Source: a bacterium (GTDB lineage Bacteria > Electryoneota > RPQS01). From it: a DNA stretch of 64,000 bases. Below are positions 1-64,000 of this stretch, piece by piece. Where the stretch lies: assembly GCA_020846695.1 (NCBI GenBank), contig JADLDM010000187.1:1010-65009 (forward strand). The letters are read 5' to 3'. Within the stretch, counting starts at the first letter, position 1. Each line of letters starts with the position of its first letter. The notes beneath the pieces were generated by a model, which worked only from the letters and a program-made list of their open reading frames with translations, had not been told where the DNA came from and searched no databases. The position numbers and the translations under genes were made by a program.

Positions 1-1214
1 GGTCGTCGCTGCCGAATATCAATCTTGACAATCCTGAAACCGCGCGCTATTATATTGATATGTGCAAGTGGTGGATAGAGGAGTTTGATATTGACGGCTA
101 CCGTTGCGACGTGGCTTGGGGGCCGATGCAGCGCACACCGGAATTCTGGGTGAATTGGAGGGCTGCGTTGAAGGAGATCAAGCCCGAGGTGCTGCTGCTC
201 GCCGAAACCGGCGCGAATGACTTTGCAATTTTTGAAGACCGCTTCGATCTCGCGCTCGATTGGAATTTGCATCATGAGGGCGCGGCCTCGTTTGCAGATA
301 TGTTCCCTTCGATTCCGAGCTTCACAAATTTGACGGATTTGATTACCAACTACGGTTTCCCATGGCCGGAGTACAAGAATCCGCTGCGCTTCATGGAGAA
401 TCACGACGAGTCCCGATACATCAGCTACAAGACTCCGGCGCAAACGAAGCTCGTGTCTGAGTTGATGTTCACGATTCCGGGAGTTCCGATGATTTATGCG
501 GGACAGGAGATCGGCGAGACGTCGCAACGCGGCGTGATCGGCTGGGGAACCGACGCGAACAGTCTCTATCCGCATTATTACCGCCTGATGAACGCGCGCA
601 AGATTCTGCCTGCGATGCGCACAGGTGATTTTACGCTGATTCCCAATTCGCAAACTGGCGCGTGCTATAGCTTCGCGCGCACTGGCGAGGGCATGGACCC
701 TGTCGTCTTCCTCGGGAATTTCAGTTCCGTCTCGCAGGTGGTGAGTGTGACGATTGATCCGACGCTTTTTGGTTTGCATCCCGATTCAACGTACGTTGTG
801 TCTGAGATACTGGGCGGAACGCATTATGAATCGCTTGGCTCAGGTCTGACTTCGATCTTCACGAGTCTTTCGTCGTATTCAGGGCGCGTGTGGGTGATTT
901 CTGATTCGGTGATCACAACCGACGCTCCCGAGCACACGCCGGAAATTCCTAAGACCACTGAGTTGCTTTCGCCATATCCGAATCCGTTTAATCCGCTGGT
1001 GACAATACCATTTGAATTGGCGCGCGCAGGTCGAGTCCAATTGCGCGTCTTTGACGTACTGGGAAGAACCGCAGCCATTTTGCAGGACGGATTGATGACT
1101 GCGGGAACTCACAATCTCGCGTGGGACGGTTCCGGTTTTTCGAGCGGCGTCTATTTTGCCACGCTCGAAGCGGACGGAGTGCGGCAGACCAGAAAGATAT
1201 TGTTGTTGAAGTGA
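1..1214 (+). CDS. GH13 alpha-amylase-family glycoside hydrolase, 5'-truncated by the window edge, with a C-terminal T9SS (Por) sorting domain
   Basis: Frame 0 reads ...LPNINLDNPETARYYIDMCKWWIEEFDIDGYRCDVAW, which is GH13 region II (GYRCD). LAET and FMENHD match regions III/IV. The last ~80 aa (PNPFNPLVTIPFEL...GVYFATLEADG...KILLLK) match the T9SS type-A CTD pattern. The ORF is open to position 1. Confidence 0.8.
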   Translation, partial: SSLPNINLDNPETARYYIDMCKWWIEEFDIDGYRCDVAWGPMQRTPEFWVNWRAALKEIKPEVLLLAETGANDFAIFEDRFDLALDWNLHHEGAASFADMFPSIPSFTNLTDLITNYGFPWPEYKNPLRFMENHDESRYISYKTPAQTKLVSELMFTIPGVPMIYAGQEIGETSQRGVIGWGTDANSLYPHYYRLMNARKILPAMRTGDFTLIPNSQTGACYSFARTGEGMDPVVFLGNFSSVSQVVSVTIDPTLFGLHPDSTYVVSEILGGTHYESLGSGLTSIFTSLSSYSGRVWVISDSVITTDAPEHTPEIPKTTELLSPYPNPFNPLVTIPFELARAGRVQLRVFDVLGRTAAILQDGLMTAGTHNLAWDGSGFSSGVYFATLEADGVRQTRKILLLK

Positions 1215-3895
1215 GAGTGAGATACACCCTTCTTGCAGTATTTCTGCTTTTTACGGAGACCTGCGTTGCACAAATTGAGGTGAAGGCAAGTGAGAATCGT
1301 CCGTTTCTGATTTCCAATGGCAATGGAACCTATCTCTATGGCTCGACGGGCGACAACTGGGACTCTGGATGGATGGGGCTGTGGGTAGACAGGGAGCGCG
1401 TGGCGCCGCCGATAAGGCCTTATAGCCGCCTCGTACGCGGTGGAAGGGGTTTTAACCCCCATAGATTCTCACACTGGGTCTGTGAGGTTGGAAAACGGTC
1501 CGTACGTTGGATAAGCAACGACAAGGAGATGCTCGCGCTGTGGTTTCGACCGAGCAATGACACGCTGTTCTGGTCCTCCGCAGATTGGGTGACGATTAAC
1601 GCTGATACGACGTGGTTCAAGTTCGTTGCATCGGGGGATTCGTCCGAAGTCGGAATGTCTAATGGCCTGCTGAGCGCGGACTCAGATGTAAATGAACCAG
1701 TGGCATGGGCACACGCCCAGCTCCTGAATCTGCTTGCAGAGAACGATTCTCTGCTTTATGCCGGAATTCCATGGTTCAATGAGGGATGGGGACGCGACAC
1801 GTTTATTTCGTTGCCGGGGTTTTTGGTCACGGGGCACTTTGATGTTGCGCGAAAACTGTTAATGAGATTTGCGGGTTGGATTGACCGAGATCCGAAAAGT
1901 CCGACTTACGGGAGGATTCCCAATCGCGTCAGGCCCGGCGAAGACATCGCCTACAACACCGCCGATGGGACAGCGTGGTGGATGCGCGAAGTGTATGAGT
2001 ACGGCATCTACTCCGGCGATTACAGTTTGTGGGATACGCTGCTTGCGGAAGACGGAGCGATGCGGATTGCGCTCGATGCGGCAGTCTTGAAAAGTGATTC
2101 GCTCGGATTTCTCATGCATGGCGACGCGGATACGTGGATGGATGCGGTCGGTCCGAATGGAGCGCACAGCCCGAGGGGAAATCGTGCGATTGAGATTCAG
2201 GCGCTGCACTACGCGAGTTTTGATAACGCGCTGCGCATGACGAAGAATGCGCCGGATGCTTGGGAAGATGCAAAGAAGCGGCTGCGCTGGAATGTGTTCG
2301 CAAACTACTACAATGAAGCTGGAGAGTATTTCTACGACCGGTTGATGCCGGATGGTCGCGCCGACACGACGATGCGGCCCAATCAGCTCTTTGTCTATAC
2401 GATTCCCATGACGCCGCTTGTGCCGCCGCAAACAGAATTGCCGGTCTTGGAAAATGCTGCGCGCGAGACGATTCACGAGCATGGCGTGCTGTCGCTTTCG
2501 CCGGAGGATACGTGCTTTCATCCTTATCACATGGATTGGCACTATCCGAAGGACGACGCCTATCATCAGGGAATTGCGTGGGTGTGGCTCTCGGGGCCTG
2601 CAAAGAGTTTGCTCGTGAGGAATGGGCGCGGCGATCTTGCGTTGAAGATTGCGGAATACGAAGCAGAGCTGATTCGCGAGCGCGGATTGGTGGGATCGCT
2701 GCCGGAGTTGCTCGACGCGATGAAGCGGCCCGGCGAAGATGAAATCGCAATGTCTGGAACAACGTCGCAGGCGTGGAGCTTAGCGGAGTTCTTGCGAACG
2801 ACGTATCAGGACTTTTTGGGAATCCGCCCGGTGATCCATGGCCGCGATGAACCGTTTTGGCTTTTTGCGCCGAGGATACCTGAGAAGTGGGGTATGGTGG
2901 AGACGCGCGTGACGTGCGGCGGACTTCCGATTCAGGTGAGGATGCAGCAGTTTGCGGATTCTACGGTGATTGATCTGCTTCCTGAGCAGAAGCCCACGAC
3001 GCCGTTGGCGGTGAAGTTCTTCGACATCGAAAAGGGAATCACAGGACTCATCAAGACGGACGATCCGCTGCATGTGGTGTATCGGAAGAAAGATAACGTC
3101 TGTCTTGCGGACGGCGTGCCGACGGCGCAGGTGAAGCTCACCGGATGGCCCTATGACAAGGGCCCGAAAGAGCTTGAGCTTGCCAAGCCCATCACGCGAA
3201 CGGATTTCACTTCGTTGAAAGATCCCGATTGGGAGATTCTCGCGGGGGACGATATTCACTGCGACATTCAGTATTCGCTGCTGTTGACGCGGGCCACGGA
3301 TTCTTTGGGTGATGACGATGGCGGTGCGGGATACGTTTACCCGAGTGACGAAAACTTCGTTAAGGGTATTCTCGATATTGAGCAGCTTGAAGTGCGAGAC
3401 GCAAAGGATAGATACTACTTTGAATTGAAGTTTGATTCGCTCGCGCAGCCGGGTTGGCATCCCGAATACGGATTTCAATTGACCTATGCGGCAATCTGCC
3501 TGCACACGGAAAACGCGAAGCGCACGGAGCTCGGTGCGAATTCCAATTTGACGCTTGACACTCCCGCCGAGCGCATTATTTATGTCGGCGGTGGAGTGCG
3601 CGTTGAAGATGAGCGCGGCAAGATTTTGGGCGAGTTCATTCCGCGTGATAACAAGGACGCGTTTGGCAACGTCGCGACTTCGACGATTTCATTTTGTCTG
3701 CCGAAATCGCTCTTTCCTCCGAACGACGGAAGTTGGACGTGGACGATATTCTCCGGTGCGCAGGATGATCACGGTGGCGCGGGAATCGGAGAATTTCGCA
3801 GCGTGAAACCAGCCGTCGAGCGCTGGGCAGGCGGAGGAAACGAGCACGACGGACCAAACATTTACGATCGGCTGAGCACACTCAGTCCGAAATGA
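1211..3895 (+). CDS. Secreted amylo-alpha-1,6-glucosidase / glycogen-debranching-enzyme (GDE_C-like) family protein
   Basis: A GTG at 1211 overlaps the upstream stop (GTGA) and gives the signal peptide VRVRYTLLAVFLLFTETCVAQ. The motif GDADTWMDAVGPNG...RGNRAIEIQALHYASFDNAL is typical of the GDE_C (amylo-1,6-glucosidase) fold. Confidence 0.7.
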   Translation: MRVRYTLLAVFLLFTETCVAQIEVKASENRPFLISNGNGTYLYGSTGDNWDSGWMGLWVDRERVAPPIRPYSRLVRGGRGFNPHRFSHWVCEVGKRSVRWISNDKEMLALWFRPSNDTLFWSSADWVTINADTTWFKFVASGDSSEVGMSNGLLSADSDVNEPVAWAHAQLLNLLAENDSLLYAGIPWFNEGWGRDTFISLPGFLVTGHFDVARKLLMRFAGWIDRDPKSPTYGRIPNRVRPGEDIAYNTADGTAWWMREVYEYGIYSGDYSLWDTLLAEDGAMRIALDAAVLKSDSLGFLMHGDADTWMDAVGPNGAHSPRGNRAIEIQALHYASFDNALRMTKNAPDAWEDAKKRLRWNVFANYYNEAGEYFYDRLMPDGRADTTMRPNQLFVYTIPMTPLVPPQTELPVLENAARETIHEHGVLSLSPEDTCFHPYHMDWHYPKDDAYHQGIAWVWLSGPAKSLLVRNGRGDLALKIAEYEAELIRERGLVGSLPELLDAMKRPGEDEIAMSGTTSQAWSLAEFLRTTYQDFLGIRPVIHGRDEPFWLFAPRIPEKWGMVETRVTCGGLPIQVRMQQFADSTVIDLLPEQKPTTPLAVKFFDIEKGITGLIKTDDPLHVVYRKKDNVCLADGVPTAQVKLTGWPYDKGPKELELAKPITRTDFTSLKDPDWEILAGDDIHCDIQYSLLLTRATDSLGDDDGGAGYVYPSDENFVKGILDIEQLEVRDAKDRYYFELKFDSLAQPGWHPEYGFQLTYAAICLHTENAKRTELGANSNLTLDTPAERIIYVGGGVRVEDERGKILGEFIPRDNKDAFGNVATSTISFCLPKSLFPPNDGSWTWTIFSGAQDDHGGAGIGEFRSVKPAVERWAGGGNEHDGPNIYDRLSTLSPK

Positions 3896-3918
3896 TCGCA
3901 ACTTAGCGAAACAACTTC

Positions 3919-4992
3919 ATGGCAAGCATTGAGCTGCGCAACATTCGCAAGGTCTTCGGCAGTACGATAGTTTTGCCGGATATCAGTTTCACGGTGCGCG
4001 AGGACGAATTCGTCGTGCTGGTGGGACCTTCCGGCTGCGGCAAGTCCACAATTTTGAGAACCATCGCAGGTCTCGAAACGCCGACTTCCGGCGAAGTGTG
4101 GATCGGAGGAAAGAATATCACCGAGGTGCATCCACGCGACCGCGACGTGGCGATGGTGTTTCAAAGCTACGCGCTCTATCCGCATCTTTCCGTCTATGAC
4201 AACATGGCTTTCGGCCTGCGTATGAGAAAATTCGCGGAGAGCGAAATTGACAAGCGAGTGCGCGAGGCTGCGGCCTTTTTCCAACTCGATGAACTCCTGC
4301 AAAGAAAGCCTAAGCAGCTTTCCGGCGGACAGAGGCAGCGCGTTGCCTTAGGCCGCGCGGTCGTGAGAAATCCCTCGACGTTTCTTTTCGACGAGCCGCT
4401 TTCCAATCTTGATGCAAAGCTGCGCGCGCATACCAGAACGGAGATTGCGCGTTTGCATAAGCGCCTTAAGACCTCGATGGTCTATGTGACGCACGATCAG
4501 ATTGAAGCGATGACTATGGGAGAGAGAATTGTCGTCTTGAAGGATGGCGAAATACAGCAGATTGATACACCGCTCAATGTCTATCGCAAGCCAGCGAATC
4601 GCTTTGTCGCCGGATTCATCGGATCGCCTGCGATGAATTTCATACCCGGAACACGCGAGGGGGGGTCGCTGCGAACGGATTTCTGTAAATTCGAGTTGTT
4701 GGCCGCCACGCAATCGGCCGCAAAGAGTTCCATAACACTTGGACTTCGTCCCGAGCAGATTCTATTAGGCCCTGCGCAGAACGGGCACGTTGGATTCAAT
4801 CTCCTCGTGGACGTCGTGGAGCCGATGGGTAACGAGCTTCTGGTTTACGGTCGTGCCGGTACGCAATCGCTCGTGGTGCGCTGTGATCCGAAGGCCGCTA
4901 TCGCTATTGATCAGACGGTGCCGATGCACTTTGATCCACAGGCGGTTCACTATTTTGATGGTGAAAACGAAAAGGCGCTCCCCATTTCCTGA
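3919..4992 (+). CDS. Sugar ABC transporter ATP-binding protein (MalK/MsmX/UgpC type)
   Basis: Walker A GPSGCGKST, signature LSGGQRQR, Walker B FLFDEPLSNLD, and a C-terminal TOBE-like regulatory domain. Confidence 0.9.
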   Translation: MASIELRNIRKVFGSTIVLPDISFTVREDEFVVLVGPSGCGKSTILRTIAGLETPTSGEVWIGGKNITEVHPRDRDVAMVFQSYALYPHLSVYDNMAFGLRMRKFAESEIDKRVREAAAFFQLDELLQRKPKQLSGGQRQRVALGRAVVRNPSTFLFDEPLSNLDAKLRAHTRTEIARLHKRLKTSMVYVTHDQIEAMTMGERIVVLKDGEIQQIDTPLNVYRKPANRFVAGFIGSPAMNFIPGTREGGSLRTDFCKFELLAATQSAAKSSITLGLRPEQILLGPAQNGHVGFNLLVDVVEPMGNELLVYGRAGTQSLVVRCDPKAAIAIDQTVPMHFDPQAVHYFDGENEKALPIS

Positions 4993-5002
4993 GCGCAACA
5001 TT

Positions 5003-7273
5003 ATGCCGATACTCCTTGCACTCCTTCTTATTGTGACGACCAGCTGCGCCGCCAAGACGGGCGACCTCTATCTGAATATCATCTGGCATCAGCATCAGCC
5101 GCTCTATCTTGACCCGGAAACGGATGAGCTGCGCGGGCCGTGGGTGCGCACGCACGCGACGAAAGATTACTATGACATGGCGGAACTCATTGGGCGTTAT
5201 CCCGAGATTCACGCCACGATCAATCTGACGTCGTCGCTCTTGATGCAGCTTCAGGACTACTACGTCGTGCGTTTGTCGCCGCATCTTCGTGACGGTGCGG
5301 ATGGAAAACGCGAAATTGATGCCGCAGCGTATTTTGCCGCGGGTCGTAAGACGGATCCGTGGATTGATCTTGCGTTGAGGCCAACAGAGTCCTTCACGGA
5401 AGCGGATCGCGCGAAGCTTGTGAGTGAATCGTGGAACGCGTTCGGAATTTCTGACGTGCAGATTCAGCACTTTCCTGAGTATCTTGCGTTAAGGACAAAG
5501 GCGCGCGATTCCTTGACGACTGACGATCTGCGCGACATCAAGGCGTGGTTTTTCCTCGCGCATTTTGATCCCGACTTCCTACGCGGCACGTCGCCTCTCG
5601 ATGTCAACTTGACCGACCTTGTTGAAGAGCGCGAAGGCAAGTTCTATCGAGACGGACACTTCAGCGAGCGCGATGCGAATCGGTTGGTTGCCGATGCGGT
5701 TCGCGTCATGCAAGAGGTTCGGAGTGTTCACGGCAGTCTCGACTTTGATAATGAGAAGCGGAGAGCGGACGGAACCGCCATTTGGCAGTGCGAATTAATT
5801 ACAACACCTTTCTATCATCCGATACTCCCGCTGCTGATTGACTCTGACATCGCAAGGACATGCCAACCGAACGCAGCGTTGCCGAATAGGTTTGCGTACC
5901 CGTCGGATGCTGAAGCGCAGATTGTGAAAGGCAGTTATAATTTCGTCATGACGTTCGGCTATCCGAACATAGGTATGTGGCCGGCGGAAGGTTCGATCTC
6001 GAAGGATGCAGCGGAAGCCTTTGCAAAACTCGGCATGAAGTGGATCTGCGGAGATATGCACGTCTTGTCGAAATCAAAGCCTTCGTCGCTTCCCGTTGCG
6101 CGGCCCTATCGCATCGAGTCGCCGAGCGGGCCGATTGCCATTGTATTTCGTGAGACCACGCTTTCTGATCACATCGGATTCAGCTATCAGAAGATGGAGC
6201 CGAAAGCATCCGTCGAGCACTTTATTCGCGAGATTCTGAAGTTCAAGCCTAAAGGCGATGAGGGCGACTGCCTGCTCACGGTGATTCTCGACGGCGAGAA
6301 CGCTTGGGAATGGTACGAACACGACATGGACGGCAAGGAGTTCCTGCGCGGATTGTACGAGCGCTTAACTGCTTTACGTGAGAACAAAGTTGTTACATGC
6401 GTAACGCCCACTGAGTACTTCATGGGCAATCCCGAACGCGGCGTGCCGCCACATCCCATCAAGGACCTTACCGAGATAACAGAACTCTGGCCAGGGTCGT
6501 GGATCAATGCGAACTACGATACATGGATTGGTGAGTCCGAAGAAAATAAGGCTTGGGAATACTTGCTTCAGACCCGTAGAGATCTTGAAATGAGTGGATT
6601 GCCGCAGCCGCCCTTTATTAACAATGCGATGCCCGAGATGACGCGGGGATTCCGGGAGAGCGGACTTACCGAAGAACAATGGTATGCGGCAAGCGCTGCC
6701 TACGAATCTATGTACGCCGCGGAAGGCTCTGACTGGTTTTGGTGGTACGGCGCCGATCAGAGCGCTGGCGGAGGTGACAAGCCATTCGAGGACGCATTCT
6801 TCTCGCACCTGCGCGCAGTCTATCGCCACATGCAAGAGGCCGGTGTGAAGATTGAGACGCCGGAATTCGCTCCGATCCTAAGCGCAGCGAAACGAGACGT
6901 GCAGGAAGCCGGCGGAGCTATGGCGCGCAATTCAGAAATGCGGCAGGTGCGCTTCGAGTGTGAAGCGCGGCGGATTGAAGTACTGCGCTCCATTTTCATA
7001 GCAGGTAATCGCCCGGAATTTTCCGATTGGAATCCCAACGTCACCGCGTTATTCGATGACGGAACGCGCGGCGACGTGAAAGCCAAAGACGGCGTCTGGA
7101 GTCTCCTCATTGAACTTCCCGTCGGCGCCGAAATACAATATAAGTACACGAATTCCGGTGAGCCAGGGCAGTGGCAGCCTTCGGAAGAATTTCAGCAGGG
7201 CAATCGTGCCTTCACGGTAGAAGCCGGTGATGGGCCTCTTGTTCGACACGACAAGTTCGGTGTGCATGAGTAA
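5003..7273 (+). CDS. GH57-family glycoside hydrolase (alpha-amylase / 4-alpha-glucanotransferase-like) with a C-terminal CBM20/48-like starch-binding domain
   Basis: It has a signal peptide MPILLALLLIVTTSCAA. GH57 region I is WHQHQPLY and region III is MWPAEGS. The C-terminus ...VLRSIFIAGNRPEFSDWNPNV...EIQYKYT is CBM20/48-like. The ATG at 5003 lies 11 nt after the malK-like stop. Confidence 0.8.
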   Translation: MPILLALLLIVTTSCAAKTGDLYLNIIWHQHQPLYLDPETDELRGPWVRTHATKDYYDMAELIGRYPEIHATINLTSSLLMQLQDYYVVRLSPHLRDGADGKREIDAAAYFAAGRKTDPWIDLALRPTESFTEADRAKLVSESWNAFGISDVQIQHFPEYLALRTKARDSLTTDDLRDIKAWFFLAHFDPDFLRGTSPLDVNLTDLVEEREGKFYRDGHFSERDANRLVADAVRVMQEVRSVHGSLDFDNEKRRADGTAIWQCELITTPFYHPILPLLIDSDIARTCQPNAALPNRFAYPSDAEAQIVKGSYNFVMTFGYPNIGMWPAEGSISKDAAEAFAKLGMKWICGDMHVLSKSKPSSLPVARPYRIESPSGPIAIVFRETTLSDHIGFSYQKMEPKASVEHFIREILKFKPKGDEGDCLLTVILDGENAWEWYEHDMDGKEFLRGLYERLTALRENKVVTCVTPTEYFMGNPERGVPPHPIKDLTEITELWPGSWINANYDTWIGESEENKAWEYLLQTRRDLEMSGLPQPPFINNAMPEMTRGFRESGLTEEQWYAASAAYESMYAAEGSDWFWWYGADQSAGGGDKPFEDAFFSHLRAVYRHMQEAGVKIETPEFAPILSAAKRDVQEAGGAMARNSEMRQVRFECEARRIEVLRSIFIAGNRPEFSDWNPNVTALFDDGTRGDVKAKDGVWSLLIELPVGAEIQYKYTNSGEPGQWQPSEEFQQGNRAFTVEAGDGPLVRHDKFGVHE

Positions 7274-8489
7274 ATTTCTGACAGTCGCCGCGATGCTGCT
7301 CTGCGCGCTCGGCTGTGAAAAGCGCGACGGAGCGACACGCATTCAGCTCTGGCATCAGATGCAGCCGGAAGATCGCGCCGTGCTGATGCAAGTGATTGCC
7401 GAATATGACAGCGCACATGCGAACGTCGAGGTTGAGGTGATCTATAAGGAAACGGAAGATCTTCGCTCGAGTTTTCAGACGGCGGCGCTCGCGGGATTGG
7501 GACCTGATTTGATCTATGGCCCCTCCGATCAGGTGGGACCCTTTGCCACGATGCAATTCGTCGAGCCGCTTGATCGTCTCGTGGACGCAAACTTATTGAA
7601 GAAGCTCGACGAGCGCGCGGCAGTGAAATTCAAGGGACACATCTATCAGGTCGCGGATCGCATCGGAAATCACCTCACGCTGGTTTACAACAAGAAGCTC
7701 CTCCCTACACCGCCGAAGACGACTGACGAGTTGATTGAAATGGGTAGAGCAGTTTCGCGCGACACAAACGGCGACGGCGCAACAGATATCTACGGCATCG
7801 TCTGGAATTTCACCGAACCGTTTTTTTTCGTTCCGTGGTTCTCAGGTTTCGGCGGATGGGTGATGGATGAGCAGGGCAATCCGAGCTTGAGCGGCGACGC
7901 GGCGGCAAATGCCTTTCGCTTCGTGAAATCGTTGCGCGATGACTATCACATCGTGCCGCCCGATTGCGATTATAACACCGCGGACGTGCTCTTCAAAGAA
8001 GGGCGCGCCGCGATGCTGGTGAACGGCCCGTGGTCATGGGCGGGATATGGAAATGCAGGCGTGGATTACGAACTTGCGCGCATTCCGCAAGTCACTTCAA
8101 CGGGATTGTGGCCTGCGCCGATGGTGTCGCCATTGGGCTACTCCCTGAACGCGAACAGTGAAGATAAAGAGCGCGACGAGGCCCTGCTCTTGTTGGATTA
8201 TTTGTTATCTGACGGAGTGCAACAGAAGTTTGTCGAAGCAACGGGAATTATTCCGGCGAGCCTTGCCCTGCGCGCTGATTCAAGTTTTCTTTCGCGCCCG
8301 CACATGGAGGAGAGCCTCTCGCAGCTTGAAGTCGGACGCGCGATGCCGGTCGTTCCTGAACTGCGCGCAGTGTGGGATGCGATGAGACCTGCGTATCAAG
8401 CGGTGCTGGGCGGATATCTTTCGCCGGAAGAGGCCGCGAAACAGATGCAGAAGGACGCCGAGCAGAAGATTCGGGAGATGAATGAATAA
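7266..8489 (+). CDS. ABC transporter substrate-binding lipoprotein (maltodextrin/oligosaccharide, MalE-like family 1 SBP)
   Basis: MSKFLTVAAMLLCALGC carries a lipobox LGC. The length (~407 aa) and composition fit a cluster-B SBP. It lies between the ATPase and the permeases. Confidence 0.8.
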   Translation: MSKFLTVAAMLLCALGCEKRDGATRIQLWHQMQPEDRAVLMQVIAEYDSAHANVEVEVIYKETEDLRSSFQTAALAGLGPDLIYGPSDQVGPFATMQFVEPLDRLVDANLLKKLDERAAVKFKGHIYQVADRIGNHLTLVYNKKLLPTPPKTTDELIEMGRAVSRDTNGDGATDIYGIVWNFTEPFFFVPWFSGFGGWVMDEQGNPSLSGDAAANAFRFVKSLRDDYHIVPPDCDYNTADVLFKEGRAAMLVNGPWSWAGYGNAGVDYELARIPQVTSTGLWPAPMVSPLGYSLNANSEDKERDEALLLLDYLLSDGVQQKFVEATGIIPASLALRADSSFLSRPHMEESLSQLEVGRAMPVVPELRAVWDAMRPAYQAVLGGYLSPEEAAKQMQKDAEQKIREMNE

Positions 8490-9357
8490 GGAACGAAATT
8501 TCGCAATGTGGATGGTGATGCCCGCCGCGATTGTGGTAGGACTGGTCGTGGTATGGCCTTTCATCTACAATGTGTTCATCTCGCTCTCGAACATGAGCCT
8601 CCTGCACATTCATGATTGGAAGTTTGTCGGACTGAAGCAGTATCAGAAGGTCTTCAGCGACACAGCTTTTTATGTGGTAATGGGAAAGACGTTTGTTTGG
8701 ACGATTATCAACGTTACCTTTCACGTGACGATCGGCGTTGCGTTGGCGGTGATTCTGCATGAGAATGTGCCCGGCAAACGACTTTTCCGCACGCTGCTGA
8801 TTCTGCCGTGGGCGATTCCGCCGGTGGTCACTGCATTGACTTGGCGCGGATTGTTTCACTATGAATATGGCGCCGTCAATCTGATTTGGACTAAGGTTTT
8901 CGAGCAGACTCCGATTCAGTGGCTGAATGATCCTGTCGGCACGTTTGCGGCGTGTGTGGTGACGAATGTCTGGCTCGGATTTCCCTTCATGATGGTCGTT
9001 GCGCTCGGAGGACTTCAGAGTATTCCGCGCGAACTCTATGAGGCCGCCATGATTGACGGCGCATCTGCATGGCAGAGATTTAAGACCATTACTCTTCCGA
9101 TGCTCGTGCCAGTCTTGACGCCGGCAATCGTCTTAGGGTTCGTTTGGACCTTCAACAAAGTTGACATTATCTGGCTTGTTTCAAACGGCGGGGAACCCGC
9201 TGACAAGACTCACATATTGGTTTCGTTTGTTTATCGCGCGGCCTTCAATCTCTATCGCTACGGCTATGCCGCCGCGGGGTCCATCGTGATTTTTGCCTTG
9301 CTGGTCATATTCTCCGTCGTGTTCATGCGGCGCGCCAAAATGAAGATGGCGGACTGA
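8482..9357 (+). CDS. Sugar ABC transporter permease (MalF/UgpA-like)
   Basis: Multi-TM protein with an EAA-like loop (YEAAMIDGASAWQRFKTITLP). It overlaps the SBP stop. Confidence 0.85.
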   Translation: MNKERNFAMWMVMPAAIVVGLVVVWPFIYNVFISLSNMSLLHIHDWKFVGLKQYQKVFSDTAFYVVMGKTFVWTIINVTFHVTIGVALAVILHENVPGKRLFRTLLILPWAIPPVVTALTWRGLFHYEYGAVNLIWTKVFEQTPIQWLNDPVGTFAACVVTNVWLGFPFMMVVALGGLQSIPRELYEAAMIDGASAWQRFKTITLPMLVPVLTPAIVLGFVWTFNKVDIIWLVSNGGEPADKTHILVSFVYRAAFNLYRYGYAAAGSIVIFALLVIFSVVFMRRAKMKMAD

Positions 9358-9358
9358 G

Positions 9359-10177
9359 ATGCTCAGAAAAATTGTTCTCACAACCGTCATGATCGTCATC
9401 ACCGTGATGACGCTCTATCCCGTGCTCACGGTGGTCACGGTTTCGTTGCGCCCAGCGGATCGTTTGCTTTCGACGTCGCTCGAAATTATTCCTGACGACG
9501 CGACGTTTGACAACTATGTCGCACTGTTCACCGAGCGGCCCTTTGCACGCTGGCTCTTGAACAGCACGCTGGTCGCCGCCGCTGTTACGATCTTCGCAAC
9601 GGCGTTAGCTTCAACGGCGGGTTATGCTTTTTCACGTTTCCGATTTCCGGGTTACAGGGCCGGCATGAGTCTGCTTCTGATTACTCAGATGTTTCCGGCG
9701 ACGATGCTCCTCTTGCCGCTCTTTCTGATGCTGGCGAAACTTCATCTCATCAATTCTTATATAGGATTGATGGTGGTTTATTCGGCGACAGCGCTTCCCT
9801 TCACGGTTTGGCAGATGAAGGGCTACTACGATACGATTCCGCGCGAACTGGAAGAAGCTGCGATGCTGGACGGCGCGAGCCGGTTTAAGACCTTCTATTT
9901 GGTCATCCTGCCGCTCGCCGCTCCGGCTCTGGTGATTACCGCGTTGTTCAGTTTTCTGACCGCTTGGAGTGAATACATCGTCGCCGCGCAGGTGCTGCTG
10001 ACGGAGGATATGTACACGCTTCCTATCGGATTGAAGCAGTTTCAGTCGAGCATGACTACCGAATGGGGACTTTACGCGGCGGGCTCAATTGTGGTTAGTA
10101 TTCCTGTGATTGCATTGTTCTTGAAATTGTCCAAATGGCTTGTGTCAGGACTTACACTTGGCAGCGTGAAGGGATAG
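9359..10177 (+). CDS. Sugar ABC transporter permease (MalG/UgpE-like)
   Basis: Multi-TM protein with the EAA motif ELEEAAMLDGASRFKTFYLVILP. It starts 2 nt after the previous gene. Confidence 0.85.
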   Translation: MLRKIVLTTVMIVITVMTLYPVLTVVTVSLRPADRLLSTSLEIIPDDATFDNYVALFTERPFARWLLNSTLVAAAVTIFATALASTAGYAFSRFRFPGYRAGMSLLLITQMFPATMLLLPLFLMLAKLHLINSYIGLMVVYSATALPFTVWQMKGYYDTIPRELEEAAMLDGASRFKTFYLVILPLAAPALVITALFSFLTAWSEYIVAAQVLLTEDMYTLPIGLKQFQSSMTTEWGLYAAGSIVVSIPVIALFLKLSKWLVSGLTLGSVKG

Positions 10178-10255
10178 ATGATTATGAAGAGACTTGTATT
10201 TATTTTGCTCATGGTTTCCGGCGCATGGGCCGGAACAGACACGGATTGGAAGTAG
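10178..10255 (+). other. Orphan 25-codon signal-peptide ORF (MIMKRLVFILLMVSGAWAGTDTDWK) ending in TAG, in frame with the downstream 1099-aa ORF
   Basis: ATG at 10178 directly follows the malG-like stop. The peptide has an n-region KR, an h-region and an AWA|G signal-peptidase site. A TAG at 10253-10255 is followed in the same frame by EYWIATDAINEVERGDLDLCNV..., which is the N-terminus of ORF 10304. Confidence 0.5.
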
Positions 10256-10303
10256 GAGTATTGGATTGCCACCGACGCCATCAATGAAGTCGAGCGCGGT
10301 GAC

Positions 10304-13300
10304 TTGGACTTGTGCAACGTTTTTTATCGCGTGGATGGGGATCGCGCGATTCTGAAGACGACCTTGCGCGAGGATTGGAAGCAGAGCGGCTCGCTTGAGT
10401 GGACGATCGCACTCGACGGACGCGATCTGCGCGTGAAACCGGAGACCGCGCAGATGCTGGGCATTTCCCTTGAGCAGTATCGCGGCGTGTTTGAGCTTGC
10501 GATTCCGCTCAACGGCGCAAAGGGCGTGCTTGAGTCTGTCGTGATTTCGACTGGCGAAGATCGGATTGAGTGGTCGCGCGATACGCATCGTTCACTCGAC
10601 GGTTTGACCGGTAACTGCGCGTTTGTGCATCACGGAAATCAGGGCTTGACCTACACGGACGTCTTTCGCGGAAGCGGCTCGTCGAACGGTTTCGATGAAG
10701 TCCTGAGCATTCATGATACGCGAAATCTTCCCGGTAACTTTCATCTTTCAGGCACGCTGATTACGGCTGCCGATTGGTATGACAAGCCGTTTTTGCAGTG
10801 GATGCGTGATGGAATCGCCGAGGGTTGGCTCGCCGTGCTCACTTCCGCCTATGCGCAGCACATCATGCCCTTTGTCAATGACAATATGAATAACTGGGCA
10901 GTACATATCGAGCAGGAGTTGATCAGCGACAAACTTGGCTACGAAGCGCATGTCGCGTGGATTCCCGAGCGCGTGTGGTGCGCGCAGGGCATTTCGCCCG
11001 ATGCGGGACTCAGCGATCCTTGGCTCGGCGATAATTGGACACAGCACGGCGTGAACGCCGTTATACTTGACGACTGGCCTCATGTTTCCGGACACGAAAG
11101 CCGGCAGATACATTGGATGAACAACGGAGCCGGCATCACGCTCCGAGTGATTCCGATTACCGGCAGTTTCACGGGAAACTGTCACTACGATCCCGGCGCG
11201 GCTATCTCGCAAATTCAAGGAACCGGACAATACCGTATTGTTGTCTATGGAACCGATTGGGAAGCCGCAGCGGAGATGGCGGATTTCAGTTGCCCCAACT
11301 GTCTCGAAAACTACTCCCAAGTTGCCAATTGGGTCGCCGACAACATGCCCGCTGTCGAGTCATGGAAGCTCGATGCCGCGCTGAATAATCCTGACTTCAA
11401 CGGAACCGGAATCAACGTCGGCAACGGAACGTACGGATTGATCGGCGGAGATCAGGGGTACGGCGGAACCAATAACAGTTGGTACACTGATTGGGCGGGT
11501 ACCGCTTCACATTCGGATTATCATACACCATCTCCGTGGAACTACGGACAGATTTGGACGACGGTTTACAATCAAATTGTTGCCGCGCCCTCAAACAACC
11601 TTTCTGAAACCGCCTGGTACGTGATGATGACCAACCTGCACGAAACCGCGTGGCATGATTACATGGGCGGCCCGATCAGCGGTTGGGAACATCGCTACTC
11701 AAGTCACATCAAGAATGCCGCAGTCTATGCCGAAGCTGCTCGCTGGGCCGCTGGGCTCTACGCGACCACCTGCGCCGCCTTCTATTCGGACATTGATATA
11801 GACGGCATCAACGAGCTTGTGATTCACAATGATCGCGTGTTTGCGGTGTTTGAATCCATTGGCGGCCGCGCGCAGTACATCTTCTCGAAAGGCCCCGGCA
11901 GTGAGAACTTCTCGATTGTGGGAAGCTGCAACACTTATTGGGCGGAGACCGACGGCGACTACGACGAATCCGGTTCGAACAATCATCAGGCCGCATTCGC
12001 CGAAGTCAGCCCGCACTATCGCAACGACCTTTTCGCATTGAGCATTGACTCCAGTTCGACAAGCTATGCGAAGATTCGCCTGTCCTTCGGAGGAGTTACC
12101 AAGACCATCGAAGTTACGCCGGGCAATCCTTATCTCGACGTGCGTTACAGCGTGGGTGCGCAGGATTGCTACATCAAGCACGGCATCACGCCCGATCTGC
12201 TCAGTCTAATTTGGGATGCGGACATGGAGCGCGTCTATGATCCTTCGGTTGCTTACACCGGATTTCGCAATCCGAATGGCGGAGCAACAGGTGCGCTGAT
12301 TCTGGGTAACGGCGGCGCGACTCATAATCTCGAATTTTCCGGCACGCTCCTGCGCGGCGATGAAATCAAAGGCAGCAACGATTTCGGCTATCTGTTTTAT
12401 GCTGGGCCTACTTCACCCGCCGACCCGCAAGGGAACATCACGGAACTTGAAGCTCTTGCGGCGTTGAATCTGGATCACTTCGCACCGAAGCTGGATGCGC
12501 AAGCCGTGTTCATCAATGCGAACACCATCGAGGTCTCGTTTAATGAATCGGTCCATCAGACGCTCGCGCAAACACCGGCAAACTGGTCGCTATCCGGTTT
12601 CACGCAGAGCCACACGGTGACTGCCGCCGTGCGTCAATCCGATTGGAGGCGCGTGAGACTCACCGTGACTCCAAACCTCGCGGGTGGTCAGACCGGACTC
12701 GTCTCGGTGATCAATGTGCAGGACTTGAACGGCAACGCCGTCAATCCAAACTACGACACGGCGACGCTGAATACTCCGTCGGGCTTGACGCCGCATACGA
12801 TTGTGATTGACGGCATCAAAGATTTTGACGTAGCTAACGAGTGCCTGTTCGTCGGAACGGACACGCTGACAATTACGTGGGATACGTCTGCTCTTTACTT
12901 CGGTTACTGGAACAAAGACCTCGCGACGGGCGACTTTTTCATTGACATTGACACGAATCAGACGGTTGGCTCCGGCGCGGCGACAGATTCTTGGGGCAGA
13001 GTGAATCTTGCCAATCCCTATCGCATCGAATATCAGATTGCGATTGAGGGCGGACCCAACAACATCCAAATTAATCGCTGGAACGGTGCAAGCTGGGTCT
13101 TTCTGAATCATGGATCGCATGGCGCGACAAGCTACAATGGATGGTCTGGAAATCCGTTCACCGAAGTCCGCATTCCGTGGAGCGATTTGAACAATCCGAC
13201 CAAGATGGCGTTAGCCGTTCACCTCACACAGGAGAACACAACCACTACGACGCGCGCATTTCCGACTACAAATCCCACGGGCGTGATGGTAACGCTTTCG

Positions 13301-13603
13301 CAATTCTATTTACTCTTCCCGCCGCATACGTCCGGTCCGCTGCCAATCTTCGGAGCGCGCACGAAGAACATTCTTTCTGCGCCGCTGCAAGTCGCCGATT
13401 CGCTGGTGATTCAGCCAGTCGCGGGTGTGCCGCGCTTAACCTGGCCGATTGTTCCGCAGGCGCACACCTATGAAATATGGAGAGCGACGACTCCCGATGG
13501 TGTCTATTCGAAAATTGATGACACCGCTGCGACGACTTATGACGATTTGGCGCCTCCCGCCGATAAGGCATTTTATTACGTTATCGCGCGCGGCGGACTT
13601 TGA
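10304..13603 (+). CDS. Large secreted GH57-like glycoside hydrolase domain protein with a C-terminal Fn3-like module (N-terminus possibly interrupted, see 10178-10255)
   Basis: VHHGNQ resembles GH57 region I and HVAWIPERVW resembles the GH57 region III nucleophile motif. 1099 aa. The C-terminal ~60 aa are shared with three other large proteins in the window. Confidence 0.6.
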   Translation: MDLCNVFYRVDGDRAILKTTLREDWKQSGSLEWTIALDGRDLRVKPETAQMLGISLEQYRGVFELAIPLNGAKGVLESVVISTGEDRIEWSRDTHRSLDGLTGNCAFVHHGNQGLTYTDVFRGSGSSNGFDEVLSIHDTRNLPGNFHLSGTLITAADWYDKPFLQWMRDGIAEGWLAVLTSAYAQHIMPFVNDNMNNWAVHIEQELISDKLGYEAHVAWIPERVWCAQGISPDAGLSDPWLGDNWTQHGVNAVILDDWPHVSGHESRQIHWMNNGAGITLRVIPITGSFTGNCHYDPGAAISQIQGTGQYRIVVYGTDWEAAAEMADFSCPNCLENYSQVANWVADNMPAVESWKLDAALNNPDFNGTGINVGNGTYGLIGGDQGYGGTNNSWYTDWAGTASHSDYHTPSPWNYGQIWTTVYNQIVAAPSNNLSETAWYVMMTNLHETAWHDYMGGPISGWEHRYSSHIKNAAVYAEAARWAAGLYATTCAAFYSDIDIDGINELVIHNDRVFAVFESIGGRAQYIFSKGPGSENFSIVGSCNTYWAETDGDYDESGSNNHQAAFAEVSPHYRNDLFALSIDSSSTSYAKIRLSFGGVTKTIEVTPGNPYLDVRYSVGAQDCYIKHGITPDLLSLIWDADMERVYDPSVAYTGFRNPNGGATGALILGNGGATHNLEFSGTLLRGDEIKGSNDFGYLFYAGPTSPADPQGNITELEALAALNLDHFAPKLDAQAVFINANTIEVSFNESVHQTLAQTPANWSLSGFTQSHTVTAAVRQSDWRRVRLTVTPNLAGGQTGLVSVINVQDLNGNAVNPNYDTATLNTPSGLTPHTIVIDGIKDFDVANECLFVGTDTLTITWDTSALYFGYWNKDLATGDFFIDIDTNQTVGSGAATDSWGRVNLANPYRIEYQIAIEGGPNNIQINRWNGASWVFLNHGSHGATSYNGWSGNPFTEVRIPWSDLNNPTKMALAVHLTQENTTTTTRAFPTTNPTGVMVTLSQFYLLFPPHTSGPLPIFGARTKNILSAPLQVADSLVIQPVAGVPRLTWPIVPQAHTYEIWRATTPDGVYSKIDDTAATTYDDLAPPADKAFYYVIARGGL

Positions 13604-13655
13604 ACTAAGAATATTGTCTTGGCTATACGATACATGAATCTATAAGGAGAAGAAA

Positions 13656-16439
13656 ATGAAAAACTGGCGCAAAATGTTTCTACTCGCCGCAATTATGGCG
13701 GCAACAAGTGCCTTCGCAGTTCCAACCTTTACACCCGTCATAGACGGAGTAAAAGATGCAGGCTGGGGCAACGTACCCGACATCTCACCATCCTCACAGG
13801 CGCAGCCCATCACTTTCAATCTCGACAGTGGCCTGTATATCACAGATGATGCGGCAAATTTGTATTTCGGATTCTGGGGAACGCCTGATCCCTGGGATGA
13901 TGCCGCAAATGTGCACATTCATCTTCTAATTGACACCGGCACCGTCTCTGGTGCGCTGTCTGCTTGTTGGCCCCCGGTCGGAGTGAACTACGCAATGCCC
14001 AATCGCCCTGAGTACGCAATCATGATGCAATGGGGCGACTACTATGTCGGTGACACTGCCTCAATCGGAGAGAGCTTCGTCATGCGTTACAACGCGGGAT
14101 CTTGGTCGCAAGTGGAGCCCCAGATTGCTTTGGACGCAGGCGGATCCGATTCATGGACAGAAATCGCGGTTCCCAAGTCAAGAATCAACCGTCCGGTGGA
14201 AGGTCAGCCCATAAATATCAGCATGTGGCTGCGCCCCTCATTTTGGAACGCCACCTCCCCGGGTGGTGTTGCCTGTCTGCCTGCTCAAGCAAACTTCCCC
14301 TCAGATAATGGCGCCGTTTCTGGGAGGACTCTCACTGTACAACAGGCCTACATGATGCAGGTTGCCGCGAATGACACCGTTCGCCCGCGCATTCATCAGG
14401 TCAAGCAGATTGATCGAACCGGAGTCGAGATTCAGTTCAATGAACCGATGCTCGAGCAGACTTTGGGCAGCTCGCTGAACTATACAACCTTTGGCTGGCC
14501 ATTTAACGGGTCGCGCTATATCACCACGCAGAGTGTCGGAATCAACAACTTCGCAGGCTTCACGGCAGGAAACACATATTCGGTACTGTGTCTGCCCGGT
14601 ATTCGCGATATCTCCAGCAATTCGATTGATCCGGCATTTGATTCCGCAGGTTGGGTGGCGCCGACCTATGCTGATGTCACGTTCCGAGTGATTGACCAAA
14701 GCGCAACCCATGATTCTATCGAAATGAAGGGCTCGTTCAATTTCTATCACGAGCACGATAACTTCTGGGGCGGCGGCAACCAGATCATGTACGACAACGG
14801 CACCCACGGAGATGATGTTGCCGGAGACCACATCTTCACTCTGCTGTGGCCGCTTGTTCCGAGTCCAAACACTTATGAGTGGGGCTGCACTGACGAGCTT
14901 GACAGCTGGTTAGTCGTGGAAGGCAATCAGACATTCAATATTGCGGACGCAACTCCCATCACAGTAACCTACACGATTCCGAGCCTCACGATTCAGGATG
15001 TCACCGTGACTTTTCGCTGCGACATGCGCTGCGTTTTCGATCCGATTGACAGCGTAACTGTGGCCGGTGTCTTTGATAACTGGACCGGAGCGCTGATGAC
15101 CGACGCAAACTCTGACGACGTGTATGAATTGACGATCATCATTCCAGCAGGATCCTCACGCGCTCAAGAATACAAGTATCGTCGTCATGCCGATCTGGGA
15201 CAAACGTACTACGAGGACCCCATGCCGAATCGTGCGTTTGATATCACCGATGAGCAGACGGTCTATGATTTCGGCATTCAGCTTTTCGCCAACTACGAGT
15301 GCGTGCCCCGAATTCAAGAAGTGAGACAGATAGACCAAACAGGGGTCGAAATCCGATTTGACAAAGAGATGTCGGAACCGGCGCTCTCGATCTTGGCAAA
15401 CTACACAATGTTCGGCTGGGCGGCATCCAGCATTCGTTACACATCCCCCTACGTAGTTGCCTTCGAGTATCCGACCGGATTCGCTCCCAACGTTACGTAC
15501 TCCGTTCTATGCGGACAGAACATTACGGCTGTTGACAATACGCCGATTCACTTAGACTACGATTCAGCAGGCTGGATTGCTCCCGATTACGCCGACGTGA
15601 CATTTGAAGTAACCGATCAGACCGCGACTCACGATTCACTTCGCATTCGGGGATCGTGGAATTGGTTCCATGAATACGATGTGGCCTGGTCCGGTGGAAT
15701 AACGTGGCTCTACGATGACGGAACACACGGCGACGTAACCGCAGGCGATCACATCTTCACGACGGTTTGGGTGCTCGTTCCAAGCGCCACGGATTATGCC
15801 TGGGGAGTCGAAGATGAACTCGGTAACTGGCTGCTCGATGGTCCCGATCAGACCTTTAACTTGCCGGACAACAACGACGTCACGGTGACTTACACCATAA
15901 CCCAAGCGCAGGCGACGACGGCGGATGCAACCGTGACCTTCCTTTGTGATATGCAGTGTCAGCCGGCAGGCTATGATGCCGTGAATGTTGCCGGCACATT
16001 CAGCAGCTTCACGCCGGTTGCCATGACTGATGCTGACCTGAACGGACAGTACGAAATCGCGGTGGTGATTCCCGCCGGCTCACCAAGCTTGCAACAGTAT
16101 CTCTTCCTCAAACACACCGTCGAGGGAGATGTGGCCGAACCCATTGCGATTCGTCAATTCACAATTCTTCCCGGTCAGACAGAAGTGAATCTGGGCAACA
16201 AGTTCTTCGGCGATGAACTCTGCCAACCGACCAACCTCACTGTGTATCGAGTTGGTAATTCAATTGAGTTGCGCTGGAGCGGCCCCGATCGCGCAGCCTA
16301 TCAAGTGTGGGAGCGTGATGTGCCGGACCAGATTGCCGAGCTTGGCGCAATCCTTGGGACAACCTCAGCCAAGAGCTATTCCTACTCTCCGATCACACCT
16401 CTGAAGGCATTCTATCAAGTCAAGACCGTGATGCCTTAA
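13656..16439 (+). CDS. Secreted tandem-repeat alpha-glucan (starch) binding protein with two ~300-aa internal repeats containing CBM20/48-like modules
   Basis: AAGGAGA SD lies 8 nt upstream. Signal peptide MKNWRKMFLLAAIMAATSAFA. Repeat 1 (VRPRIHQVKQIDRTGVEIQFNEPM...) and repeat 2 (VPRIQEVRQIDQTGVEIRFDKEM...) are clearly homologous. VTFRCDM...VAGVFDNWTG...EYKY is a CBM20/48-like glycogen-binding pattern. Confidence 0.7.
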   Translation: MKNWRKMFLLAAIMAATSAFAVPTFTPVIDGVKDAGWGNVPDISPSSQAQPITFNLDSGLYITDDAANLYFGFWGTPDPWDDAANVHIHLLIDTGTVSGALSACWPPVGVNYAMPNRPEYAIMMQWGDYYVGDTASIGESFVMRYNAGSWSQVEPQIALDAGGSDSWTEIAVPKSRINRPVEGQPINISMWLRPSFWNATSPGGVACLPAQANFPSDNGAVSGRTLTVQQAYMMQVAANDTVRPRIHQVKQIDRTGVEIQFNEPMLEQTLGSSLNYTTFGWPFNGSRYITTQSVGINNFAGFTAGNTYSVLCLPGIRDISSNSIDPAFDSAGWVAPTYADVTFRVIDQSATHDSIEMKGSFNFYHEHDNFWGGGNQIMYDNGTHGDDVAGDHIFTLLWPLVPSPNTYEWGCTDELDSWLVVEGNQTFNIADATPITVTYTIPSLTIQDVTVTFRCDMRCVFDPIDSVTVAGVFDNWTGALMTDANSDDVYELTIIIPAGSSRAQEYKYRRHADLGQTYYEDPMPNRAFDITDEQTVYDFGIQLFANYECVPRIQEVRQIDQTGVEIRFDKEMSEPALSILANYTMFGWAASSIRYTSPYVVAFEYPTGFAPNVTYSVLCGQNITAVDNTPIHLDYDSAGWIAPDYADVTFEVTDQTATHDSLRIRGSWNWFHEYDVAWSGGITWLYDDGTHGDVTAGDHIFTTVWVLVPSATDYAWGVEDELGNWLLDGPDQTFNLPDNNDVTVTYTITQAQATTADATVTFLCDMQCQPAGYDAVNVAGTFSSFTPVAMTDADLNGQYEIAVVIPAGSPSLQQYLFLKHTVEGDVAEPIAIRQFTILPGQTEVNLGNKFFGDELCQPTNLTVYRVGNSIELRWSGPDRAAYQVWERDVPDQIAELGAILGTTSAKSYSYSPITPLKAFYQVKTVMP

Positions 16440-16458
16440 GGATTCGAAATACGGCATG

Positions 16459-16495
16459 AAAAAAGGGTCGCGATATTTCGCGGCCCTTTTCTTTT
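16459..16495. terminator. Bidirectional rho-independent terminator between convergent genes
   Basis: aaaaaGGGTCGCGatatttCGCGGCCCttttctttt. The GC stem is flanked by an A-run and a T-run. Confidence 0.5.
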
Positions 16496-16510
16496 CTCAA
16501 CACTTGAATT

Positions 16511-17857
16511 CTATCTTGTCAGCAACAGCGCTTCGCCCGGCTCAAGCGGCAACGACGTGTCGAGACCCAACGAGTAACTCTGATCACTCAAGACGTCATG
16601 CCAAGCGCCGCTCGCGCGCGAATCGGTCAATCGAAGTGAAATCGGCGTCGAGCTAAGATTGGCAATCACCATCACCTTCGCACTATCCTTTGTCCGTTGA
16701 AAACAGAAAGCTCGTTCAGGCTCCGAGTGCGAAATCACAACGAGGTCGCCGCCCTCCGCTCCGTTCAAGAGAGCAGGATGCGTGTGCTTCAACTCAAAGA
16801 GCTTACTATAGAAGAGCGTCCATTCACTCTCCTTCCATCCCACACTATCTTTGTCGAAGAACTTCAGCCTTCGATCAAGTCCCACTTCCTGACCTGTGTA
16901 CAACAGAGGAATGCCGGGGGAAGTCATCGCCAGCACGGCAAACGCTCTTGCCAGTGAACCGAAACGCTCAAACTCCGTTCCGTTCCAAGTGTTCTCGTCG
17001 TGATTGCTGGTGAAGTACATCCTGAACGCGTCGCGCGGATAGTCGGCTTCATTCTGAATAAAATAGGTTCCCAATTCTCCCGCAGGCCGCCTGCGCTGCG
17101 CCACGTCCACCATCGTATGAAAAAGATGCCAACCGTAACTTGCATCAAACGCCGAATGATACTCCGCAGCTTCATGTTCCGCCAGCATGAAGAGATGTTT
17201 GCTCTCGTTCAGCTTCGAATAGGCGTCTTTCCAGAAATCAAGCGGAACCATGCCCGCTACGTCGCAACGAAAACCGTCAATATCCGCTTCACGCACCCAG
17301 AACTGCATCGCGTCAATCATCCACGCGCGCAACTCTTGCGAATCGTAGTTCAAATCCGCAACATCAGACCAATCGGGAACCGGCGGAATCATCGCGCCCG
17401 ATGAATCACGCGTCATCCACTCGGGATGTTCGGTCACAATCGGATTGTCCCATGCGCAGTGATTGGCAACCCAGTCAATGATCACATGAAATCCCATCTC
17501 GTGACATTCTTTCACGAGCGCTTTGAAATCTTCGAGTGTTCCGAACTCGGGATTTAACGCGCGATAATCACGGACTGAGTAGTAGCTTCCCAAACTCCCT
17601 TTCCGGTTCTTCTCGCCAATCGGATTGATCGGCATGAACCAGAGAATATCCGCGCCGAGGTCTTTCAGTCGCGGAAGATGGGAACGAAAAGCGGCGATAG
17701 TTCCTTCCTCCGTGAACTGGCGAAGATTCACTTCATAGATCACCGCGTTGCGTGACCACTCAGGATGCGCGACAGACGGCGATTGTGCGCGCACGGCATT
17801 CGTATAGCTCATGGCTGCGAGCAAAATGAGAATTAGCAGACGAAAATAGCTCTGCAT
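16511..17857 (-). CDS. Secreted GH13 alpha-amylase
   Basis: Start at MQSYFRLLILILLAAMSYTNAVRA (signal peptide). GH13 regions are DWVANH, GFRCDVAGMVP, MLAEHE and FTSNHD. Confidence 0.85.
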   Translation of the reverse strand: MQSYFRLLILILLAAMSYTNAVRAQSPSVAHPEWSRNAVIYEVNLRQFTEEGTIAAFRSHLPRLKDLGADILWFMPINPIGEKNRKGSLGSYYSVRDYRALNPEFGTLEDFKALVKECHEMGFHVIIDWVANHCAWDNPIVTEHPEWMTRDSSGAMIPPVPDWSDVADLNYDSQELRAWMIDAMQFWVREADIDGFRCDVAGMVPLDFWKDAYSKLNESKHLFMLAEHEAAEYHSAFDASYGWHLFHTMVDVAQRRRPAGELGTYFIQNEADYPRDAFRMYFTSNHDENTWNGTEFERFGSLARAFAVLAMTSPGIPLLYTGQEVGLDRRLKFFDKDSVGWKESEWTLFYSKLFELKHTHPALLNGAEGGDLVVISHSEPERAFCFQRTKDSAKVMVIANLSSTPISLRLTDSRASGAWHDVLSDQSYSLGLDTSLPLEPGEALLLTR

Positions 17858-17867
17858 GGGCGAAGAT

Positions 17868-20800
17868 TTAGAATTGTGGTTCGATCCAATAGATAGCACG
17901 ATCCGAGACAATCGGATCGGAGTAATTTGTCGTGGTCGTCGTGCCAATCAATGTAGGCACGGCATCGGGCGCCGGCGCGCGCCAGATCTGATAGTAGGAT
18001 GCGGCAAACACAGCGGGCCAGCGTAACGTCACGTTTCCTCCGTTCGGATAGATCGTCACGTCACGCGCGGAAAGCGAAAGCTCAATCCACTCGCTTGCTT
18101 CGATGTTGCCGTTGGAGACAACCGCAGCAGGAACTTGTCCCGTCAACGCGCCGCCGTTTGCAGTTGCGTAGCGACCGATGCAAATATACGCGCGGTTGGG
18201 GTAACTTCCAAACTCATCTATCAGGTTCAGCGTTCCTTCCAACACCGCGCCCGTCGCAGAGCCAGTTCCACCGGTCGCATCAAACCAGCCGCGCCATCCG
18301 TTGTCCGCCTCTTCCGCAAGAAACGCGCTCCACGCTGCAACCTGCCCCGCCTTCGACCACGGAGCAGTCTGCATCGCGCCGGGCAGTGATGCGATCATCA
18401 GAAAACGATCCGCGCCTGTTCCCTGCGCGCGCTCGGTCGCAAGATACAGTTCACTTCCATTCCAATCGGCCCATAGATTGATTCCCGAAACAGTTCCCAG
18501 CAACGTCGAACTCGTCTCGAGCGTTCCATCCATCAGGAATCCACTTCCGCCCGTCGGTGTTGCGGGAATGTGCCAGTCGAGACCCGTGTTGTTATCCCAA
18601 TTCCCGAGATTATCCGTGAAGACAAAATCCACGGATGTTGCCGACATCGGAATCGTGTACGTATAATGCCAGACTTCCGCCGTGTCGTGGATCATCACCG
18701 GATTCGGATTCACTACTCCTTGCCAGCCGGAATGTCCGATGTGAATATAGAGTGGCGATGCGCCTTGCGGCAGCGTTCCCAAGTCCGCATTGTAGTAGAT
18801 CGTCACCTGATCGCCGCCGTGCAGCGTATCGGGATCCCACCACACTCGATCACCGCCGCCGCCGTTGCCCTGTCCCGTTCCGACGTAGGTGTGAAATATC
18901 TCCGAGCGGGAGACGTTGCCGAGTGAGTCCGTCGCTTCAACATAGTAATCCAAGAGCACGCCGCCCGCGTCGGTGACCTCCGAATCATTCAGATGATAGG
19001 TGTACTGCTGCGCGATGTAAGAAGGCAATTCCTCAAACACGATGTCGCCATAACCATAGGGATTGCCGGCGGGGAACACTCTTCTCGTCATCGCGCGCGA
19101 ACGCCACGCCGACACCTCCGCGCCGCCCGAGTACGTCTCATTCTGAAAGGACGACAGCGGATTCGCGCCGTCAAGATCAAGCCTGTAGTTCAGCGTCGCG
19201 TTCTGCACTCCACTCACATCCGAGATGAATGTCCACACGCGAAAATCTCTCGGATTCTGCACCTGCGTGTATCCGTGCAAAGGGCCGTAACCCGTCGCGC
19301 CCGGATTGTGCGGCCATTGCTGTGGACTCCAAATTGTCGGACCAACCGGATCACCGCCACCTTGCAGAATCTGATCCGCGTAATCCGTAGCTTCATTGCA
19401 AGCAACAACCGGTTTCTGCTCCATGTCCAAAATCGTGCCGTAATACATGTAGCCTGAATTCAAAGAGCCAAGGAGAAAATGCCACGCCAGATCAATCAAT
19501 CCCGGTGAATGCAAGCGCGGATCCTGAATCGCGGCAAGATTCGGAGCGCTGCCGATTGCTTCCGCAGTTACGACACGATTCGTCGCCGCGGTAATCACCG
19601 CCCAGTTGTGCGCGTCAATCGCCCAACCGTTGTCAATATCAATTTGACCGGACGAACTATGTAGCGGCCACAACCAATTGGGAAAATCAGGATCGCCGAA
19701 ATCGCCGTCCGCATTCACCCATGCGCCGTCTTCAACATGAACAACATCGTTCAGTGGAACCGCGTGATCTGCCAGATATTCAGGAACCGTCGTCGGTTCG
19801 TAACCGCGTGACACGGCTTGCGAAGTGAAATTCGGAACACTCTCCATATAATAGGAGTAGCCGCCGCCGAAGGCATTGTCTCCGTCGTGCCCGAGTACGA
19901 CCAGCATTGGACGACTCGGATCGTTCCACGAGGCAATCGCGTCTATGTCATTCGGCGAATAAGGCTGATAGCCGTCCCACCAACTCATCGCCATCGCAAC
20001 CGGAACCACAACAATCGAATCGGCAATTCCCGTAGAGGGATCAACATGTATCGCGCGATGCGGCTGAAAGGAAAATGGAACGGCATCAGTCGGCGAGCAG
20101 CCGCGACTGATATATTGCGTGTTCCAATTTGTCTGCGCGGAATTTACCTGATCCGCAAGATTGGGAGGATTGCAGTTCTCACCTCCGGTTCCAAGCGTCA
20201 ACGGAAAGTTCGAGCAGGCGCGCGAAAGATGCGTCGAAGAAATAAACGTCCACGTCAAGCCGCAATCGCGCAGAACTGGAATAATTCTCTCCGAGAAAGC
20301 AATCTCAGGCGGAAAGAATCCGGTGGAGGGTGCGGGCGAAGCTCCCCACACGCTTGCATAGACCTGCTGATAAATTTGTATATCCTTCTTCAATACCTGC
20401 GGATCAAGCAACGGCGCGAAACTGTGATGATAGGAAATCTGAGTCAACTCCATCTGCGGTCTTCCGCCCGATGTCGTCCAACTGCGCGCGGTCTGATTGT
20501 GCAAGTTCCACGAAGAGTTGTATCCCTGCTCATTGAACGCAGCCAGACTCCCCACGTTGCGCAGGAGACCGCCCGAGTAGGTTACCTGCGCACCGGCGTC
20601 CGCCCCACTCATCACGTCTATCGAGAGCTTGGGCCGATCCTGGTAGGCCGCCACGCGATCCGCTATCCCGAAGATCATGGCCACGTCATTTTCGGGATGC
20701 GGCCAGCCGCCGTTCCTCCGCAATATGGACTCGTGCGCCGTCTCGTAGCCGTTCCCATAGGTGGACTGGTCCGGCCAGTAGATCGGCTGTTCCATGTGCC

Positions 20801-20882
20801 AAAGGTAGGTCGTGTGGATCGGGGCTGCCAAAACCACAGAGGCCGCGACCAATCCCATAAAATAATTTGCTATTGCACGCAT
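17868..20882 (-). CDS. Large secreted GH57-like / alpha-glucan-active protein with a C-terminal Fn3-like module
   Basis: Signal peptide MGLVAASVVLAAP. LWHMEQPIYW resembles GH57 region I and FFPPEIAFSE resembles region III. 1004 aa. The C-terminus ...VTLRWPAVFAASYYQIWRAPAPD... is shared with ORFs ending at 13603, 16439 and 60832. Confidence 0.55.
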   Translation of the reverse strand: MRAIANYFMGLVAASVVLAAPIHTTYLWHMEQPIYWPDQSTYGNGYETAHESILRRNGGWPHPENDVAMIFGIADRVAAYQDRPKLSIDVMSGADAGAQVTYSGGLLRNVGSLAAFNEQGYNSSWNLHNQTARSWTTSGGRPQMELTQISYHHSFAPLLDPQVLKKDIQIYQQVYASVWGASPAPSTGFFPPEIAFSERIIPVLRDCGLTWTFISSTHLSRACSNFPLTLGTGGENCNPPNLADQVNSAQTNWNTQYISRGCSPTDAVPFSFQPHRAIHVDPSTGIADSIVVVPVAMAMSWWDGYQPYSPNDIDAIASWNDPSRPMLVVLGHDGDNAFGGGYSYYMESVPNFTSQAVSRGYEPTTVPEYLADHAVPLNDVVHVEDGAWVNADGDFGDPDFPNWLWPLHSSSGQIDIDNGWAIDAHNWAVITAATNRVVTAEAIGSAPNLAAIQDPRLHSPGLIDLAWHFLLGSLNSGYMYYGTILDMEQKPVVACNEATDYADQILQGGGDPVGPTIWSPQQWPHNPGATGYGPLHGYTQVQNPRDFRVWTFISDVSGVQNATLNYRLDLDGANPLSSFQNETYSGGAEVSAWRSRAMTRRVFPAGNPYGYGDIVFEELPSYIAQQYTYHLNDSEVTDAGGVLLDYYVEATDSLGNVSRSEIFHTYVGTGQGNGGGGDRVWWDPDTLHGGDQVTIYYNADLGTLPQGASPLYIHIGHSGWQGVVNPNPVMIHDTAEVWHYTYTIPMSATSVDFVFTDNLGNWDNNTGLDWHIPATPTGGSGFLMDGTLETSSTLLGTVSGINLWADWNGSELYLATERAQGTGADRFLMIASLPGAMQTAPWSKAGQVAAWSAFLAEEADNGWRGWFDATGGTGSATGAVLEGTLNLIDEFGSYPNRAYICIGRYATANGGALTGQVPAAVVSNGNIEASEWIELSLSARDVTIYPNGGNVTLRWPAVFAASYYQIWRAPAPDAVPTLIGTTTTTNYSDPIVSDRAIYWIEPQF

Positions 20883-21402
20883 TTCCTCTCCACAATCGTC
20901 TAATGTGACGGTGTCACGTAAGGCTCAACTCGGGATTTTCACAGCTCGGCTCCCGATCCATCCGCCACGCACCGCCGCACAGATTACATTTGCATCTTAA
21001 CGCAATAATATACGCAATTTCGCCTTCGGAAGCACTTGCCACAGGGGGCTGTAGCATTTTGTCGCGACGTCACAAATCATTGGAATCTGACTCTAAATAT
21101 CATATTAGCATGAGGATAATGGAAATTCCTGGGTTGCAAATTGGTTTCAAATCATGTATATTGTTGGTGATGAATTGCGGCCGAATCCACTGTTCGCCAT
21201 TATCCGCAATCAATCGCCAGAATCGAGTTCCGCTGGTGACCATAAAACTGTTCCGCGCGGGATTCTGCTTGATAATCAACAATCACCCGATTTTGTGAGT
21301 CCCGTCACCCGCGCGACTCTCAACCCAATGCCGACAAATAGGTGGCTCGGCAAGCTGAACAGCCCGGACCACCATAAACCACACCTCAAACGGATAGAAG
21401 AA

Positions 21403-21969
21403 ATGATTCGCTACACCGCAAAGACACTCGCCGTCGTCGCCATCGTTTTTGGCTGGCTCCTCGTCACAGGCGCTGCGCTCGCGCAAGACTCCACCAAGAC
21501 CCCCACCTACATCGGCGGATCAAAGTGCAAGATGTGCCACAAAGGAGAGAAGAACGGCAACATGTGGGAAATCTGGGAAGGCTCCACGCACGCAAAGTCC
21601 CTGCAAACCCTGATTGACAAGGGCGAGCAGAACAATGCCGAGTGCCTTGCCTGTCACACCACCGGACACGGAGTCGCAGGAGGATACGGCACCGCCGGAA
21701 TGGAAGCGCCTGAAGCTCTCGGTTCCGTAAGCTGTGAAGCATGTCACGGCCCCGGATCCGAATACAAATCCAAGAAAGTGATGGAAGATCACGCCGCTTC
21801 CGTGGCCGCGGGACTCTGGATTCCTGACGAAAACACCTGTAAGAAGTGCCACAATGAAAAGTCTCCGACTTTCAAGGGCTTCAACTTCGCCGAAGCGTGG
21901 GCGAAGATCAAGCACGAGACTCCCGCTGTCGCCGACAGCGCCGCCGCACCCGCGGGCGGATCGAACTAA
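21403..21969 (+). CDS. Periplasmic tetrahaem cytochrome c
   Basis: MIRYTAKTLAVVAIVFGWLLVTGAALA signal or anchor. Four CxxCH motifs (CKMCH, CLACH, CEACH, CKKCH). Confidence 0.8.
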   Translation: MIRYTAKTLAVVAIVFGWLLVTGAALAQDSTKTPTYIGGSKCKMCHKGEKNGNMWEIWEGSTHAKSLQTLIDKGEQNNAECLACHTTGHGVAGGYGTAGMEAPEALGSVSCEACHGPGSEYKSKKVMEDHAASVAAGLWIPDENTCKKCHNEKSPTFKGFNFAEAWAKIKHETPAVADSAAAPAGGSN

Positions 21970-22123
21970 CCCGCCGCAGCACATTCACTCTATTCAACGC
22001 GGCTTCCGAAATGGAGCCGCGTTGAGTAGGGAACTCCGATTTCGCTGTCTGAATCACGGGCCGACGAACCTGCATTTGTGAAAAGAATCACATTGCGCCG
22101 ACGGCCCGATTGAAGGCAAGATT

Positions 22124-23050
22124 ATGAATCTCAACCGTCGCGACTTCCTCAAATTCGCCGGAGCGACGACTGCTACAGCCGCACTCACTTCGCTCCCGAT
22201 CAAAGCGGAAGCGACCGAACATTTCACGGGACATCCTGATCGCAAAGGAATCCTCGTGGATACCTCGCTCTGCATCGGACACAACTGCCGACGCTGCGAA
22301 TTTGCCTGCGCCAAAGAAAATTACTTGCCGACTCCTGACAAACCTCCGGAAGATGCAAGTGTCTTCGACCAGCGCCGCCGCACTCACCCTGATCAGTTTA
22401 CCGTTATCAATCGCTTTCCCGGCCGTTCCGAGGACATGCCTGTCTATGCAAAAAAACAGTGTATGCACTGCGACGAACCGGCCTGCGCATCCGCCTGCTT
22501 AGTCGGAGCATTCAAGAAAACCCCTGAAGGAGCCGTCACCTACGATGCCTCCGTCTGCATCGGCTGCCGCTACTGCATGGTCGCCTGCCCCTTCGACATT
22601 CCAACTTACGAATACAACAGTGCACTTCACCCTCGCGTCAGGAAGTGCACTTTCTGTTTTGAGACTAAACTGAAAGAAGGGAAAGCTCCGGCCTGCGTCG
22701 AAGCCTGCCCGCGCGAAGTGATGACCTTCGGAAAACGCGAAGACTTGATCAAAGTCGCGCGTCAGAAGATCGCCCGCAACCCCGACAAATACGTTGACCA
22801 CATCTACGGTGAGCATGAAGTCGGCGGGACAAGCTGGATGTATCTCTCGCCCGTGCCGTTCGATTCTATCGGCATGAGAACCGATCTCGGCACGACGCCC
22901 TATCCCGAACTCACGCGCAACTATCTTTCCGCGGCCCCGCTCGTTATGGCCATCTGGCCGAGCTTCTTCCTCACTCTGTATCTGTTCAACAAACGCAAAG
23001 ACCAGATCGCCGCCGAAGAAAACGGCAAGCATAAAGAGGAGAGTGCTTAG
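22124..23050 (+). CDS. Tat-exported 4Fe-4S ferredoxin-type subunit (NrfC/PsrB/HybA/ActB-like) with a C-terminal TM helix
   Basis: Twin-arginine motif NRRDFLKF. Four Cys clusters of the CxxCxxCxxxCP type (CMHCDEPACASAC, CIGCRYCMVACP, CTFC...CVEACP). Confidence 0.85.
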   Translation: MNLNRRDFLKFAGATTATAALTSLPIKAEATEHFTGHPDRKGILVDTSLCIGHNCRRCEFACAKENYLPTPDKPPEDASVFDQRRRTHPDQFTVINRFPGRSEDMPVYAKKQCMHCDEPACASACLVGAFKKTPEGAVTYDASVCIGCRYCMVACPFDIPTYEYNSALHPRVRKCTFCFETKLKEGKAPACVEACPREVMTFGKREDLIKVARQKIARNPDKYVDHIYGEHEVGGTSWMYLSPVPFDSIGMRTDLGTTPYPELTRNYLSAAPLVMAIWPSFFLTLYLFNKRKDQIAAEENGKHKEESA

Positions 23051-24288
23051 TGGCAACCTTCTCTCCTTCTCTTCCGGGAAACGTGAACACCGGATCATGG
23101 CTGCGAGACAAGCTATTCCTCGGTATGACGCCGAAAGCCTATCTGCGCTCGTTGATCACGCCGTGGCACATGGTCGCCGCAGCAATCCTCGCAATCGGCC
23201 TGCCCGTCTTCTTCCAGAGATTTGCCTATGGAATCGGAGCGGTCTCTAATCTCACCGACACAAATCCGTGGGGAATCTGGATCGGCATTGACGTGCTCTG
23301 CGGAGTTGCTTTAGCCGCCGGAGGATTCATCATCGCCTCAATTGTGCATCTCTTCGGCATGAAAGAATATGCGCCGCTTGTCAGACCCGCAATCCTCACC
23401 GGATTTCTCGGCTACGCATTCGTCGTCGTCGGTTTGATGTTCGACTTGGGCCGACCGTGGAGACTTCCTTATCCGATGACGTTTGCATTCGGAACGAGTT
23501 CCGTCATGTTTGAAGTCGGCTGGTGTGTCGCGCTCTACTTGGGATGCCAATTCGTCGAGATGTTCCCGCCGATTTTTGAATGGCTCGGATACAAGAGGCT
23601 CCGCGCATGGGCCATGACCTTAGTGCTCGGCACAACCGTCCTGGCCGTCGTGCTCTCGACCTTGCATCAATCTTCACTCGGCGCACTCTTCTTGATTGCC
23701 CCAAGTAAACTGCATCCGCTCTGGTACAGCATGTATCTGCCGGTCTATTTTCTGATCAGCGCGGTCGCCGGCGGAATCGGCATGATCATCTTTGAATCCA
23801 CACTTTCACATCGCACTTTCAAAACTCAAACCGGACATTTGAGTCACGCGCAGCTTGATCACCTCGCGCTCGGACTTGCGAAGGGCGGCGCGATTGTCCT
23901 CTACCTCTATTTCTGGCTGAAAGTCGTCGGCCTTGCGCATGAACACCAATGGTCGTTACTTCTCTCTGGATGGGGACTATGGTGGCTCGTCGAAGTCATC
24001 GGTTTCATTCTTGCTCCGGCCTTTCTCTTCCTCTTTGCCGTGCGCGGTTTAAGTCCGCTCCTCGCGCGCGTCGCTGCAGTCTGGACCGTACTCGGATTGA
24101 TCCTTAATCGGCTGAATGTTTCGGTTGTCGCGTTAAATTGGAATCAAACCGAGCGCTACATTCCGCACTGGAAAGAAATCACGATTACCATCACAATCAT
24201 CACGATCGGCGTGCTGGTCTTCCAATGGATGGTCAACCGTATGCCAATTCTTTTACAGCATCCAGATTACGCCGGCGAAAGCCACTAA
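23050..24288 (+). CDS. NrfD/PsrC/HybB-family integral membrane quinol-interacting subunit
   Basis: ~10 TM helices. The start overlaps the Fe-S subunit stop. This is the typical partner of NrfC-like proteins. Confidence 0.85.
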   Translation: MATFSPSLPGNVNTGSWLRDKLFLGMTPKAYLRSLITPWHMVAAAILAIGLPVFFQRFAYGIGAVSNLTDTNPWGIWIGIDVLCGVALAAGGFIIASIVHLFGMKEYAPLVRPAILTGFLGYAFVVVGLMFDLGRPWRLPYPMTFAFGTSSVMFEVGWCVALYLGCQFVEMFPPIFEWLGYKRLRAWAMTLVLGTTVLAVVLSTLHQSSLGALFLIAPSKLHPLWYSMYLPVYFLISAVAGGIGMIIFESTLSHRTFKTQTGHLSHAQLDHLALGLAKGGAIVLYLYFWLKVVGLAHEHQWSLLLSGWGLWWLVEVIGFILAPAFLFLFAVRGLSPLLARVAAVWTVLGLILNRLNVSVVALNWNQTERYIPHWKEITITITIITIGVLVFQWMVNRMPILLQHPDYAGESH

Positions 24289-24449
24289 CCGCGTACACAC
24301 CATGCACACACTTCACGAATTCACGCTCGTTACGCAAGCAGGCGAGTATATCACCGGAATCGTCGGTCTGCTTCTGTTTGTTCCCTTCTGGAAAGCTCTC
24401 AACGCGCGACCCAAGCGCAAACACTAATTTTCGAGTCGGGCGACCGACC

Positions 24450-25541
24450 ATGAAACACTTACTCGCTTTCACCGTCCTCTTCGCGCTGCTTCTGATCGGC
24501 GAATCTTCCCACGCGAAGTCCGGTCCTAATAACGGCTGTGCAGAGTGCCACGTCTGCAGCAACCCCACGCTCTCCGATCCCTGCCTGCGCGGATGCCCGC
24601 GCTCCCGCGCAACGGTTGAAGACATCAAGCTCGGTCCCGATCGCATTCTCATCAACGAAATTGAAGTCGAGTATGACGCGGTTCCCTTTGCTCATCGCCT
24701 TCATGCCGAAATGACTGCGATGGACAAGGGCTGCCAGAATTGCCATCACTTTCAGGAAATCGGCGGTATCACCGCGTGCAAGAATTGCCACCCCGAGCAT
24801 ATCGCAGAAGAGAATCTCGAACAGCCCGGCTTGAAGGGCGCCTATCACCGTCAATGTCTCGGCTGTCATCAGGAGTGGAGCCACGACACGTCGTGCGAAA
24901 TCTGCCACCTGAAGAAGGGATCAGAGCTCGCCGAACCGCAAGTTAAGAGCGGACCCGGCAGTAGATTCGCCGGATTGAATGAGCCCGTCAAAAGAGTTTG
25001 GAATTCAACCTACGGCGGCGGCACCGTCGTCACACTTCACCATCGCAATCACACCGAAAAGTACGGAGTGGAATGCGCGGCATGTCATCACGCCGAAGGC
25101 TGTGCGGTTTGCCATGCGAAAAAAGAGCAGACTACTCAGGTGCGTCACAGCGAAGAGGCTCTGCACGCGATCTGCAATAGCTGTCACGCCGAGATGAGTT
25201 GCGATCAGTGCCATTTGAAGAGCGAGGCGCTGGAGTTTTCTCACGCACGCACAGGCTGGCCTTTGAAGACTTACCACGAGCGTCTGACATGCAGACGTTG
25301 TCACGGTGACAATCATCACTTCACCAAACCCTCCACAGATTGTGCAAGCTGCCACAAACCGTGGGATACCACTACCTTCAAGCATGAGCGCACGGGGCTT
25401 GCTCTCAACGAAACACACCTTGAGACTGATTGCGCTGAGTGTCATGTTGGAGCAAATTACACCGTCGCGCCAACGTGCAACAGCTGTCACGATACGGACA
25501 TTACTTTTCCCGCTTCCTTGCCGGGCAACCGGACGAGGTAA
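24450..25541 (+). CDS. Periplasmic multihaem cytochrome c (13 CxxCH)
   Basis: MKHLLAFTVLFALLLIGESSHA signal peptide. 13 CxxCH motifs counted in the translation. Confidence 0.85.
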   Translation: MKHLLAFTVLFALLLIGESSHAKSGPNNGCAECHVCSNPTLSDPCLRGCPRSRATVEDIKLGPDRILINEIEVEYDAVPFAHRLHAEMTAMDKGCQNCHHFQEIGGITACKNCHPEHIAEENLEQPGLKGAYHRQCLGCHQEWSHDTSCEICHLKKGSELAEPQVKSGPGSRFAGLNEPVKRVWNSTYGGGTVVTLHHRNHTEKYGVECAACHHAEGCAVCHAKKEQTTQVRHSEEALHAICNSCHAEMSCDQCHLKSEALEFSHARTGWPLKTYHERLTCRRCHGDNHHFTKPSTDCASCHKPWDTTTFKHERTGLALNETHLETDCAECHVGANYTVAPTCNSCHDTDITFPASLPGNRTR

Positions 25542-25544
25542 CAT

Positions 25545-28004
25545 ATGAGTCGCACCTACATTCTGCTCCTTGCTCTATTGATTCCGCTCGCGGCTTTCGC
25601 GGGCGATGACGCCGCGTGCGTGGATTGTCACTCCGACGGAACGCTTACCCGAACTCTGGACAACGGAACCGTCATTTCGCTTTGCGTCACATCCGATTCG
25701 CTCAAACTATCGCAACATGCCGCGCTCGCCTGCGTGGATTGCCATGCCGATTTGAAGGGCTTCGACGATTTCCCGCACGACGATAAACTCAAAGTGGTCA
25801 ACTGCGCAAGCTGTCACGCCGGAGCCGCGACTGAAGTCGCGGCAGGAGGACACGAGGGCGCGCTGAAATGCGCAGGCTGTCACGGCAAACACGACATTCT
25901 CTCGCCCAAAACTCCCGGCTCGCTTCTCTCGCCCGATCGCGTTGACAAGACGTGTGCAGAATGTCACAACCGGATGCACCCGCCGCAGAGAGGACGCTCC
26001 GCAGCCTACGCAAGTTATGACGTCGGCATTCACGGAAGGCTGACCGGAAAAAGTACGCGCGACTTGCCGAAGTGCACAACGTGCCATCACGCGCACACGG
26101 TCTCAAGCGAGCACAGGATGTCGAATGTGCTGGAAGACGCCTGCCTGAAATGTCATGACAATATCCGAGAGGAATTTAAGCAATCCGTTCACGGCGCATT
26201 GAATGAAGGACGTAATAAGACGCATTGCTTTGATTGTCACGGAGAACACAGAAGCCGCGCGCCCTCCGACACAACGCTGCGTGTGACCAATGAATCCCCC
26301 GCCGAAGCAACGTGCGGAGCCTGCCACCCTGAATCCGTGCAGCGCTACAATCAGAGTTTGCACGCGTGGGCGCTGGAAACCGGCTCTGTCCGCGCGCCTC
26401 GCTGCGAAAGCTGTCACGGCGCGCATAACATCAGACCCGTCAGTGATCCGCAATCTCCTATGCATCGTTCGCGGCAAGTAGAAACCTGCGCGAAGTGCCA
26501 CAGCCAAATCGGAATCACGCTCGATCCCGATGTGCGCCTACCGCGCTCTTTTGAGAACTATCTTGAGAGCACGCACGGCAAGAAACTGAAAGAGGGAAAC
26601 ACCGAAGTTCCAGTCTGCATAGATTGTCACGGGGGGCACGCGATTCGAGGCGGCAACGATCCCAATTCGACCATTGCGCACGTCAACATTGACAAGACCT
26701 GCGGAAAATGCCATGAGAAGGAGCAGGGTCTCTACCGTCAGTCCATTCACTATCGCGCTTTGATCAGCGGAATTGATGACAGCCCGACTTGCACGGGTTG
26801 TCACGGAGAGCACTTGTTGATCTCGCCGAAAGACCCGCTCTCAAAGGTGAGTCACTCGCGAGTCGCCGCCGAAACCTGCGGCAAATGCCACGAGAACCCC
26901 GATGTGATCCGCAAATACGGATTAGCGCCGGACGTGGTTTCAACCTATTCGGATAGCTATCACGGATTGGCAACGCAGGCGAAGCACAAGGACACTCCCT
27001 CCTGCGCAGATTGCCACGAGGCTCACGACGTTCGCACTGCGCATGATTCGCTCTCAACGATTCACAAGAGCAACGTCACCGAAACGTGCGCGAAGTGTCA
27101 CCCCAAAGCCGATGACAAGTTCGCGGCCTCCTATACGCACGTCGCGCTGCAGCCGGTGGAGGGTGGAGCCAATTGGTGGATCGCACGAATCTACTGGGTG
27201 TTATTGGCCGTGATTATCGGCGGAATGGTTGTTCATAATCTCCTGATTCTGAACTTCCACATGGTGAAAGCGCGCGAGCATCAGACAGCCGGCAAGAAAG
27301 TCACGCGCTTTGACAAACACCAATTAGTCCAGCACATGGCGCTGTCGGTCTCCTTCATCATGCTTGCCGTGACGGGCTTCGCGCTGAAATTCCCGAATGC
27401 ATGGTGGGTGAAATTCTCTGCGATGATCGGTTTCAGCGAACCGGTTCGCAGGATCACGCACCGAATCATGGCCGTGATTCTCATCGGCTGCTCCATCTAT
27501 CACGTCGTCTACCTGTTTATGACGCGCCGCGGACAGGAAGAGTTGAAGGCAATGCTGCCCGCAAAATCCGACGTCAGCGAATTCTCTGAGAACATGGCCT
27601 ATCACCTCAACAAGAGGAAAGACCCGCCGAAATTCGATCGCTATGACTATTCGCAGAAGGCCGAGTATTGGGCCTTGATCTGGGGAACCGTTCTAATGAT
27701 CGCTACAGGATTTGTGCTGTGGTTCCCGGCCGAACTTTCTCCGATACTTCCGGCTTGGGCCGTTCCCGTGAGCCAGACGATTCACCTTTATGAAGCATGG
27801 CTTGCAACGCTCGCGATTGTCGTGTGGCACTTCTTCTTCGTGATCTTCCATCCCGAAGAGTATCCCATGAGCTGGACGTGGTTGACCGGAAAGATTTCGC
27901 TCGATCTGGTCAAGCATCGCCACGAACGCTGGTACGACAAGATCGTGAAGGAAGAGGACGCCAAGCCCGATGCTGCAACCAAAACAGAGAGTCCAAAGCA
28001 ATAG
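25545..28004 (+). CDS. 17-haem cytochrome c fused to a C-terminal multi-TM dihaem cytochrome b-like membrane domain (CbcL-like c/b fusion), paralogue 1
   Basis: Signal peptide MSRTYILLLALLIPLAAFA. 17 CxxCH motifs. The C-terminal ~270 aa have ≥4 hydrophobic helices with conserved His (FDKHQLVQHMALSVSF..., ITHRIMAVIL..., IHLYEAWLATLAIVVWHFF). Confidence 0.8.
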   Translation: MSRTYILLLALLIPLAAFAGDDAACVDCHSDGTLTRTLDNGTVISLCVTSDSLKLSQHAALACVDCHADLKGFDDFPHDDKLKVVNCASCHAGAATEVAAGGHEGALKCAGCHGKHDILSPKTPGSLLSPDRVDKTCAECHNRMHPPQRGRSAAYASYDVGIHGRLTGKSTRDLPKCTTCHHAHTVSSEHRMSNVLEDACLKCHDNIREEFKQSVHGALNEGRNKTHCFDCHGEHRSRAPSDTTLRVTNESPAEATCGACHPESVQRYNQSLHAWALETGSVRAPRCESCHGAHNIRPVSDPQSPMHRSRQVETCAKCHSQIGITLDPDVRLPRSFENYLESTHGKKLKEGNTEVPVCIDCHGGHAIRGGNDPNSTIAHVNIDKTCGKCHEKEQGLYRQSIHYRALISGIDDSPTCTGCHGEHLLISPKDPLSKVSHSRVAAETCGKCHENPDVIRKYGLAPDVVSTYSDSYHGLATQAKHKDTPSCADCHEAHDVRTAHDSLSTIHKSNVTETCAKCHPKADDKFAASYTHVALQPVEGGANWWIARIYWVLLAVIIGGMVVHNLLILNFHMVKAREHQTAGKKVTRFDKHQLVQHMALSVSFIMLAVTGFALKFPNAWWVKFSAMIGFSEPVRRITHRIMAVILIGCSIYHVVYLFMTRRGQEELKAMLPAKSDVSEFSENMAYHLNKRKDPPKFDRYDYSQKAEYWALIWGTVLMIATGFVLWFPAELSPILPAWAVPVSQTIHLYEAWLATLAIVVWHFFFVIFHPEEYPMSWTWLTGKISLDLVKHRHERWYDKIVKEEDAKPDAATKTESPKQ

Positions 28005-28013
28005 ATTGAAGTA

Positions 28014-30512
28014 ATGACGCACCGCATTCCCAAACTTGTTGCGTGGCTGCTCACGCTCGCATTTGCCTGCGCAATTCTTCAGGCGCAATCAAACAGCGAC
28101 TGCATGGACTGCCACAGCGACCCCACGCTGTCGGCCGATCGCCTGACCGGCCCGGTTTCGCTCACGGTGACCACCGACAGTTTGAAGGGCAGCGTGCATG
28201 AAGGTCTCGACTGTATTGACTGTCACGCCGATCTCAAAAATGCGGAATTTCCGCACGAGAGACCGCGCAATGTCAATTGCGGTGAGTGTCATGACGCGGA
28301 GATGAAGACTTTCATGGCGGGCTTTTTCAACAAGCTGAACGCCATGGGTTTTCGTGGTGTGCCGGAGTGTTCGGATTGTCACGGCTCGCACAAGATCACG
28401 GCGCATGCGGATTCGCGGAGAGTGTGCGGGATTTGTCACCGCAATGAGTTAGCCGCCTTCGACAAAAGTGTGCACTCACGCACCGGCAAGGCCGCGAAGG
28501 AACAGATGAGCTGCACGTCGTGCCACGACCCGCATTTCAAATCGCGACGTGACAGTATGTCGGTTGCCGAATGGCGCGAGTACAATGTGCACGGCTGTAT
28601 GGAGTGCCACAAGGGCGAATCCAAGAACTACGTCGCAAGTAAGCACTTCGAAAAGTTGAAAGGCGGCGATCTCGACGCTCCGAACTGCGTGTCCTGTCAC
28701 GGTGAACACGGAGTCCTTTCACCTTCCGATCCCGCTTCGCACGCTTCGGTGGAGCGACTTGATGCCCTCTGCTCAACTTGCCACCAGGGATATGAGGAGT
28801 CACTGCACCGCAAGGACAGCGTGGACGCAAGGCTGATGACTTGTGTCGCTTGTCACACGGGACATCAGACGCAGATGGTTCACGCCTCCGGTGGAATATT
28901 TCGCGAGCAGCTCCCCGCGACCTGTAATCGCTGTCATGAAGGCGAGCGCCACACGAAGGAGTTTCTCGCGCACGGCAAGATCATGACGACATCTGAGACG
29001 GGGGACATTGCAAACTGTACGCAGTGTCACGTCTATCACTTCCAGCGCAAGATTGAAGGGCAGGAGCCTAAATCCAATCTGAGAATGCAGTGCGAAAACT
29101 GCCATTCAAAGGAGTATCAGGAGTACATGCGCTCGGAGCACGGAATCGCCTTTGCAAAGGGGCACACCGAAGCTCCGACCTGCGTTACTTGTCATGGGGA
29201 CAAGGACATTCAGAAGGTTAGTGAAGCGATGCGTCCTCGGCACATCATTGACATGTGCAGCAAGTGTCACGGCAATCGCGACTTCGCTCTGAAGTTCCAA
29301 TTGAATCCTGAAGTCGTGCGCTCTTACGAGCGAACGTACCATGGGCAGGCCTACAATCTTGGCTATCAGGGGGATGACTTTGCGACGTGCGTGAACTGTC
29401 ACGGCAATCACGATATTCGTTCACAAGACGATCCGGAATCAAAGGTCAGCCGACAGCATATCATTGAAACGTGCGCGCGTTGTCATAAGGACGCCAACGA
29501 AAATTTCGTGCAGTTTCTTTCGCACTACGATCCGCACGGCGGGCCGGAAGGAGCGACGAAGTCCGAGCGCAACGTGAGCTACGCCGAGAAATTCATGACG
29601 AATCTTCTGTTTTTCGTCTTTGGTTTCTTCGGATTGCACACGGCGCTTTGGCTGATTCGCGGATTTGCGGAAGGTAGACCGAAACGTTCCAAAGAATCGG
29701 AGCGGAAATGGGTTAGGCGGTTTTCTCCGTGGCAGAGAACACTGCATATCGCGCTGGCTTCAAGCTTCCTGTTGCAGGCGATGACGGGATTGCCGTTGAA
29801 GTTCTCACACAGTGAAGCAGCCTATTGGATCACCAATCATCTGATTGATTTGCGGACGATGGCCATCATTCATCGTATCGGCGCGGCGATTATGATCGCG
29901 ACGTTTGTCCTGCATGTGCTGACGCTGATTTCCGCTTGGCTCTTCTTGAAGAAGAGAGGGTTGTTCTGGGGCGACGGCTCAATGGTTCCGCAATTGCGCG
30001 ACGGCAAGGACATCTTCGCGCACTTCCGCTGGTTCCTCTGGCTTGGGCCGAAACCGAAGTTCGGCAAGTTTACGTATTGGGAGAAGTTCGATTACTTCGC
30101 GGTGTTCTGGGGCGTCTTGATCATCGGATCGAGCGGCTTCATTCTCTGGTATCCGGAGTTTTTCACACAGCTTCTGCCGGGTTGGGTGATTAATCTCGCG
30201 CACATAGTTCATAGTGAGGAAGCTCTGCTTGCAACGGCATTCATCTTCTCGATCCACTTTTTCAACGGACATCTTCGCCCGAGCAAATTCCCGTTCGACG
30301 ACGTGATCTTCACGGGACGCGAATCCACCGAAGAGCTTGAACGCGAGCGGCCGCTCGAAATTGAGCAGCTTATTAAGGAAGGCAAACTTGATGCGCACGT
30401 CGTGCCGCCAATGAAGACGTGGCATAAGTTATTTCTCAAGACGTGGGGATGGTCGGCGTTTCTTGCAGGACTTGTTGTGCTCATCTTCATCATCTATGCG
30501 ATGTTCGGATAG
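28014..30512 (+). CDS. 17-haem cytochrome c fused to a C-terminal multi-TM dihaem cytochrome b-like membrane domain (CbcL-like c/b fusion), paralogue 2
   Basis: Signal peptide MTHRIPKLVAWLLTLAFACAILQA. 17 CxxCH motifs. The C-terminal TM domain has His-containing helices (WQRTLHIALASSFLLQAMTGLPLKF...). It has the same architecture as the upstream gene. Confidence 0.8.
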   Translation: MTHRIPKLVAWLLTLAFACAILQAQSNSDCMDCHSDPTLSADRLTGPVSLTVTTDSLKGSVHEGLDCIDCHADLKNAEFPHERPRNVNCGECHDAEMKTFMAGFFNKLNAMGFRGVPECSDCHGSHKITAHADSRRVCGICHRNELAAFDKSVHSRTGKAAKEQMSCTSCHDPHFKSRRDSMSVAEWREYNVHGCMECHKGESKNYVASKHFEKLKGGDLDAPNCVSCHGEHGVLSPSDPASHASVERLDALCSTCHQGYEESLHRKDSVDARLMTCVACHTGHQTQMVHASGGIFREQLPATCNRCHEGERHTKEFLAHGKIMTTSETGDIANCTQCHVYHFQRKIEGQEPKSNLRMQCENCHSKEYQEYMRSEHGIAFAKGHTEAPTCVTCHGDKDIQKVSEAMRPRHIIDMCSKCHGNRDFALKFQLNPEVVRSYERTYHGQAYNLGYQGDDFATCVNCHGNHDIRSQDDPESKVSRQHIIETCARCHKDANENFVQFLSHYDPHGGPEGATKSERNVSYAEKFMTNLLFFVFGFFGLHTALWLIRGFAEGRPKRSKESERKWVRRFSPWQRTLHIALASSFLLQAMTGLPLKFSHSEAAYWITNHLIDLRTMAIIHRIGAAIMIATFVLHVLTLISAWLFLKKRGLFWGDGSMVPQLRDGKDIFAHFRWFLWLGPKPKFGKFTYWEKFDYFAVFWGVLIIGSSGFILWYPEFFTQLLPGWVINLAHIVHSEEALLATAFIFSIHFFNGHLRPSKFPFDDVIFTGRESTEELERERPLEIEQLIKEGKLDAHVVPPMKTWHKLFLKTWGWSAFLAGLVVLIFIIYAMFG

Positions 30513-30532
30513 ATAAGCTTGCGCGTTTTTTG

Positions 30533-30568
30533 AGAGCCGTTCGCTAAATGCGGGCGGCTCTTTTGTTT
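30533..30568 (+). terminator. Rho-independent terminator after the cytochrome c/b operon
   Basis: AGAGCCGttcgctaaatgcgggCGGCTCTtttgttt. A 7-bp GC-rich stem plus a T-tract, 20 nt after the stop. Confidence 0.55.
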
Positions 30569-30643
30569 AGCACACTAAGTGATGAAGAAACAGAAGGCGT
30601 GGAAAAAAATTTTGCAGAACGGAGGTGGTTGAAAAGATGAGAG

Positions 30644-30856
30644 ATGAAGCGGGAAGTGAAGAATCTGCGGGCAGGAACACGTAAGCTGTTGTGTTACCTA
30701 TTGAACGTTGCGAAGAGTGAAAAGTTCCGGGCTGTTCTTGAAAGAGATAGAGATTGGAGGAGGATTCAGAGCGCACGCAGTGCGGCACTACAGGAAGCAG
30801 ACAGACACGATTTATCATGTCCCTGCGATGAGAAAGAGAAACGGTCGCTTGAGTGA
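30644..30856 (+). CDS. Candidate small charged protein (70 aa) between two terminators
   Basis: A GGAGGTGG SD lies ~15 nt upstream. The ORF MKREVKNLRAGTRKLLCYLL...CPCDEKEKRSLE has its stop inside the loop of the downstream hairpin. The region is purine-rich. The call is speculative. Confidence 0.2.
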   Translation: MKREVKNLRAGTRKLLCYLLNVAKSEKFRAVLERDRDWRRIQSARSAALQEADRHDLSCPCDEKEKRSLE

Positions 30857-30876
30857 GCGACCGTTTGATGTTTTTG
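30838..30876 (-). terminator. Bidirectional hairpin terminator downstream of the minus-strand cytochrome operon
   Basis: AAACGGTCGCttgagtgaGCGACCGTTT. A perfect 10-bp stem with T-rich flanks on both strands. It lies 14-50 nt downstream of the gene ending at 30890. Confidence 0.5.
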
Positions 30877-30889
30877 ATAGGGGAGACGT

Positions 30890-31894
30890 TTACGGGAAGG
30901 TCGCGTTCACAACACCGTTCACGTGAAGTGAAGGATCGAGGAAGCGAATTTCATTTGCGTCATTGTAGTTGGAATTCGGATCTACGTGCGGATGACAGAA
31001 GTGGCAGCGATTCTCCGTCGGATGAAATGGAGCAGTCGGCGGAACCTGATGACAGCCACGACATTGCGTGATCGTCTGACCAGTTGCCCACTCCACTGCG
31101 ACAAGCGGAGCACCCTGATGCAAATCCGAGTGACAATAGGTTGCGCAGGTTCCGTTGCCGAGTTCACTCGGATCTGGAGTGTAGCTGTTCGGGAATCCAT
31201 TCGCATTGGAGATGTGCGCGTCATTGAAGGCAACGTCTGCGGGCAATGCATCAATGTGACTCAAGTCATCTACGTTGCTGTGGCACTCCGTGCAAGCATA
31301 GCGCGAGTGAGCGCCGTGTGCGCCGGGAGGAATAGAACCTATCGGCTCAATCGGCGGCATGCCGTGACATGTGATACAGGCGGCAGGGCCGCCGGGTTCG
31401 GTGTGGCAAGTCAAGCACGAAGAACCGCTGCGACCACCAGCGAAATCTACACCGTGACAGGATTGACAGCTTGCGAGATTCTGCCATTCGAAGTTCAAGA
31501 TATGAACAGGGTGGTTTGCGGTGTAGTTGCTTACATGCGGATAGGAATGACAGTTTGAACAAGCAACGTCGCTGACATATTCCTGCGGATCGGGCGGAAG
31601 CACATCCGGAAAGACGCCGCCCAGAGACGTGGATACGTTGTGACATTCCGCGCAACTCTGACCTTTGCTTCCCAACGCCGCAGTGCCGTGCCATTCTTGG
31701 CTATAGGGATCCATCCAATTGGAAGGATGCACTTGATAGCTGTCGGTAACACGATCTTCACTGCAAGACATGAAGGAGAAAAGCGCGAGCACAAATACTG
31801 TGAACAAGATGAAAATGCGCTTGGGAGTTTGACCCCCCCTTGCCCCCCCGGAAGACCGGTGGGGAATATGAAGTATGGATTTATTTCGCATCAT
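30890..31894 (-). CDS. Multihaem cytochrome c (8 CxxCH + 1 CxxxCH), probable lipoprotein or secreted protein
   Basis: Start chosen at MMRNKSILH... A hydrophobic signal (KRIFILFTVFVLALFSFMSC) follows a Gly-rich leader encoded by G7-CAA-G7. The C-terminus is terminal in the operon. Confidence 0.7.
   Translation of the reverse strand: MMRNKSILHIPHRSSGGARGGQTPKRIFILFTVFVLALFSFMSCSEDRVTDSYQVHPSNWMDPYSQEWHGTAALGSKGQSCAECHNVSTSLGGVFPDVLPPDPQEYVSDVACSNCHSYPHVSNYTANHPVHILNFEWQNLASCQSCHGVDFAGGRSGSSCLTCHTEPGGPAACITCHGMPPIEPIGSIPPGAHGAHSRYACTECHSNVDDLSHIDALPADVAFNDAHISNANGFPNSYTPDPSELGNGTCATYCHSDLHQGAPLVAVEWATGQTITQCRGCHQVPPTAPFHPTENRCHFCHPHVDPNSNYNDANEIRFLDPSLHVNGVVNATFP
31833..31849. repeat. Paired homopolymer tract C7-TTG-C7 (coding strand G7-CAA-G7) in the 5' coding leader of cytochrome gene 30890-31894
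   Basis: Read directly. It encodes SGGARGG upstream of the signal peptide h-region. Confidence 0.6.
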
Positions 31895-32885
31895 GGCACC
31901 TCGCGCAAACCGGTTCCTGATTCGGCACGTCGTGACAGGACATGCAGCTTTCCAAATCAAATTCGGCACTCATGCCGTGCGTTCCGCCGTCGGAAGTTAC
32001 AAAACCCGCGCGGAAGTGATCGGCGGGAAGAATTCCCATGTCGCGATGGCACTCGGTGCAGAAACTTCTCTGTTCGTGACACACTCCGCAACGCATGTCG
32101 GAGAGATGCGCGTCATGTCCATGCGTCGAGAGATATTCGTGCGGGTGCGGACTGATGACCGCATCGCCGTTGTGACAGCTTGCGCAATCGCGCTCTGAAC
32201 CCGATTGATGGCACATCGCGCAATTTGCCGATGTGATATTGGAGGCGATGCCATGCTGCTGAATCCACATCACATTGTGATCGGCGGGTTTCAGTTTGTC
32301 TTCGGGCATGTGACAGACATTGCACTCGCTCGTGACCACGCGTTCGGTGTGACAGTTCACACACGTGGCCATGTCCGGCAGCGGAGCCTTGGTCAAAGCG
32401 CTGCGTGCATCATCTAAACCTACGTGACAGATCGCGCAATCCAATCCAACCTTTTTCACGTGGCGTTCGTGATTAAACTTGGGAAGATACTCCGGAGCGC
32501 GAATCGTTGCGAATCCTTCCGTCTCGCCTTTCAAGCGAATGCCCTTGCCGGACAAGTCATTCTGCTCGTGACAGGCTGCGCAAACCGACCATTCGGGAAG
32601 CAGATTGTCATTGCCTGAAATGCTTGCATCAACGACGTGACACTCGGCGCATTTCATTCCGACTTCTTCGGTGTGGTAGCCGTGACTGAATGCGGGTTTG
32701 CTTGCACTCGAACGAGTCAGCGGGTATTTGTCATCGGCGAGTGATGGACGCGCAATGAGAAGGAGCGTTAGAGCAAGAATACAGAGGGTCGGCTGCAAGC
32801 AGCCAACACCGGAAGAAGGGGGGCAGCCGACACCGGAAGTTATGGAGCCGACACTGCAAGGGGGGGCGAACAATATCGTTTTCAT
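31881..32885 (-). CDS. Multihaem cytochrome c (11 CxxCH)
   Basis: The ATG at 32885 overlaps the porin stop (ATGA). A leader with SGVGC duplications and poly-Pro precedes the signal LCILALTLLLIARPSLA. 11 CxxCH motifs. Confidence 0.75.
   Translation of the reverse strand: MKTILFAPPCSVGSITSGVGCPPSSGVGCLQPTLCILALTLLLIARPSLADDKYPLTRSSASKPAFSHGYHTEEVGMKCAECHVVDASISGNDNLLPEWSVCAACHEQNDLSGKGIRLKGETEGFATIRAPEYLPKFNHERHVKKVGLDCAICHVGLDDARSALTKAPLPDMATCVNCHTERVVTSECNVCHMPEDKLKPADHNVMWIQQHGIASNITSANCAMCHQSGSERDCASCHNGDAVISPHPHEYLSTHGHDAHLSDMRCGVCHEQRSFCTECHRDMGILPADHFRAGFVTSDGGTHGMSAEFDLESCMSCHDVPNQEPVCARCHDAK
32814..32867. repeat. G6 and G7 tracts plus short direct repeats (gcagccRacaccggaag) in the 5' coding leader of cytochrome gene 31881-32885
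   Basis: Read directly. They encode the APP... and ...CPPS... segments and an SGVGC duplication. Confidence 0.55.
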
Positions 32886-34120
32886 TGCTGCCCTCCTTTC
32901 ACGCTCGAAAATCTTCGCGAAAGAGAAAACAGCGCGCGAATGTCCTCGTCGCTGCCTCTATCCTTGATGTGTTCAATGCGCGCCCCAAGCGCACCCATCG
33001 GACACGGCGAGAACGTCAAACCCGCGAAGATCATCTGCGATTCGGAATTGGGGCGCACTTCAGAATTTGAGCCTCTTGAATAGTCGAAGCCTACGCGACC
33101 TGTGAACTTGCCTTTTTCTTTGTGCAGTTCGCCGTAGAATCCGTCCATGTCGCCTTTGTCGGCGGCAAGCCAGTGCACATAGCCCATTTCAACACAAGAG
33201 CGTCCGATTCCCGCGCGAGTCTTGTAGAGCATGTCTTCTTCCGTGAAGAGCAGATAGCCCATGCCCGTCGCGTAGAACTCATTCCAGAAGGTCCACTGCG
33301 CGCCGCCTCGTGCGGAATTTGTTTTTGAGTCCTCGAGGAAATTGGCGAAGAAGGAATCCTCGAAAATTCTCGGCGTCTGCGTGCGCACGTCGGCGGAAAC
33401 CAGCAGATCGGGCCGCGTTTGCCAATAGACCGAAAGTTGTCCCGTCTCAATTGCGCCCTGCTCAAGATTCATGTGCAGGCGCGCGCGAATTGTGACGTCG
33501 CGATTGCGATCGCAGAAAAAGTCAAGACCCGCCCCATTGTAGAGCAGGTCTCCGTCTTTTCCGACATAATAATAGGAGAGCATCAGATTGCGCCCGTAGA
33601 GATTCGTGCGCAAATTGACACCCGCTGCGATTCCCTGATCGGGAACCGATTCATCGAGACTGATCGAGTTGGACAGGCGGGAGCCGCCATAAGCAGCGAA
33701 ACTTGTCTTAGGGCTGAACTGATAGCGGCCCCAGACGCCTGCCACATTTCCACGACCAACTCCCTCCGACAGCCACTGCTGACCAAGCCTGAGAGAGAGT
33801 TTCGATTTCCGGGGTGTGTAGAGGATCAGGCAGCGCTGTATGCGCAGGCTCGTATTCTCACGAGTTCCATTCTGAAAATCCGTAAAACCCCGGAAGGTGC
33901 TTTCAAATCTCCATGCGTCGCCGGCAAATTGGCCGACATTCAAATTGAGCAGCGGCACCACCTGGACGTGATCCACAGAATCATCGCGCAAATAAGACCA
34001 CAACCCAAAACGCCCGGAAACGGAGACAGCTTGCGCTGTCTCCGTTCCGGCTAAAACCAGTCCCATACATGCCGACACGAGGCCGACAAGTAGCATTCTC
34101 CTGCCCAAGATAATCGGCAT
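32882..34120 (-). CDS. Outer-membrane porin-like beta-barrel protein (candidate cytochrome-sheathing porin of a porin-cytochrome conduit)
   Basis: Signal peptide MLLVGLVSACMGLVLAGTETAQA. The sequence has alternating amphipathic beta-strand character rich in Y/F/W/G. No Cys or haem motifs. It is sandwiched between multihaem cytochrome genes. Confidence 0.55.
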   Translation of the reverse strand: MPIILGRRMLLVGLVSACMGLVLAGTETAQAVSVSGRFGLWSYLRDDSVDHVQVVPLLNLNVGQFAGDAWRFESTFRGFTDFQNGTRENTSLRIQRCLILYTPRKSKLSLRLGQQWLSEGVGRGNVAGVWGRYQFSPKTSFAAYGGSRLSNSISLDESVPDQGIAAGVNLRTNLYGRNLMLSYYYVGKDGDLLYNGAGLDFFCDRNRDVTIRARLHMNLEQGAIETGQLSVYWQTRPDLLVSADVRTQTPRIFEDSFFANFLEDSKTNSARGGAQWTFWNEFYATGMGYLLFTEEDMLYKTRAGIGRSCVEMGYVHWLAADKGDMDGFYGELHKEKGKFTGRVGFDYSRGSNSEVRPNSESQMIFAGLTFSPCPMGALGARIEHIKDRGSDEDIRALFSLSRRFSSVKGGQQ

Positions 34121-34148
34121 GAGGGAAACTGCTCCTTTCTGCTGAAAC

Positions 34149-35852
34149 TTACCGGACGGTCATCCTCTTCTGTTCGTTCAGGAGCGGCTGACCCGGCGTC
34201 AAATAATCAATCGCATTCGTCAACAACGAATAAGCGTATTCGTAGTTGTGGACGCCCATCGAGCCTTCATTGGTGATGAAGTACCAGGCATAGGCGGCTT
34301 CGCGCTGTTCACGCGTTGTGCTCGTGGTGTCGAAATTCGGCTCTTCGCCATTGTTCGGCAGCATGGCGAACAGTTGATCCATCAAGCCCTGAATTTCCGT
34401 GCGGCGACCGTGATAGTCGAATCCTTCAGGAGTCGCGTGGCACTGATTGCAAGCCTCGACGCGCGGCTCAAAGGCGTGACCATGATAGTCGTGGCCGGGA
34501 GTGTCGCCCGGAATCGTGTGCACGTGACAGGTCACGCACATATCCGCAAGATTGCCCTCACCAATCACTACATCCGGCTGGTGAGCCGATTCACGATTGT
34601 AAGTATAGCCTGCAATTTCGTAGGAACCGCGACCCAGCATCATGTCTGCCTGGCAGCTTGCGTGTGGTCCGGCGTGCGCGCTACCGTTGTTGATCTGGCC
34701 AACGATGTTTGAGTAGGTGCGGCGAGCATGGTGACACTGTGCGCAGAGCTGTCCCTTGCCGAAGCTCAGAACGCCCAATTCTTCATCGGGAACCCACAGC
34801 GTATCGGCGATGTCCGGTCCAGGATAGACGATGGGGAATGCGCCCAGACCACGCAGGTAGCCCGGATTGTCCTCGCTGAACTCATGCACGTCGTGGCAGG
34901 TTGCACAGGAAACTTGCCAGCCTTCCGCCGGCACTGCTACGTCCGCCCATTCCGGGTCCCATTTCTTAATGAAGGCTTCGGAGATGTGACAGAAGTTGCA
35001 AGACGAGCGATTCCACTCCGTATTGAACTCCTCGATTCCGCCGGCGCGCTCGATCGCGGTGCCGTGCGCGGATTCTTCGTACTCTTCAAATTGCGAGTGG
35101 CAGCGATTACAGGTCTCACCCGTGATAACCAGTTCGACATCCGGCTCATGCGACGAGAAATCCGGGCCCATCGGGCCGTGACAGGCTTCGCAAGTCACAT
35201 TGCGAAGCATGGCATTAGGATAGTCATCATATCCGCCATTGTCAACCCCCGGTGTGGTCACCGAGCCGTCGTAGGCGACGATATCGTCCCAACCGGTGGT
35301 GTGGCACTGCAAGCAGTAGGGATTGTTTTCCGCGCTTGAAGCGACTAATGCATCATAAGCGCCTGCATGGTGGGTGCCGCGCCAGCTTTCCACCTTGGCC
35401 TGATGGCAGTGCGCGCAACGATTCTCACTGTCGCCCAAGTAGCTCGGATAGACCGACGGAACATAGGTGTTCACGCCGACGCGAACCGTGCCAGTCGCCG
35501 ATCCGTCTTCGTCGGTGACGGTGACGGTGATTTCATAGAGACCGATGCCCGAGGGCGGCGTGTAGGTGGTTACTGCCGCGTTGGTGCTGGACAGTGTGCC
35601 CGAAGCTGCCGACCAGTGATAGGTCATGGCGTCGCCATTGGGGTCATAGGCGCTGACAAAGAGCACCGTGCTTTCGCCTGTGCCGACCGAATCAGGAGCC
35701 GCAACAACCGCCGTGATAATCGGCGCCATGTCCGGATTCAAGCCCGACGGTCCCGCAGGCCCTTGGTCGCCTTCGCAACCCCAGAATGCAACGCTGACCG
35801 TAAGCAAGCCTACAATCAGAAATGCAACCGGATGAAGTCTTCTACGTGTCAT
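34149..35852 (-). CDS. Lipoprotein multihaem cytochrome c (9 CxxCH) with an N-terminal PKD/Ig-like domain
   Basis: MTRRRLHPVAFLIVGLLTVSVAFWGC carries a lipobox. A PKD-like segment (VLFVSAYDPNGDAMTYHWSAASG) follows. 9 CxxCH motifs. Confidence 0.8.
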   Translation of the reverse strand: MTRRRLHPVAFLIVGLLTVSVAFWGCEGDQGPAGPSGLNPDMAPIITAVVAAPDSVGTGESTVLFVSAYDPNGDAMTYHWSAASGTLSSTNAAVTTYTPPSGIGLYEITVTVTDEDGSATGTVRVGVNTYVPSVYPSYLGDSENRCAHCHQAKVESWRGTHHAGAYDALVASSAENNPYCLQCHTTGWDDIVAYDGSVTTPGVDNGGYDDYPNAMLRNVTCEACHGPMGPDFSSHEPDVELVITGETCNRCHSQFEEYEESAHGTAIERAGGIEEFNTEWNRSSCNFCHISEAFIKKWDPEWADVAVPAEGWQVSCATCHDVHEFSEDNPGYLRGLGAFPIVYPGPDIADTLWVPDEELGVLSFGKGQLCAQCHHARRTYSNIVGQINNGSAHAGPHASCQADMMLGRGSYEIAGYTYNRESAHQPDVVIGEGNLADMCVTCHVHTIPGDTPGHDYHGHAFEPRVEACNQCHATPEGFDYHGRRTEIQGLMDQLFAMLPNNGEEPNFDTTSTTREQREAAYAWYFITNEGSMGVHNYEYAYSLLTNAIDYLTPGQPLLNEQKRMTVR

Positions 35853-35914
35853 GATTCTTCCCTTTCTTTTCTCTCCCAAGAAACAATTCTACCGCATGTT
35901 ATGTGAATGAAATA

Positions 35915-35937
35915 CCCTCGATTCAATGAATCGAGGG
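35915..35937. promoter_or_regulatory. Perfect 11-bp inverted repeat (CCCTCGATTCA a TGAATCGAGGG) in the leader/promoter of the cytochrome-porin operon
   Basis: The arms were read directly. It lies 63-85 nt upstream of the 35852 start codon on the minus strand. Confidence 0.3.
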
Positions 35938-36366
35938 TAAAAATGTGGCTCAGGTGGGCAGACTCGTCACCTGCAACATCACTTGGCAATGATGCACGGC
36001 ATATTTGAGTTCGTTTGTTTGTCCTGTCCAGCGGGCTTTCATGTTCCGCGACCAATTCTTATTTTATTGAAAGCACTCTGCAACAAACTTATTCAATTTT
36101 CACGCCAACTTCAAGTGAAAATTGTCACTAAGTAACAAACTCACATATGCCGCGCGCCCATCCATAACACGTAAAAACTGCGATGTAGAGTCTTTTTGTC
36201 AACTTCAAATTGTCATATTCGAGAGGCGAAGCGCGATGAGAAGATGCTCATTAAAGTCTCTCTCGCGATGATTTTGCAAGATTATCCGCAATAGAAATGC
36301 AAATCGCGCCACTCTCCTCTATGGGGAGGGACAATCTTGCCCAATAACCGACTAATTTGTCGCCCG

Positions 36367-36672
36367 CTACTTGCCTGAATCGCGGTGCGAGCGAACAAAC
36401 CGCTGAATCTCGTCCGGCTCAAACAGAATCACTTTGCGGGAAAGTCGGACACAGCGCAGCTTGTCCTCCTTCACCCAACGCATAATCGTCGTACGATGGA
36501 CATGGCCGAGCATCTGCGCGGCTTCGGTCAATGTCAGGAGCTTGGAAGGATCGTGCTCGACTGCGGCACTCATCGGGCGCGGGCGAACCTTCGTCATTGC
36601 AGGATCAGGTCGTGTGCCGACCACGGCCTTTTTTAGGCTATTCATGTGCTTGCCTTTCGTTTGCGCAAACAA
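36367..36672 (-). CDS. Small helix-turn-helix DNA-binding protein (excisionase/AlpA/MerR-like HTH)
   Basis: LTLTEAAQMLGHVHRTTIMRWVKEDKLRCVRLSRKVILFEPDEIQRFV is a typical Xis/MerR-type HTH. The start may be the internal M (MNSLKK) at 36645. Confidence 0.55.
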   Translation of the reverse strand: MFAQTKGKHMNSLKKAVVGTRPDPAMTKVRPRPMSAAVEHDPSKLLTLTEAAQMLGHVHRTTIMRWVKEDKLRCVRLSRKVILFEPDEIQRFVRSHRDSGK

Positions 36673-36685
36673 AAGATGAAGACGG

Positions 36686-38626
36686 CTATTGAGCCGTACT
36701 TATCGTCTCAAACCACTTATGGAACAGCTCGGGATTGTGAACCGTCTTGCTGCCGTCCTTGCGCAGCATCTCGGCCAATTCCGAGTATTGTCGCTGAATT
36801 TCAGAACCGGGACGATATTGTCCAACCGCGAGATCTGCACGCTTCATCAGATCACTTCCCGAATCCACCCAAACCTTGAGCGAATCGGAGTATTCCGCAT
36901 CGTGACAAGTGACACAGCTTGCGGACACATCGCGCAGAACCTTGCTCTTGCCCGCTTCATGGCAATCCGTGCAGGAGACATCTTCTTGCCACATCGCAGA
37001 GGGAATTTTCGAGGCGAAGCTCTTCACCTCGCCCTTGTACACCGCGAGTTGTGCCGCGTGACAGCGCGAACAATCCTCCTTGCCGGTTGCCACGCTCTGA
37101 TGGTGACAGCTATTGCACTGCTCGCGCGACATCACCAGCTTGCCATGCGGTTCTCCTCCGACCTCATGACAGGTCTCGCATTTGCTCTGTGAAGTGTGCT
37201 TGCGGTGATCGAACATCCTTCCGTCGAAGGCCACCAACGCGTCGCCCGCCGAGGGATGACATCCCATGCAGGTCGTCGAACTGGAGCGCGCGCTGATCGG
37301 TTCAATCTGCATCGCGAGCTTCTCGATCATCTCCGGATTGTGAATCGGATTGCCCGCTTCATAAATCCGCAGCGCCGCCACAAGCGAATCGCGCGAAGCG
37401 GGTTCGAGCTTTTCGGCGCCGACCATTAATTCACGCACGCGCCTCTTCAACGGCTCTTCCCAGCGCTTCCAAAGATCGCCGTATCCGGTGTCGTGACAGG
37501 GAATGCAAGTCGGTTCGGGGCGCATCTCCTTTGCCGCGTGAACATCGCCGACATGACAGGAGGAGCAGGTCATTCCCGCGCGCGACATCGAGGAGGGCGC
37601 GAGTTCCATGCCCGGGAGATTTCCCTCCCATACGCGCTCGATGGCATTTTCCGGCCCGCCGTGACATGTTCCGCACTCGCGATCAACATTCGCCTGCGCG
37701 ACGGCCTCTTTTCCGTGACGAATTACCACGTGACATTGCGTGCACTCAACCGTGTGCTCCGTTACGTGCATCTGGTGGACGAACTCGCGATCCTCATACT
37801 TCTCGATGTGATCCACCTTCGCGTGACAGGAATTGCAGCGTTCCTTCGGAACAAATCCGTCGCCCGCGACTTCCGCCGCGTGGCAGCTTGAGCAATTCGC
37901 ATTGCGCGCCAGCATCTCCGTGTGATCAAAGCTCGTATCCGCGGCGGCAACTCCCTTCGGAGGATTGTGACATTTCGTACAAGTCGCAAGTTCCGACCAT
38001 TTGCCTGATGCATCCGGCTTGAAATGGCAGAGAAAACAGGTTGTCTCATTCACGCTGATATGCTCGCCCTGAACAATCTGCGCGTGACACGACGTGCATC
38101 TCAATTGCCGGTCGCGACGCACCTGCTCCAAGTGAGGCTTGTGATCAAAGAGCACACCCTTGAAATCCTCGGCGCTCTGCAAAAGTCTTGTGTCGTGACA
38201 GCCTGAACGCAAACAGGATGCGTCTTCGATTTCCGCCCACGGCTTCGAGCGCTTGTAAACTCCCGTGAAGTAGTTCGCCACCATCGAGAGCGCCATGAAT
38301 TTCGAATGCACCGTGCCCTCGAACCCCGGAGGAATGTGACATTCGGTGCACGTCACTTGACTGTGTGTCGAAGTTTCCCACGCGGCGAAATACGGCTCCA
38401 TCACGTGACACGATTTGCAGAACGTCGGCTGCGACGTCACCTTCACAAACGCCGTCATCGCAATCACCGTCACGACGACCGTAGCCATCAACACCAAGCC
38501 AATCCGCTTCGGACCGAAAGCGAGCAGTCTTGCCCACCCTACCTTGATCATCCAAAACGGGAGCTTGATCGTCTCCCAGCAGGCGACGAAAAACTCTTTG
38601 AACAAGCTGTTCTTCGGCTCCGTCAT
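36686..38626 (-). CDS. Membrane-anchored NapC/NirT/ImcH-like multihaem cytochrome c (17 CxxCH), putative quinol dehydrogenase
   Basis: An N-terminal TM helix is immediately followed by FCKSCH (the NapC/NirT hallmark). 17 CxxCH motifs. The start was chosen at MTEPKN, but upstream in-frame starts are possible. Confidence 0.7.
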   Translation of the reverse strand: MTEPKNSLFKEFFVACWETIKLPFWMIKVGWARLLAFGPKRIGLVLMATVVVTVIAMTAFVKVTSQPTFCKSCHVMEPYFAAWETSTHSQVTCTECHIPPGFEGTVHSKFMALSMVANYFTGVYKRSKPWAEIEDASCLRSGCHDTRLLQSAEDFKGVLFDHKPHLEQVRRDRQLRCTSCHAQIVQGEHISVNETTCFLCHFKPDASGKWSELATCTKCHNPPKGVAAADTSFDHTEMLARNANCSSCHAAEVAGDGFVPKERCNSCHAKVDHIEKYEDREFVHQMHVTEHTVECTQCHVVIRHGKEAVAQANVDRECGTCHGGPENAIERVWEGNLPGMELAPSSMSRAGMTCSSCHVGDVHAAKEMRPEPTCIPCHDTGYGDLWKRWEEPLKRRVRELMVGAEKLEPASRDSLVAALRIYEAGNPIHNPEMIEKLAMQIEPISARSSSTTCMGCHPSAGDALVAFDGRMFDHRKHTSQSKCETCHEVGGEPHGKLVMSREQCNSCHHQSVATGKEDCSRCHAAQLAVYKGEVKSFASKIPSAMWQEDVSCTDCHEAGKSKVLRDVSASCVTCHDAEYSDSLKVWVDSGSDLMKRADLAVGQYRPGSEIQRQYSELAEMLRKDGSKTVHNPELFHKWFETISTAQ

Positions 38627-38994
38627 GGCGCGCTTCGCTTCGCTGCGGCGGTGTGACGAGCCGTCTGAACACGCGAGGCAGACCGGCTCTGCTGCAAAGC
38701 CGGTCGAAGAAGTGGAGAGGCGAAATGTGTCAAGGCGCTGCTTCTTGAGGGAGGTCAGCTTTCGTGAAAATTTACACAAGTAATATCGTTAAGCAGTCGT
38801 GCATAGTCAAGCAGAAAGGACGGGTTTTTGTCACAAACCCTTTATTTCCCATGCTTACCCTGCCATCGCAATTCCAAAATTTCCCTATAATCCGACTCGT
38901 ATTCTCCACTTAAAAGAGAGGAGCTCCCCATTTCTCCCTAAACTACATACTCTTACGTCCGCTTTCTCTGTTGTGCCTCGCGATCTTTCATATA

Positions 38995-39009
38995 TGTGAC
39001 CCAGTCACA
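38995..39009. promoter_or_regulatory. Palindrome TGTGACccaGTCACA in the divergent promoter region
   Basis: A 6-bp perfect inverted repeat with a 3-nt spacer, ~80 nt upstream of the ACD start. It is CRP/FNR-like but the spacing is non-canonical. Confidence 0.25.
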
Positions 39010-39086
39010 GAAGTCCAAACTTGCGCCCCGTTTGGAATCGCCGTATTTTACAGTCTGGTGACTTCGAGAACCTCTTACACGGAACT

Positions 39087-41264
39087 ATGACTACTCTGAT
39101 CAAGCCTCAAACTCGCGCGAGCGAACCCGCTCCAATTAGTGCGAAGGATGAACTTCGCACCTTTTTTGAACCCAAATCCATCGCCGTCGTCGGCGCAAGC
39201 CGTCAGCCCGGAACCATTGGCCGTGATATGCTGAAGAAGATTCTTGACTTCGGCTTCAATGGCATCGTTTATCCCGTCAATCCTTCCGCGCGATTCGTGA
39301 ACTCGATTCGCTCCTACCGCAATGTGCTCGAAATTCCCGACTCCGTTGAGATGGCCGTCATTTGCGTGCCCAAGCATCTCGCGCTGCAAGCAATTGACGA
39401 CTGCGGAAGAAAGGACATCAAGTCCATCATTATGATTACGGCGGGATTTTCTGAGACAGGACCTGCCGGAGCGGAACTTGAAAAATTGCTCTTTGAGAAA
39501 GTTCGCTCATATCGCATGAGAATGATCGGCCCCAATTGCATGGGCGTGATCAACACGGACCCTGAAGTGCGCATGGATGCGACCTTCGCCGGCCCGAAAC
39601 CCGTGCCGGGGAATATCGGATTTCTTTCGCAAAGCGGCGCGCTTGGTGTAGCAATTCTTGAGCGCACTGCGGGAATGCAGCTCGGACTTTCTTCCTTTGT
39701 TAGTCTGGGAAATCGCACGGACGTCTCCGTGGACGACGTGTTAGCCCATTGGAAGGATGATCCGCGCACGGACCTCGCGCTGCTCTATATTGAGAGCTTC
39801 GGAAATGCTACGCGCTTCATTCAAGTTGCGCGAGAAATGGTCAAGACTAAGCCGATTATCGCAGTGAAGGCGGGACGCACCGGAGCAGGCGCGCGCGCGG
39901 CAAGTTCGCACACCGCAAGCCTCGCCGCAACCGACGTGGCCGTGGATGCAATCTTTGAATCAGCCGGCGTGATCCGTGTTGATACGGTTGAGAAACTCTT
40001 CGATTATGCGCAAGCCTTCGCCACACAGCCACTTCCTAAGGGTAAGCGTGTCGGCGTGATGTCCAACGGCGGCGGTCCGGCAATTCTCGCGACTGATGCC
40101 GTCGAAGGAAACGGTCTCATCATGGCCGAGTTCGCGGAAGAGACGACGATTGAAATGAAGAAAGTGCTGGCCGACTTAGCCAGCGCGCGCAATCCCGTGG
40201 ATATGGTTTCCGGCGCGGGCTTTTCGCATTTCGAGCGCGTGGTCGAGCTTCTGATGAATGATCCAAATACCGATGCCGTGATCGCACTGTTTGTGCAGCC
40301 GATCACATCCAACTCGCGTGAAGTTGCGGATGCAATTGCCCGCGCCTACAAGAAAAATATGCACGTCGGAAAGCCCGTGCTTGTCTGTTTCATGACGCGT
40401 GACGGAGATACGCAAGGCACTCCCGTCCTGCGCGAAGCCGGTCTGCCGGTGTATGTCTTCCCGGAATCCGCCGTGCAGTCGCTCGCCGCGATGGATCACT
40501 ATCGCGAAATCCGAGAGAGACCGACGGGAACAGTGCGCATGTTTGACGACGTGGACAAGAAGAAGGTCGCGCAGATTATTTCCGAAGCGCTTGCCTCGGG
40601 TCAGAAGCAACTCCCCACTGAAAAGGTGGTCGAGATTCTGCGCGCTTATAGATTCCCCACGCTGCGAGTGCACAAGGTTGACTCGCGTAGCGCGCTTGCG
40701 AAGACCGCAAATGAAATCGGTTATCCGCTGGTAATGAAGATCGTCGCGGAGGGGATCACGCATAAGTCTGACGTCGGCGGAGTCCGTCTGAATCTTCGCG
40801 ATGCGCAGGAAGTCGAGCTTGCATGGGATGAAATCGCAGCGGCAATTATGAGGCTCCCGCAGAAAGTTGACTCGTGGAGCGTGACGCTCGAACCGATGAT
40901 CTCCGGCGGACGCGAACTCGTGATGGGGATTCACTCCGAGCCGCTGTTCGGGCCATTGGTGATGGTGGGAATGGGCGGAATCTATGTCGAAGTTCTGAAA
41001 GACGTCGCCTTCCGTTTGACTCCGATTACCGACACGGATATTGATCACATGTTAAAGAGTCTGCGCGGTTATCCGATTCTTTCGGGCGTGCGCGGCGAGC
41101 CTTCGATTGCTTTCGATTTCGTGTATGATATGCTCGCGCGGCTTTCTCAACTCGCGCGGGACTTCCCGCAGATCAAGGAACTCGACATCAATCCGCTGCT
41201 GACCTTCCCCGCCGCCGAGGATTGCGTGGTCGTGGACGCTCGCATGGGGCTTGAGGCAAAATAG
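39087..41264 (+). CDS. ADP-forming acetyl-CoA synthetase (acetate--CoA ligase [ADP-forming]), fused alpha+beta
   Basis: The CoA-binding N-terminus (KSIAVVGAS...) is succinyl-CoA-synthetase-like (MIGPNCMGVINT). The central part is a CoA-ligase flavodoxin-like domain and the C-terminus is ATP-grasp (VMKIVAEGITHKSDVGGV). Confidence 0.8.
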   Translation: MTTLIKPQTRASEPAPISAKDELRTFFEPKSIAVVGASRQPGTIGRDMLKKILDFGFNGIVYPVNPSARFVNSIRSYRNVLEIPDSVEMAVICVPKHLALQAIDDCGRKDIKSIIMITAGFSETGPAGAELEKLLFEKVRSYRMRMIGPNCMGVINTDPEVRMDATFAGPKPVPGNIGFLSQSGALGVAILERTAGMQLGLSSFVSLGNRTDVSVDDVLAHWKDDPRTDLALLYIESFGNATRFIQVAREMVKTKPIIAVKAGRTGAGARAASSHTASLAATDVAVDAIFESAGVIRVDTVEKLFDYAQAFATQPLPKGKRVGVMSNGGGPAILATDAVEGNGLIMAEFAEETTIEMKKVLADLASARNPVDMVSGAGFSHFERVVELLMNDPNTDAVIALFVQPITSNSREVADAIARAYKKNMHVGKPVLVCFMTRDGDTQGTPVLREAGLPVYVFPESAVQSLAAMDHYREIRERPTGTVRMFDDVDKKKVAQIISEALASGQKQLPTEKVVEILRAYRFPTLRVHKVDSRSALAKTANEIGYPLVMKIVAEGITHKSDVGGVRLNLRDAQEVELAWDEIAAAIMRLPQKVDSWSVTLEPMISGGRELVMGIHSEPLFGPLVMVGMGGIYVEVLKDVAFRLTPITDTDIDHMLKSLRGYPILSGVRGEPSIAFDFVYDMLARLSQLARDFPQIKELDINPLLTFPAAEDCVVVDARMGLEAK

Positions 41265-41338
41265 TTTCTTGATGGGCGCCGGGGCCTTGTGATTGCGCGA
41301 GTGCGGCCTTATATTAGGGCAACAAGTGAGGTGTGTTT

Positions 41339-44257
41339 ATGAAGCGCTATTGTCTTCTTCTGCTTTGTATTTTCAGCGGCGCATTTGCAATCGAGAAATC
41401 GCTTGACCCGCCCCGCGCTCCGCAATCTCGACACGAGGGCGGCGCACTCGACGAGCAGCCCGTTACCAGCCTTACGATTCAGCGGGATACTGTGAAGTGC
41501 ATTCTTCGCTGGCAACCTCCGGAGGGTCAACACTACTGGGTCGTCACCGCGAGTTCATCGGCAGCGATGACTGTTGCCGACACTCTCGGCATTACACCCG
41601 ACACTTTTTTTGTGGTCTCTGACGCGCTGGGCTTCCCCTCAGCGCGTTTCTTTATGGTCTCGGGAATTGATCTGCCTCAGCCGGTTGACACGGTGCTTAC
41701 GATTGAGAATTTTGAAAATGAGCCGACGCTGATGAGTATCGCCGGTGAAGACGATGAACCCAGTGACTACGAGTTCATAGATACCGATGCCTACGGCGGC
41801 ACGGTGCACTCGCTAAGACTGTTTGGGAACACATGGAAGCGCGAGACGATTGCACCGCGACAGGTTGAATTCAACTCGCAGTGGAGTTTCGGCTGCAAGC
41901 TGATTACGCGCGGAGAAGTTCAGGCCATCGGTTTCGCCGACTCGGCCAATTATCTCTACTACATCATTTGGGGCAAAGAGGCTCCGCAGTCGCTCTACTG
42001 GATCACTACCTACGAGGGCTTCTTTGACGACGACGTGTGGACGCGCGTGGATCTTCCAATCGGAGAGGATTGGGTCGGGCGATTTGGATATGAACCGCGC
42101 ATCACTGAGCTTCGCTATGTGAACGATAACGACACGACAATTCAAAACGGCGAGTGGCTGATTGACGAGATCGTGGATGTAACCAACGGACTGAAAGATG
42201 ATCCGACCGCCGCCTTCGAGTGGACGTGGATTGCCGATCCGCATCCCGATAGTATGCAGATTTCCTTTCACTCCATGAGTTATGATCTTGATAGTCCCGC
42301 GCTTTCTCATCGCTGGAGTTTCGGCGACGGCGCATTTTCCTACGAGGTCAATCCTACGCACACCTATCTCGGCAATTCGCAATATACCGTCACGCTCACG
42401 GTCAGCGATAGCGACGGCGGCGAAGCGTGGACCGGGGTGATGATTTTTGATTCGGTAGTCACGCAGCGGCGCAACATGTGGATGGCGTTTACGGGTGACG
42501 TGATGATCGGCAGAGGCTACGAAAATAGCGGTGGGATTATTGACACTTGGGGTGTGGACACAATCTTCACCGGGACGAAGCGCCTGCTTGAGTCGGCGGA
42601 TATTGCATCAATCAACCTTGAAGTGCCGTTGACGACCGCCACCACCGCGCATCCGACTAAGGGGATTGTGATGAAAGCCAATCCCAACAGCGTGAGCGGA
42701 TTGGTCAACGCGGGAATTGACTTTGCAACGTTGGCCAACAATCACGCTTACGACTATCTTGATGCGGGACTGCTTCAAACGCTGCATGTTCTGGACAGCG
42801 TGGGGATTGTGAACAACGGCTCCAACATGACGGACTTGCTTGCAAGGAGGCCGGAATTTGTTTCGGGGAACGGACTCTCGGTCGCGATGCTTTCGATGTC
42901 TGATCGCACCGGCTCATATAATAATGTGCAGCCGTTCCTCGATGCGGGCCGCTCGCGCCCAGGATTTGCCATGTGGAATCGCAGCGCGATTGAGGCAACT
43001 GTTCCGCAGGCCGATACGCTGGCAGATTTTACCGTCCTGAACATCCACTCGGGAAGCGAGTATTCGCTTTCACCAATTTTGAGCCAACCCGCCGCACTCG
43101 ATCCGCTCGGCGATGAGGACATGCTCTTTGAGTTGATTCCTGATACGCTCGAACGTCAGCTTCGGCAGTATTCGATTGATCTCGGCGCGGACATTGTGAT
43201 CTGCCATCATCCGCACATCATGCAGGGCTTCGAAGTTCACGCGGGCAAGTTGATTGCGCACAGCCTCGGCAACTACGTGTTCGATCTGAATTATGCCGAG
43301 ACGATGCCGACCGTGATTGTGCGCGCGCACTTCGACGAGTGGGACGGAGTTGATTCGGCTTACGTCTATCCGGTCTATATTGATCGTTGGATTCCGCGAC
43401 AAGCAAGGGGCGCATTGGCGCGCAACATGCTGGACTATGAGTCCGAGATGTCGCGCAGATTGGATACGTGGCTTCTGCGCGCACCGGGCGCCGACAGCGC
43501 CGAAGTGATTTGGGACACGACAACCGTTGCGCTCCTGGATTCGCAGTGGACGGACACGCTCACGCTTTCACAGAGCGGTGCGACTTGGTTTTCACTTCCC
43601 ACCAAACTGCGCGGTGAAGGCTACATGGTTTTGGCGGAAGTGCTCGAGCCTGCGGGATGCGAGGTTCGTTTTGGACGTGAGAAGATGTGGTTTGGGAATA
43701 TGGAGGATGAGGGCTGTAACGGCTGGCTCTTGAACAGCGCTGATGAGGGTTATTTCGCGGACAGCGTTCATAGCGGGTTGCGCAGTATTCGCTTGCGGCG
43801 CGCCTTCAATCAACCGGGCAACGTCGTAACGAATAATGAGCATCGCATTCCGATCAATACGTCCCTTGAGCACTCGCTGAGCGGCTGGCTGATGACACAA
43901 GGCGCGGGCGATTGCTCCTATCAAGTGCAATTTTGGAATGCGCGCTCGGGCGGAACTAATCTCGGGCAGGTGAATATCGGCGCCGTATTGACCGGCAACA
44001 ACTCGTGGACCTATCGCCATGATGCGCTCGCGTTTCCCGGCGGCACTTCGTTTCTTGTGATTCGCGCTTCGCTCAACAATCCGACAACCGGAACAGGTTA
44101 CGCATGGTTTGATGATACTGCGCTAATCGAGTGGCAGCCGTGGCACGCCGCTCCTGATTCCGCAGGGTTTCCGAATGACTATCACTTTCTCCAAGTCCGC
44201 AGCTCCACCGCGCAAACCCAAGCCGTTATTCGTTACACGACGAGGTGCGGAGAGTAG
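41339..44257 (+). CDS. Large secreted CapA (PGA_cap) family metallophosphatase-like protein with a PKD domain
   Basis: SD AAGTGAGG. Signal peptide MKRYCLLLLCIFSGAFA. The PKD motif is WSFGDGAFSYEVNPTHTY...TVTLTVSD. CapA motifs are GDVMIGRG and LANNHAYDYLDAG. Confidence 0.65.
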   Translation: MKRYCLLLLCIFSGAFAIEKSLDPPRAPQSRHEGGALDEQPVTSLTIQRDTVKCILRWQPPEGQHYWVVTASSSAAMTVADTLGITPDTFFVVSDALGFPSARFFMVSGIDLPQPVDTVLTIENFENEPTLMSIAGEDDEPSDYEFIDTDAYGGTVHSLRLFGNTWKRETIAPRQVEFNSQWSFGCKLITRGEVQAIGFADSANYLYYIIWGKEAPQSLYWITTYEGFFDDDVWTRVDLPIGEDWVGRFGYEPRITELRYVNDNDTTIQNGEWLIDEIVDVTNGLKDDPTAAFEWTWIADPHPDSMQISFHSMSYDLDSPALSHRWSFGDGAFSYEVNPTHTYLGNSQYTVTLTVSDSDGGEAWTGVMIFDSVVTQRRNMWMAFTGDVMIGRGYENSGGIIDTWGVDTIFTGTKRLLESADIASINLEVPLTTATTAHPTKGIVMKANPNSVSGLVNAGIDFATLANNHAYDYLDAGLLQTLHVLDSVGIVNNGSNMTDLLARRPEFVSGNGLSVAMLSMSDRTGSYNNVQPFLDAGRSRPGFAMWNRSAIEATVPQADTLADFTVLNIHSGSEYSLSPILSQPAALDPLGDEDMLFELIPDTLERQLRQYSIDLGADIVICHHPHIMQGFEVHAGKLIAHSLGNYVFDLNYAETMPTVIVRAHFDEWDGVDSAYVYPVYIDRWIPRQARGALARNMLDYESEMSRRLDTWLLRAPGADSAEVIWDTTTVALLDSQWTDTLTLSQSGATWFSLPTKLRGEGYMVLAEVLEPAGCEVRFGREKMWFGNMEDEGCNGWLLNSADEGYFADSVHSGLRSIRLRRAFNQPGNVVTNNEHRIPINTSLEHSLSGWLMTQGAGDCSYQVQFWNARSGGTNLGQVNIGAVLTGNNSWTYRHDALAFPGGTSFLVIRASLNNPTTGTGYAWFDDTALIEWQPWHAAPDSAGFPNDYHFLQVRSSTAQTQAVIRYTTRCGE

Positions 44258-44419
44258 GAGAAGGTGGCGGGATTCGTTTGTGTTAGCGATTTGTATGTGA
44301 CCTCGGAAGATAGAGGCTTGGCCTCTGATTGGTCGGAAAAGTGTTCGCGAGTGCCGTTGTATCGTCGTAAACCCCCGATACTCGGGAAGGTGGTTTTTTC
44401 GCAACATGGCAGATTTCTC

Positions 44420-44452
44420 TTGACAAATAGGGGGGGGGGGGTCATTATATTA
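44420..44452 (+). promoter_or_regulatory. Sigma70-like promoter (TTGACA ... TATATT) whose spacer contains a G11 homopolymer
   Basis: TTGACA aatag G11 tcat TATATT gives a 20-nt spacer as read. It is ~60 nt upstream of the SD and ATG at 44513. Confidence 0.35.
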
Positions 44453-44512
44453 TAGCAACCTCCTTGGCCAAGGGGAAATCAGGTGGGAGAAATCTAAACA
44501 AAGGAGATTGCC

Positions 44513-44908
44513 ATGAAGAAGAGACCGGTACTGCCAATCAAGTCGGCGCTTCGCGTCGCAATTTTGTGTGCATTTGCTGGCACAGCGAGTGCACTATTAG
44601 TTAGTCACACCCACACAATCAGCGACGATCCTAAGAACACGAATTTTACGGCGGTGTCCGGAGCGTACAAGCATGAGGCTCTTGCGCCTACGTCAGGAAG
44701 TGTTAATACGGTTATCTATGACGCGGACACCAACACCGTAAGTTTGCTGCATCCCTCGGACGGCATCTGTCAAGCCGCATCCATAATGCTGCTCTCGACT
44801 AACTATCGACTATACAGCACAGCTACGATCTCGGTAGGAATAGCAAGGGCCCGCGTGAGAGGCAACAGTGTTGCCCCGCCGCTGTGCGAAACCGGCAGCG
44901 GGAACTGA
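44513..44908 (+). CDS. Small secreted hypothetical protein
   Basis: Strong SD AAGGAGA. Signal peptide MKKRPVLPIKSALRVAILCAFAGTASA. No recognisable domain. Confidence 0.5.
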   Translation: MKKRPVLPIKSALRVAILCAFAGTASALLVSHTHTISDDPKNTNFTAVSGAYKHEALAPTSGSVNTVIYDADTNTVSLLHPSDGICQAASIMLLSTNYRLYSTATISVGIARARVRGNSVAPPLCETGSGN

Positions 44909-44909
44909 A

Positions 44910-46568
44910 TTGACTCGCATCCAGTATTTCAAATTGTTCTTCTTGCACGCTCCTGCAGTAATTGTCGGTGCTCTGTGGTGCGAGCAGAGCCTTGCTGCAA
45001 CTGCCTTTGTGGAGTCAGGACAGAGCATACAAGTGAGTATTGACACTTTGTCTCCTGGTGACACGATCGTCGTCTCGCCGGGGTATTATGCGGAAACGCT
45101 ACAGCTGCATGATAGAAACTTGACCATTGCCAGTTTCTGGCTGCTTACCCGAGACACATCTTATCTATTGTCAACCGTTCTATCTCCATCTCCGGGTCTG
45201 CCAGACACAGGAACCTGTGTTGCGCTACAGTGTCCCCACTGCGACAGCTCCGTACTTGCAGGACTTACTCTTCGGGGCGGATACGGTGTATACTGGACAA
45301 CGGGACAGAGCACTGCCGGCGGCGCAGTCTTCGTGAGCGAAGGACGCCTACTTCTGGATCATTGTGTAGTGGATTCGTCAACCGCTGCATTTGGGGGTGG
45401 TGTGGCTGTGGTCGCAGATGACAGCACAAGTGCCGCGCAACTTACCCTACACGCGACTACAATTCGAAACTGCCTTGCCACTTCTTGGGGTGGTGGACTC
45501 TATTCCATTCGCTCCACATTGATCGTTGACTCCAGTCTGTTTGCAGAGAACTCAGCAGATCTCGGAGGAGGAGGACTTATTGCTTTTCAGTCAGAAATTG
45601 GAATTACGGAGTGCAGTTTCTTGGATAACCTTGGCATTGAAGCAGGGATCGAGCTTAATGCGTGCCGAGGCACTTTATTTGGCTGCCTGTTTCAAGGCAA
45701 CACCGCATTTTCAAATTCTGAATCTTGTGATATTCTGTGTGCAAACTCGTCCGTAGCGTGTACTGGTTGCAGCTTCTTGGGCCTGACGACCTCTGGTTCC
45801 AGAGTCGTGCTTTGTTGCGATCATGTTGCTGAAGTAGAGTTCAGCAGAAACATACTACTGGGATGCGCAGGATCACGGGACCCTGTGCTGCTCTTGGCAG
45901 GAGTGCAGGGAAACATTAGCCATAATGTCTTTCACAGCATTAGCGGTTCAAGAGCGACCATTTACGGATTCCAGGCAACGACAATGAGGATTCATCATAA
46001 TGTCTTCGCAAGTATTTATAACGACAATCCGGTTCTCCGCACTGGTCCCAATTTTCATGGTTCGCTCGACTCAAATTGGATCGAAGGCAACAGTGGCGAC
46101 TGTTTTTTTGATGCAATCCCCCCTGCCGACTCCATCCATGCAGAAAACAACTGGTGGGGTGATGTGAGTGGCCCGTATCATTCTGCGCTCAACCCTAATG
46201 GACTCGGCGATACGCTTGGGTATGGTCTTGTGGACTTTGTTCCTTGGTTGACCTCTCCGCCTGACACGTCATGGTCTGTTGTAAGCCCGACTCGCCCGCA
46301 CATTCCCTCGACGTGGGCGCTGTTGAATGTCTTTCCCAATCCTTTCAATTCGGAAATCCGAATCGAAATTGCCGGGTTTGCGCGGAATGGCTTCTCCATC
46401 AAGCTGTATAATCTTCTCGGAAGAGAGGTGGCGGTTCTTCATGATGGACCGCTCACGGGAAACTCCTTGAGCTTTGTGGCTCCTCCGGGCCTTGCGAGCG
46501 GTGTCTATCTGCTCAGAGCATCAGACAAGACATCCTCCAGCACAAGGAAAGTTATCTTGCTGAAGTGA
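44910..46568 (+). CDS. Right-handed parallel beta-helix (pectin-lyase-fold) repeat protein with a T9SS C-terminal sorting domain
   Basis: The beta-helix repeats are Gly/Ser/Asn-rich (GGGVAVVADD..., NNWWGDVSGPY). The C-terminus ...FPNPFNSEIRIEI...LYNLLGREVAVL...GVYLLRASD...KVILLK is a T9SS type-A CTD. The start (TTG at 44910) is uncertain. Confidence 0.6.
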   Translation: MTRIQYFKLFFLHAPAVIVGALWCEQSLAATAFVESGQSIQVSIDTLSPGDTIVVSPGYYAETLQLHDRNLTIASFWLLTRDTSYLLSTVLSPSPGLPDTGTCVALQCPHCDSSVLAGLTLRGGYGVYWTTGQSTAGGAVFVSEGRLLLDHCVVDSSTAAFGGGVAVVADDSTSAAQLTLHATTIRNCLATSWGGGLYSIRSTLIVDSSLFAENSADLGGGGLIAFQSEIGITECSFLDNLGIEAGIELNACRGTLFGCLFQGNTAFSNSESCDILCANSSVACTGCSFLGLTTSGSRVVLCCDHVAEVEFSRNILLGCAGSRDPVLLLAGVQGNISHNVFHSISGSRATIYGFQATTMRIHHNVFASIYNDNPVLRTGPNFHGSLDSNWIEGNSGDCFFDAIPPADSIHAENNWWGDVSGPYHSALNPNGLGDTLGYGLVDFVPWLTSPPDTSWSVVSPTRPHIPSTWALLNVFPNPFNSEIRIEIAGFARNGFSIKLYNLLGREVAVLHDGPLTGNSLSFVAPPGLASGVYLLRASDKTSSSTRKVILLK

Positions 46569-46678
46569 AGCGAAGAGTGCCAATCCCATCAATTCACATG
46601 ACATCAACGCCCGACGATTTCTCGCCGGGCGTTCCTGTTCATCGTATGTCTTCCGTCAAGCCATACCGTTCTCAAACT

Positions 46679-47119
46679 CTAATTCGCGCAGGGGGCATTC
46701 CACAGCAGATTCCAGTGATCCTCCACGTCGCGCACCACCTTCCGCAGTTGACCCGAATCCATCGGCTTCAGAAAATATCCGGTCACGCCGTGCGAAATCG
46801 TGTAAGCCAAATCCGATTCATCTAATCCATCCGTAATCACGACGACCGGAATCGTCATCAGCTTGGGATCGGTGCGAATTTCATGCAGCACCTCAAACCC
46901 TTGCGCGCTGTCCATATTGATGTCAAGTAGAATCAGACCCGGCTTGGTCAACCCGTGATCCGCATCGAAGGGTCCGAAGCTCGCCGCGTGCCGGAGGTAG
47001 TGCAGCGCCTCCATGTGCGACCGCGCAACGACCATTCGATTGCCAAGCTTTGTCTCGTGAATCGCGTCTTCGACCATTTCTATGCCGTCGTCGCGATCCT
47101 CAATCAGAAGGATGTCCAT
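46679..47119 (-). CDS. Single-domain response regulator (CheY-like receiver)
   Basis: MDILLIEDRDD...LILLDINMDS...VVVITD...LKP. Conserved receiver Asp and Lys positions are present. An alternative upstream start is at 47185. Confidence 0.7.
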   Translation of the reverse strand: MDILLIEDRDDGIEMVEDAIHETKLGNRMVVARSHMEALHYLRHAASFGPFDADHGLTKPGLILLDINMDSAQGFEVLHEIRTDPKLMTIPVVVITDGLDESDLAYTISHGVTGYFLKPMDSGQLRKVVRDVEDHWNLLWNAPCAN

Positions 47120-47227
47120 CGGCACCCGCTGATCCTGCTGCATCCAGCCCGAAGTATTCATCGTATCTTCTCGTTCTAATCGCATCGTCGTATTCCCTTA
47201 AGGCAAAGGGTGGACCGGAGCAAAAAC

Positions 47228-47265
47228 AAATCGCCGCCGCAACCAAATGCGACGGCGATTTTCAT
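47228..47265 (-). terminator. Hairpin terminator downstream of the methyltransferase gene
   Basis: AAATCGCCGccgcaaccaaatgcgaCGGCGATTT with a T-run on the plus strand and GTTTTTG on the minus strand. Confidence 0.45.
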
Positions 47266-47420
47266 TACAATAAGATGCTTACTTTTCTGACCCGCGGGTC
47301 ACTCTTCCAATTCTAATTCAAGCGGGAGTCGGGCGCGTTGAGTTCACACGACGCAGTGGCTGGAGGAAATCAACCTATAACATCTGCGCTTTGCACAATG
47401 CAATGCGCAATCATGCGAGG

Positions 47421-48068
47421 TTACACCGGCGTAGAATGATGCTTAGGCCGCACGTCCACCAGAGTAATCTGATAAACCGTTGTGCGTTCCCATGCGTGCA
47501 GCTTTCCGGCTTTTCGACAGAACGAACGAAACTGCGCGGGCCGCCAATGATTCACGTGACCCGGGTCTCCTCCGATTCCCAATTTCACCGAAAGCCACGT
47601 CAGCGTTCTGAAATACGGTTCAAGCGGAACGGACAGCAACAGCCAATGCTCTGCGACACGGTCGAGTTCGGCTAAGACTTTCTCAGGCTCGGGAAGATGC
47701 TCTAACACCTGCGAACAGAAAATCACGTCAAAGCTCTCGTCGAGAAAAGGAATTTCGTAGGCGCTCGCCGCAACCCAATTCGCTTCCGGTGATGCCTGAC
47801 GAGCGAACTCGACCGCTTCCGCGCTGAAATCAAATCCCGTCCACTTGCCTTTGTATCCGCGCTCCTTCATCGCGCGATAGACAATTCCTTCACCGCAACC
47901 CGCATCGAGAACATTCTTCGCTCCGGTGAATTCGAGCAGATGATACATGTGATCCAAGTAGAGTTCAAGATGCCGCTGATAGAGGCTGTTGTTGAACTCC
48001 CATTTGCGGTGATTATCCGACGTGTAGCCCTTCGGCTTCTCCTTGCGTGCGTGCTCAATTACCGGCAA
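47421..48068 (-). CDS. Class I SAM-dependent methyltransferase
   Basis: Motif I VLDAGCGEG and a Rossmann-like pattern. Confidence 0.8.
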   Translation of the reverse strand: MPVIEHARKEKPKGYTSDNHRKWEFNNSLYQRHLELYLDHMYHLLEFTGAKNVLDAGCGEGIVYRAMKERGYKGKWTGFDFSAEAVEFARQASPEANWVAASAYEIPFLDESFDVIFCSQVLEHLPEPEKVLAELDRVAEHWLLLSVPLEPYFRTLTWLSVKLGIGGDPGHVNHWRPAQFRSFCRKAGKLHAWERTTVYQITLVDVRPKHHSTPV

Positions 48069-48096
48069 TTTATTTCTCCATATCGTTTATCGCGCT

Positions 48097-50544
48097 TCAG
48101 GCAATAACCACTGCGCGAATTTCTTCGTCTGCTTTGGGATAGGGATTCTCGTCCCAAAATTCTCGAAATGCTGTTGACCAATCGCGCGTCGCCGCTCGCG
48201 CTCTTGCAGCGGAGGCCATGCGCTGACGCAACGCCGGCGACTCAACTAATGCGTGCATCGCCTTGCGCCACGCTTCCACGTCATAGCCGGAAAGCACGTA
48301 GCCGCTTTCATCAGGCAAGATAATTTCTTTCGGACCGCCTTCATCGGACACAAGCGACGGCAACCCCGAGGCTTGCGCTTCCAACACCGAGTTGCCGTAA
48401 GTGTCAGTCGTCGAAGGAAACACAAACACGTCACCCGAGGCGTACGCTCTTGCCAGCTGCTTGCCCTTTACGAAGCCCGGCAGCGCGACACATTTCGGAA
48501 GATTGCGCTTCAGAAGTTCGTCGCGATAAGGCCCGTCCCCGACAATCGCAAGCGCGGCCTTCTCCTTCAATAGTTCATCGCGCAGGAAAGCGTCTATCAC
48601 CACGTCAAGATTCTTCTCGCGTGAAACTCTTCCCGTGTAGACAAAGATCACGCGGTCCTTCAAGCCGTGCGGCTCGTAGAAATGTTCGTCACGATGTCGC
48701 GGATTGTAGAAATCGAGATCGGTGCCGCGCGTGTAGATGAAGAGCCTGCGCGGATTGAAACCGTGTTCGACCAACTGCTTTCTGTAGTGATCGCTCGGCG
48801 AATAAACCGCATCCGCTTTGCCGTAGAACCAGCGCATGAACGTCCATGTGTGCTGCTCAAGCCCCTCGTCCCCCGTTATCTGCCGGACGTGCTGCGGGAA
48901 ATCACTGTGATAGATCGCGCGCACCGGAACCCCGAACAGTTTCGATGCGTAAAGCGCAATTAAACCCACCGGCCCCGGCGTCGAAATAATATACTCCGAG
49001 AAATTCTGTGATTCAAGATAGCGCAGCATCTTCAGAATCGGCGGCACCGAGAGCTTCTGCAATTCGTAATCGGGAATCGCCATCTCGCCCACCGGAGGGA
49101 AATTCAGAAACTTTGATCCCTTTGGCGCGCGAGCTTCGACCACCGAACAGATAATTTCAAGATCGGCGTCGAGCTTCTCGGCAACTTCGGACATCTTGTG
49201 CAGAGTCATCGAAACGCCATTCACGTCACTGACCGTATCGGAAAACCACGCGACCTTCTTGCGCGGCGCGGCCTGCGGCAATTCGAGTGTTCCCGAAGTT
49301 CGCTCGCGCAGTGCGGCGATCAGCTTGCGATCGCGATTCAGCTTGTCAAAGGAGAAGAGATACGGGCCGAGCGCGGCCTGCAAGGGCAAAAGCCCCGCGC
49401 CAAACGACAACCCTCTTCCCACTTCACCCGCAGCAAATGCCTCTATCGCCTCTTCCAACAAACGAAAGCTCACGCGGCTGATCAACTGATCCGCCATGCC
49501 ATACAGCCGCTCATCGAACGTGTTCAAAGCATCTCGATCAATTCCACCAAGCCGCTCGCTACGAGGAATCTCACGATACGCCCGATACATTTCACGGATC
49601 AGTTTGCGCTCCAAAGGCGACGGTCGGCGCTTCATCTTCACAAGCTGCTTGATTCCGCTCCAAAGGGAACGCACTACCTTTCGCTTTGTTGGACGCTCAG
49701 GAGTCAAAACGCGCGTCAAAATCAAATCGAGAAGTCCGGGCACTTCGCCTCGCTCCTCGCGAACTCGCCGCGCGTAAACTTGCGCACCCACGCGATACAT
49801 CGAATGCGCCGAAGACATCGTCGAGCCGTGATTGCCACCGGGAGTTCCCGCGCGCTTCCGAAGATGCGCAATAACATCTTCAGGAGTCTTCGCCTCGGGA
49901 ATCTCCGTCCACGTCAAGCCCGCGTACTGTCCGCAGTAATCATTCGACGAACCGATCTGCCCTTTCTGCCACGGCGTGCTCGATGCAGGCTTGATCTTCC
50001 AGCGTCGTTGAATCTGATCGAGATATTCCGGCGTCAACGCATCAAGAAACACCGCCGTGAACTCGTTGGAGCGCTGTTGTCGTCCACCGCTTCTGCTCTC
50101 AAAATGATCAAATAGGAGAAGCAGACGCTCGACGTGATCCGGGCTGAGCTTGCCGTCATAGACTTCAAGCGGCTGCGCGACAACGTGAAAGAGATTCTCC
50201 GACAACAAATACTCGCGCACGTCGTAAAGCTGTGCGCGAAGAGAGAGCATCTTAGCAAGCTGCAAGTCGCCAAGTCCATACACAATCAAACGGACAGGAC
50301 AACCGTCTTCAGGAAAATAGCAGGTTGTCTCGCACGCAGGAATGACATTCGGTAGATGCGCAAGCTCGTGATAGCCTTGAAGCGTGTCGCTGTCCGTAAT
50401 CGCGACAAAATCCATCCCGCGACGACGCGCGAGTTCGTAAGCCGCCTTCGGATCCGTATGCGATTCCGGCACACCGAGCTTCTTCAGAAAGAAATTCGTC
50501 GGGCGATTGGAGTGCTTCGTATGTATGTGCAGATCCGCGCGCAT
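48097..50544 (-). CDS. PHP-domain (CpsB/YwqE-like phosphoesterase) fused to a GT4/GT1 glycosyltransferase
   Basis: The N-terminus MRADLHIHTKHS...FVAITDSD matches the PHP His/Asp motifs. The C-terminus ...FVYTGRVSREKNLDVVIDAF...VGDGPYRDEL...FPSTTDTYGNSVLEAQASGLP matches the GT4 EX7E region. Confidence 0.75.
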   Translation of the reverse strand: MRADLHIHTKHSNRPTNFFLKKLGVPESHTDPKAAYELARRRGMDFVAITDSDTLQGYHELAHLPNVIPACETTCYFPEDGCPVRLIVYGLGDLQLAKMLSLRAQLYDVREYLLSENLFHVVAQPLEVYDGKLSPDHVERLLLLFDHFESRSGGRQQRSNEFTAVFLDALTPEYLDQIQRRWKIKPASSTPWQKGQIGSSNDYCGQYAGLTWTEIPEAKTPEDVIAHLRKRAGTPGGNHGSTMSSAHSMYRVGAQVYARRVREERGEVPGLLDLILTRVLTPERPTKRKVVRSLWSGIKQLVKMKRRPSPLERKLIREMYRAYREIPRSERLGGIDRDALNTFDERLYGMADQLISRVSFRLLEEAIEAFAAGEVGRGLSFGAGLLPLQAALGPYLFSFDKLNRDRKLIAALRERTSGTLELPQAAPRKKVAWFSDTVSDVNGVSMTLHKMSEVAEKLDADLEIICSVVEARAPKGSKFLNFPPVGEMAIPDYELQKLSVPPILKMLRYLESQNFSEYIISTPGPVGLIALYASKLFGVPVRAIYHSDFPQHVRQITGDEGLEQHTWTFMRWFYGKADAVYSPSDHYRKQLVEHGFNPRRLFIYTRGTDLDFYNPRHRDEHFYEPHGLKDRVIFVYTGRVSREKNLDVVIDAFLRDELLKEKAALAIVGDGPYRDELLKRNLPKCVALPGFVKGKQLARAYASGDVFVFPSTTDTYGNSVLEAQASGLPSLVSDEGGPKEIILPDESGYVLSGYDVEAWRKAMHALVESPALRQRMASAARARAATRDWSTAFREFWDENPYPKADEEIRAVVIA

Positions 50545-50548
50545 GATG

Positions 50549-52006
50549 TTATGCAGCAGATTCCTTCTTATGATGCCAGAGGTAGTAAACCGGAAGTCCG
50601 AGCAGCACGATAATCAAACCGGGCCACGTGAAGTTGGGTTTGTAGATAATCAAATTGATGCAGAAGAGAGCGGCAAGCGCAATGTATAGAATCTGAAAAT
50701 AGGGATAGCCCGGCGCGCGAACGGGACGCTCGTCGTTCGGTCTCAGTTTGCGCAATCTGAAAATTCCATACACCGTGAAAATATAGAAGAGCACGGCGGC
50801 GAAGGTCACGTAGTCCAACAGGTCGCCGTATTTTCCAGAGAGGCACAGCACGCCGGCCCAGATTCCTTGCACAGCAAGCGCAACGCCCGGAACATCCTTC
50901 TTGTTCAACTTGCCGACAGATTTGAAAAAGAGTCCGTGCTGCGCCATCGCGTAATAGACGCGCGCGCCCGTCAGCACGATGCCGTTGTTGCAGCCGAAGG
51001 TCGAAATCATCACGGCAACCGCAATCAACACCGTCGCCGCGCCGCCGAAGATCGTCTCCGTCGCAGCCGTAGCAACGCGGTCGCTCGTCGCGAATGCGAT
51101 TCCTCTTGACACTGTGTCCGCGCCATTGACGTCGCCCGTGATCGGCAGCAGAAAGAGATAGGCAACATTCGTCAGAATGTAGAGCAGCGCGACCAATCCC
51201 GTTCCCAACGCAAGACTCTTGGCAACGGTTTTTCTCGGATCCTTCGTTTCCGCCGCCGTGAAGGTCGAGCTGTTCCAAGCATCGAGTGCAAACAGCGATC
51301 CGACCGACGCAAGACCGAATGCGGTCAAGAGCGCCGTGCCCGATAGCGGTGTTGTTGTCGTGACGCCATCTTTCACTGTGCTCGTTACTGCCGCCCACAT
51401 GTTCGCAAAGTTCTTCACGACAACTTCGGGATTCCCCGCAATGAAGATGCCAAGCCCGATCACCAACAGCAGGACCGCAATTTTTGTCAGTGTGAAGAGA
51501 TTCTGCACAAACTTCCCTTCACGCACGCCGCGCATATTGATGTGGGTCAATACGCCGATCTGCACAATCGCGAGTAATTGTGCCGCCGAAACCTGATAGC
51601 TCCCCGCCTCAAAGAGAATATTCTTCTCGCTGAACCACGGAATAATCACACCGGTAAACTTCGCAAAGGCGACCGCCACCGCCGCAATCGTTCCGCACTG
51701 TATCACCAGAAAAAACGTCCACCCGAAAAGAAATCCAACCAGCGGACTGAAGGCTTCGCGCAAATAGACATATTGCCCCCCCGCCTGCGGATGCATTCCC
51801 GCGAGTTCGCCGTAGCTCGTCGCGGGAATCAAAGTCATAATCGCGCTCACCACCCACACCAACAGAATCCACCCTGACGAACCCATGTAGCGCGCGATGT
51901 CCGCGCTCACTATGAAGATACCTGAGCCGATCATCGAGCCAACGACCAGCATCGTCGCATCCAGGAGTTTCAGTTCACGACGTAACTCCGTGCGCGCCTC
52001 AGCCAT
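50549..52006 (-). CDS. APC-family amino acid permease
   Basis: 12 TM helices. The N-terminus LLDATMLVVGSMIGSGIF is typical of APC transporters. Confidence 0.85.
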   Translation of the reverse strand: MAEARTELRRELKLLDATMLVVGSMIGSGIFIVSADIARYMGSSGWILLVWVVSAIMTLIPATSYGELAGMHPQAGGQYVYLREAFSPLVGFLFGWTFFLVIQCGTIAAVAVAFAKFTGVIIPWFSEKNILFEAGSYQVSAAQLLAIVQIGVLTHINMRGVREGKFVQNLFTLTKIAVLLLVIGLGIFIAGNPEVVVKNFANMWAAVTSTVKDGVTTTTPLSGTALLTAFGLASVGSLFALDAWNSSTFTAAETKDPRKTVAKSLALGTGLVALLYILTNVAYLFLLPITGDVNGADTVSRGIAFATSDRVATAATETIFGGAATVLIAVAVMISTFGCNNGIVLTGARVYYAMAQHGLFFKSVGKLNKKDVPGVALAVQGIWAGVLCLSGKYGDLLDYVTFAAVLFYIFTVYGIFRLRKLRPNDERPVRAPGYPYFQILYIALAALFCINLIIYKPNFTWPGLIIVLLGLPVYYLWHHKKESAA

Positions 52007-52109
52007 TGTTATCGCGATGCGTCGTCATCACGCGAATCAGACAATAGACAAACAGTCCGATAATCACTACCCACGAGGTGAGCATCAGAATCCAACCTAT
52101 CGGTTTCAT
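51999..52109 (-). CDS. Small single-TM protein (36 aa) translationally coupled to the NSS transporter
   Basis: MKPIGWILMLTSWVVIIGLFVYCLIRVMTTHRDNNG. Its ATG overlaps the stop of the upstream gene (ATGA). It is speculative. Confidence 0.35.
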   Translation of the reverse strand: MKPIGWILMLTSWVVIIGLFVYCLIRVMTTHRDNNG

Positions 52110-53719
52110 GAGCGCTCCTTCCCAAACTTGTGGAATCTTCCCTGCTTGTCCGCCTTCCACACCCAATAGACTAACAGGATGAAGAACCCTGTCATCACAA
52201 ATCGCGTGATGCTCATCCAATAGGCGCGATCCGCATCTACACCCTGCATCGTCGCGATCGGCCACCATTCCTGATAGGCCCAGAACAGCAGAAGTAAAAT
52301 CAAATAGGCCGGCGTTACGAAGCGAATGATGAACTTGTAGATCGGAGGAATTTTGATCAGCGCGCCGTGATGCATCTCGTCCCAGCCCTTGTCAATTCCA
52401 AGATACACATTGAAGATCAGCACCATGATCAAACCCGACACCACAGGCAGCACAGATCCCGCCCAGAAGTCCATCTCGTCTAACGTGCCGTGCTGAATAG
52501 TCAGAATGATAAAGCCTGTGATGATAAGATTGATCACGCCCGTCACGGCAAGAGCTTTTTGCCGAGACATTTTCAACTCATCCTTCAGGAATGTAATCAG
52601 CGGCTCTATCAGAGAGACCGATGATGTGATTCCCGCGATAAAAAGCAGAATGAACCAGATGAAACCGACAATCCCTTCTCCGCCCATCTGCGCGAAGATA
52701 TAGGGCATCGTCACGAAGCCGAGATTAAACGAACCCTGTTGCGCGATCTGCTGCGCGCCCGCCACTCCGAAGAACACTGCCGACGCAACGACCGCGATAC
52801 TTCCTCCCAAAACCACTTCGGCAAACTCATTCGCCGTGGTCGCCGTCAAGCCCGAGAGCGCTACATCGTCCTTCGCTTTCAGATAACTTGCATAGGTCAT
52901 GATGCAGCCCATGCCTACCGACAATGTAAAGAAGATTTGCCCCGCCGCTGCAATCCAGACCTTCGCTTCATCAAGTCTGCTCCAATCCGGATTCCACATG
53001 AAGCCCAGCGCATTGTTCACATTCCAATCGGGATGCTCGGCATTCGGTGTCCCAAGCGTCAACACGCGAATCGCCAAAACGATTCCGCACACAAACAAAA
53101 TCGGCATTCCGATTTTTGATAGCTTCTCTATCCCGCCGGAAATGCCCTTATGCAAAACGAAGTAGTTCAACGCGAAAACGATCGCGAACATCATGATCGC
53201 CGTCCACGGCCCGTCGAAGTAATGATTTACTTCCTGACCCGTGAATCCCGCAAGAAACTTGTCCATCTCATGCGCCGCCACCGCTTCCTGATAGCTTCCC
53301 GATACCGAGAAGAAAGCGAACGACAAGGTCCATGTCTCAATGTAAACATAGTAGAACGTGATGCACAACGGAATAAAGATCGTGATGATCCCAAGATATT
53401 TCGCCCACGGTCTTCCCTTCGTCAACCGATGAAACACTCCAGGGCCGCCGCCGTGTTCATGCTGCCCGCCGTATCGTCCCATCGTCCACTCCACCCACGC
53501 GAGCGGAATTCCCAACAGCAGCATCGCGAGAATATACGGAACCATGAAGGCGCCGCCGCCATTTTGCGCCGCCTGCACAGGAAAGCGCAAAAAATTTCCG
53601 AGACCGACGGCGCTCCCCGCAACAGCCATGATGATGCCGATGCGCGAGCCCCAACTGTCCCGGACCTTTGGGATATTGGATGAATCCGATTTGTGCTTCG
53701 TGGGAGAGGACTGAGACAT
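52106..53719 (-). CDS. Neurotransmitter:sodium symporter (NSS/SLC6, LeuT-like) family transporter
   Basis: AVAGSAVGLGNFLRFPVQAAQNGGGAFMVPYI is the NSS TM1 signature. ~12 TM helices. Confidence 0.85.
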   Translation of the reverse strand: MSQSSPTKHKSDSSNIPKVRDSWGSRIGIIMAVAGSAVGLGNFLRFPVQAAQNGGGAFMVPYILAMLLLGIPLAWVEWTMGRYGGQHEHGGGPGVFHRLTKGRPWAKYLGIITIFIPLCITFYYVYIETWTLSFAFFSVSGSYQEAVAAHEMDKFLAGFTGQEVNHYFDGPWTAIMMFAIVFALNYFVLHKGISGGIEKLSKIGMPILFVCGIVLAIRVLTLGTPNAEHPDWNVNNALGFMWNPDWSRLDEAKVWIAAAGQIFFTLSVGMGCIMTYASYLKAKDDVALSGLTATTANEFAEVVLGGSIAVVASAVFFGVAGAQQIAQQGSFNLGFVTMPYIFAQMGGEGIVGFIWFILLFIAGITSSVSLIEPLITFLKDELKMSRQKALAVTGVINLIITGFIILTIQHGTLDEMDFWAGSVLPVVSGLIMVLIFNVYLGIDKGWDEMHHGALIKIPPIYKFIIRFVTPAYLILLLLFWAYQEWWPIATMQGVDADRAYWMSITRFVMTGFFILLVYWVWKADKQGRFHKFGKERS

Positions 53720-53798
53720 TCACAAACTCCTTTCTTGACCATGCGCAATGAGGACGTGAACGGGAAGTGGCTTATGGAAAGATAAGAGGACTGAGTAA

Positions 53799-54311
53799 TT
53801 ACGACGCCCGTGCATCCCGCTCAACCTCGGCGCGCAGGGCCTCCAACCGCTCTTCCATGAGCTTCGTGAAGGCGCGCAAGTCGGCGTCGGGACCGGGATG
53901 AGGAATCGGCTCGCCGTAATATAACAAAACTCGTGAAAACGGCAACGGTACGGTGAACCGGTCCCACGAGTTGAAGCGCATCACATGTTTCGAGGCAAAA
54001 ATCGCGGGGATTACATCCGCCCCTGAAGCCAGCGCAATATACGCCGCGCCGGGTTTCATCTTGTAAATCGGCCCGCGCGGCCCGTCGCAAATCATCGCCG
54101 CAGCCTGACCCTTTGCCATCTTCTCAATCATCGCAAGCGCCGCCGCAGATCCCCCCCGCGTCGAACTGCCGCGCACCGTCTCAAAACCTATTTTCTCCAC
54201 AACCCGCGACACCAATTCCCCGTCGCGATGCTGCGAAATCATTGCGACCAGCTTGCGATTGCGACAGTGATAGGTGGGAACCAGAAGGCGCCCGTGCCAC
54301 GTGACGGTCAT
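53799..54311 (-). CDS. DUF374 / lysophospholipid-acyltransferase-like protein (lipid A-associated)
   Basis: Matches DUF374-type sequences often found next to lpxB/kdtA. It is immediately downstream of lpxB. Confidence 0.55.
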   Translation of the reverse strand: MTVTWHGRLLVPTYHCRNRKLVAMISQHRDGELVSRVVEKIGFETVRGSSTRGGSAAALAMIEKMAKGQAAAMICDGPRGPIYKMKPGAAYIALASGADVIPAIFASKHVMRFNSWDRFTVPLPFSRVLLYYGEPIPHPGPDADLRAFTKLMEERLEALRAEVERDARAS

Positions 54312-54388
54312 GAGCGGAGAGCGCGCCCTAAGGCGCGCTTCTACCCGTTCAAAGCCGCGAACTTCAAGCCGCCACGTCGCGCCGAGAC

Positions 54389-54835
54389 TCAGGAGGGCCA
54401 GATGACCGAAACGAGAGCCGAGAAAGAAGAGGAGACGATTGATATGAACGATGCGGTGAGAGACTTGATAACTGCGATCGCGGACTCGGTAACGCTTGCG
54501 GTTTCAACATAGGCATTGCGGGCAACATCTCCCGCGTGATGCGCCGTCATGCGCATCTGACGCGGAGCAGTTGAAAGCTCCAGGGCCGCATACTTCGCGC
54601 CCGCGACCGCCGTGCTCACGCACGTCTTCACGCCAAACGTCACCGCCTGAGACACACTCGAACCCGGATGAAAGCCCGCCCCTCCGTCAATCGAAGGTGA
54701 GCATAGCTGAATCGTCGCACGCTTCGGAGCAACAACACGCTCCGGAGAGTCCGCTCCAACTTGCTCCGTCGCAAGCGCAAGCGAAACTCCGCAGAAGACG
54801 GCAACAACAACTAAGTAGCGCAACGGTAGATTCAT
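54389..54835 (-). CDS. Hypothetical secreted protein
   Basis: AAGGAGA SD lies 7 nt before the ATG. Signal peptide MNLPLRYLVVVAVFCGVSLALA. The C-terminal half is low complexity. Confidence 0.45.
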   Translation of the reverse strand: MNLPLRYLVVVAVFCGVSLALATEQVGADSPERVVAPKRATIQLCSPSIDGGAGFHPGSSVSQAVTFGVKTCVSTAVAGAKYAALELSTAPRQMRMTAHHAGDVARNAYVETASVTESAIAVIKSLTASFISIVSSSFSALVSVIWPS

Positions 54836-55187
54836 GGCAGTCTCCTTGAATCGTGAAACACCAAGCGTTATTTCCGCGCGATCCGGGTACGCGCCGAGAA
54901 TCCTTTGAATAGCAACCTAACATCACGAAAGCGCTGTCCTGCAAGGGCATCGCTTAAACAGATGTCCGAAAATGGCGACAGGAACAAACAATCACTACGG
55001 CGAGAGCAACATTCTCCAGAAAGATTTCCTGTTCTTTCTTCCCGTCTTGCCGGACCCAGGCTTATAGTAGCTCTTCTTTCCTGAGCTACTTTCTCCCTTG
55101 AGTCTCTTTCGTTTCAATAAACTGAAGATCATTTGATAACTCCTCCGTCAACAATTATGCCCAGGAAGACTACAAGCACATTCCGAC

Positions 55188-56393
55188 CTACAGAAACCAG
55201 CACGCACCACAAGCAATAAGCAACTCCTTCGCCATCTGTGCAACTCGTTTCGCCGCACCCGGCTCTCCAAGTCGCGCGCGCACGCGATCTAATTTCGCTC
55301 GCGCATTGCGAATGGCATCAGGAATGGTCAACAAGGGCAGTAGCGCACCCGCCAAAGCATCCGGCGTGGCAGCATCCTGCACAAACTCTGGAACAACTTC
55401 CTCACCCGCGAGTAAATTCGCCATCGCGATGTGCGGCACCTTCACGATGCGCTTACCTATCGCGTAGCTCAGGGGAGAAGTCTTGTAAAAAACAAGGAAC
55501 GGATTTCCGAAGAACGCGGCTTCAACTGTTGAAGAGCCCGACTTCACCAGTGATGCATTCGCGTGACACAACAGCTCGTGCGACACACCCCGCGCGCGAA
55601 TAATCCCGCTGTCCTTCAAATACGAATCAAAAAACTTCGGCGAGATCGTCGGCGCTTCGGCCAAAACCGGCTTCACATCCGGCGCCACTTTTCGCAAGAT
55701 CCGCACCGTCTCCACCACCAGGGGCAGATGCCGTCTTAGTTCCTGCTTTCGTGACCCCGGAAGGAGGCACAAAACACGGTCATCGGGTTCGAGACCCAAT
55801 CTTCTTAAGAACTCGCCTCGCGGAGGGATTTCTCCCACCTCGTCCAGAAGCGGATGCCCGACGAACTCGGCATGGCCGTTAAACTTTTGAAATACTTCAA
55901 CTTCAAAAGGAAAAATCACCGCGATCTTGTCGGCCAAATTAGCCAACTCTGGACCGCGCGACGCTTTCCACGCCCACACCTGAGGAACAATATAATACAA
56001 AATTTGCGGACGGTAAACATCTCGACGCAAATTCAAATATCTGAGGAGGCTGAAATGCATCCCCGGATAGTCAATTAGCAGGATCAAGTCCGGCCGCCGC
56101 GCCATTACCTCTCTGAGTACCGTCCGGCGCACATGGGTCAGATAGGGCAGATGCCGGATCACCTCGGCAAAGCCCATGATCGCCAGCTTCTTCGCATGAA
56201 AGAGCAGCTCCACACCCTCCGCCTGCATCCGATCCCCGCCCAAACCAAAAAACTCCGCCTCGGGCAGCAGCGTTTTCAGCTCCCGAACCACATGTGACCC
56301 GTGAAGATCGCCCGACGCCTCACCAGCGGAGATGAAGACTGTGGTTCTCCCCCTCGCTTCAGCGGGGGGGATCAAGGGGGGGTCTACTTTCAT
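55188..56393 (-). CDS. lpxB: Lipid-A-disaccharide synthase
   Basis: FISAGEASGDLHG..., GLGGDRM and IDYPGMHF are LpxB (GT19) hallmarks. The N-terminal leader MKVDPPLIPPAE is encoded by two C7 tracts. Confidence 0.85.
   Translation of the reverse strand: MKVDPPLIPPAEARGRTTVFISAGEASGDLHGSHVVRELKTLLPEAEFFGLGGDRMQAEGVELLFHAKKLAIMGFAEVIRHLPYLTHVRRTVLREVMARRPDLILLIDYPGMHFSLLRYLNLRRDVYRPQILYYIVPQVWAWKASRGPELANLADKIAVIFPFEVEVFQKFNGHAEFVGHPLLDEVGEIPPRGEFLRRLGLEPDDRVLCLLPGSRKQELRRHLPLVVETVRILRKVAPDVKPVLAEAPTISPKFFDSYLKDSGIIRARGVSHELLCHANASLVKSGSSTVEAAFFGNPFLVFYKTSPLSYAIGKRIVKVPHIAMANLLAGEEVVPEFVQDAATPDALAGALLPLLTIPDAIRNARAKLDRVRARLGEPGAAKRVAQMAKELLIACGACWFL
56362..56382. repeat. G7-ATCAA-G7 paired homopolymer tract in codons 4-10 of lpxB (encodes DPPLIPP)
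   Basis: Read directly. It shares the core CGGGGGGG(AT)CAAGGGGGGGTC with the tract at 31833-31849. Confidence 0.55.
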
Positions 56394-56440
56394 CCATCAA
56401 ATCTAACAATTTCAACCCACTACCGCAAGTGGTCGCCCGC

Positions 56441-59400
56441 CTAATGCGCCGCTTCAGCCGCAGCCTTTTCCGCCGCCGCCAACTCCTTCTCCACCAGTTC
56501 GCCCTTGTGCACCGGCGTGTACTTCGCCAGAAGTGAATAGACCACCGGCACCAGAACCAACGTTAAGAACGTCGAGAACAACATGCCTCCCACGACCGCA
56601 ATTCCGAGGGGCCGTCTTGCCTCCGCTCCCGCGCCCAATCCAATCGCAATAGGAAGAATTCCAAACACCGTCGAAAAAGAAGTCATCAGAATCGGTCTCA
56701 AGCGAATCACGGAAGCTTCGATCACTGATTGTGCAATCTCCCTTCCCCGCGCGCGAAGCTGGTTCGAGAATTCCACAATCAAAATCGCATTCTTCGTCAC
56801 CAGCCCTATCAACATAATCAATCCGATTTGCGAGTAAATGTTCAAAGACTGCCCCAACACAAAAAGCGAAACCAGCGCGCCGAACACCGCCAAGGGAACC
56901 GAAAGCAGAATCGTGAACGGGTGCATGAAGCTCTCAAACTGCGCGGCCAGCACCAGAAAAATGAACACCAACGCGAGAATGAAAAAGTAGTTCAAGCCTG
57001 AACTCGATTCCACAAACTCCCGCGACTGTCCGGCATACTCCGTCTTGATTCCCTTCGGCAGACTCGTCTTGACGATGTTATCCAAATCACCGAGCGCCTG
57101 TCCCAGTGAAACAATCGGAATCAGATTCGCCGTCAGGGTCGCCGAGCGTCTGCGATTGAAGTGATTGAGTTCCTTCGGCCCCGAAGTCTCTTTGATCGTC
57201 ACCACATTCGCAAGCTGCACCAAACCTGACTTGCCGCGCACGTACGCGCCGCGAATAATGTCCGGTGTGTCGCGATCTTCCGAGCGCACCTGAATAATCA
57301 CGTCGTATTGCTTTGTCCCGCGCTTGAAATCACTCACGATTCTTCCGCCCAACAGCGCCTGAAGAGTCGAACCAATATCACTCACGGAAATCCCCATCTC
57401 CGATGCGCGATCGCGATCAATTTCAATACTGAGTTCCGGCTTGTCGAGCTTCAAGTCCGTGTTCACATTGTAAAGATACCCGAGCTTGTTCGCGGCCATG
57501 ACCATCAGACCCATCGCCTGACTAAGCTGCTCATAGCTCTCCGCTTCCAGAACAAACTCCACCGGACTTGAAGAGAATTGTCCCAAGCTCGGCGGATTGA
57601 TCACAAACGCAAGCACTCCCGGAATCGAAAACAGCTGCGGAAACAACTCCTCGATAATCTTCTGCTGAGATTTCTCGCGCTCGTCCGGCGAACCAAGATT
57701 CAGGAATAGAAATCCGTCTGTCACGCGACCCGGTCCCTGAAATCCCAAACCCGTCGCGCTGAACAACCCCTTGCGCTCCGGCAGCGGAAGCAGCATACTC
57801 TCAATCGTGCGCATGTTGCGATCCGTATATGCAAGCGTCGAACCCTCCGGCGCGAGCACAATCCCGAATCCGATACCGCGATCTTCCGTCGGCACCAACT
57901 CGCGAGGCATGAACTTGAAAATCCCCGCGCTGATCACAATCAAGACCACCGACGTGATAATCGTCGCCAATCTGTGCCGAAGTGCGAATCTTAGAATCCG
58001 TTCGTAAGTTCGATTCAGCCAATCAAAGAAGGCATCGAAACTTCTTGAAGCCCAGCCGCCTCCCGTGTGGTGTAGCGGCTTCAAGATGCGCGAACTGAAC
58101 ATCGGCGTCAAGGTCAACGCCACAAATCCCGAAATCGCCACTGCAATCGCAACTGTAAATCCAAATTCGCGGAAGAGTCTTCCCACCGAACCCGTCAAGA
58201 ATGCAACCGGCACAAACACCGCCACCAGCGTAATCGTCGTCGCAATCACCGCAAAAGCAATTTCGCGTGAACCGTCCAGCGCCGCGCGAATTTTGCTCTT
58301 GCCCATCTCCATGTGGCGGAAAATATTTTCCAAAACCACAATCGCATCGTCCACCACCAATCCTATCGCCAGCACAAGCGCTAAGAGCGTCAGAATGTTG
58401 ATCGTGAAACCCGCAAAATAAATCACCGTAAACGTGCCGATAATCGAAACCGGAATCGCCAAAGTCGGAATTATCGTCGCGCGAATACTCTTCATAAATG
58501 CGAGCACCACCAGAATCACCAAACACATCGCAATCAGCAGCGTGTCCGCGACTTCGCTGATCGAATCGCTGATAAACTCCGAGGAGTCATAGGCAATCGC
58601 AAGTTTCATCCCCTCTGGAAGCGTCGCTTGCAAGTCTTCCAGAACATCGCGAACGGCCTTCGCTACATCAAGTGTTGAAGCCTTCGATTGCTTCACAATC
58701 CCGAGCCCGACCGCGGTCTTTCCATTGTAGCGCGCAATCGAGCGCTCGTCTTCCGCGCCAATTTCCACAGTCGCCACGTCCGAAAGCCTGATCACTCCGG
58801 ATTGATTCTGCGCCACAATAATAGAACCAAACTGCTCCGGTGTATTGATCTGCCCACGCGTGCGAACGGAAAATTCTCTTTCGCTCCCCTCAACCCGCCC
58901 GCTCGGAATCTCCGCATTCTCCCGCGCAATCGCTAATTCCACATCGGAAGGAGTCAGCCCACGCGCGGCAAGCCTTTGCGGATCCAGCCACACGCGCATC
59001 GCATAGCGCCGCTCACCGCCGATAAACACCTGCCCCACACCCGGCAAACGCTGCAAGCGCTCCTTCAAAATTAGATCGGCTGCTTCGGTTAACTCCAACC
59101 CGTCGTGCTTCTCGCTGGAAAGTCCGATCCAGACAATCGGCTGCGCGTTCGCGTCAACCTTCTCAACAATCGGATCCTCAATCCCACGCGGCAGAAATCC
59201 CCGACTTCTGGCCACTCGATCGCGCACGTCGTTCGCGGCCTCTTCAACCGGACGGCTCAACTCAAATTCGATGTTGATCACCGAACCCTCTTCGCGACTC
59301 GAAGAGGTCATCGTCTTCACTCCCGAAAGCGTCGCAAATTGCTCTTCGAGAATATCGGTGATCTCCGTCTCCACCACACTCGCGCTCGCGCCGCGATAAA

Positions 59401-59548
59401 GCGTCACCACCGAAACAATCGGCGGATCAATATCGGGATATTCGCGCACCGGCAATCGCTGAAATGAAATCACGCCAAACAGCACGATGGCGAGACTCAT
59501 CACCGTTGCGAAGACCGGACGCTTTATCGAAAGATCAGATAACTTCAT
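56441..59548 (-). CDS. RND efflux transporter permease (AcrB/CzcA superfamily)
   Basis: 1035 aa with 12 TM helices and two large periplasmic loops. Typical N-terminus MKLSDLSIKRPVFATVMSLAIVLFG. Confidence 0.9.
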   Translation of the reverse strand: MKLSDLSIKRPVFATVMSLAIVLFGVISFQRLPVREYPDIDPPIVSVVTLYRGASASVVETEITDILEEQFATLSGVKTMTSSSREEGSVINIEFELSRPVEEAANDVRDRVARSRGFLPRGIEDPIVEKVDANAQPIVWIGLSSEKHDGLELTEAADLILKERLQRLPGVGQVFIGGERRYAMRVWLDPQRLAARGLTPSDVELAIARENAEIPSGRVEGSEREFSVRTRGQINTPEQFGSIIVAQNQSGVIRLSDVATVEIGAEDERSIARYNGKTAVGLGIVKQSKASTLDVAKAVRDVLEDLQATLPEGMKLAIAYDSSEFISDSISEVADTLLIAMCLVILVVLAFMKSIRATIIPTLAIPVSIIGTFTVIYFAGFTINILTLLALVLAIGLVVDDAIVVLENIFRHMEMGKSKIRAALDGSREIAFAVIATTITLVAVFVPVAFLTGSVGRLFREFGFTVAIAVAISGFVALTLTPMFSSRILKPLHHTGGGWASRSFDAFFDWLNRTYERILRFALRHRLATIITSVVLIVISAGIFKFMPRELVPTEDRGIGFGIVLAPEGSTLAYTDRNMRTIESMLLPLPERKGLFSATGLGFQGPGRVTDGFLFLNLGSPDEREKSQQKIIEELFPQLFSIPGVLAFVINPPSLGQFSSSPVEFVLEAESYEQLSQAMGLMVMAANKLGYLYNVNTDLKLDKPELSIEIDRDRASEMGISVSDIGSTLQALLGGRIVSDFKRGTKQYDVIIQVRSEDRDTPDIIRGAYVRGKSGLVQLANVVTIKETSGPKELNHFNRRRSATLTANLIPIVSLGQALGDLDNIVKTSLPKGIKTEYAGQSREFVESSSGLNYFFILALVFIFLVLAAQFESFMHPFTILLSVPLAVFGALVSLFVLGQSLNIYSQIGLIMLIGLVTKNAILIVEFSNQLRARGREIAQSVIEASVIRLRPILMTSFSTVFGILPIAIGLGAGAEARRPLGIAVVGGMLFSTFLTLVLVPVVYSLLAKYTPVHKGELVEKELAAAEKAAAEAAH

Positions 59549-60642
59549 TGCGCCGCTCCGGCTTGTGCCTGCGCTTGCATCGCCTGTTCAATCGCCTTGA
59601 CGGAATCGGCGCTCGAAACCGGAATCACTTTCGCACCGTCAAAAATCTTCTGTTGACCCGCGCGCACAACCAATTGACTCGGATCAACACCGCTGATAAT
59701 CTCCACGCTTCCGCGCGTTCTGCTGCCCAATCTAACCGGCGTGCGTGCAATCGTCGAGTCCGCTTTCACCACAAAGACATAGGGCTGATTCTGTTCAAGA
59801 AACACCGCTTCGCTCGCGATCGTCAAGGCTGCGTCGCGCACCCTTAACGTCACCGCAACATTCGCCGACATGCCGGGACGCAAGAGTCCGCTCGTGTTAT
59901 CCAAGCGCGCCACAATCCCGATGTTCCGCGTCATTGCATCCACCTGCGGCTCCACAACCATCACTTCACCTACAAATTCACTGTCGGGATAGGCCGTGAT
60001 CAGCACCATGACCGGCGCGCCTTCGCGCAAATCGCCCACGTATCGCTCCGGCACCGAAAAGCTCACGCGCAACAGATCCGTTCGCGCGAATTCTGTTATC
60101 GGAGTGCCCGGCTGAACGTAAGCTCCCGGACTCACCTTGCGCGCTCCGGCAACTCCCGAAAATGGCGCGCGAATTTGCGTCTTATCATGCTGTGCTTTTG
60201 CAAAAGCAACATTCGCCTCCGCAACCTTCAGTGCGGCATTCGCTTCATCAAGTTCCTGCTGTGCGCTCGCGCCGCGCTCCACAATCGTCTTCACACGGTT
60301 GTACGTCAGGCGCGCCTGATCGCGCACCGCTGTCGCCCGATCCAATGCCGCGCGAAATTCGCCGTCGTCAAGCTGAGCAATTAGATCGCCGCGACCAAGC
60401 CGCCCGCCTTCATCAAAAGGAATCCGCTCGACGATGCCGCCCATCTCCGCAACAACCGTCACGGCCTCATCCGCTTCCACCGTTCCAATCGTCTGAAAGC
60501 GATCCGACACCTGCTGCATTGTCGCCTGAGTCACTTCCACCGGAGTCGGAGGCATACTCCAACCGCCGCCCCATCCACCACCGAAACACCCGGCCAGCAC
60601 AAGCGCGGCCAGCATCAGAATTACTGCGTGAACTGTCTTCAT
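59545..60642 (-). CDS. RND efflux periplasmic adaptor (membrane fusion protein, HlyD/AcrA family)
   Basis: Lipoprotein-like N-terminus with a coiled-coil/lipoyl/beta-barrel pattern. Its stop overlaps the RND permease start. Confidence 0.85.
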   Translation of the reverse strand: MKTVHAVILMLAALVLAGCFGGGWGGGWSMPPTPVEVTQATMQQVSDRFQTIGTVEADEAVTVVAEMGGIVERIPFDEGGRLGRGDLIAQLDDGEFRAALDRATAVRDQARLTYNRVKTIVERGASAQQELDEANAALKVAEANVAFAKAQHDKTQIRAPFSGVAGARKVSPGAYVQPGTPITEFARTDLLRVSFSVPERYVGDLREGAPVMVLITAYPDSEFVGEVMVVEPQVDAMTRNIGIVARLDNTSGLLRPGMSANVAVTLRVRDAALTIASEAVFLEQNQPYVFVVKADSTIARTPVRLGSRTRGSVEIISGVDPSQLVVRAGQQKIFDGAKVIPVSSADSVKAIEQAMQAQAQAGAAQ

Positions 60643-60831
60643 GTATTTCTTCTCTGGATAGTTTCTCGTCTGAACTAATTATACGAACATCCGTTCAAAT
60701 CCGCAAGGCTGTCAGATGTTGTGTAGTAGCCGATTCTCTACTACGCTCCCCCTTATCCCCAAGCGACACATCCTAAAACAGAAGCCCCACGGATTGCTCC
60801 GAGGGGCTTCACTGCTGTCAGCTATCGTTTC

Positions 60832-63831
60832 TTACTCCTCTTCAGGCGGATCCTGCATCACAACAACATAGAAGTATTTCTCCGATCCGCTGCTCAAAAC
60901 ATCCTGATCCACAAACATCGGCTCCAAAGTCGTCCCAATTCTGTAGTCCGGATCCAAATCAATATCCGGTTCAGTCAGACGATAGATTTCATAGACCGGC
61001 TCCGTCTCATTCGGAGTCCAATGCAGTTCGATGTGAGGATTCGCATGCCAAATTACAACATCATCAATGAGGCACAAGCCGCAAGTCAGGCGCGACGTGT
61101 ATTCCTTGCACGGAACTCCATTGTAAACCGTCGGAGCAACGTAGAGATAGTAAACGCCCGGCCCCAGACAATTCACGAAACAATTCTTCATCTGGCAGGC
61201 AAGACCGGTCTTGTAGCATACCGTCTGCAAGTTGCAGCCGCCAAGCTCCTTGTAGATCGCCATCTCAAACGGGAATTCCGCGCGAACTCTCCAAATCACC
61301 CTGCGCCAAGTCGTGAGGCTGAACCGATACCAATCCGTGTCGCGCATGCCGCCCATTGCAAAGGACTGCCCGCAAAGTGAACTGCCGCATGTCACCGGAG
61401 TGAAAGACGGAGGAGTCGTAAAACAGCCGCCGTTGTAGAAGTCACCGGCAAGATTCGGACAGGCTTCGCCTTCCGCAGGCCAACTTGGAGGACATTGCAG
61501 CGCACACGGACACTCGCATGTGCGACAGAAGATCGAAAGCACGTAGGGACCAGCCAAACCCGTCGTTGTGCTCACTTGCAAGAGATAAGCCCCCGGCTGC
61601 AAACAACCGGAAACCAATCTGCTGTCCGTACCCACACCGCCGTCATAGTCAAATTCAAGCAGCGTGGAACAGTCGCTTGCATAGAGCGTCAGCGTCGGAT
61701 CGCATCCGCCGCCCGTCGAATAGAATCCAGGTGTATCATTGCCGAAACAATCCACCGCAATACTCTTGCAGCCCGGACCCGGAACATTCACAATGTACCA
61801 ATCCGCATCAAACGGCGACGGAGGAGGACTCTGAACCAACTCACCGCACAACGTATCGCCGCACGTCACCGTCACATTCGCCTGTGCGCAAACATCATTC
61901 ACCGGATCAAAATCCAGATTCGGATACGGACAACTGTCGCCGCACGCGCAGTACTGGCAGCTTGCGAACATCACATACGGCCCGAACGTATTCGCGACTC
62001 CCGTCACACGAGCATAGTAAATACCCGGATCCAAACAGGCGGTCAACATCTGTGCGTCGTTGCCCACTCCCGAATTGTCATCAAAGGCAATCTGATTCGT
62101 ACAGCTCGCATCGTACAATTCCACATAGGAATCGAGCCCCTGCAAGTAACCGAAATAGCCCGGCGTGTCATGCGCGTAAATATCGAGCGTCAACTGCTCA
62201 CACTGCGGCCCAAACACGAAGAACATATACCAGTCTTCATCAGGCGTCGCTCCCGGTGAAATCTCACCGCAAAGCGTGTCGCCGCAAACAAACTCCACAT
62301 TCACCGTTTGGCAATTGTTGTTCGCCGGCTCGAAATCCCGATTCTGATAAGGACACGGTGGAGGACAAGGACACGGCCCGCAACTCAGCGCGAGAATATA
62401 CGGCCCGAGAGTCTGAGCTGCGCCGCCAACGTGAAGATGATAAGTTCCCGGAGTCAAACACCCATACTGCAATAAGGCGTCATTGCCAAATCCGCTGTTG
62501 TTGTCCGCAGCAAGCTGCGTCGTGCAGTTCGCAGACACTAACTCGATCGCCGGATCCAAGCCACCGCCCGCCGGGAACCAGCCCGGAGTATCATTGCCGA
62601 ATACATTCGCCGTTAATCTCATGCACGGGCTGCCGAATGGAATCGTGAACACGTACCAATCGTCATCCGGCGTGCCGTCCGGAGACAGAACAATCTCGCC
62701 GCAAATCGTGTCACCGCACGTCAGCGTCACATTTGTGAACGCGCACGCGTCATTCGCCGGATCAAAATCCAGATCAGGATACGTGCACGGCTGGCCCGTC
62801 GGACAAGGCGCGCAATAAACCGACGCAACATATGGATAGCAAATCGCACCCGTCGGGACCATCGGACGAACATAGAGCCAATAGGTTCCCGGCGGCAAAC
62901 AGGTAACCAAACAAAGCGGAACACACTCCGGAGCATTGCCTTGCGCCCACGGAATCAAATTCACGCAATTCGGATCCGGTGAATAAATCGCCGCAAATAC
63001 GGGGAAGTCCGCCTCTACACACCACACAACCGTATCGCGACTGGTAATCGTCAACTCATAGAAATCGTGATCCGGCAAATCATGATAGAACGAAAAACCA
63101 CATATCGTGTCCCCGCAGGCAACGGGTGTCGCCGACGGAGGAGATGAATAGCAGCCGCCATTATAGTAATCCGTCTGATACATCGGACACGGCTCGCCCT
63201 CAGGTCTTGCGCCCGGAGGACACTCCGGACACGGATCGCATGGATAACACCTCACGCTCGCCGTGTAAGGATCACAATACACATTCGCATAACCCGCACG
63301 AACTGTAAGCCAGTATGTCCCAGCCTGCAAACATACTGAGGCACGCAAGGTGTCGCACTTGACGCCCGCGTCGCCCGCAAGCAAGATCGTACCCACACAG
63401 CCCCCCATCGGCTGCAATATCTCAATGGATGCGGCAATATTCGAGTAAACCAGCCACTCCACGCTGTCCGCCTGAGTCAGGACCAATTCGTAAACATCGT
63501 AGTCGTAGTTCGTCGCCTGCTGCCAAAGCGTCCCGCATACATCGTCCCCGCAATGAATCGGTGTCGTAAACACGCCAACGGGCGTGCAGCCGCCGTTAAA
63601 CAAATCCGGATAATTCGGACACGGCTCGCCCTCCTGCAGAGCAGCAGGATCACACTGAGGACACGGAATACACGGCACGCAATCCAAGGAAACCGTATAA
63701 TCATTATTGATGCAAGTCAAACTCCCCGGAGCGCCCGACGGCGTGATGATGTAGTAATAGGTTCCCGGTTCCAAACAAGCTCCCACACAAAGCGTATCGC
63801 AAGCCTGGCCAACGGCCGAGCTAAATGCCAT
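60832..63831 (-). CDS. Giant Cys-rich modular repeat protein (≥6 ~150-aa units with CxxC-rich linkers and PPC-like DxDWY modules) with a C-terminal Fn3-like module; the N-terminus lacks a signal peptide and is probably interrupted
   Basis: Repeated CxPCxxCPxCxP...EGEPCP...NGGC...CGDT(I/L)CG...DDDWY(V/M)F units. The C-terminus ...LHWTPNETEPVYEIYRLTEPD... is shared with the GH57-like proteins. A TGA lies 2 codons upstream of the ATG. Confidence 0.6.
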   Translation of the reverse strand: MAFSSAVGQACDTLCVGACLEPGTYYYIITPSGAPGSLTCINNDYTVSLDCVPCIPCPQCDPAALQEGEPCPNYPDLFNGGCTPVGVFTTPIHCGDDVCGTLWQQATNYDYDVYELVLTQADSVEWLVYSNIAASIEILQPMGGCVGTILLAGDAGVKCDTLRASVCLQAGTYWLTVRAGYANVYCDPYTASVRCYPCDPCPECPPGARPEGEPCPMYQTDYYNGGCYSSPPSATPVACGDTICGFSFYHDLPDHDFYELTITSRDTVVWCVEADFPVFAAIYSPDPNCVNLIPWAQGNAPECVPLCLVTCLPPGTYWLYVRPMVPTGAICYPYVASVYCAPCPTGQPCTYPDLDFDPANDACAFTNVTLTCGDTICGEIVLSPDGTPDDDWYVFTIPFGSPCMRLTANVFGNDTPGWFPAGGGLDPAIELVSANCTTQLAADNNSGFGNDALLQYGCLTPGTYHLHVGGAAQTLGPYILALSCGPCPCPPPCPYQNRDFEPANNNCQTVNVEFVCGDTLCGEISPGATPDEDWYMFFVFGPQCEQLTLDIYAHDTPGYFGYLQGLDSYVELYDASCTNQIAFDDNSGVGNDAQMLTACLDPGIYYARVTGVANTFGPYVMFASCQYCACGDSCPYPNLDFDPVNDVCAQANVTVTCGDTLCGELVQSPPPSPFDADWYIVNVPGPGCKSIAVDCFGNDTPGFYSTGGGCDPTLTLYASDCSTLLEFDYDGGVGTDSRLVSGCLQPGAYLLQVSTTTGLAGPYVLSIFCRTCECPCALQCPPSWPAEGEACPNLAGDFYNGGCFTTPPSFTPVTCGSSLCGQSFAMGGMRDTDWYRFSLTTWRRVIWRVRAEFPFEMAIYKELGGCNLQTVCYKTGLACQMKNCFVNCLGPGVYYLYVAPTVYNGVPCKEYTSRLTCGLCLIDDVVIWHANPHIELHWTPNETEPVYEIYRLTEPDIDLDPDYRIGTTLEPMFVDQDVLSSGSEKYFYVVVMQDPPEEE

Positions 63832-63834
63832 GCT

Positions 63835-64000
63835 TCAACCACCTGTGTATTGGTACCCCGTTACCGTAAAACCAAATTCCGCATAGAAACAAAGCCGGAT
63901 ACTGTCACGCTGCGTCAGCGTAAAATACCACGCATCATGATCCAAAAACGAAGTCGAATTCTCAGACGTCGCGCACCACCGCTCGCCACAGTGAATCGAG
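63835..64000 (-). pseudogene. 3' end of an upstream ORF of the same Cys-rich repeat family, ending 3 nt before the MAFSS... start (either a split gene, a pseudogene, or a tandem paralogue running off the window)
   Basis: The minus-strand frame reads ...CGERWCATSENSTSFLDHDAWYFTLTQRDSIRLCFYAEFGFTVTGYQYTGG*. This resembles the DxDWYxF...FG... repeat unit of the downstream 999-aa ORF. Confidence 0.4.

Follow-up and report, generated by a model that had tools for sequence, protein, structure and literature searches.

The amber allele of rpoS in Escherichia coli K-12 carries TAG at codon 33, and downstream re-initiation gives rise to an N-terminally truncated, partly active protein. In Salmonella, Feng et al. 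(2022; PMC9122581) demonstrated that many pseudogenes with in-frame stop codons yield low amounts of protein ("pseudo-pseudogenes"), with UAG being read through most, usually as Gln, and with C being enriched at the +4 position. Disruption of a gene by a single stop codon is an already known and ordinary kind of feature. Here, we describe a probable case from a starch/maltodextrin locus of a bacterium, found in a 64-kb window (the whole stretch of DNA that was analysed, 64,000 nucleotides). As in the Salmonella examples, a single in-frame UAG interrupts a gene that is otherwise intact and has uninterrupted orthologues; the operon mRNA is presumably still made, and trace read-through would be possible. 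The gene differs from these examples in its +4 base, which is G and not the enriched C, and in being known from sequence alone. Moreover, if the ancestral codon was TTG, the change would be a T-to-A transversion, whereas C-to-T and G-to-A transitions dominate among the Salmonella cases (PMC9122581). With the rpoS allele it has in common an early amber codon, a possible in-frame re-initiation and a shortened product, but here both the export signal and the first strand of a folded domain would be lost with the N-terminus, and a re-initiated product would sit in the wrong compartment.

Architecture of the Interrupted Gene

The gene is encoded on the forward strand directly downstream of a malG-like ABC permease gene (9359–10177; Pfam BPD_transp_1), the stop codon of which (TAG, 10175–10177) abuts an ATG at 10178 (TAGATG). 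This ATG opens a frame of 25 codons that is ended by an in-frame TAG at 10253–10255, followed by G as the next base. Past this amber codon, the same frame remains open for 1115 codons until TGA at 13601–13603, so that the translation reads MIMKRLVFILLMVSGAWAGTDTDWK, TAG, and then EYWIATDAINEVERGDLDLCNVFYR and onwards. The original prediction of an in-frame amber codon between a signal peptide and a long ORF was thereby confirmed directly in the sequence, the 1099-aa ORF that it described corresponding to this frame when counting begins at its first TTG (10304). A second in-frame ATG is present at 10184 and is probably the true start rather than 10178, because the orthologous proteins begin with MK(K/R). 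Over the stretch 9344–13603, malG, the 25-codon ORF and the 1115-codon ORF lie in one reading frame and are split by just these two TAG codons. Slippage or phase variation at the second of them was rejected, as the site contains neither a homopolymer nor a simple repeat.

The 5' end of the interrupted gene (10178–10252) encodes a predicted Sec-type signal peptide, (M)IMKRLVFILLMVSGAWA, with cleavage in front of GTDTDWK. Signal peptide and cleavage site were judged by eye using the −3/−1 rule, and the sequence displays all features expected of an SPase I substrate, that is, a basic n-region (MKR), a hydrophobic h-region (LVFILLMV, where about 8–12 residues are expected) and a cleavage site with small residues in the −3 and −1 positions (SGAWA, followed by G). 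The N-termini of 28 orthologues have the same n–h–c layout with an A-x-A-type site and a subsequent ..WK motif, and their signal peptides correspond in length and place to that in the window, directly after malG. A start and a signal peptide belonging to the downstream ORF itself had been named beforehand as a possible objection; both were looked for and neither is present, the lack of a signal peptide having been noted originally. The enzyme is expected to be exported, with the signal peptide not being optional, because the locus appears to serve starch/maltodextrin utilisation and several of its proteins carry signal peptides.

In the public annotation (P0001; IT157_09645), the gene starts at a TTG (10310–10312) that is preceded by GGTGA at 10298–10302, and its product, a hypothetical protein of 1097 aa, is 100 % identical to the window. 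This gene model conceals the interruption, so that the database entry presents an intact protein and not a pseudogene.

Comparison with Orthologues

A homologue search with the joined sequence from both sides of the TAG retrieved 531 homologues, the 28 closest of which (self-hit excluded; 53–72 % identical, 1145–1170 aa) were aligned. They originate from metagenome-assembled genomes (MAGs) that carry the labels Calditrichaeota/Calditrichota, KSB1 or simply "bacterium", and cover 98–100 % of the joined query, also on the 5' side of the TAG. In 28/28 of these proteins, and likewise in 16/16 orthologous DNA loci that were taken from species-representative genomes, the signal peptide shares one uninterrupted frame with the remainder. 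Homology continues in frame on both sides of the stop, with the signal peptide upstream and a conserved EHW..DLCN motif downstream, and the motif (T/S)(P/D)WK-[L/I/V]-EHW of the orthologues aligns residue for residue across the TAG. These alignments indicate that the 25-codon ORF and the 1115-codon ORF are one gene, as the original prediction had implied. A chance juxtaposition of the short frame and the downstream ORF is excluded at the level of these comparisons, because the orthologues have a matching signal peptide after malG as well as a motif that aligns across the stop. That the short ORF might prove not to be conserved had been named beforehand as a possible objection; the signal peptide is found in all 28 orthologues.

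The amber codon itself is private to the genome under study. At its position, a stop codon occurs in 0/28 proteins and 0/16 loci, so the comparison of orthologues that had been proposed for this site returned a sense codon throughout. The aligned residue is L in 17 proteins, I in four, V and T in two each, and P, K and R in one each, and the codons in the 16 loci are GTT, GTG, CTC, CTC, CTT, TTG, GTT, CTC, ATC, CTC, AGC, AGG, AAA, AAA, CTT and ATC. The TTG (locus L006) is a single substitution away from TAG, and a Leu codon, for instance TTG, is the most probable ancestral state.

The surrounding gene order (GH57-CBM20, malE, malF, malG, the GH57-like gene and orf927) is kept in eight loci, in all of which the GH57-like gene begins a few bases past the malG stop, as in the window; residues 1–272 of the malG-like product are 80–92 % identical to the positional counterparts in these eight orthologous loci. 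Viewed as a whole, the operon at 3919–16439 is syntenic in at least eight MAGs of a Calditrichota/KSB1-like group (L001, L002, L003, L005, L006, L008, L013 and L059), with the conservation of MalG (80–92 %) contrasting with 59–71 % identity for the big enzymes. Separately, the records L004, L005, L006, L008, L011, L012, L013 and L018 include several third-party MAGs that are titled "uncultured Alphaproteobacteria bacterium", and L010 is titled "Candidatus Puniceispirillum sp.". The loci in these records share 53–70 % identity with the window protein, as do those from MAGs labelled Calditrichaeota or KSB1, and the organism names in their titles look unreliable.

The Encoded Protein and Its Locus

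The remainder of the gene (10256–13603) encodes a multidomain protein that resembles glycoside hydrolases of family GH57, as judged from Pfam, the orthologues and a structural model. The Pfam model Glyco_hydro_57 (PF03065) matched with 34.7 bits against a cut-off of 21.2, limited to 92 aa (residues 153–244), and no NCBIfam model matched the protein. When the family profile was compared with the PDB, the sole enzyme match was a GH57 4-α-glucanotransferase (1K1W, E 3.4e-4), and the other matches were to C-terminal Fn3-like domains. An AlphaFold (AF2) model computed from an alignment of 29 sequences (mean pLDDT 73) predicts an N-terminal β-sandwich formed by residues 1–110 after the TAG (pLDDT about 88–92), the first strand of which corresponds to residues 2–6 (YWIAT), then a GH57/GH38-like helical/barrel core, several β domains and a C-terminal Fn3-like domain. 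The best fold match obtained with Foldseek was 1K1X (E 9e-12, TM 0.24/0.39), and GH38 mannosidases matched as well. Two motifs are invariant in the family alignment, namely AWIPERVW (with E238) and ILDDWPH (with D272 and D273), which may resemble GH57 regions 3 and 4 with the nucleophile (Glu) and the acid/base (Asp).

Among known systems, the protein comes closest to family GH57 as exemplified by the 4-α-glucanotransferase of Thermococcus litoralis (1K1W/1K1X), with which the window protein shares its GH57 character, PF03065 being above threshold. It differs from this enzyme in the low TM-score (0.39 on the target), in its size of about 1150 aa with an extra N-terminal β-sandwich as well as Ig-like and Fn3-like domains, and in that just about 92 residues fit the Pfam model and none of the NCBIfam models applies. 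In its uninterrupted form, the product would be a secreted, GH57-like enzyme of about 1140 aa with putative activity on starch or maltodextrins. The family of proteins of this type (about 1150 aa; the window protein and P0002–P0120) counts more than 500 homologues and has no characterised member. Its Bacteroidales versions are larger (1400–1870 aa) and feature PKD/Ig repeats and a T9SS sorting domain.

Domain searches revealed malK, a GDE-type enzyme with a glucodextranase C-domain, a GH57-CBM20 protein, malEFG, a GH13 protein and a GH57-CBM53 protein in the locus. These surroundings fit a starch/maltodextrin utilisation locus, within which the GH57-like gene is the fifth gene of the conserved GH57-malEFG operon and is accompanied by two other GH57 proteins, one GH13 and one GDE-type enzyme. 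The downstream operon gene, orf927 (13656–16439, forward strand), encodes a secreted protein (MKNWRKMFLLAAIMAATSAFA and onwards) with a short NCBIfam match to a choice-of-anchor X domain and is syntenic in the orthologous loci. Rho-type polarity is a possible consequence of a premature stop for a downstream gene, and orf927 could conceivably suffer from it. An intact paralogue of the catalytic part that could compensate for a loss was looked for elsewhere in the window and none was found, the only similarity being a C-terminal 60-aa module. This module of about 60 aa, which resembles Fn3 and matches PDB entry 3MPC ("Fn3-like protein"), is common to three secreted proteins at 34–40 % mutual identity, that is, the GH57-like protein (residues 1047–1109; 13394–13582), the product of 13656–16439 (residues 860–923) and that of 17868–20882 on the reverse strand (residues 939–1000), and it may represent a common anchoring or sorting module in a lineage in which other proteins (encoded at 60–1214 and 44868–46568) have T9SS Por_Secre_tail domains.

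A further feature of the window is a large cluster of multihaem c-type cytochromes at 21154–38779 (MtrC/MtrF-like, c7, c3 and c554 domains). The cluster also comprises a 4Fe-4S protein with a TAT signal as well as an NrfD-like membrane subunit, and it has the appearance of a module for extracellular or periplasmic electron transfer. It contains two tandem paralogues of about 820 aa (25545–28004 and 28014–30512); in the first one, multihaem cytochrome c domains are fused to a cytochrome b561 domain, for which no match was reported in the second. Three proteins had no Pfam domain at the thresholds used, namely those encoded at 13656–16439 (927 aa), at 60832–63831 on the reverse strand (999 aa) and at 32882–34120 on the reverse strand (412 aa).

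Origin and Consequences of the Stop Codon

We consider it somewhat likely (probability of roughly 0.55) that the TAG is a real nonsense allele that is specific to this genome and arose by a change of a single base. This change would have converted codon 24 (counted from ATG 10184), located just past the cleavage site, into TAG, so that ribosomes initiating at ATG 10184 would terminate after about 23–25 residues and the enzyme would no longer be made with its export signal. The gene would thereby have become a pseudogene of very recent origin, or the assembled population would carry a null allele. Ordinary leaky read-through of UAG would provide at most traces of the full-length protein, and re-initiation at TTG 10310 or at an in-frame ATT (10265–10267) could give a truncated, non-exported product. 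While we infer both that the base is real and how it would affect translation, the comparisons show directly that the two pieces form one gene, that none of the orthologues has the stop and that the ORF has not decayed: the 1115-codon ORF shows no other defect and the signal peptide is intact. Private changes were counted at alignment columns where a single sequence deviates from 28 identical ones; there are five in the window protein, as compared to 0–6 in the orthologues and 3–6 in orthologues with branches of similar length. Changes of this kind are hence not elevated, and an old pseudogene under relaxed constraint was rejected on these grounds. Since the downstream ORF shows no decay, the change must be either very recent or an error in the consensus. 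Even for a real allele, calling the gene "dead" may be too strong, as low-level read-through of UAG has been documented in bacterial pseudogenes (PMC9122581).

The original prediction had offered three causes, of which mutation and error are both retained and programmed read-through is disfavoured. An error in sequencing, assembly or consensus, or a minority strain variant, ranks second behind the real nonsense allele and is a possible though less probable explanation; the actual gene would then carry a sense codon (e. g., TTG) and be functional. In its favour, the window is part of a metagenome-assembled genome and represented by one contig (P0001 is listed as "hypothetical protein IT157_09645 [bacterium]"), the lesion amounts to one substitution, and the gene is otherwise pristine, with the signal peptide, 1115 open codons and the invariant residues all kept. 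Indeed, a consensus error would equally leave a lesion-free ORF and a perfect signal peptide. However, the neighbouring genes are free of frameshifts and stop codons relative to orthologues and profiles: five operon neighbours align colinearly and over their full length to their orthologues (e. g., malF 1–288 and malG 1–272), and distant genes match their Pfam models from end to end (AcrB 2–1020 of 1021, LpxB 1–371 of 374), by which the assembly does not look error-prone. Furthermore, substitution errors are uncommon in short-read consensus sequences, and long-read errors are mainly indels. An exact-protein look-up returned no other contigs with an identical MalG or P0001, and two scans of a metagenome collection gave no match, one using 23 specified bases that surround the TAG and the other a pattern for WKxEYWIATDAINEV that was degenerate at wobble positions; the nearest relative in species-representative genomes is only 71 % identical. 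These searches returned no independent copy of the species by which mutation could be told from error.

If the stop is real, the gene might still function through an isoform that is not exported, a cytoplasmic enzyme acting on imported maltodextrins whose translation would start either once ribosomes had terminated at the TAG or without any dependence on that event. This would be compatible with the ORF being free of decay, with domain matches indicating that the operon imports maltodextrins via MalEFGK, and with Shine-Dalgarno-like motifs at suitable spacing, as GGTGA is located 7 nt before TTG 10310 and an AGGAG pentamer that overlaps the TAG (10254–10258) is located 6 nt before ATT 10265. 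AAGGAG-type sites precede the ATG of some genes in the window. Given an ancestral TTG, the AGGAG would have been absent beforehand and created by the substitution itself, and any role of it in re-initiation would be conjectural. On the other hand, either start cuts into the confidently predicted N-terminal β-sandwich, and the one at TTG 10310 drops, in addition to the signal peptide, strand 1 (residues 2–6) and the conserved W3, D7 and D18. Besides, ATT is a very weak start codon, GGTGA merely represents the Gly-Asp codons of a conserved motif, and every orthologue is predicted to be exported, the Bacteroidales relatives even with T9SS sorting domains, all of which renders such an isoform unlikely. 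More doubtful still is a real and tolerated TAG that tunes the gene, with leaky read-through exporting a trickle of enzyme and the AGGAG or the GGTGA-TTG 10310 pair driving the non-exported isoform. Least probable is programmed decoding, in which regulated read-through, a suppressor tRNA, or pyrrolysine or other recoding would yield the full-length secreted enzyme by design. The position tolerates L, I, V, T, P, K and R, so that any inserted amino acid would do, and UAG is the stop codon that is read through most often in bacterial pseudogenes (PMC9122581), but the +4 base is not the C enriched at such sites and none of the orthologues retains a stop there. Nor does the stretch 10240–10360 (121 nt) contain a stimulatory RNA structure, its minimum free energy of −34.7 kcal/mol being no better than the mean of shuffled sequences (−34.0; z = −0.19). 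The 64-kb window holds no tRNA genes, and its large ORFs no pyl-type or other recoding-related domains. TAG is moreover a normal terminator in the window, because it ends 10 of the 34 large ORFs (TAA, 15; TGA, 9); global recoding of TAG, deemed unlikely from the outset, was rejected for the window for this reason. Programmed read-through is thus disfavoured by the lack of conservation, of a stimulatory structure and of a suppressor in the window. A further in-frame TAG junction at 28002–28004, between the two 820-aa ORFs, was considered as a parallel case and rejected, as the two ORFs are paralogous cytochrome genes in tandem and the downstream one has its own ATG and a hydrophobic N-terminus.

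Implications

The finding matters mainly for annotation. P0001 should be flagged as a pseudogene or as a possible sequence error, since its present entry hides that it is the interrupted orthologue of a predicted secreted enzyme whose true N-terminus lies upstream of the stop. If the stop is real, a conserved operon for starch utilisation has very recently been deprived, completely or almost so, of one exported enzyme in this lineage, which would be a small and ordinary biological event. Should the TAG instead tune expression, a gene of the starch operon would have become dual-localised or attenuated in this lineage. Of greater interest than the stop codon is the GH57-like family to which the interrupted gene belongs.

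What the first reader, a model, noticed from the sequence alone, without database searches (positions are those of the whole stretch)
21403..38626. A 17-kb multihaem cytochrome island (8 cytochrome genes, ~96 CxxCH) that looks like a complete inner-membrane-to-outer-surface electron conduit
Two convergent operons encode the following proteins:
(i) a tetrahaem cytochrome c;
(ii) a Tat-exported NrfC-like Fe-S protein;
(iii) a NrfD-like quinol-interacting membrane protein;
(iv) a 13-haem cytochrome;
(v,vi) two tandem 17-haem cytochrome c proteins fused to dihaem cytochrome b-like membrane anchors.

On the opposite strand:
(vii) a NapC/NirT/ImcH-like membrane-anchored 17-haem cytochrome;
(viii) a small HTH protein;
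(ix) a PKD-domain lipoprotein 9-haem cytochrome;
(x) a porin-like beta-barrel;
(xi,xii) 11-haem and 8-haem cytochromes.

This combines two or three different quinol-oxidising modules (NrfCD-type, cytochrome b fusion, NapC-type) with a porin-cytochrome outer-membrane module. That is the parts list of extracellular electron transfer (Geobacter Pcc/Cbc/ImcH, Shewanella Mtr), but in a different combination and gene order. The host appears to be a non-Proteobacterial, T9SS-bearing lineage. The locus sits directly next to a starch-fermentation locus and an ADP-forming acetyl-CoA synthetase. This suggests fermentation coupled to extracellular electron disposal, or the reverse direction (metal oxidation).
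Basis: partly seen in the sequence, partly recalled or inferred. Interest (0 to 1): 0.85.

Follow-up and report, generated by a model that had tools for sequence, protein, structure and literature searches.

The report
Multihaem cytochrome electron-conduit gene island

Summary
Window 21403-38626 encodes eight c-type cytochromes with exactly 96 CxxCH motifs plus two atypical ones; shuffling predicts 0.9, and the other 24 ORFs of the window have none.

The remaining genes are:
- a Tat-exported HmcB/NrfC-type Fe-S protein;
- an HmcC/NrfD-type membrane subunit;
- a small HTH protein;
- a family-less protein that AlphaFold models as a 22-strand outer-membrane barrel.

The gene set recurs in Electryoneota (AABM5-125-24) MAGs, collinear in some, and as a single operon in an unrelated MAG. 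It is therefore one functional unit, not a chance neighbourhood.

- The "ImcH-like" protein is an NrfH-type (CxxCHxM) 17-haem quinol dehydrogenase from a large, widespread, uncharacterised family.
- The "8-haem" protein is a lipoprotein with a conserved ninth CX3CH site.
- The PKD lipoprotein is homologous to OcwA, a Gram-positive surface terminal reductase. Its relatives carry a T9SS sorting tail.
- The starch and acetyl-CoA synthetase neighbours are not conserved.

Best reading: a porin-cytochrome trans-envelope electron conduit, probably working outward. Direction and substrate are unproven. It is a new variant of a known kind, of moderate interest.

The parts
21403..21969 (+). Tetrahaem cytochrome c (c554-like) with a Sec signal peptide; likely a periplasmic carrier or partner of the Fe-S/NrfD module
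   Evidence: 4 CxxCH. Pfam Cytochrome_C554 at 3.9e-14. Four haems are kept in 13 homologues, which always sit next to the HmcB-like gene or the porin triad.
22124..23050 (+). Tat-exported four-cluster Fe-S protein of HmcB/NrfC/HybA type, with a C-terminal membrane anchor
   Evidence: TAT_signal plus Fer4_11. NCBIfam HmcB equivalog 435.5 bits, above the cutoff of 420; HybA 225 bits; NrfC 99 bits. C-terminal hydrophobic helix at residues 270-288.
23050..24288 (+). NrfD/HmcC-type integral membrane quinone-interacting subunit (about 9 predicted TM helices, no cofactor motifs)
   Evidence: Pfam NrfD 2.1e-18. NCBIfam HmcC 492.9 bits, below the cutoff of 550; HybB 246 bits. Nine hydrophobic segments.
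24450..25541 (+). 13-haem periplasmic cytochrome c containing a c3-type domain like the C-terminal domain of HmcA
   Evidence: 13 CxxCH and a signal peptide. PDB hits to 16-haem HmcA (1Z1N 3.1e-11; 1H29) and to nine-haem cytochrome c. Thirteen haems are conserved in orthologues.
25545..28004 (+). 17-haem cytochrome c fused to a dihaem cytochrome b membrane domain (FdnI/HydC type); CbcL/MtrH/MtoC-type quinol:cytochrome module, paralogue 1
   Evidence: 17 CxxCH; Ni_hydr_CYTB 8.4e-17. Alignment to FdnI (1KQF_C) keeps all four haem-b His ligands H18, H57, H155 and H169. Identity to orthologues is 73-75%, all with 17 haems.
28014..30512 (+). Second 17-haem cytochrome c / dihaem cytochrome b fusion; an ancient paralogue (30% identical to the first)
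   Evidence: 17 CxxCH. The four His ligands are conserved in the paralogue alignment. It is the best-conserved gene of the island, at 81-85% identity to orthologues.
30532..30562 (+). Intrinsic-terminator-like hairpin ending the plus-strand operon
   Evidence: 13-bp stem with 8 GC pairs plus a T-tract, 20 nt after the stop codon.
30839..30866 (.). Bidirectional hairpin ending the minus-strand operon
   Evidence: Palindromic 11-12-bp stem scored on both strands, 24 nt downstream of the stop of the 8(+1)-haem gene.
30890..31894 (-). Lipoprotein cytochrome with 8 CxxCH plus 1 CX3CH (9 haems); putative outer-membrane or surface cytochrome of the porin module
   Evidence: The lipobox Cys44 and all nine haem motifs are invariant in 19 homologues. 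GSu_C4xC__C2xCH domain. Weak profile hits to GSU1996 and OmcA. It always lies directly after the 11-haem gene.
31881..32885 (-). 11-haem periplasmic cytochrome (c7-repeat 'wire' type); candidate for insertion into the barrel
   Evidence: All 11 CxxCH motifs are invariant or at least 90% conserved in 32 homologues. The profile hits the Geobacter dodecahaem GSU1996 (3OV0) at 1.5e-26, ACIII ActA and MtrF/MtrC; MtrA reaches only 4e-4. A 4-nt start/stop overlap with the porin gene is also seen in L001.
32882..34120 (-). 22-strand outer-membrane beta-barrel ('porin') of a family without a Pfam or NCBIfam model
34149..35852 (-). Lipoprotein with a PKD domain and a 9-haem domain homologous to OcwA; putative cell-surface terminal cytochrome
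   Evidence: Lipobox 'AFWGC', PKD/Big_9, 9 CxxCH. The profile hits OcwA of Thermincola potens (6I5B) at 1.8e-23 along the whole haem domain, and the 6QVM multihaem cytochrome at 3.1e-11. It is homologous to T9SS-tailed multihaem cytochromes in relatives (hhalign 99.9%, E 3.6e-33).
35853..36113 (-). Conserved promoter-like block and roughly 225-nt structured leader upstream of the outer-membrane operon
   Evidence: -35 TTG and -10 TAnnnT are invariant in 6 relatives with a 17-nt conserved spacer. A hairpin plus U-tract at 35913-35939 keeps its pairing although the stem sequence differs.
36367..36645 (-). Small HTH_17 (excisionase/MerR-like) DNA-binding protein; candidate regulator
   Evidence: HTH_17 1e-10. 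The same position is kept at 67-76% identity in six relatives.
36686..38626 (-). Membrane-anchored NrfH/NapC/NirT-type quinol dehydrogenase module extended to 17 CxxCH plus 1 CX4CH
   Evidence: Cytochrom_NNT 2.1e-09, above its cutoff. NrfH (2J7A_C) 6e-13, with the TM helix and the CxxCHxM haem-1 motif aligned. One strong TM segment. The family has at least 1189 members; 100 of 117 full-length top hits have 17 haems and 118 of the 120 listed carry CxxCHxM.

Best explanation
The island encodes one conserved trans-envelope electron conduit of the porin-cytochrome kind. It most likely carries electrons outward, from the quinol pool to an extracellular or insoluble acceptor such as Fe(III)/Mn(IV) minerals, humic matter, an electrode or a partner cell.

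**Inner membrane (domain content and cofactor ligands shown; activity inferred).** Three kinds of quinol-interacting module are present:
- an HmcB/HmcC (NrfC/NrfD-type) Fe-S plus membrane pair, with a tetrahaem and a 13-haem periplasmic cytochrome;
- two ancient paralogous fusions of a 17-haem domain to an FdnI-like dihaem cytochrome b (CbcL/MtoC type);
- an NrfH-type protein with the CxxCHxM quinol-site haem, extended to 17+1 haems.

**Periplasm (inferred).** The long membrane-anchored haem domains and the 4- and 13-haem proteins carry electrons across.

**Outer membrane (fold, targeting signals and homology shown; assembly inferred).** A 22-strand barrel houses the 11-haem c7-repeat cytochrome. 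Two lipoprotein cytochromes take electrons to the cell surface: one with 8+1 haems, and a PKD-bearing 9-haem protein homologous to the terminal reductase OcwA.

**Regulation (inferred).** A small HTH protein and a conserved promoter and leader probably control the outer-membrane operon.
For: **Real cytochromes.** There are 96 CxxCH motifs against 0.86 expected. Haem numbers are conserved in all orthologues. Haem motifs are invariant or nearly so in the family alignments.

**One functional unit.**
- The whole 12-gene set is kept in the same layout in Electryoneota MAGs, although the flanks differ.
- In more distant relatives the genes are rearranged into one collinear run: porin, c11, c8, CcsA/ResB, c4, HmcB, HmcC, c13, c17/cyt b.
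- In an unrelated MAG there is a single operon: HmcB, HmcC, tetrahaem, NapC-17, c19/cyt b, porin homologue, c11-like, lipoprotein cytochrome, c554-like.
- A fourth layout is seen in L047.

**Quinol modules.**
- All four FdnI haem-b histidines are conserved in both fusions.
- The NrfH TM helix and the CxxCHxM motif are conserved.
- HmcB scores above its equivalog cutoff, with a Tat signal.

**Outer-membrane module.**
- The barrel has 22 strands.
- The 11-haem profile hits GSU1996 at 1.5e-26.
- The lipobox cysteine and the CX3CH site are invariant.
- These features fit the published Pcc definition: an 18-22-strand porin, a 5-14-haem periplasmic cytochrome, and outer-membrane cytochromes that often carry atypical motifs (PMC4245776).

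**Surface exposure and terminal role.** The 9-haem protein is homologous to OcwA (1.8e-23). Its homologues in relatives carry T9SS sorting tails instead of a lipobox.

**No catalytic subunit.** The island has no molybdopterin, hydrogenase or CxxCK-type NrfA.
Against: - There are no expression, biochemical or physiological data, and the organism is uncultured.
- Direction is undetermined. CbcL/MtoC-type and porin-cytochrome systems also work inward in Fe(II) oxidisers (PMC6295460). HmcBC, HybAB and Qrc-type modules act as quinone reductases in sulfate reducers. Other Electryoneota are reported to have dissimilatory sulfate reduction (PMC9324843).
- Insertion of the 11-haem protein into the barrel was not modelled. 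Its monomer model was poor (pLDDT 67) and gave no structural matches.
- OcwA-family proteins are related to NrfA and octahaem reductases, and a relative hits Pfam Cytochrom_C552. A soluble substrate is therefore not excluded.
- Sequence homology of the barrel to Geobacter OmbB or ExtB could not be tested.
- The window itself lacks cytochrome c maturation genes, which must lie elsewhere in the genome.
Confidence: 0.6

Rival explanations
1. The same conduit works inward. It would take electrons from Fe(II) or minerals, a cathode or a syntrophic partner, pass them across the outer membrane, and deliver them to the quinone pool. The CbcL/MtoC-type and HmcBC-type modules would then act as quinone reductases, possibly feeding sulfate or another respiration.
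For: - CbcL/MtrH/MtoC homologues occur in both Fe(III) reducers and Fe(II) oxidisers, and are thought to be reversible (PMC6295460).
- The Fe-S and membrane pair is closest to HmcB/HmcC and HybA/HybB. By established knowledge these pass periplasmic electrons into the membrane.
- Members of Ca. Electryoneota are reported to carry dissimilatory sulfate reduction genes (PMC9324843).
Against: - Known oxidiser conduits (MtoAB, PioAB) lack large surface cytochromes. Here there are two surface-targeted multihaem proteins, one homologous to the terminal reductase OcwA.
- NrfH/NapC/ImcH-type modules are so far implicated only in quinol oxidation (PMC6295460).
- The window shows an organotrophic, starch-degrading host.
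- No sulfate-reduction or carbon-fixation genes lie in the window or next to the cluster in relatives.
Confidence: 0.2
2. The island is a periplasmic or surface respiratory system for a soluble or colloidal substrate, such as nitrite or hydroxylamine, sulfur or polysulfide, or humic or quinone compounds. The OcwA/NrfA-related 9-haem protein would be the catalytic reductase, and the barrel a substrate channel or anchor rather than a sheath for a haem wire.
For: - The 9-haem profile also hits NrfA and octahaem nitrite reductases at 5e-6 to 3e-5.
- Its T9SS-tailed relative hits Pfam Cytochrom_C552 at 5.1e-16.
- NrfH-type and NrfCD-type modules classically serve soluble-substrate reductases (PMC3534657).
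- A rhodanese gene sits inside one related cluster.
Against: - No CxxCK active-site motif occurs anywhere in the island.
- Surface targeting by lipobox or T9SS tail is unnecessary for a soluble periplasmic substrate.
- The barrel gene is translationally coupled to, and always followed by, an 11-12-haem periplasmic and a lipoprotein cytochrome. That is the porin-cytochrome signature.
- About 100 haems is excessive for a simple reductase chain.
Confidence: 0.12
3. The island is an accidental neighbourhood of independent respiratory modules: an Hmc-like complex, CbcL-like proteins, a NapC-type protein and a separate outer-membrane cytochrome cluster. There would be no shared pathway.
For: - The genes lie in at least three transcription units on two strands.
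- One distant homologue of the NapC-type protein stands alone.
Against: The same components recur together in at least four different gene orders, and in lineages whose porins are only 23-47% identical. One of these is a single operon. Flanking genes, in contrast, are not conserved.
Confidence: 0.03

Closest known systems
Geobacter porin-cytochrome (Pcc/Ext) conduits: OmbB-OmaB-OmcB and ExtABCD-type clusters, and their relatives reported in Ignavibacterium album and Melioribacter roseus
   Same: - A barrel of 18-22 strands is encoded next to a Sec-exported periplasmic multihaem cytochrome (5-14 haems) and lipoprotein outer-membrane cytochromes that often carry atypical CXnCH motifs (PMC4245776). 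Here these are a 22-strand barrel, an 11-haem protein and an 8+1-haem lipoprotein.
- The 11-haem protein is sequence-related to the Geobacter c7-repeat dodecahaem GSU1996.
- Clusters of this kind have already been reported in the same superphylum (PMC7399161).
   Different: - The barrel belongs to a small family of its own with no Pfam model. There are 265 representatives, and named members come only from FCB phyla. Homology to OmbB or ExtB could not be tested.
- The second surface cytochrome is of OcwA type with a PKD domain, or carries a T9SS tail in relatives.
- All inner-membrane modules are encoded in the same island or operon, unlike the dispersed Geobacter genes.
CbcL (GSU0274) / MtrH / MtoC family of inner-membrane cytochrome b-c fusions
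   Same: - The architecture matches: an N-terminal periplasmic multihaem c domain and a C-terminal HydC/FdnI-like dihaem b membrane domain (PMC6295460). All four b-haem histidines are conserved.
- The haem number, 17, lies inside the reported range of 3-23.
   Different: - CbcL has 9 haems; here there are 17.
- Two deeply diverged paralogues (30% identity) sit in tandem.
- They are linked to HmcBC-like and NrfH-like genes in several lineages.
NrfH / NapC / NirT / CymA / ImcH quinol dehydrogenases
   Same: - An N-terminal TM helix is followed by a tetrahaem module.
- The CxxCHxM haem-1 motif that marks the menaquinol site of NrfH is present.
   Different: - The protein has 17 CxxCH plus a CX4CH, against 4-7 haems in characterised members.
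- It is not of the ImcH type, which has three TM helices, an atypical first motif with His/Gln ligation, and 7 haems.
- No NrfA, NapAB or Tor/Dor partner is present.
- It belongs to a large uncharacterised 17-haem family that also occurs in Acidobacteriota and Aminicenantes.
Desulfovibrio Hmc/Nhc complexes (and E. coli HybA-HybB, NrfCD)
   Same: - The Fe-S subunit scores as an HmcB equivalog (435 bits, above the cutoff of 420).
- The membrane subunit is HmcC-like (493 bits).
- An adjacent high-haem cytochrome has an HmcA-like c3 domain.
   Different: - There is no HmcD, HmcE or HmcF.
- The cytochrome has 13 haems rather than 16, and scores 47.7 bits against a cutoff of 400.
- The gene order is c4, B, C, c13 rather than A, B, C, D, E, F.
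- HmcC falls below its cutoff of 550.
OcwA of Thermincola potens (PDB 6I5B) and the related 6QVM multihaem cytochrome: surface terminal reductases of Gram-positive electroactive bacteria
   Same: Both have nine haems. Profile similarity runs along the whole haem domain, including the C-terminal helical region (E 1.8e-23).
   Different: - Here the protein sits in a diderm.
- It carries an N-terminal lipobox and a PKD domain, or a T9SS C-terminal sorting domain in relatives.
- It is encoded next to a porin.
Shewanella MtrCAB
   Same: The functional logic is the same: a periplasmic haem wire inside a barrel, with a surface lipoprotein cytochrome.
   Different: - No MtrB_PioB family signal was found, and the barrel has 22 strands rather than 26.
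- There is no DmsE/MtrA-family decahaem among the outer-membrane genes; the MtrA PDB hit reaches only 4e-4.
- The surface cytochromes are not of the MtrC/OmcA family.

Membership tests
Porin-cytochrome (Pcc-type) trans-outer-membrane conduit | Outer-membrane beta-barrel of about 18-22 strands encoded next to multihaem cytochrome genes | tested here: met
   AF2 model with 22 strands, pLDDT 81.8. Only OM barrels are matched. The gene is flanked by cytochrome genes in all 23 closer loci.
Porin-cytochrome (Pcc-type) trans-outer-membrane conduit | Sec-exported periplasmic multihaem cytochrome (5-14 haems) adjacent to the barrel gene | tested here: met
   The 11-haem protein has a signal peptide and a 4-nt overlap with the porin gene. 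There are 11-12 haems in most homologues.
Porin-cytochrome (Pcc-type) trans-outer-membrane conduit | Outer-membrane lipoprotein cytochrome, often with atypical CXnCH motifs | tested here: met
   Invariant lipobox Cys and invariant CX3CH in the 8+1-haem protein. A second lipoprotein cytochrome has 9 haems.
Porin-cytochrome (Pcc-type) trans-outer-membrane conduit | Sequence homology of the barrel to Geobacter OmbB/OmbC or ExtB/E/I | not testable with these tools
   No Geobacter sequences or models were available. Pfam and NCBIfam hold no model that the barrel hits.
Porin-cytochrome (Pcc-type) trans-outer-membrane conduit | Demonstrated electron transfer across the outer membrane | not testable with these tools
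   This requires proteoliposome, genetic or electrochemical experiments.
MtrCAB / MtoAB / PioAB | MtrB/PioB-family barrel (Pfam MtrB_PioB) | tested here: not met
   No such hit in any of 24 family members at E<=1. The barrel has 22 predicted strands.
MtrCAB / MtoAB / PioAB | DmsE/MtrA-family decahaem periplasmic cytochrome | tested here: not met
   The 11-haem protein has no TIGR03508 hit. Its profile reaches MtrA (6R2Q_A) only at 4.3e-4, against 1.5e-26 for GSU1996.
CbcL / MtrH / MtoC | N-terminal periplasmic multihaem c domain fused to a C-terminal HydC/FdnI-like membrane domain | tested here: met
   Signal peptide, 17 CxxCH, then 5-6 TM segments; Ni_hydr_CYTB and FdnI hits.
CbcL / MtrH / MtoC | Histidine ligands for two b-type haems | tested here: met
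   The equivalents of FdnI H18, H57, H155 and H169 are conserved in both paralogues.
CbcL / MtrH / MtoC | Direct sequence relationship to GSU0274, MtoC or MtrH | not tested
The published family range (3-23 haems, 15 phyla, one Calditrichaeota member) is compatible.
ImcH | Three N-terminal TM helices | tested here: not met
   Only one strong hydrophobic segment precedes the first haem motif. This was a crude hydropathy scan, so a weak second helix cannot be excluded.
ImcH | Atypical first haem motif next to the membrane domain (CX3CH, His/Gln ligation) and about 7 haems (range 5-10) | tested here: not met
   The first motif is the canonical CKSCH followed by M (NrfH type). There are 17 CxxCH plus a CX4CH at residue 139.
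NapC/NirT/NrfH superfamily | TM helix plus tetrahaem quinol-dehydrogenase module, with CxxCHxM at haem 1 (NrfH subtype) | tested here: met
   PF03264 37.8 bits, above the cutoff of 24.1. NrfH structure 2J7A_C at 6e-13, with the helix and motif aligned. The motif is present in 118 of 120 homologues.
Nrf nitrite reductase system | NrfA catalytic pentahaem with a CxxCK active-site motif | tested here: not met
   No CxxCK in any island protein. No NrfA family hit above cutoff.
Hmc complex (HmcABCDEF) | HmcB Fe-S subunit | tested here: met
   NF045715 435.5 bits, above the cutoff of 420.
Hmc complex (HmcABCDEF) | HmcC membrane subunit | tested here: inconclusive
   NF045714 492.9 bits, below the cutoff of 550.
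Hmc complex (HmcABCDEF) | 16-haem HmcA and the HmcD/E/F subunits | tested here: not met
   The 13-haem protein scores 47.7 bits against a cutoff of 400, on one c3 domain only. No HmcDEF-like genes are in the island.
Alternative complex III | ActB with a molybdopterin-like domain, pentahaem ActA, and a second NrfD-like ActF, in act gene order | tested here: not met
   There is no molybdopterin domain and no second NrfD gene, and the order differs. ActA is only a distant profile hit of the 11-haem protein.
OcwA-type nonahaem surface cytochromes | Nine c-haems with sequence similarity along the OcwA haem domain | tested here: met
   Nine invariant CxxCH motifs. Profile against 6I5B gives E 1.8e-23, with four significant stretches (a fifth is not) spanning residues 13-501 of OcwA.
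T9SS cargo | C-terminal Por_Secre_tail sorting domain on the surface cytochrome | tested here: not met
   The window protein has a lipobox and no CTD. Homologues in L004, L029 and L034 do carry the CTD.

The most novel reading that the evidence does not exclude
The HmcBC-like pair, the 17-haem NrfH-type protein and the 17-haem cytochrome b fusions are not redundant alternatives. They would be obligate partners of one widespread, still uncharacterised envelope-spanning machine found in Electryoneota, other FCB lineages and lineages not identified here. In this machine, membrane-anchored 17-haem 'cables' reach the porin complex directly, so no diffusible periplasmic carrier is needed. The terminal OcwA-type cytochrome is delivered to the surface either as a lipoprotein or by the type IX secretion system, which would be the first haem-loaded T9SS cargo with a respiratory role.
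Probability: 0.15. Interest if true: 0.8.

Novelty: new variant of a known kind. Interest (0 to 1): 0.55.

Why it matters
**For this phylum.** If the conduit works as proposed, it gives candidate phylum Electryoneota (AABM5-125-24) a respiratory link to minerals, humic matter, electrodes or partner cells. The phylum is present in activated sludge and sediments, and has so far been described as a group of sulfate-reducing or fermentative heterotrophs.

[quoted passage not shown] Mtr- and Omb-based searches miss it, because the barrel has no family model.

**Hypotheses that become testable:**
- whether NrfCD-type, NrfH-type and CbcL-type quinol modules cooperate or are tuned to acceptors of different potential, as ImcH, CbcL and CbcBA are in Geobacter;
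- whether an OcwA-type terminal reductase, known from Gram-positives, is reused behind a Gram-negative porin;
- whether the type IX secretion system can export multihaem cytochromes.

**For uncharacterised families.** The 17-haem NrfH-like family is large, with at least 1189 homologues, and entirely uncharacterised.

Tried and rejected
1. An exact-sequence look-up of the porin, and of its NCBI version P0001, to recover the source contig found nothing on record.
2. The AFDB50 fold library was unavailable. The barrel could therefore not be compared with predicted Geobacter or Ignavibacteria porins.
3. The AlphaFold2 model of the 11-haem protein was poor (pLDDT 67) and Foldseek gave no significant match. 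AlphaFold2 places no haems and the model shows little secondary structure, so it was not used as evidence.
4. The 8+1-haem protein alone has no PDB sequence relative. Its profile gives only weak hits.
5. Rfam and tRNA scans of the window were empty.
6. A sigma-54 reading of the conserved block upstream of the outer-membrane operon was considered, because the TGG-N8-TTG spacing fits. It was dropped in favour of a sigma-70-like -35/-10 pair, because -35 TTG and -10 TAnnnT are the invariant columns and the -12 GC is missing.
7. Canonical Nrf, ACIII, Hmc and Mtr assignments were each tested and rejected on defining features (see the membership test).
8. The idea that the starch and acetyl-CoA synthetase genes belong to the system was rejected, because relatives have unrelated flanks.
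9. Papers on Melioribacter respiration (PMC5492636) and on large-scale outer-membrane cytochrome prediction (PMC11475568) contained nothing relevant to this cluster.
10. A literature search for T9SS together with multihaem cytochromes listed no paper, among the 15 shown, that mentions T9SS.

Full report
**1. What is in the sequence**

The interval 21403-38626 holds twelve genes in two convergent blocks.

Plus strand:
- a tetrahaem cytochrome (21403-21969);
- a Tat-exported four-cluster Fe-S protein (22124-23050);
- an NrfD-type membrane protein (23050-24288);
- a 13-haem cytochrome (24450-25541);
- two 17-haem cytochromes, each fused to a cytochrome b domain (25545-28004 and 28014-30512).

Minus strand, in order of transcription:
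- a membrane-anchored 17-haem NapC/NirT-type cytochrome (38626-36686);
- a 92-aa HTH_17 protein (36645-36367);
- a PKD-domain 9-haem lipoprotein (35852-34149);
- a 412-aa protein without any family hit (34120-32882);
- an 11-haem cytochrome (32885-31881);
- an 8-haem lipoprotein cytochrome (31894-30890).

There is also one CX3CH and one CX4CH. Shuffling the residues of the same proteins gives 0.86 motifs on average. The other 24 ORFs of the window (14,484 aa) have none.

Strong hairpin/T-tract terminators follow each convergent block, at 30532-30562 and 30839-30866. The flanks are a starch-utilisation locus (GH13, GH57, debranching enzyme, MalK-type ABC transporter), an ADP-forming acyl-CoA synthetase, and proteins with T9SS sorting tails.

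**2. Origin**

The family-less protein is 100% identical to NCBI IT157_09705 of a MAG labelled only 'bacterium'. Relatives are labelled Calditrichaeota, or 'bacterium'.

One relative carries the island genes that lie within the fetched ±10 kb, in the same layout. It is Aved_18-Q3-R54-62_BATAC.765 (GCA_016703065.1). The supplement of PMC11495043 classifies it as GTDB p__AABM5-125-24; c__RPQS01; g__JABWCQ01. AABM5-125-24 is Ca. Electryoneota, in the FCB superphylum.

Published descriptions of the phylum stress sulfate reduction, microaerobic respiration and protein degradation. They do not mention this cluster (PMC9324843). The activated-sludge survey only counts at least three extracellular multihaem proteins in two AABM5-125-24 MAGs.

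**3. The genes form one conserved unit**

In the loci of HK-STAS-AABM5-4 (L001/L009) and of two Danish sludge MAGs (L010, L012) the island genes within the fetched ±10 kb keep the same convergent layout. L007 and L008 share the minus-strand half. Porin identity is 57-65% and identity of the second cytochrome b fusion is 81-85%. The flanks are unrelated: methionine synthase instead of starch genes.

In more distant relatives (porin 38-47% identical) the same genes form one collinear run: porin, c11, c8, CcsA/ResB cytochrome-maturation genes, tetrahaem, HmcB-like, HmcC-like, c13, c17/cytochrome b.

Searching outward from the NapC-type protein found an unrelated MAG (GCA_026417415.1). There the kit is a single operon:
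- HmcB-like (40% identity) and HmcC-like (37%);
- a tetrahaem;
- a 17-haem NapC-type protein (38%);
- a 19-haem/cytochrome b fusion (36%);
- a full-length homologue of the barrel (hhalign 93.7%, E 2e-7);
- a c11-like 9-haem protein;
- a 5-haem lipoprotein;
- a c554-like tetrahaem.

A fourth arrangement in L047 runs: NapC-type, barrel homologue (96.4%, E 1e-9), two cytochromes, a c554-like tetrahaem, a rhodanese, and a cytochrome b fusion followed by a second, truncated multihaem gene of similar size.

Remote porin-c11-c8 triads (porin 23-25% identical) occur in MAGs labelled Calditrichaeota, Calditrichaceae, Rhodothermales and Bacteroidetes. In further Calditrichaceae, Caldithrix and Bacteroidota loci, only c11/c8 homologues passed the thresholds.

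Repeated co-occurrence in different orders, with non-conserved flanks, is the strongest argument that this is a single system. It also removes the basis for the proposed functional link with the starch and acetyl-CoA synthetase genes.

**4. Inner-membrane modules**

*(a) The Fe-S and membrane pair.* It is closest to HmcB (435.5 bits, cutoff 420) and HmcC (492.9 bits, cutoff 550). HybA/HybB come next, and NrfC is well below. The Fe-S protein has a Tat signal and a C-terminal anchor helix. The 13-haem protein shares only a c3-type domain with HmcA. No HmcDEF genes are present. The module is therefore Hmc/Nhc-like, not an Hmc complex.

*(b) The two 17-haem/cytochrome b fusions.* Their membrane domains align with FdnI. 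All four haem-b histidines (H18, H57, H155, H169 of 1KQF_C) are conserved in both. This is the CbcL/MtrH/MtoC architecture, reported with 3-23 haems in 15 phyla (PMC6295460). The paralogues are only 30% identical to each other but 73-85% identical to their orthologues. The duplication is therefore old and both copies are maintained.

*(c) The minus-strand 17-haem protein.* It aligns with the NrfH structure over the TM helix and the first haems. It keeps the CxxCHxM motif that marks the menaquinol-site haem (background). It does not have the ImcH hallmarks: three TM helices, an atypical first motif, and about 7 haems.

This protein belongs to a very large uncharacterised family, with 1189 hits at E<=1e-5. 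Of the top 120 hits, 100 of the 117 full-length ones have exactly 17 CxxCH, and 118 of 120 carry CxxCHxM. Members labelled Acidobacteriota and Aminicenantes are included.

**5. Outer-membrane module**

*The 11-haem protein.* Its gene overlaps the barrel gene by 4 nt. All of its haem motifs are invariant or nearly so. Its profile is most similar to the Geobacter c7-repeat dodecahaem GSU1996 (1.5e-26). Weaker matches are ACIII ActA and MtrF/MtrC, and MtrA reaches only 4e-4.

*The 8+1-haem lipoprotein.* The next gene has an invariant lipobox cysteine, and invariant 8 CxxCH plus a CX3CH.

This triad fits the published operational definition of Pcc clusters. It fails the Mtr definition.

*The upstream PKD lipoprotein.* It has nine invariant haem motifs. 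Its profile matches OcwA, the nonahaem surface terminal reductase of Thermincola potens, at 1.8e-23 along the haem domain. It also matches the 6QVM multihaem cytochrome at 3.1e-11. I identify these two PDB entries from my own knowledge. The tool lists 6I5B as 'Uncharacterized protein' and 6QVM as 'Multiheme cytochrome cf'.

In relatives that lack the lipoprotein form, a homologous haem domain (hhalign 99.9%, E 3.6e-33) carries a T9SS C-terminal sorting domain. Two alternative surface-targeting devices on the same haem domain argue for a cell-surface location.

From my own knowledge, not tested here: acidic residues just after the lipid-modified cysteine (C-SED, C-EGD) resemble the Bacteroidota surface-lipoprotein export signal.

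**6. Mechanism proposed**

*Shown:*
- domain content and cofactor ligands;
- targeting signals;
- the barrel fold;
- conserved linkage of the genes.

*Inferred:*
- Quinol is oxidised at the NrfH-type haem 1, at the FdnI-like b-haems, and at the NrfD-type subunit.
- Electrons move along the membrane-anchored 17-haem domains and the 4- and 13-haem proteins.
- They then pass to the 11-haem protein inside the barrel, and on to the two surface lipoprotein cytochromes.

By analogy with MtrCAB, where 20 haems span about 185 Å (my own knowledge), a 17-haem chain could cover much of the periplasm. No model was made to test this.

The multiplicity of quinol modules may reflect tuning to acceptor potential, as for ImcH, CbcL and CbcBA in Geobacter. 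Alternatively, since they travel together in several lineages, it may reflect cooperation in one assembly.

*Direction.* Outward flow is favoured because:
- there are two surface-targeted cytochromes, one of a terminal-reductase family;
- an NrfH-type module is present;
- the host is an organotroph.

Inward flow cannot be excluded because:
- MtoC-type modules are reversible;
- HmcBC/HybAB-type modules act as quinone reductases;
- sulfate reduction is reported in the phylum.

A catalytic role for the OcwA/NrfA-related protein on a soluble substrate is a minor alternative.

**7. Regulation (side observation)**

The 514-nt spacer between the HTH gene and the PKD cytochrome gene is conserved in six relatives. 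It contains:
- a sigma-70-like promoter, with -35 TTG and -10 TAnnnT invariant and a conserved 17-nt spacer;
- a leader of roughly 225 nt with a 5' stem-loop;
- a C-rich/G-rich hairpin plus U-tract about 60 nt before the start codon, whose pairing is kept although the stem sequence differs;
- a second hairpin.

There is no Rfam match.

**8. Comparison with what is known, and novelty**

Every component belongs to a known kind: Pcc-type porin-cytochrome module, CbcL/MtoC fusion, NrfH/NapC module, Hmc/NrfCD-type pair, OcwA-type cytochrome.

The idea of an NrfCD-to-multihaem-to-outer-membrane Fe(III) reductase chain was already proposed for Melioribacter roseus. That organism is a polysaccharide degrader of the same superphylum (PMC3534657). 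Geobacter-like porin-cytochrome clusters have been reported in Ignavibacteria. Finding sequence-divergent porin-cytochrome clusters in uncultured phyla is also an established pattern.

What appears new:
- the particular kit and its conservation as one island or operon;
- the barrel family, which has no existing model;
- the pairing of a Gram-positive-type OcwA terminal cytochrome with a porin, and with lipoprotein or T9SS targeting;
- recognition of a large 17-haem NrfH-like family;
- assignment of such a system to Ca. Electryoneota.

I rate it a new variant of a known kind. It is real and coherent, moderately interesting to specialists, and directly testable.

Noticed in passing
window 35853-36366 (minus strand); also L001:7647-8137, L007:7640-8143, L008:7547-8053, L010:7563-8076, L012:7627-8134: The long spacer between the HTH gene and the PKD cytochrome gene is conserved. 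It holds a sigma-70-like promoter with an unusually conserved 17-nt spacer (GTTGG..AAnTTG), which may be an operator. A structured leader of about 225 nt follows. Its terminator-like C5/G5 hairpin plus U-tract keeps pairing while the stem sequence changes. This may be an attenuator or a 5'-UTR regulatory RNA. There is no Rfam match.
   Followed up: partly
L004/L005 13565-16564; L006 13145-16105; L002 11993-14885; L046 13291-16243: In distant relatives the System II cytochrome c maturation genes (CcsA/ResB) sit inside the cytochrome cluster. The window's island lacks them, so they must lie elsewhere in that genome.
   Followed up: no
L004:17566-19284, L029:3364-6117 (minus strand), L034:6037-8658: Multihaem cytochromes homologous to the OcwA-like 9-haem domain carry a T9SS C-terminal sorting domain (Por_Secre_tail). 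This implies export of haem-loaded cytochromes by the type IX secretion system. A literature search listed no paper, among the 15 shown, linking T9SS and multihaem cytochromes.
   Followed up: partly
L045 7474-17981 (GCA_026417415.1) and L047 10001-21917 (GCA_020444265.1): Unrelated lineages carry the same kit as one operon or one co-directional cluster: NrfCD-like pair, 17-haem NapC-type protein, multihaem/cytochrome b fusion, barrel homologue, small cytochromes. L047 also has a rhodanese gene inside the cluster, which from my own knowledge is reminiscent of Geobacter ExtH.
   Followed up: partly
proteins P0266-P0385 (homologues of window 36686-38626, minus strand): The 17-haem NrfH-like protein belongs to a very large uncharacterised family, with at least 1189 hits. 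The haem count is strikingly fixed: 17 in 100 of 117 full-length top hits. Members are annotated only as 'NapC/NirT family cytochrome c' or 'nitrate/TMAO reductase-like tetraheme subunit', including ones from Acidobacteriota and Aminicenantes.
   Followed up: partly
window 60-20882: A large starch and glycogen utilisation locus. It has three or four GH57-related giant proteins (827-1099 aa), GH13 enzymes (one with a T9SS tail), a debranching enzyme with a glucodextranase-like C-terminal module, and a MalK-type ABC importer. There is also a 927-aa protein (13656-16439) whose only hit is a 'choice-of-anchor X' domain.
   Followed up: no
window 41333-44257: A 974-aa protein combines a PKD domain with a PGA_cap (CapA-like, poly-gamma-glutamate capsule) domain. 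Poly-gamma-glutamate synthesis has been noted for other Electryoneota (PMC9324843).
   Followed up: no
window 60832-63831 (minus strand) and 44868-46568: Two large secreted proteins of unknown function. One is 999 aa with only a weak DVUA0089-family hit. The other is 566 aa with only a T9SS sorting tail.
   Followed up: no
window 30567-30818 (minus strand): An 83-aa ORF lies in the convergent intergenic spacer between the two terminators. It has low-complexity composition and was not examined further; it is probably not a gene.
   Followed up: no
Genome contigs record titles for L007, L008, L011, L013, L016, L018, L022, L023: Several MAGs carrying the Electryoneota-type cluster are titled 'uncultured Alphaproteobacteria bacterium' in the public records. 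This conflicts with their T9SS/FCB gene content and with the close relatives, and looks like a placeholder or mislabelled taxonomy.
   Followed up: no

What the first reader, a model, noticed from the sequence alone, without database searches (positions are those of the whole stretch)
25545..30512. Tandem paralogous 17-haem cytochrome c proteins fused to cytochrome b membrane anchors (c/b fusions)
Both ORFs (819 and 832 aa) have an N-terminal signal peptide and 17 CxxCH motifs each, counted in the translation. Both have a C-terminal ~270-aa domain with 4-5 hydrophobic helices carrying conserved His residues. This is the arrangement of dihaem b-type cytochromes of the FdnI/HydC/cyt b561 type. 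A c-type multihaem domain fused to a b-type membrane domain is the architecture of Geobacter CbcL, which from memory has 9 c-haems. Here the c-domain is almost twice as large and the gene is duplicated in tandem. The two copies are clearly diverged, so this is not an assembly duplicate. This could be a quinol:periplasmic-cytochrome oxidoreductase tuned to two potential windows.
Basis: partly seen in the sequence, partly recalled or inferred. Interest (0 to 1): 0.8.

Follow-up and report, generated by a model that had tools for sequence, protein, structure and literature searches.

The report
Paired CbcL-type 17-haem bc-cytochromes
Two neighbouring genes each encode a membrane protein that joins a 17-haem electron wire to a two-haem membrane anchor, relatives of Geobacter's CbcL quinol oxidase, so the architecture is known, but the conserved pairing of two sister forms seems not to have been described.

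Summary
ORF A (25545-28004, 819 aa) and ORF B (28014-30512, 832 aa) are intact. Each has a signal-like N-terminus, exactly 17 CxxCH motifs and a C-terminal helical membrane domain.

So these are CbcL-type "bc-cytochromes", probably menaquinol:periplasmic-cytochrome oxidoreductases. They sit inside a 17.6-kb cytochrome island.

The size is not novel. The published CbcL/MtrH/MtoC family spans 3-23 haems in 15 phyla, including a 19-haem protein in Caldithrix abyssi.

- **Two lineages, not a local duplication.** A and B are 30% identical. B has 6 TM helices and groups with a 9-haem CbcL orthologue; A belongs to a 5-TM sister lineage.
- **Conserved pairing.** 17-haem B-type genes have an A-type neighbour in 15 of 18 loci from several phyla. 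A-type genes often stand alone.
- **Modular wire and extra histidines.** The c-domain is four tetrahaem modules plus one haem. Both lineages carry two extra invariant membrane histidines.

Function and electron-flow direction are inferred, not shown.

The parts
25545..28004 (+). ORF A, 819 aa: A-type bc-cytochrome with 17 c-haem motifs, a linker TM helix and a 4-helix FdnI-like b domain. It has 5 TM helices and no C-terminal TM.
   Evidence: An identical protein is in NCBI as 'cytochrome b/b6 domain-containing protein [bacterium]'.
25602..27167 (+). A periplasmic c domain (res 20-541). The 17 CxxCH lie at 25, 63, 87, 109, 137, 177, 200, 228, 257, 287, 315, 358, 386, 416, 445, 487 and 515. It is built from ~125-130 aa tetrahaem repeats.
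   Evidence: motifs. (res 250-380 vs 380-510: local score 215, z 28; res 130-250 vs both: z ~16). (19 conserved non-motif His and no Met, consistent with all bis-His haems).
27168..27962 (+). A membrane domain (res 542-806). Model TM helices are 542-575, 591-615, 632-659, 702-726 and 739-768. Invariant His: H564 (27234-27236), H597 (27333-27335), H639 (27459-27461), H653 (27501-27503), H747 (27783-27785), H762 (27828-27830).
28014..30512 (+). ORF B, 832 aa: B-type (CbcL-lineage) bc-cytochrome with 17 c-haem motifs and 6 TM helices, including a C-terminal one.
28086..29564 (+). B periplasmic c domain (res 25-517). The 17 CxxCH lie at 30, 67, 89, 119, 138, 167, 195, 225, 253, 277, 304, 335, 360, 390, 415, 459 and 487, each aligned to the corresponding motif of A.
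   Evidence: Only 15 non-motif His are conserved at 90% or more, plus Met288 (94%).
29565..30506 (+). B membrane domain (res 518-831). Model helices are 518-553, 572-596, 613-643, 688-712, 723-753 and 802-831. Invariant His: H542 (29637-29639), H578 (29745-29747), H620 (29871-29873), H634 (29913-29915), H733 (30210-30212), H748 (30255-30257). It carries the lineage signature YWEKFDYFAVFWG.
30532..30562 (+). Terminator-like hairpin (13-bp stem followed by a T-rich tail) that closes the six-gene operon.
   Evidence: No comparable hairpin lies between A and B, which are 9 nt apart.
21154..21969 (+). First gene of the operon: a tetrahaem c554-like cytochrome (4 CxxCH).
22124..23050 (+). Tat-exported 4Fe-4S protein, HmcB/NrfC-like.
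   Evidence: NCBIfam HmcB, 435.5 bits against a cut-off of 420; TAT signal.
23050..24288 (+). NrfD/HmcC-like integral membrane quinone-interacting subunit.
   Evidence: Pfam NrfD. NCBIfam HmcC 492.9 bits, below its cut-off of 550.
24447..25541 (+). 13-haem c3/HmcA-C-terminus-like periplasmic cytochrome. The likely true start is MKHLLAF; the listed ORF starts at 24138.
   Evidence: The orthologue in L001 is 367 aa.
30890..35879 (-). Context: a convergent cluster with 8(+1)-haem and 11-haem cytochromes, a 412-aa secreted protein with no haem motif (candidate porin), and a 9-haem PKD-domain cytochrome with a lipobox-like FWGC. The layout resembles a porin-cytochrome conduit.
   Evidence: The whole cluster is syntenic in L001 and L019. 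The porin assignment is not tested (one search found no PDB sequence match).
36686..38779 (-). Context: a 697-aa NapC/NirT-type membrane cytochrome with 17 CxxCH plus one CX4CH, a further candidate quinol oxidase.

Best explanation
**What they are.** A and B are two co-transcribed inner-membrane 'bc-cytochromes' of the CbcL kind. Each is exported by a Sec-type signal. Each carries a periplasmic chain of 17 covalently bound c-haems, built from four tandem tetrahaem modules plus one haem. Each then crosses the membrane once on a linker helix that bears an invariant His, and ends in a four-helix FdnI/HydC-fold domain. That domain has the four His that bind two b-haems in E. coli FdnI. B belongs to the lineage that contains a 9-haem CbcL orthologue (6 TM helices, YWEKFDY signature). 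A belongs to a sister lineage with 5 TM helices.

**Inferred mechanism (from FdnI and from Geobacter CbcL genetics; not shown here).** Menaquinol is oxidised at a site next to the cytoplasmic-side b-haem. Electrons cross the membrane through the two b-haems and run along the 17-haem chain to the periplasmic and outer-membrane cytochromes encoded next door. The protons are released to the cytoplasm. The step therefore conserves no energy, and it may be helped by the membrane potential, which would suit low-potential acceptors. The reverse direction (electron uptake) is equally possible.

**Why they probably act together.** The 17-haem B type is almost always encoded beside an A type, and here the two share one operon. 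They most likely act at the same time in one pathway and are not alternatives switched by transcription.
For: **Shown**
- Intact ORFs with 17 CxxCH each.
- A matches PF01292 above the cut-off and FdnI by sequence. The B-family profile matches FdnI at E 2e-8.
- The His aligned to FdnI H18, H57, H155 and H169 are invariant in 240 homologues of both lineages.
- Tetrahaem repeats in the c domain.
- B is much closer than A to a 9-haem, 6-TM CbcL orthologue (L086) whose first motif spacings (23, 25, 23) equal those of GSU0274. B gives 60% identity over TM3-TM4 and chain E 6e-69; A gives 33% and 1e-34. On lineage HMMs the orthologue scores 302 bits (B type) against 123 bits (A type).
- A C-terminal TM helix is present in 119 of 120 B-family proteins and absent in 120 of 120 A-family proteins.
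- Pairing: 15 of 18 loci with a 17-haem B type have an A type within 5 kb on the same strand, and 11 are directly adjacent, in either order. They come from MAGs labelled Calditrichota, Fidelibacterota/Marinimicrobia, Myxococcales and others.
- Operon: 9-nt gap, terminator only after B.
- Context: about 96 CxxCH in 11 genes, including a porin-cytochrome-like cluster.

**From the literature**
- CbcL is a menaquinol oxidase needed below about -0.1 V, lowers growth yield, and is inferred to release protons to the cytoplasm.
Against: - There is no experimental datum for these proteins or their host, which is an uncultured MAG. Haem content, quinone use and electron direction are all inferred.
- The sequence of G. 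sulfurreducens GSU0274 itself could not be retrieved. The link to CbcL rests on a frameshifted metagenomic orthologue (L086), on motif and TM positions published for GSU0274, and on machine-read (OCR) fragments of a supplementary alignment.
- B's Pfam b-domain hit is below the gathering score.
- The pairing is asymmetric. None of 4 loci seeded on 11-haem A types has a B type within 8 kb, only about 20 of 60 loci with 19-haem B-like genes have an A type nearby, and Geobacter CbcL works alone. Neither type needs the other in general.
- MtoC/MtrH relatives occur in Fe(II) oxidisers, so quinone reduction is as plausible as quinol oxidation.
Confidence: 0.68

Rival explanations
1. One reading: A and B are functionally redundant quinol oxidases. 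Each is tuned to its own redox-potential window and used alternately, like ImcH, CbcL and CbcBA in Geobacter.
For: Geobacter uses three inner-membrane cytochromes for three potential windows, and CbcL is gated by potential after translation. The two lineages differ systematically right after the cytoplasmic-side haem ligand, where FdnI binds quinone: A has HFFFVIFHPEEYP and B has HFFNxHLRP, each with its own invariant residues. The distal-ligand inventories also differ: A has 19 conserved His, B has 15 His plus Met288.
Against: The genes share one operon with a 9-nt gap and no internal terminator, so there is no independent transcriptional control. The heterotypic pairing is conserved across phyla with tight or overlapping junctions, which is more typical of partners than of alternatives. 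No potentials can be computed from sequence.
Confidence: 0.25
2. A and B form one heteromeric membrane complex and are obligate partners. B's extra C-terminal helix and the linker helices would pack the two b domains together.
For: Near-universal adjacency for 17-haem B types (15 of 18 loci). Junctions look translationally coupled: overlaps in L005, L007 and L019, and 3-20 nt gaps in L008, L014, L016 and the window. The A-B association is more constant than that with any other neighbour; HmcB/C occur in 7 of 18 loci and the porin candidate in 3 of 18.
Against: A types occur alone (0 of 4 seeded loci have a B type). CbcL, which is of the B lineage, functions alone in Geobacter. In L004, L012 and L013 the pair is separated by 2-5 kb of other genes. 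No multimer prediction could be run.
Confidence: 0.2
3. The pair works in reverse, as quinone reductases that take electrons from outside the cell (Fe(II), an electrode or a partner cell) into the quinone pool, like MtoC in Fe(II) oxidisers.
For: [quoted passage not shown] FdnI itself reduces quinone.
Against: Nothing in the window points to lithotrophy. The flanking genes are for polysaccharide use, amino-acid transport and acetyl-CoA metabolism, which suits a heterotroph that disposes of electrons.
Confidence: 0.15
4. They are gamma subunits of a formate dehydrogenase or hydrogenase, as the JGI names of many homologues say.
For: The b domain matches TIGR01583 and PF01292. JGI names homologues 'formate dehydrogenase gamma subunit'.
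Against: All NCBIfam FDH and hydrogenase cytochrome b models score far below their cut-offs (60 against 116 bits). No molybdopterin or NiFe catalytic subunit is present in the window or in the six relatives' loci whose called genes and Pfam hits were read. The domain is fused to 17 c-haems.
Confidence: 0.01

Closest known systems
CbcL (GSU0274) of Geobacter sulfurreducens and the CbcL/MtrH/MtoC family (Zacharoff et al. 2016; Zhong & Shi 2018, PMC6295460)
   Same: The order is signal peptide, periplasmic multihaem c domain, linker TM helix, then an FdnI/HydC-like dihaem b domain. The last five haem motifs and the first TM helix of GSU0274 coincide with those of A when shifted by +258 residues. 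B shares the 6-TM layout, the C-terminal helix, the YWEKFDY/GLPLKF signatures and 60% identity over TM3-TM4 with a 9-haem CbcL orthologue. The His on the linker helix is also present in CbcL.
   Different: There are 17 haems instead of 9, that is, four tetrahaem modules instead of two; this is within the family's published range of 3-23. A lacks the sixth TM helix and scores as a separate lineage. Both A and B have a second invariant His in TM2 at +14 from the first, whereas the CbcL orthologue has one at about +18. The genes are paired, whereas Desulfuromonadia typically carry one copy per genome.
FdnI, cytochrome b556 subunit of E. coli formate dehydrogenase-N (PDB 1KQF/1KQG chain C)
   Different: There are no FdnG/FdnH partners. 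An extra N-terminal helix covalently joins the domain to a c-type wire, roughly where FdnH's anchor helix would be (inference). There are two extra invariant His, and identity is only 16-21%.
CbcBA of G. sulfurreducens (Joshi et al. 2021)
   Same: A periplasmic multihaem cytochrome whose C-terminal TM helix carries a His and sits against a 4-TM dihaem b protein. This is the split version of what A is as a single chain. Split A-like forms occur in L071 and L089.
   Different: CbcB is reported to share no sequence homology with CbcL. CbcA has 7 haems. No CbcB sequence was available for a direct test.
Hmc / Cbc4 (CbcSTU)-type NrfCD modules
   Same: The three genes at the start of the operon (tetrahaem c, Tat FeS protein, NrfD-like membrane protein) have the composition described for Cbc4. 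They hit the HmcB and HmcC models.
   Different: These are neighbours, not part of A or B. No HmcE/HmcF equivalents are present. The module accompanies the A-B pair in only 7 of 18 loci.

Membership tests
CbcL/MtrH/MtoC bc-cytochrome family | N-terminal export signal followed by a periplasmic domain with multiple CX2CH motifs | tested here: met
   17 CxxCH in each protein, with a hydrophobic N-terminus. The signal peptide was judged by eye only.
CbcL/MtrH/MtoC bc-cytochrome family | C-terminal HydC/FdnI-like b-type cytochrome domain on the same polypeptide | tested here: met
CbcL/MtrH/MtoC bc-cytochrome family | Conserved His ligands for two b-haems in the TM helices | tested here: met
   A H597, H639, H747, H762 and B H578, H620, H733, H748 are invariant in 240 sequences and align to FdnI H18, H57, H155 and H169 (the last with a one-column shift).
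CbcL/MtrH/MtoC bc-cytochrome family | Six TM helices, including one at the extreme C-terminus (typical of the family, GSU0274 included) | tested here: met
   This result is for B only: 6 helices in the model, and a C-terminal TM in 119 of 120 B-family proteins. A is tested in the next row.
CbcL/MtrH/MtoC bc-cytochrome family | Six TM helices, tested for protein A | tested here: not met
   A has 5 TM helices. None of 120 A-family proteins has a C-terminal TM. The '5-TM' entries in Zhong & Shi are CbcL orthologues that keep the C-terminal helix. A is therefore best filed as a sister lineage.
CbcL/MtrH/MtoC bc-cytochrome family | Detectable sequence homology to bona fide CbcL over both domains | tested here: inconclusive
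   GSU0274 itself could not be retrieved. Against a frameshifted 9-haem orthologue (L086), B gives E 6e-69 (60% identity over TM3-TM4) and A gives E 1e-34 (33%). OCR fragments of G. sulfurreducens CbcL score 93 bits on the B-type HMM and 22 bits on the A-type HMM.
CbcL/MtrH/MtoC bc-cytochrome family | Role as quinol oxidase or quinone reductase in extracellular electron transfer | not testable with these tools
   Only context is available: an 11-gene island with about 96 haem motifs and a porin-cytochrome-like cluster.
Formate dehydrogenase / [NiFe] hydrogenase cytochrome b subunit (FdnI, HyaC, HydC) | Stand-alone ~200-aa subunit encoded with molybdopterin or NiFe catalytic and FeS subunits; scores above the equivalog cut-off | tested here: not met
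   TIGR01583 60.3 against 115.85 bits; TIGR02125 39.7 against 121.5; NF007558 37.9 against 339. No catalytic subunit lies nearby. The domain is fused to a c domain.
CbcBA-type split bc complex | Separate c-type subunit with a C-terminal TM His plus a 4-TM PhsC-like b subunit; sigma-54/BccR regulation | not tested
   No CbcA or CbcB sequence was available. The architecture of A is analogous as a fusion. No BccR-like regulator was seen next to the operon.
Hmc complex (HmcABCDEF) | 16-haem HmcA with HmcB, HmcC, HmcD, the b-type HmcE and the cytoplasmic HmcF | tested here: not met
   HmcB-like is above its cut-off and HmcC-like is below it. A and B score only 41 bits or nothing against HmcA (cut-off 400). 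There are no HmcE/HmcF genes.

The most novel reading that the evidence does not exclude
A and B, an A-type and a CbcL-type bc-cytochrome, assemble into one heteromeric inner-membrane complex with 34 c-haems. The two extra invariant histidines would bind a third b-haem per subunit or act as a redox-switch ligand. One lies on the linker helix (A H564, B H542) and one in TM2 (A H653, B H634); both sit in the cytoplasmic half of the membrane. The 17-haem wires would be long enough, on the order of 15 nm if extended, to reach the outer-membrane conduit without soluble periplasmic shuttles.
Probability: 0.15. Interest if true: 0.65.

Novelty: new variant of a known kind. Interest (0 to 1): 0.4.

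Why it matters
Inner-membrane quinol oxidases are the least understood step of extracellular electron transfer. No CbcL-type protein has a solved structure. Outside Geobacter and Shewanella, the step is usually inferred from weak annotation.

This locus shows that in Calditrichota-like and several other little-studied phyla the CbcL architecture comes as a conserved pair of two sister forms. The CbcL-lineage member is often annotated only as 'cytochrome c3 family' or 'hypothetical' in NCBI, because its b domain falls below the Pfam cut-off.

Simple sequence signatures could improve the prediction of electroactive metabolism in metagenomes:
- 5 versus 6 TM helices.
- AEYWAL versus YWEKFDY.
- Six invariant membrane His.
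- Haem counts of 4n+1 or 4n+3.

The two extra invariant His give a concrete target for testing the published idea that CbcL switches b-haem ligation with redox potential.

Tried and rejected
- **Retrieving GSU0274.** The last protein search, with an OCR fragment of the CbcL alignment from the supplement of PMC9129911, returned only three short fragments. One of them led to the frameshifted orthologue L086, which was used instead. The OCR text is visibly corrupted (the same strings repeat in all rows) and is treated as weak evidence only.
- **Apparent 9-haem B-family hits.** P0235, P0236 and P0238 looked like CbcL-sized members but are N-terminally truncated 17-haem proteins without a signal peptide.
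- **Were Zhong & Shi's '5-TM' homologues the A type?** No. They are CbcL orthologues with one helix missed by the predictor.
- **Structure-library search against AlphaFold DB.** The afdb50 library was not available.
- **Finding the window's own record.** Looking up protein A in the contig index found nothing on record.
- **Third-b-haem idea.** It could not be tested, because model coordinates are not exposed and no haem-aware or multimer prediction was possible.
- **Literature searches for the pairing or for these proteins in Calditrichota, Marinimicrobia, Zixibacteria or Ca. Electryonea.** Nothing specific was found. The library is limited to open-access papers, so absence of a report is weak evidence.
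- **Formate dehydrogenase gamma subunit (the JGI name).** Rejected; see the rival explanations.
- **Assembly duplicate or missed stop.** Rejected.
Full report
**1. The observation**

ORF A (25545-28004, +, 819 aa) and ORF B (28014-30512, +, 832 aa) are uninterrupted. Each contains exactly 17 CxxCH motifs and no variant motifs. Almost every cysteine belongs to a motif. Both start with a hydrophobic signal-like segment and end in a helical hydrophobic region.

A and B are 30% identical over their whole length (E 4e-102). All 17 motifs align one to one.

**2. The membrane domains**

A residues 595-770 match Pfam PF01292 (prokaryotic cytochrome b561 / Ni_hydr_CYTB) at 61.9 bits against a cut-off of 30.1. 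They also match E. coli FdnI (PDB 1KQF chain C) by plain sequence search at E 1.5e-7.

B reaches only 17.5 bits on Pfam. A profile of its family, however, hits FdnI at E 2e-8.

I aligned the membrane domains of 240 homologues. The histidines aligned to the FdnI haem ligands H18, H57, H155 and H169 are invariant: A H597, H639, H747, H762 and B H578, H620, H733, H748.

**3. The c domains**

Segments 250-380 and 380-510 of A align with a local score of 215, which is 28 sd above shuffles. Segment 130-250 aligns to both at about 16 sd. B shows the same pattern more weakly. The wire is thus four tandem tetrahaem modules plus one haem.

Haem counts among relatives fit 4n+1 or 4n+3. Homologues of A have 11, 15, 17 or 19. 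B-type proteins have 9 (CbcL), 13, 17 or 21, or 11 and 19.

A's orthologues conserve 19 non-motif His and no Met, which suits all-bis-His coordination as measured for CbcL. B's family conserves only 15 His plus Met288.

The B-family profile's best solved relative for the c domain is the decahaem MtrA (E 2.7e-16).

**4. Comparison with what is known**

CbcL of G. sulfurreducens has nine CX2CH and six TM helices with a HydC/FdnI-like dihaem b domain. Zhong & Shi (PMC6295460) catalogued 138 CbcL/MtrH/MtoC homologues in 15 phyla. They are 416-1034 aa long with 3 to 23 CX2CH, and they include a 920-aa, 19-haem protein in Caldithrix abyssi. A 17-haem c/b fusion is therefore inside the known range. 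When shifted by +258 residues, the last five haem motifs and the first TM helix of GSU0274 coincide with those of A.

I could not obtain GSU0274 itself. A fragment search led to locus L086, which holds a frameshifted gene with nine CxxCH and six TM helices. Its first motif spacings of 23, 25 and 23 are the same as in GSU0274.

| Test against L086 | B | A |
|---|---|---|
| Identity over TM3-TM4 | 60% | 33% |
| Chain E-value | 6e-69 | 1e-34 |
| Score on lineage HMM | 302 bits (B type) | 123 bits (A type) |

Machine-read fragments of the real CbcL alignment agree, scoring 93 bits on the B-type HMM and 22 bits on the A-type HMM. That text is corrupted and counts for little.

Every one of 120 A-family proteins lacks a C-terminal TM helix, and 119 of 120 B-family proteins have one. 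So B is a large member of the CbcL lineage, and A is a 5-TM sister lineage that the 2018 survey does not visibly contain. No curated NCBIfam model reaches its cut-off for either protein. NCBI names A-type proteins 'cytochrome b/b6 domain-containing' and B-type proteins mostly 'cytochrome c3 family' or 'hypothetical'. JGI calls both 'formate dehydrogenase gamma subunit', which the context contradicts.

**5. The pairing**

The closest relatives (L001, L019) have the same gene order throughout.

More distant loci show the same heterotypic pair in other settings:
- L003 has B followed by an 11-haem A type as an isolated two-gene unit.
- L005-L007 have a 19-haem A type followed by B, overlapping.
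- L008, L014 and L016 have B followed by an 11-haem A type, 3-20 nt apart.
- In L004, L012 and L013 the two are 2-5 kb apart.

Of 18 loci with a 17-haem B type, 15 have an A type within 5 kb on the same strand. HmcB/C-like genes accompany the pair in 7 of 18 loci and the porin candidate in 3 of 18.

The relation is asymmetric. About 20 of 60 loci with the 19-haem B-like clade have an A type nearby. None of four loci seeded on 11-haem A types has a B type within 8 kb. Split forms of both lineages exist.

**6. Context in the window**

A and B are the last two genes of a six-gene operon. In order it encodes a tetrahaem cytochrome, a Tat FeS protein (HmcB-like), an NrfD/HmcC-like membrane protein, a 13-haem cytochrome, A and B. 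Gaps between the genes are small, and one strong terminator-like hairpin follows B.

Convergent with it lies a cluster that looks like a porin-cytochrome conduit, followed by a NapC/NirT-type 17-haem membrane cytochrome. Together these 11 genes carry about 96 CxxCH motifs.

The host is an uncultured bacterium. Named relatives are Calditrichota/Calditrichaeota MAGs, and the window also encodes a T9SS-sorted protein.

**7. Mechanism**

By homology with FdnI, each protein should hold two b-haems stacked across the membrane, with the quinone site next to the cytoplasmic-side haem. By analogy with CbcL, menaquinol oxidation would send electrons outward through the b-haems and along the c-haem wire. 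Protons would be released to the cytoplasm, so the step is non-conserving and possibly driven by the membrane potential. These steps are inferred; the direction could be the reverse, as proposed for MtoC.

Co-transcription and conserved adjacency favour simultaneous use of the two proteins. The two-window idea remains possible through post-translational gating.

Both lineages have two further invariant His in the cytoplasmic half of the membrane. One is on the linker helix (A H564, B H542) and one is in TM2 at +14 from the first TM2 His (A H653, B H634). Joshi et al. already noted a fifth candidate ligand in CbcL and proposed alternative b-haem ligation. A sixth invariant His makes a third haem or a switch more concrete, but I could not test it.

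**8. Verdict**

The size is not novel. The conserved pairing of a CbcL-lineage protein with a 5-TM sister lineage, and the modular 4n+1 wire, are modest additions that I did not find described. I rate it a new variant of a known kind, of moderate interest.

Noticed in passing
window 30890-35879 (- strand): A four-gene cluster: an 8(+1 CX4CH)-haem cytochrome, an 11-haem cytochrome, a 412-aa secreted protein with no haem motif and no Pfam or PDB match, and a 9-haem cytochrome with a PKD/Big domain and a lipobox-like FWGC. The layout is that of a porin-cytochrome outer-membrane conduit. It is syntenic in L001 and L019.
   Followed up: partly
window 36686-38779 (- strand): A 697-aa membrane cytochrome with a NapC/NirT-like N-terminal region, 17 CxxCH and one CX4CH. 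It is another candidate quinol oxidase (ImcH- or CymA-like role) in the same island. Similar genes sit between B and A in L004, L012 and L013.
   Followed up: partly
window 28014-30512 (protein B) and alignment A1: The B family conserves only 15 non-motif His for 17 haems, plus Met288 (94%) and an invariant Lys176. One or two haems may not be bis-His, unlike in A and in CbcL.
   Followed up: partly
loci L006-L085 and protein sets P0001-P0240: Haem counts fall into series differing by four: 9, 13, 17, 21 and 11, 15, 19, 23. This is as expected if whole tetrahaem modules are gained or lost.
   Followed up: partly
L071 8728-10738; L089 3147-6395; L062, L078, L085 near 10000-12900; L009 8541-9635; L044 105-866: Split versions of both lineages: a c-type protein ending in the linker helix, followed by a separate b-only protein. 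Some may be assembly frameshifts. L089 has such a split set directly upstream of a fused A type, which resembles the CbcA/CbcB arrangement.
   Followed up: no
L019 (CAZHAK010000002.1): This contig carries an 81%-identical copy of B and the whole syntenic island, but it is labelled 'uncultured Alphaproteobacteria bacterium'. All other close relatives are Calditrichota-like or unclassified, so this is probably a binning or labelling error.
   Followed up: no
L086 about 2640-4510: A CbcL orthologue (9 haems, 6 TM) broken by several frameshifts in a 686-kb metagenomic contig, probably from indel errors of the assembly. It lies next to the atp operon and is followed by a NapC/NirT-like cytochrome.
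   Followed up: partly
L009 9772-13551: The ORF containing the B-type protein is 1259 aa long, about 400 aa more than usual, and an A-type b-only ORF lies just upstream. It could be an extended fusion or a start-codon artefact of my ORF caller.
   Followed up: no
window 16511-20882 (- strand) and 44868-46568 (+): Upstream of the island are an alpha-amylase-family gene and a 1004-aa GH57/CBM protein. Further downstream is a beta-helix protein with a T9SS C-terminal sorting domain, which fits an FCB-group heterotroph.
   Followed up: no
homologue tables: Public annotation is inconsistent. JGI names both lineages 'formate dehydrogenase gamma subunit' or 'cytochrome b subunit of formate dehydrogenase'. 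NCBI names A types 'cytochrome b/b6 domain-containing protein' and B types 'cytochrome c3 family protein' or 'hypothetical protein', so the b domain of the CbcL-lineage proteins is often missed.
   Followed up: yes
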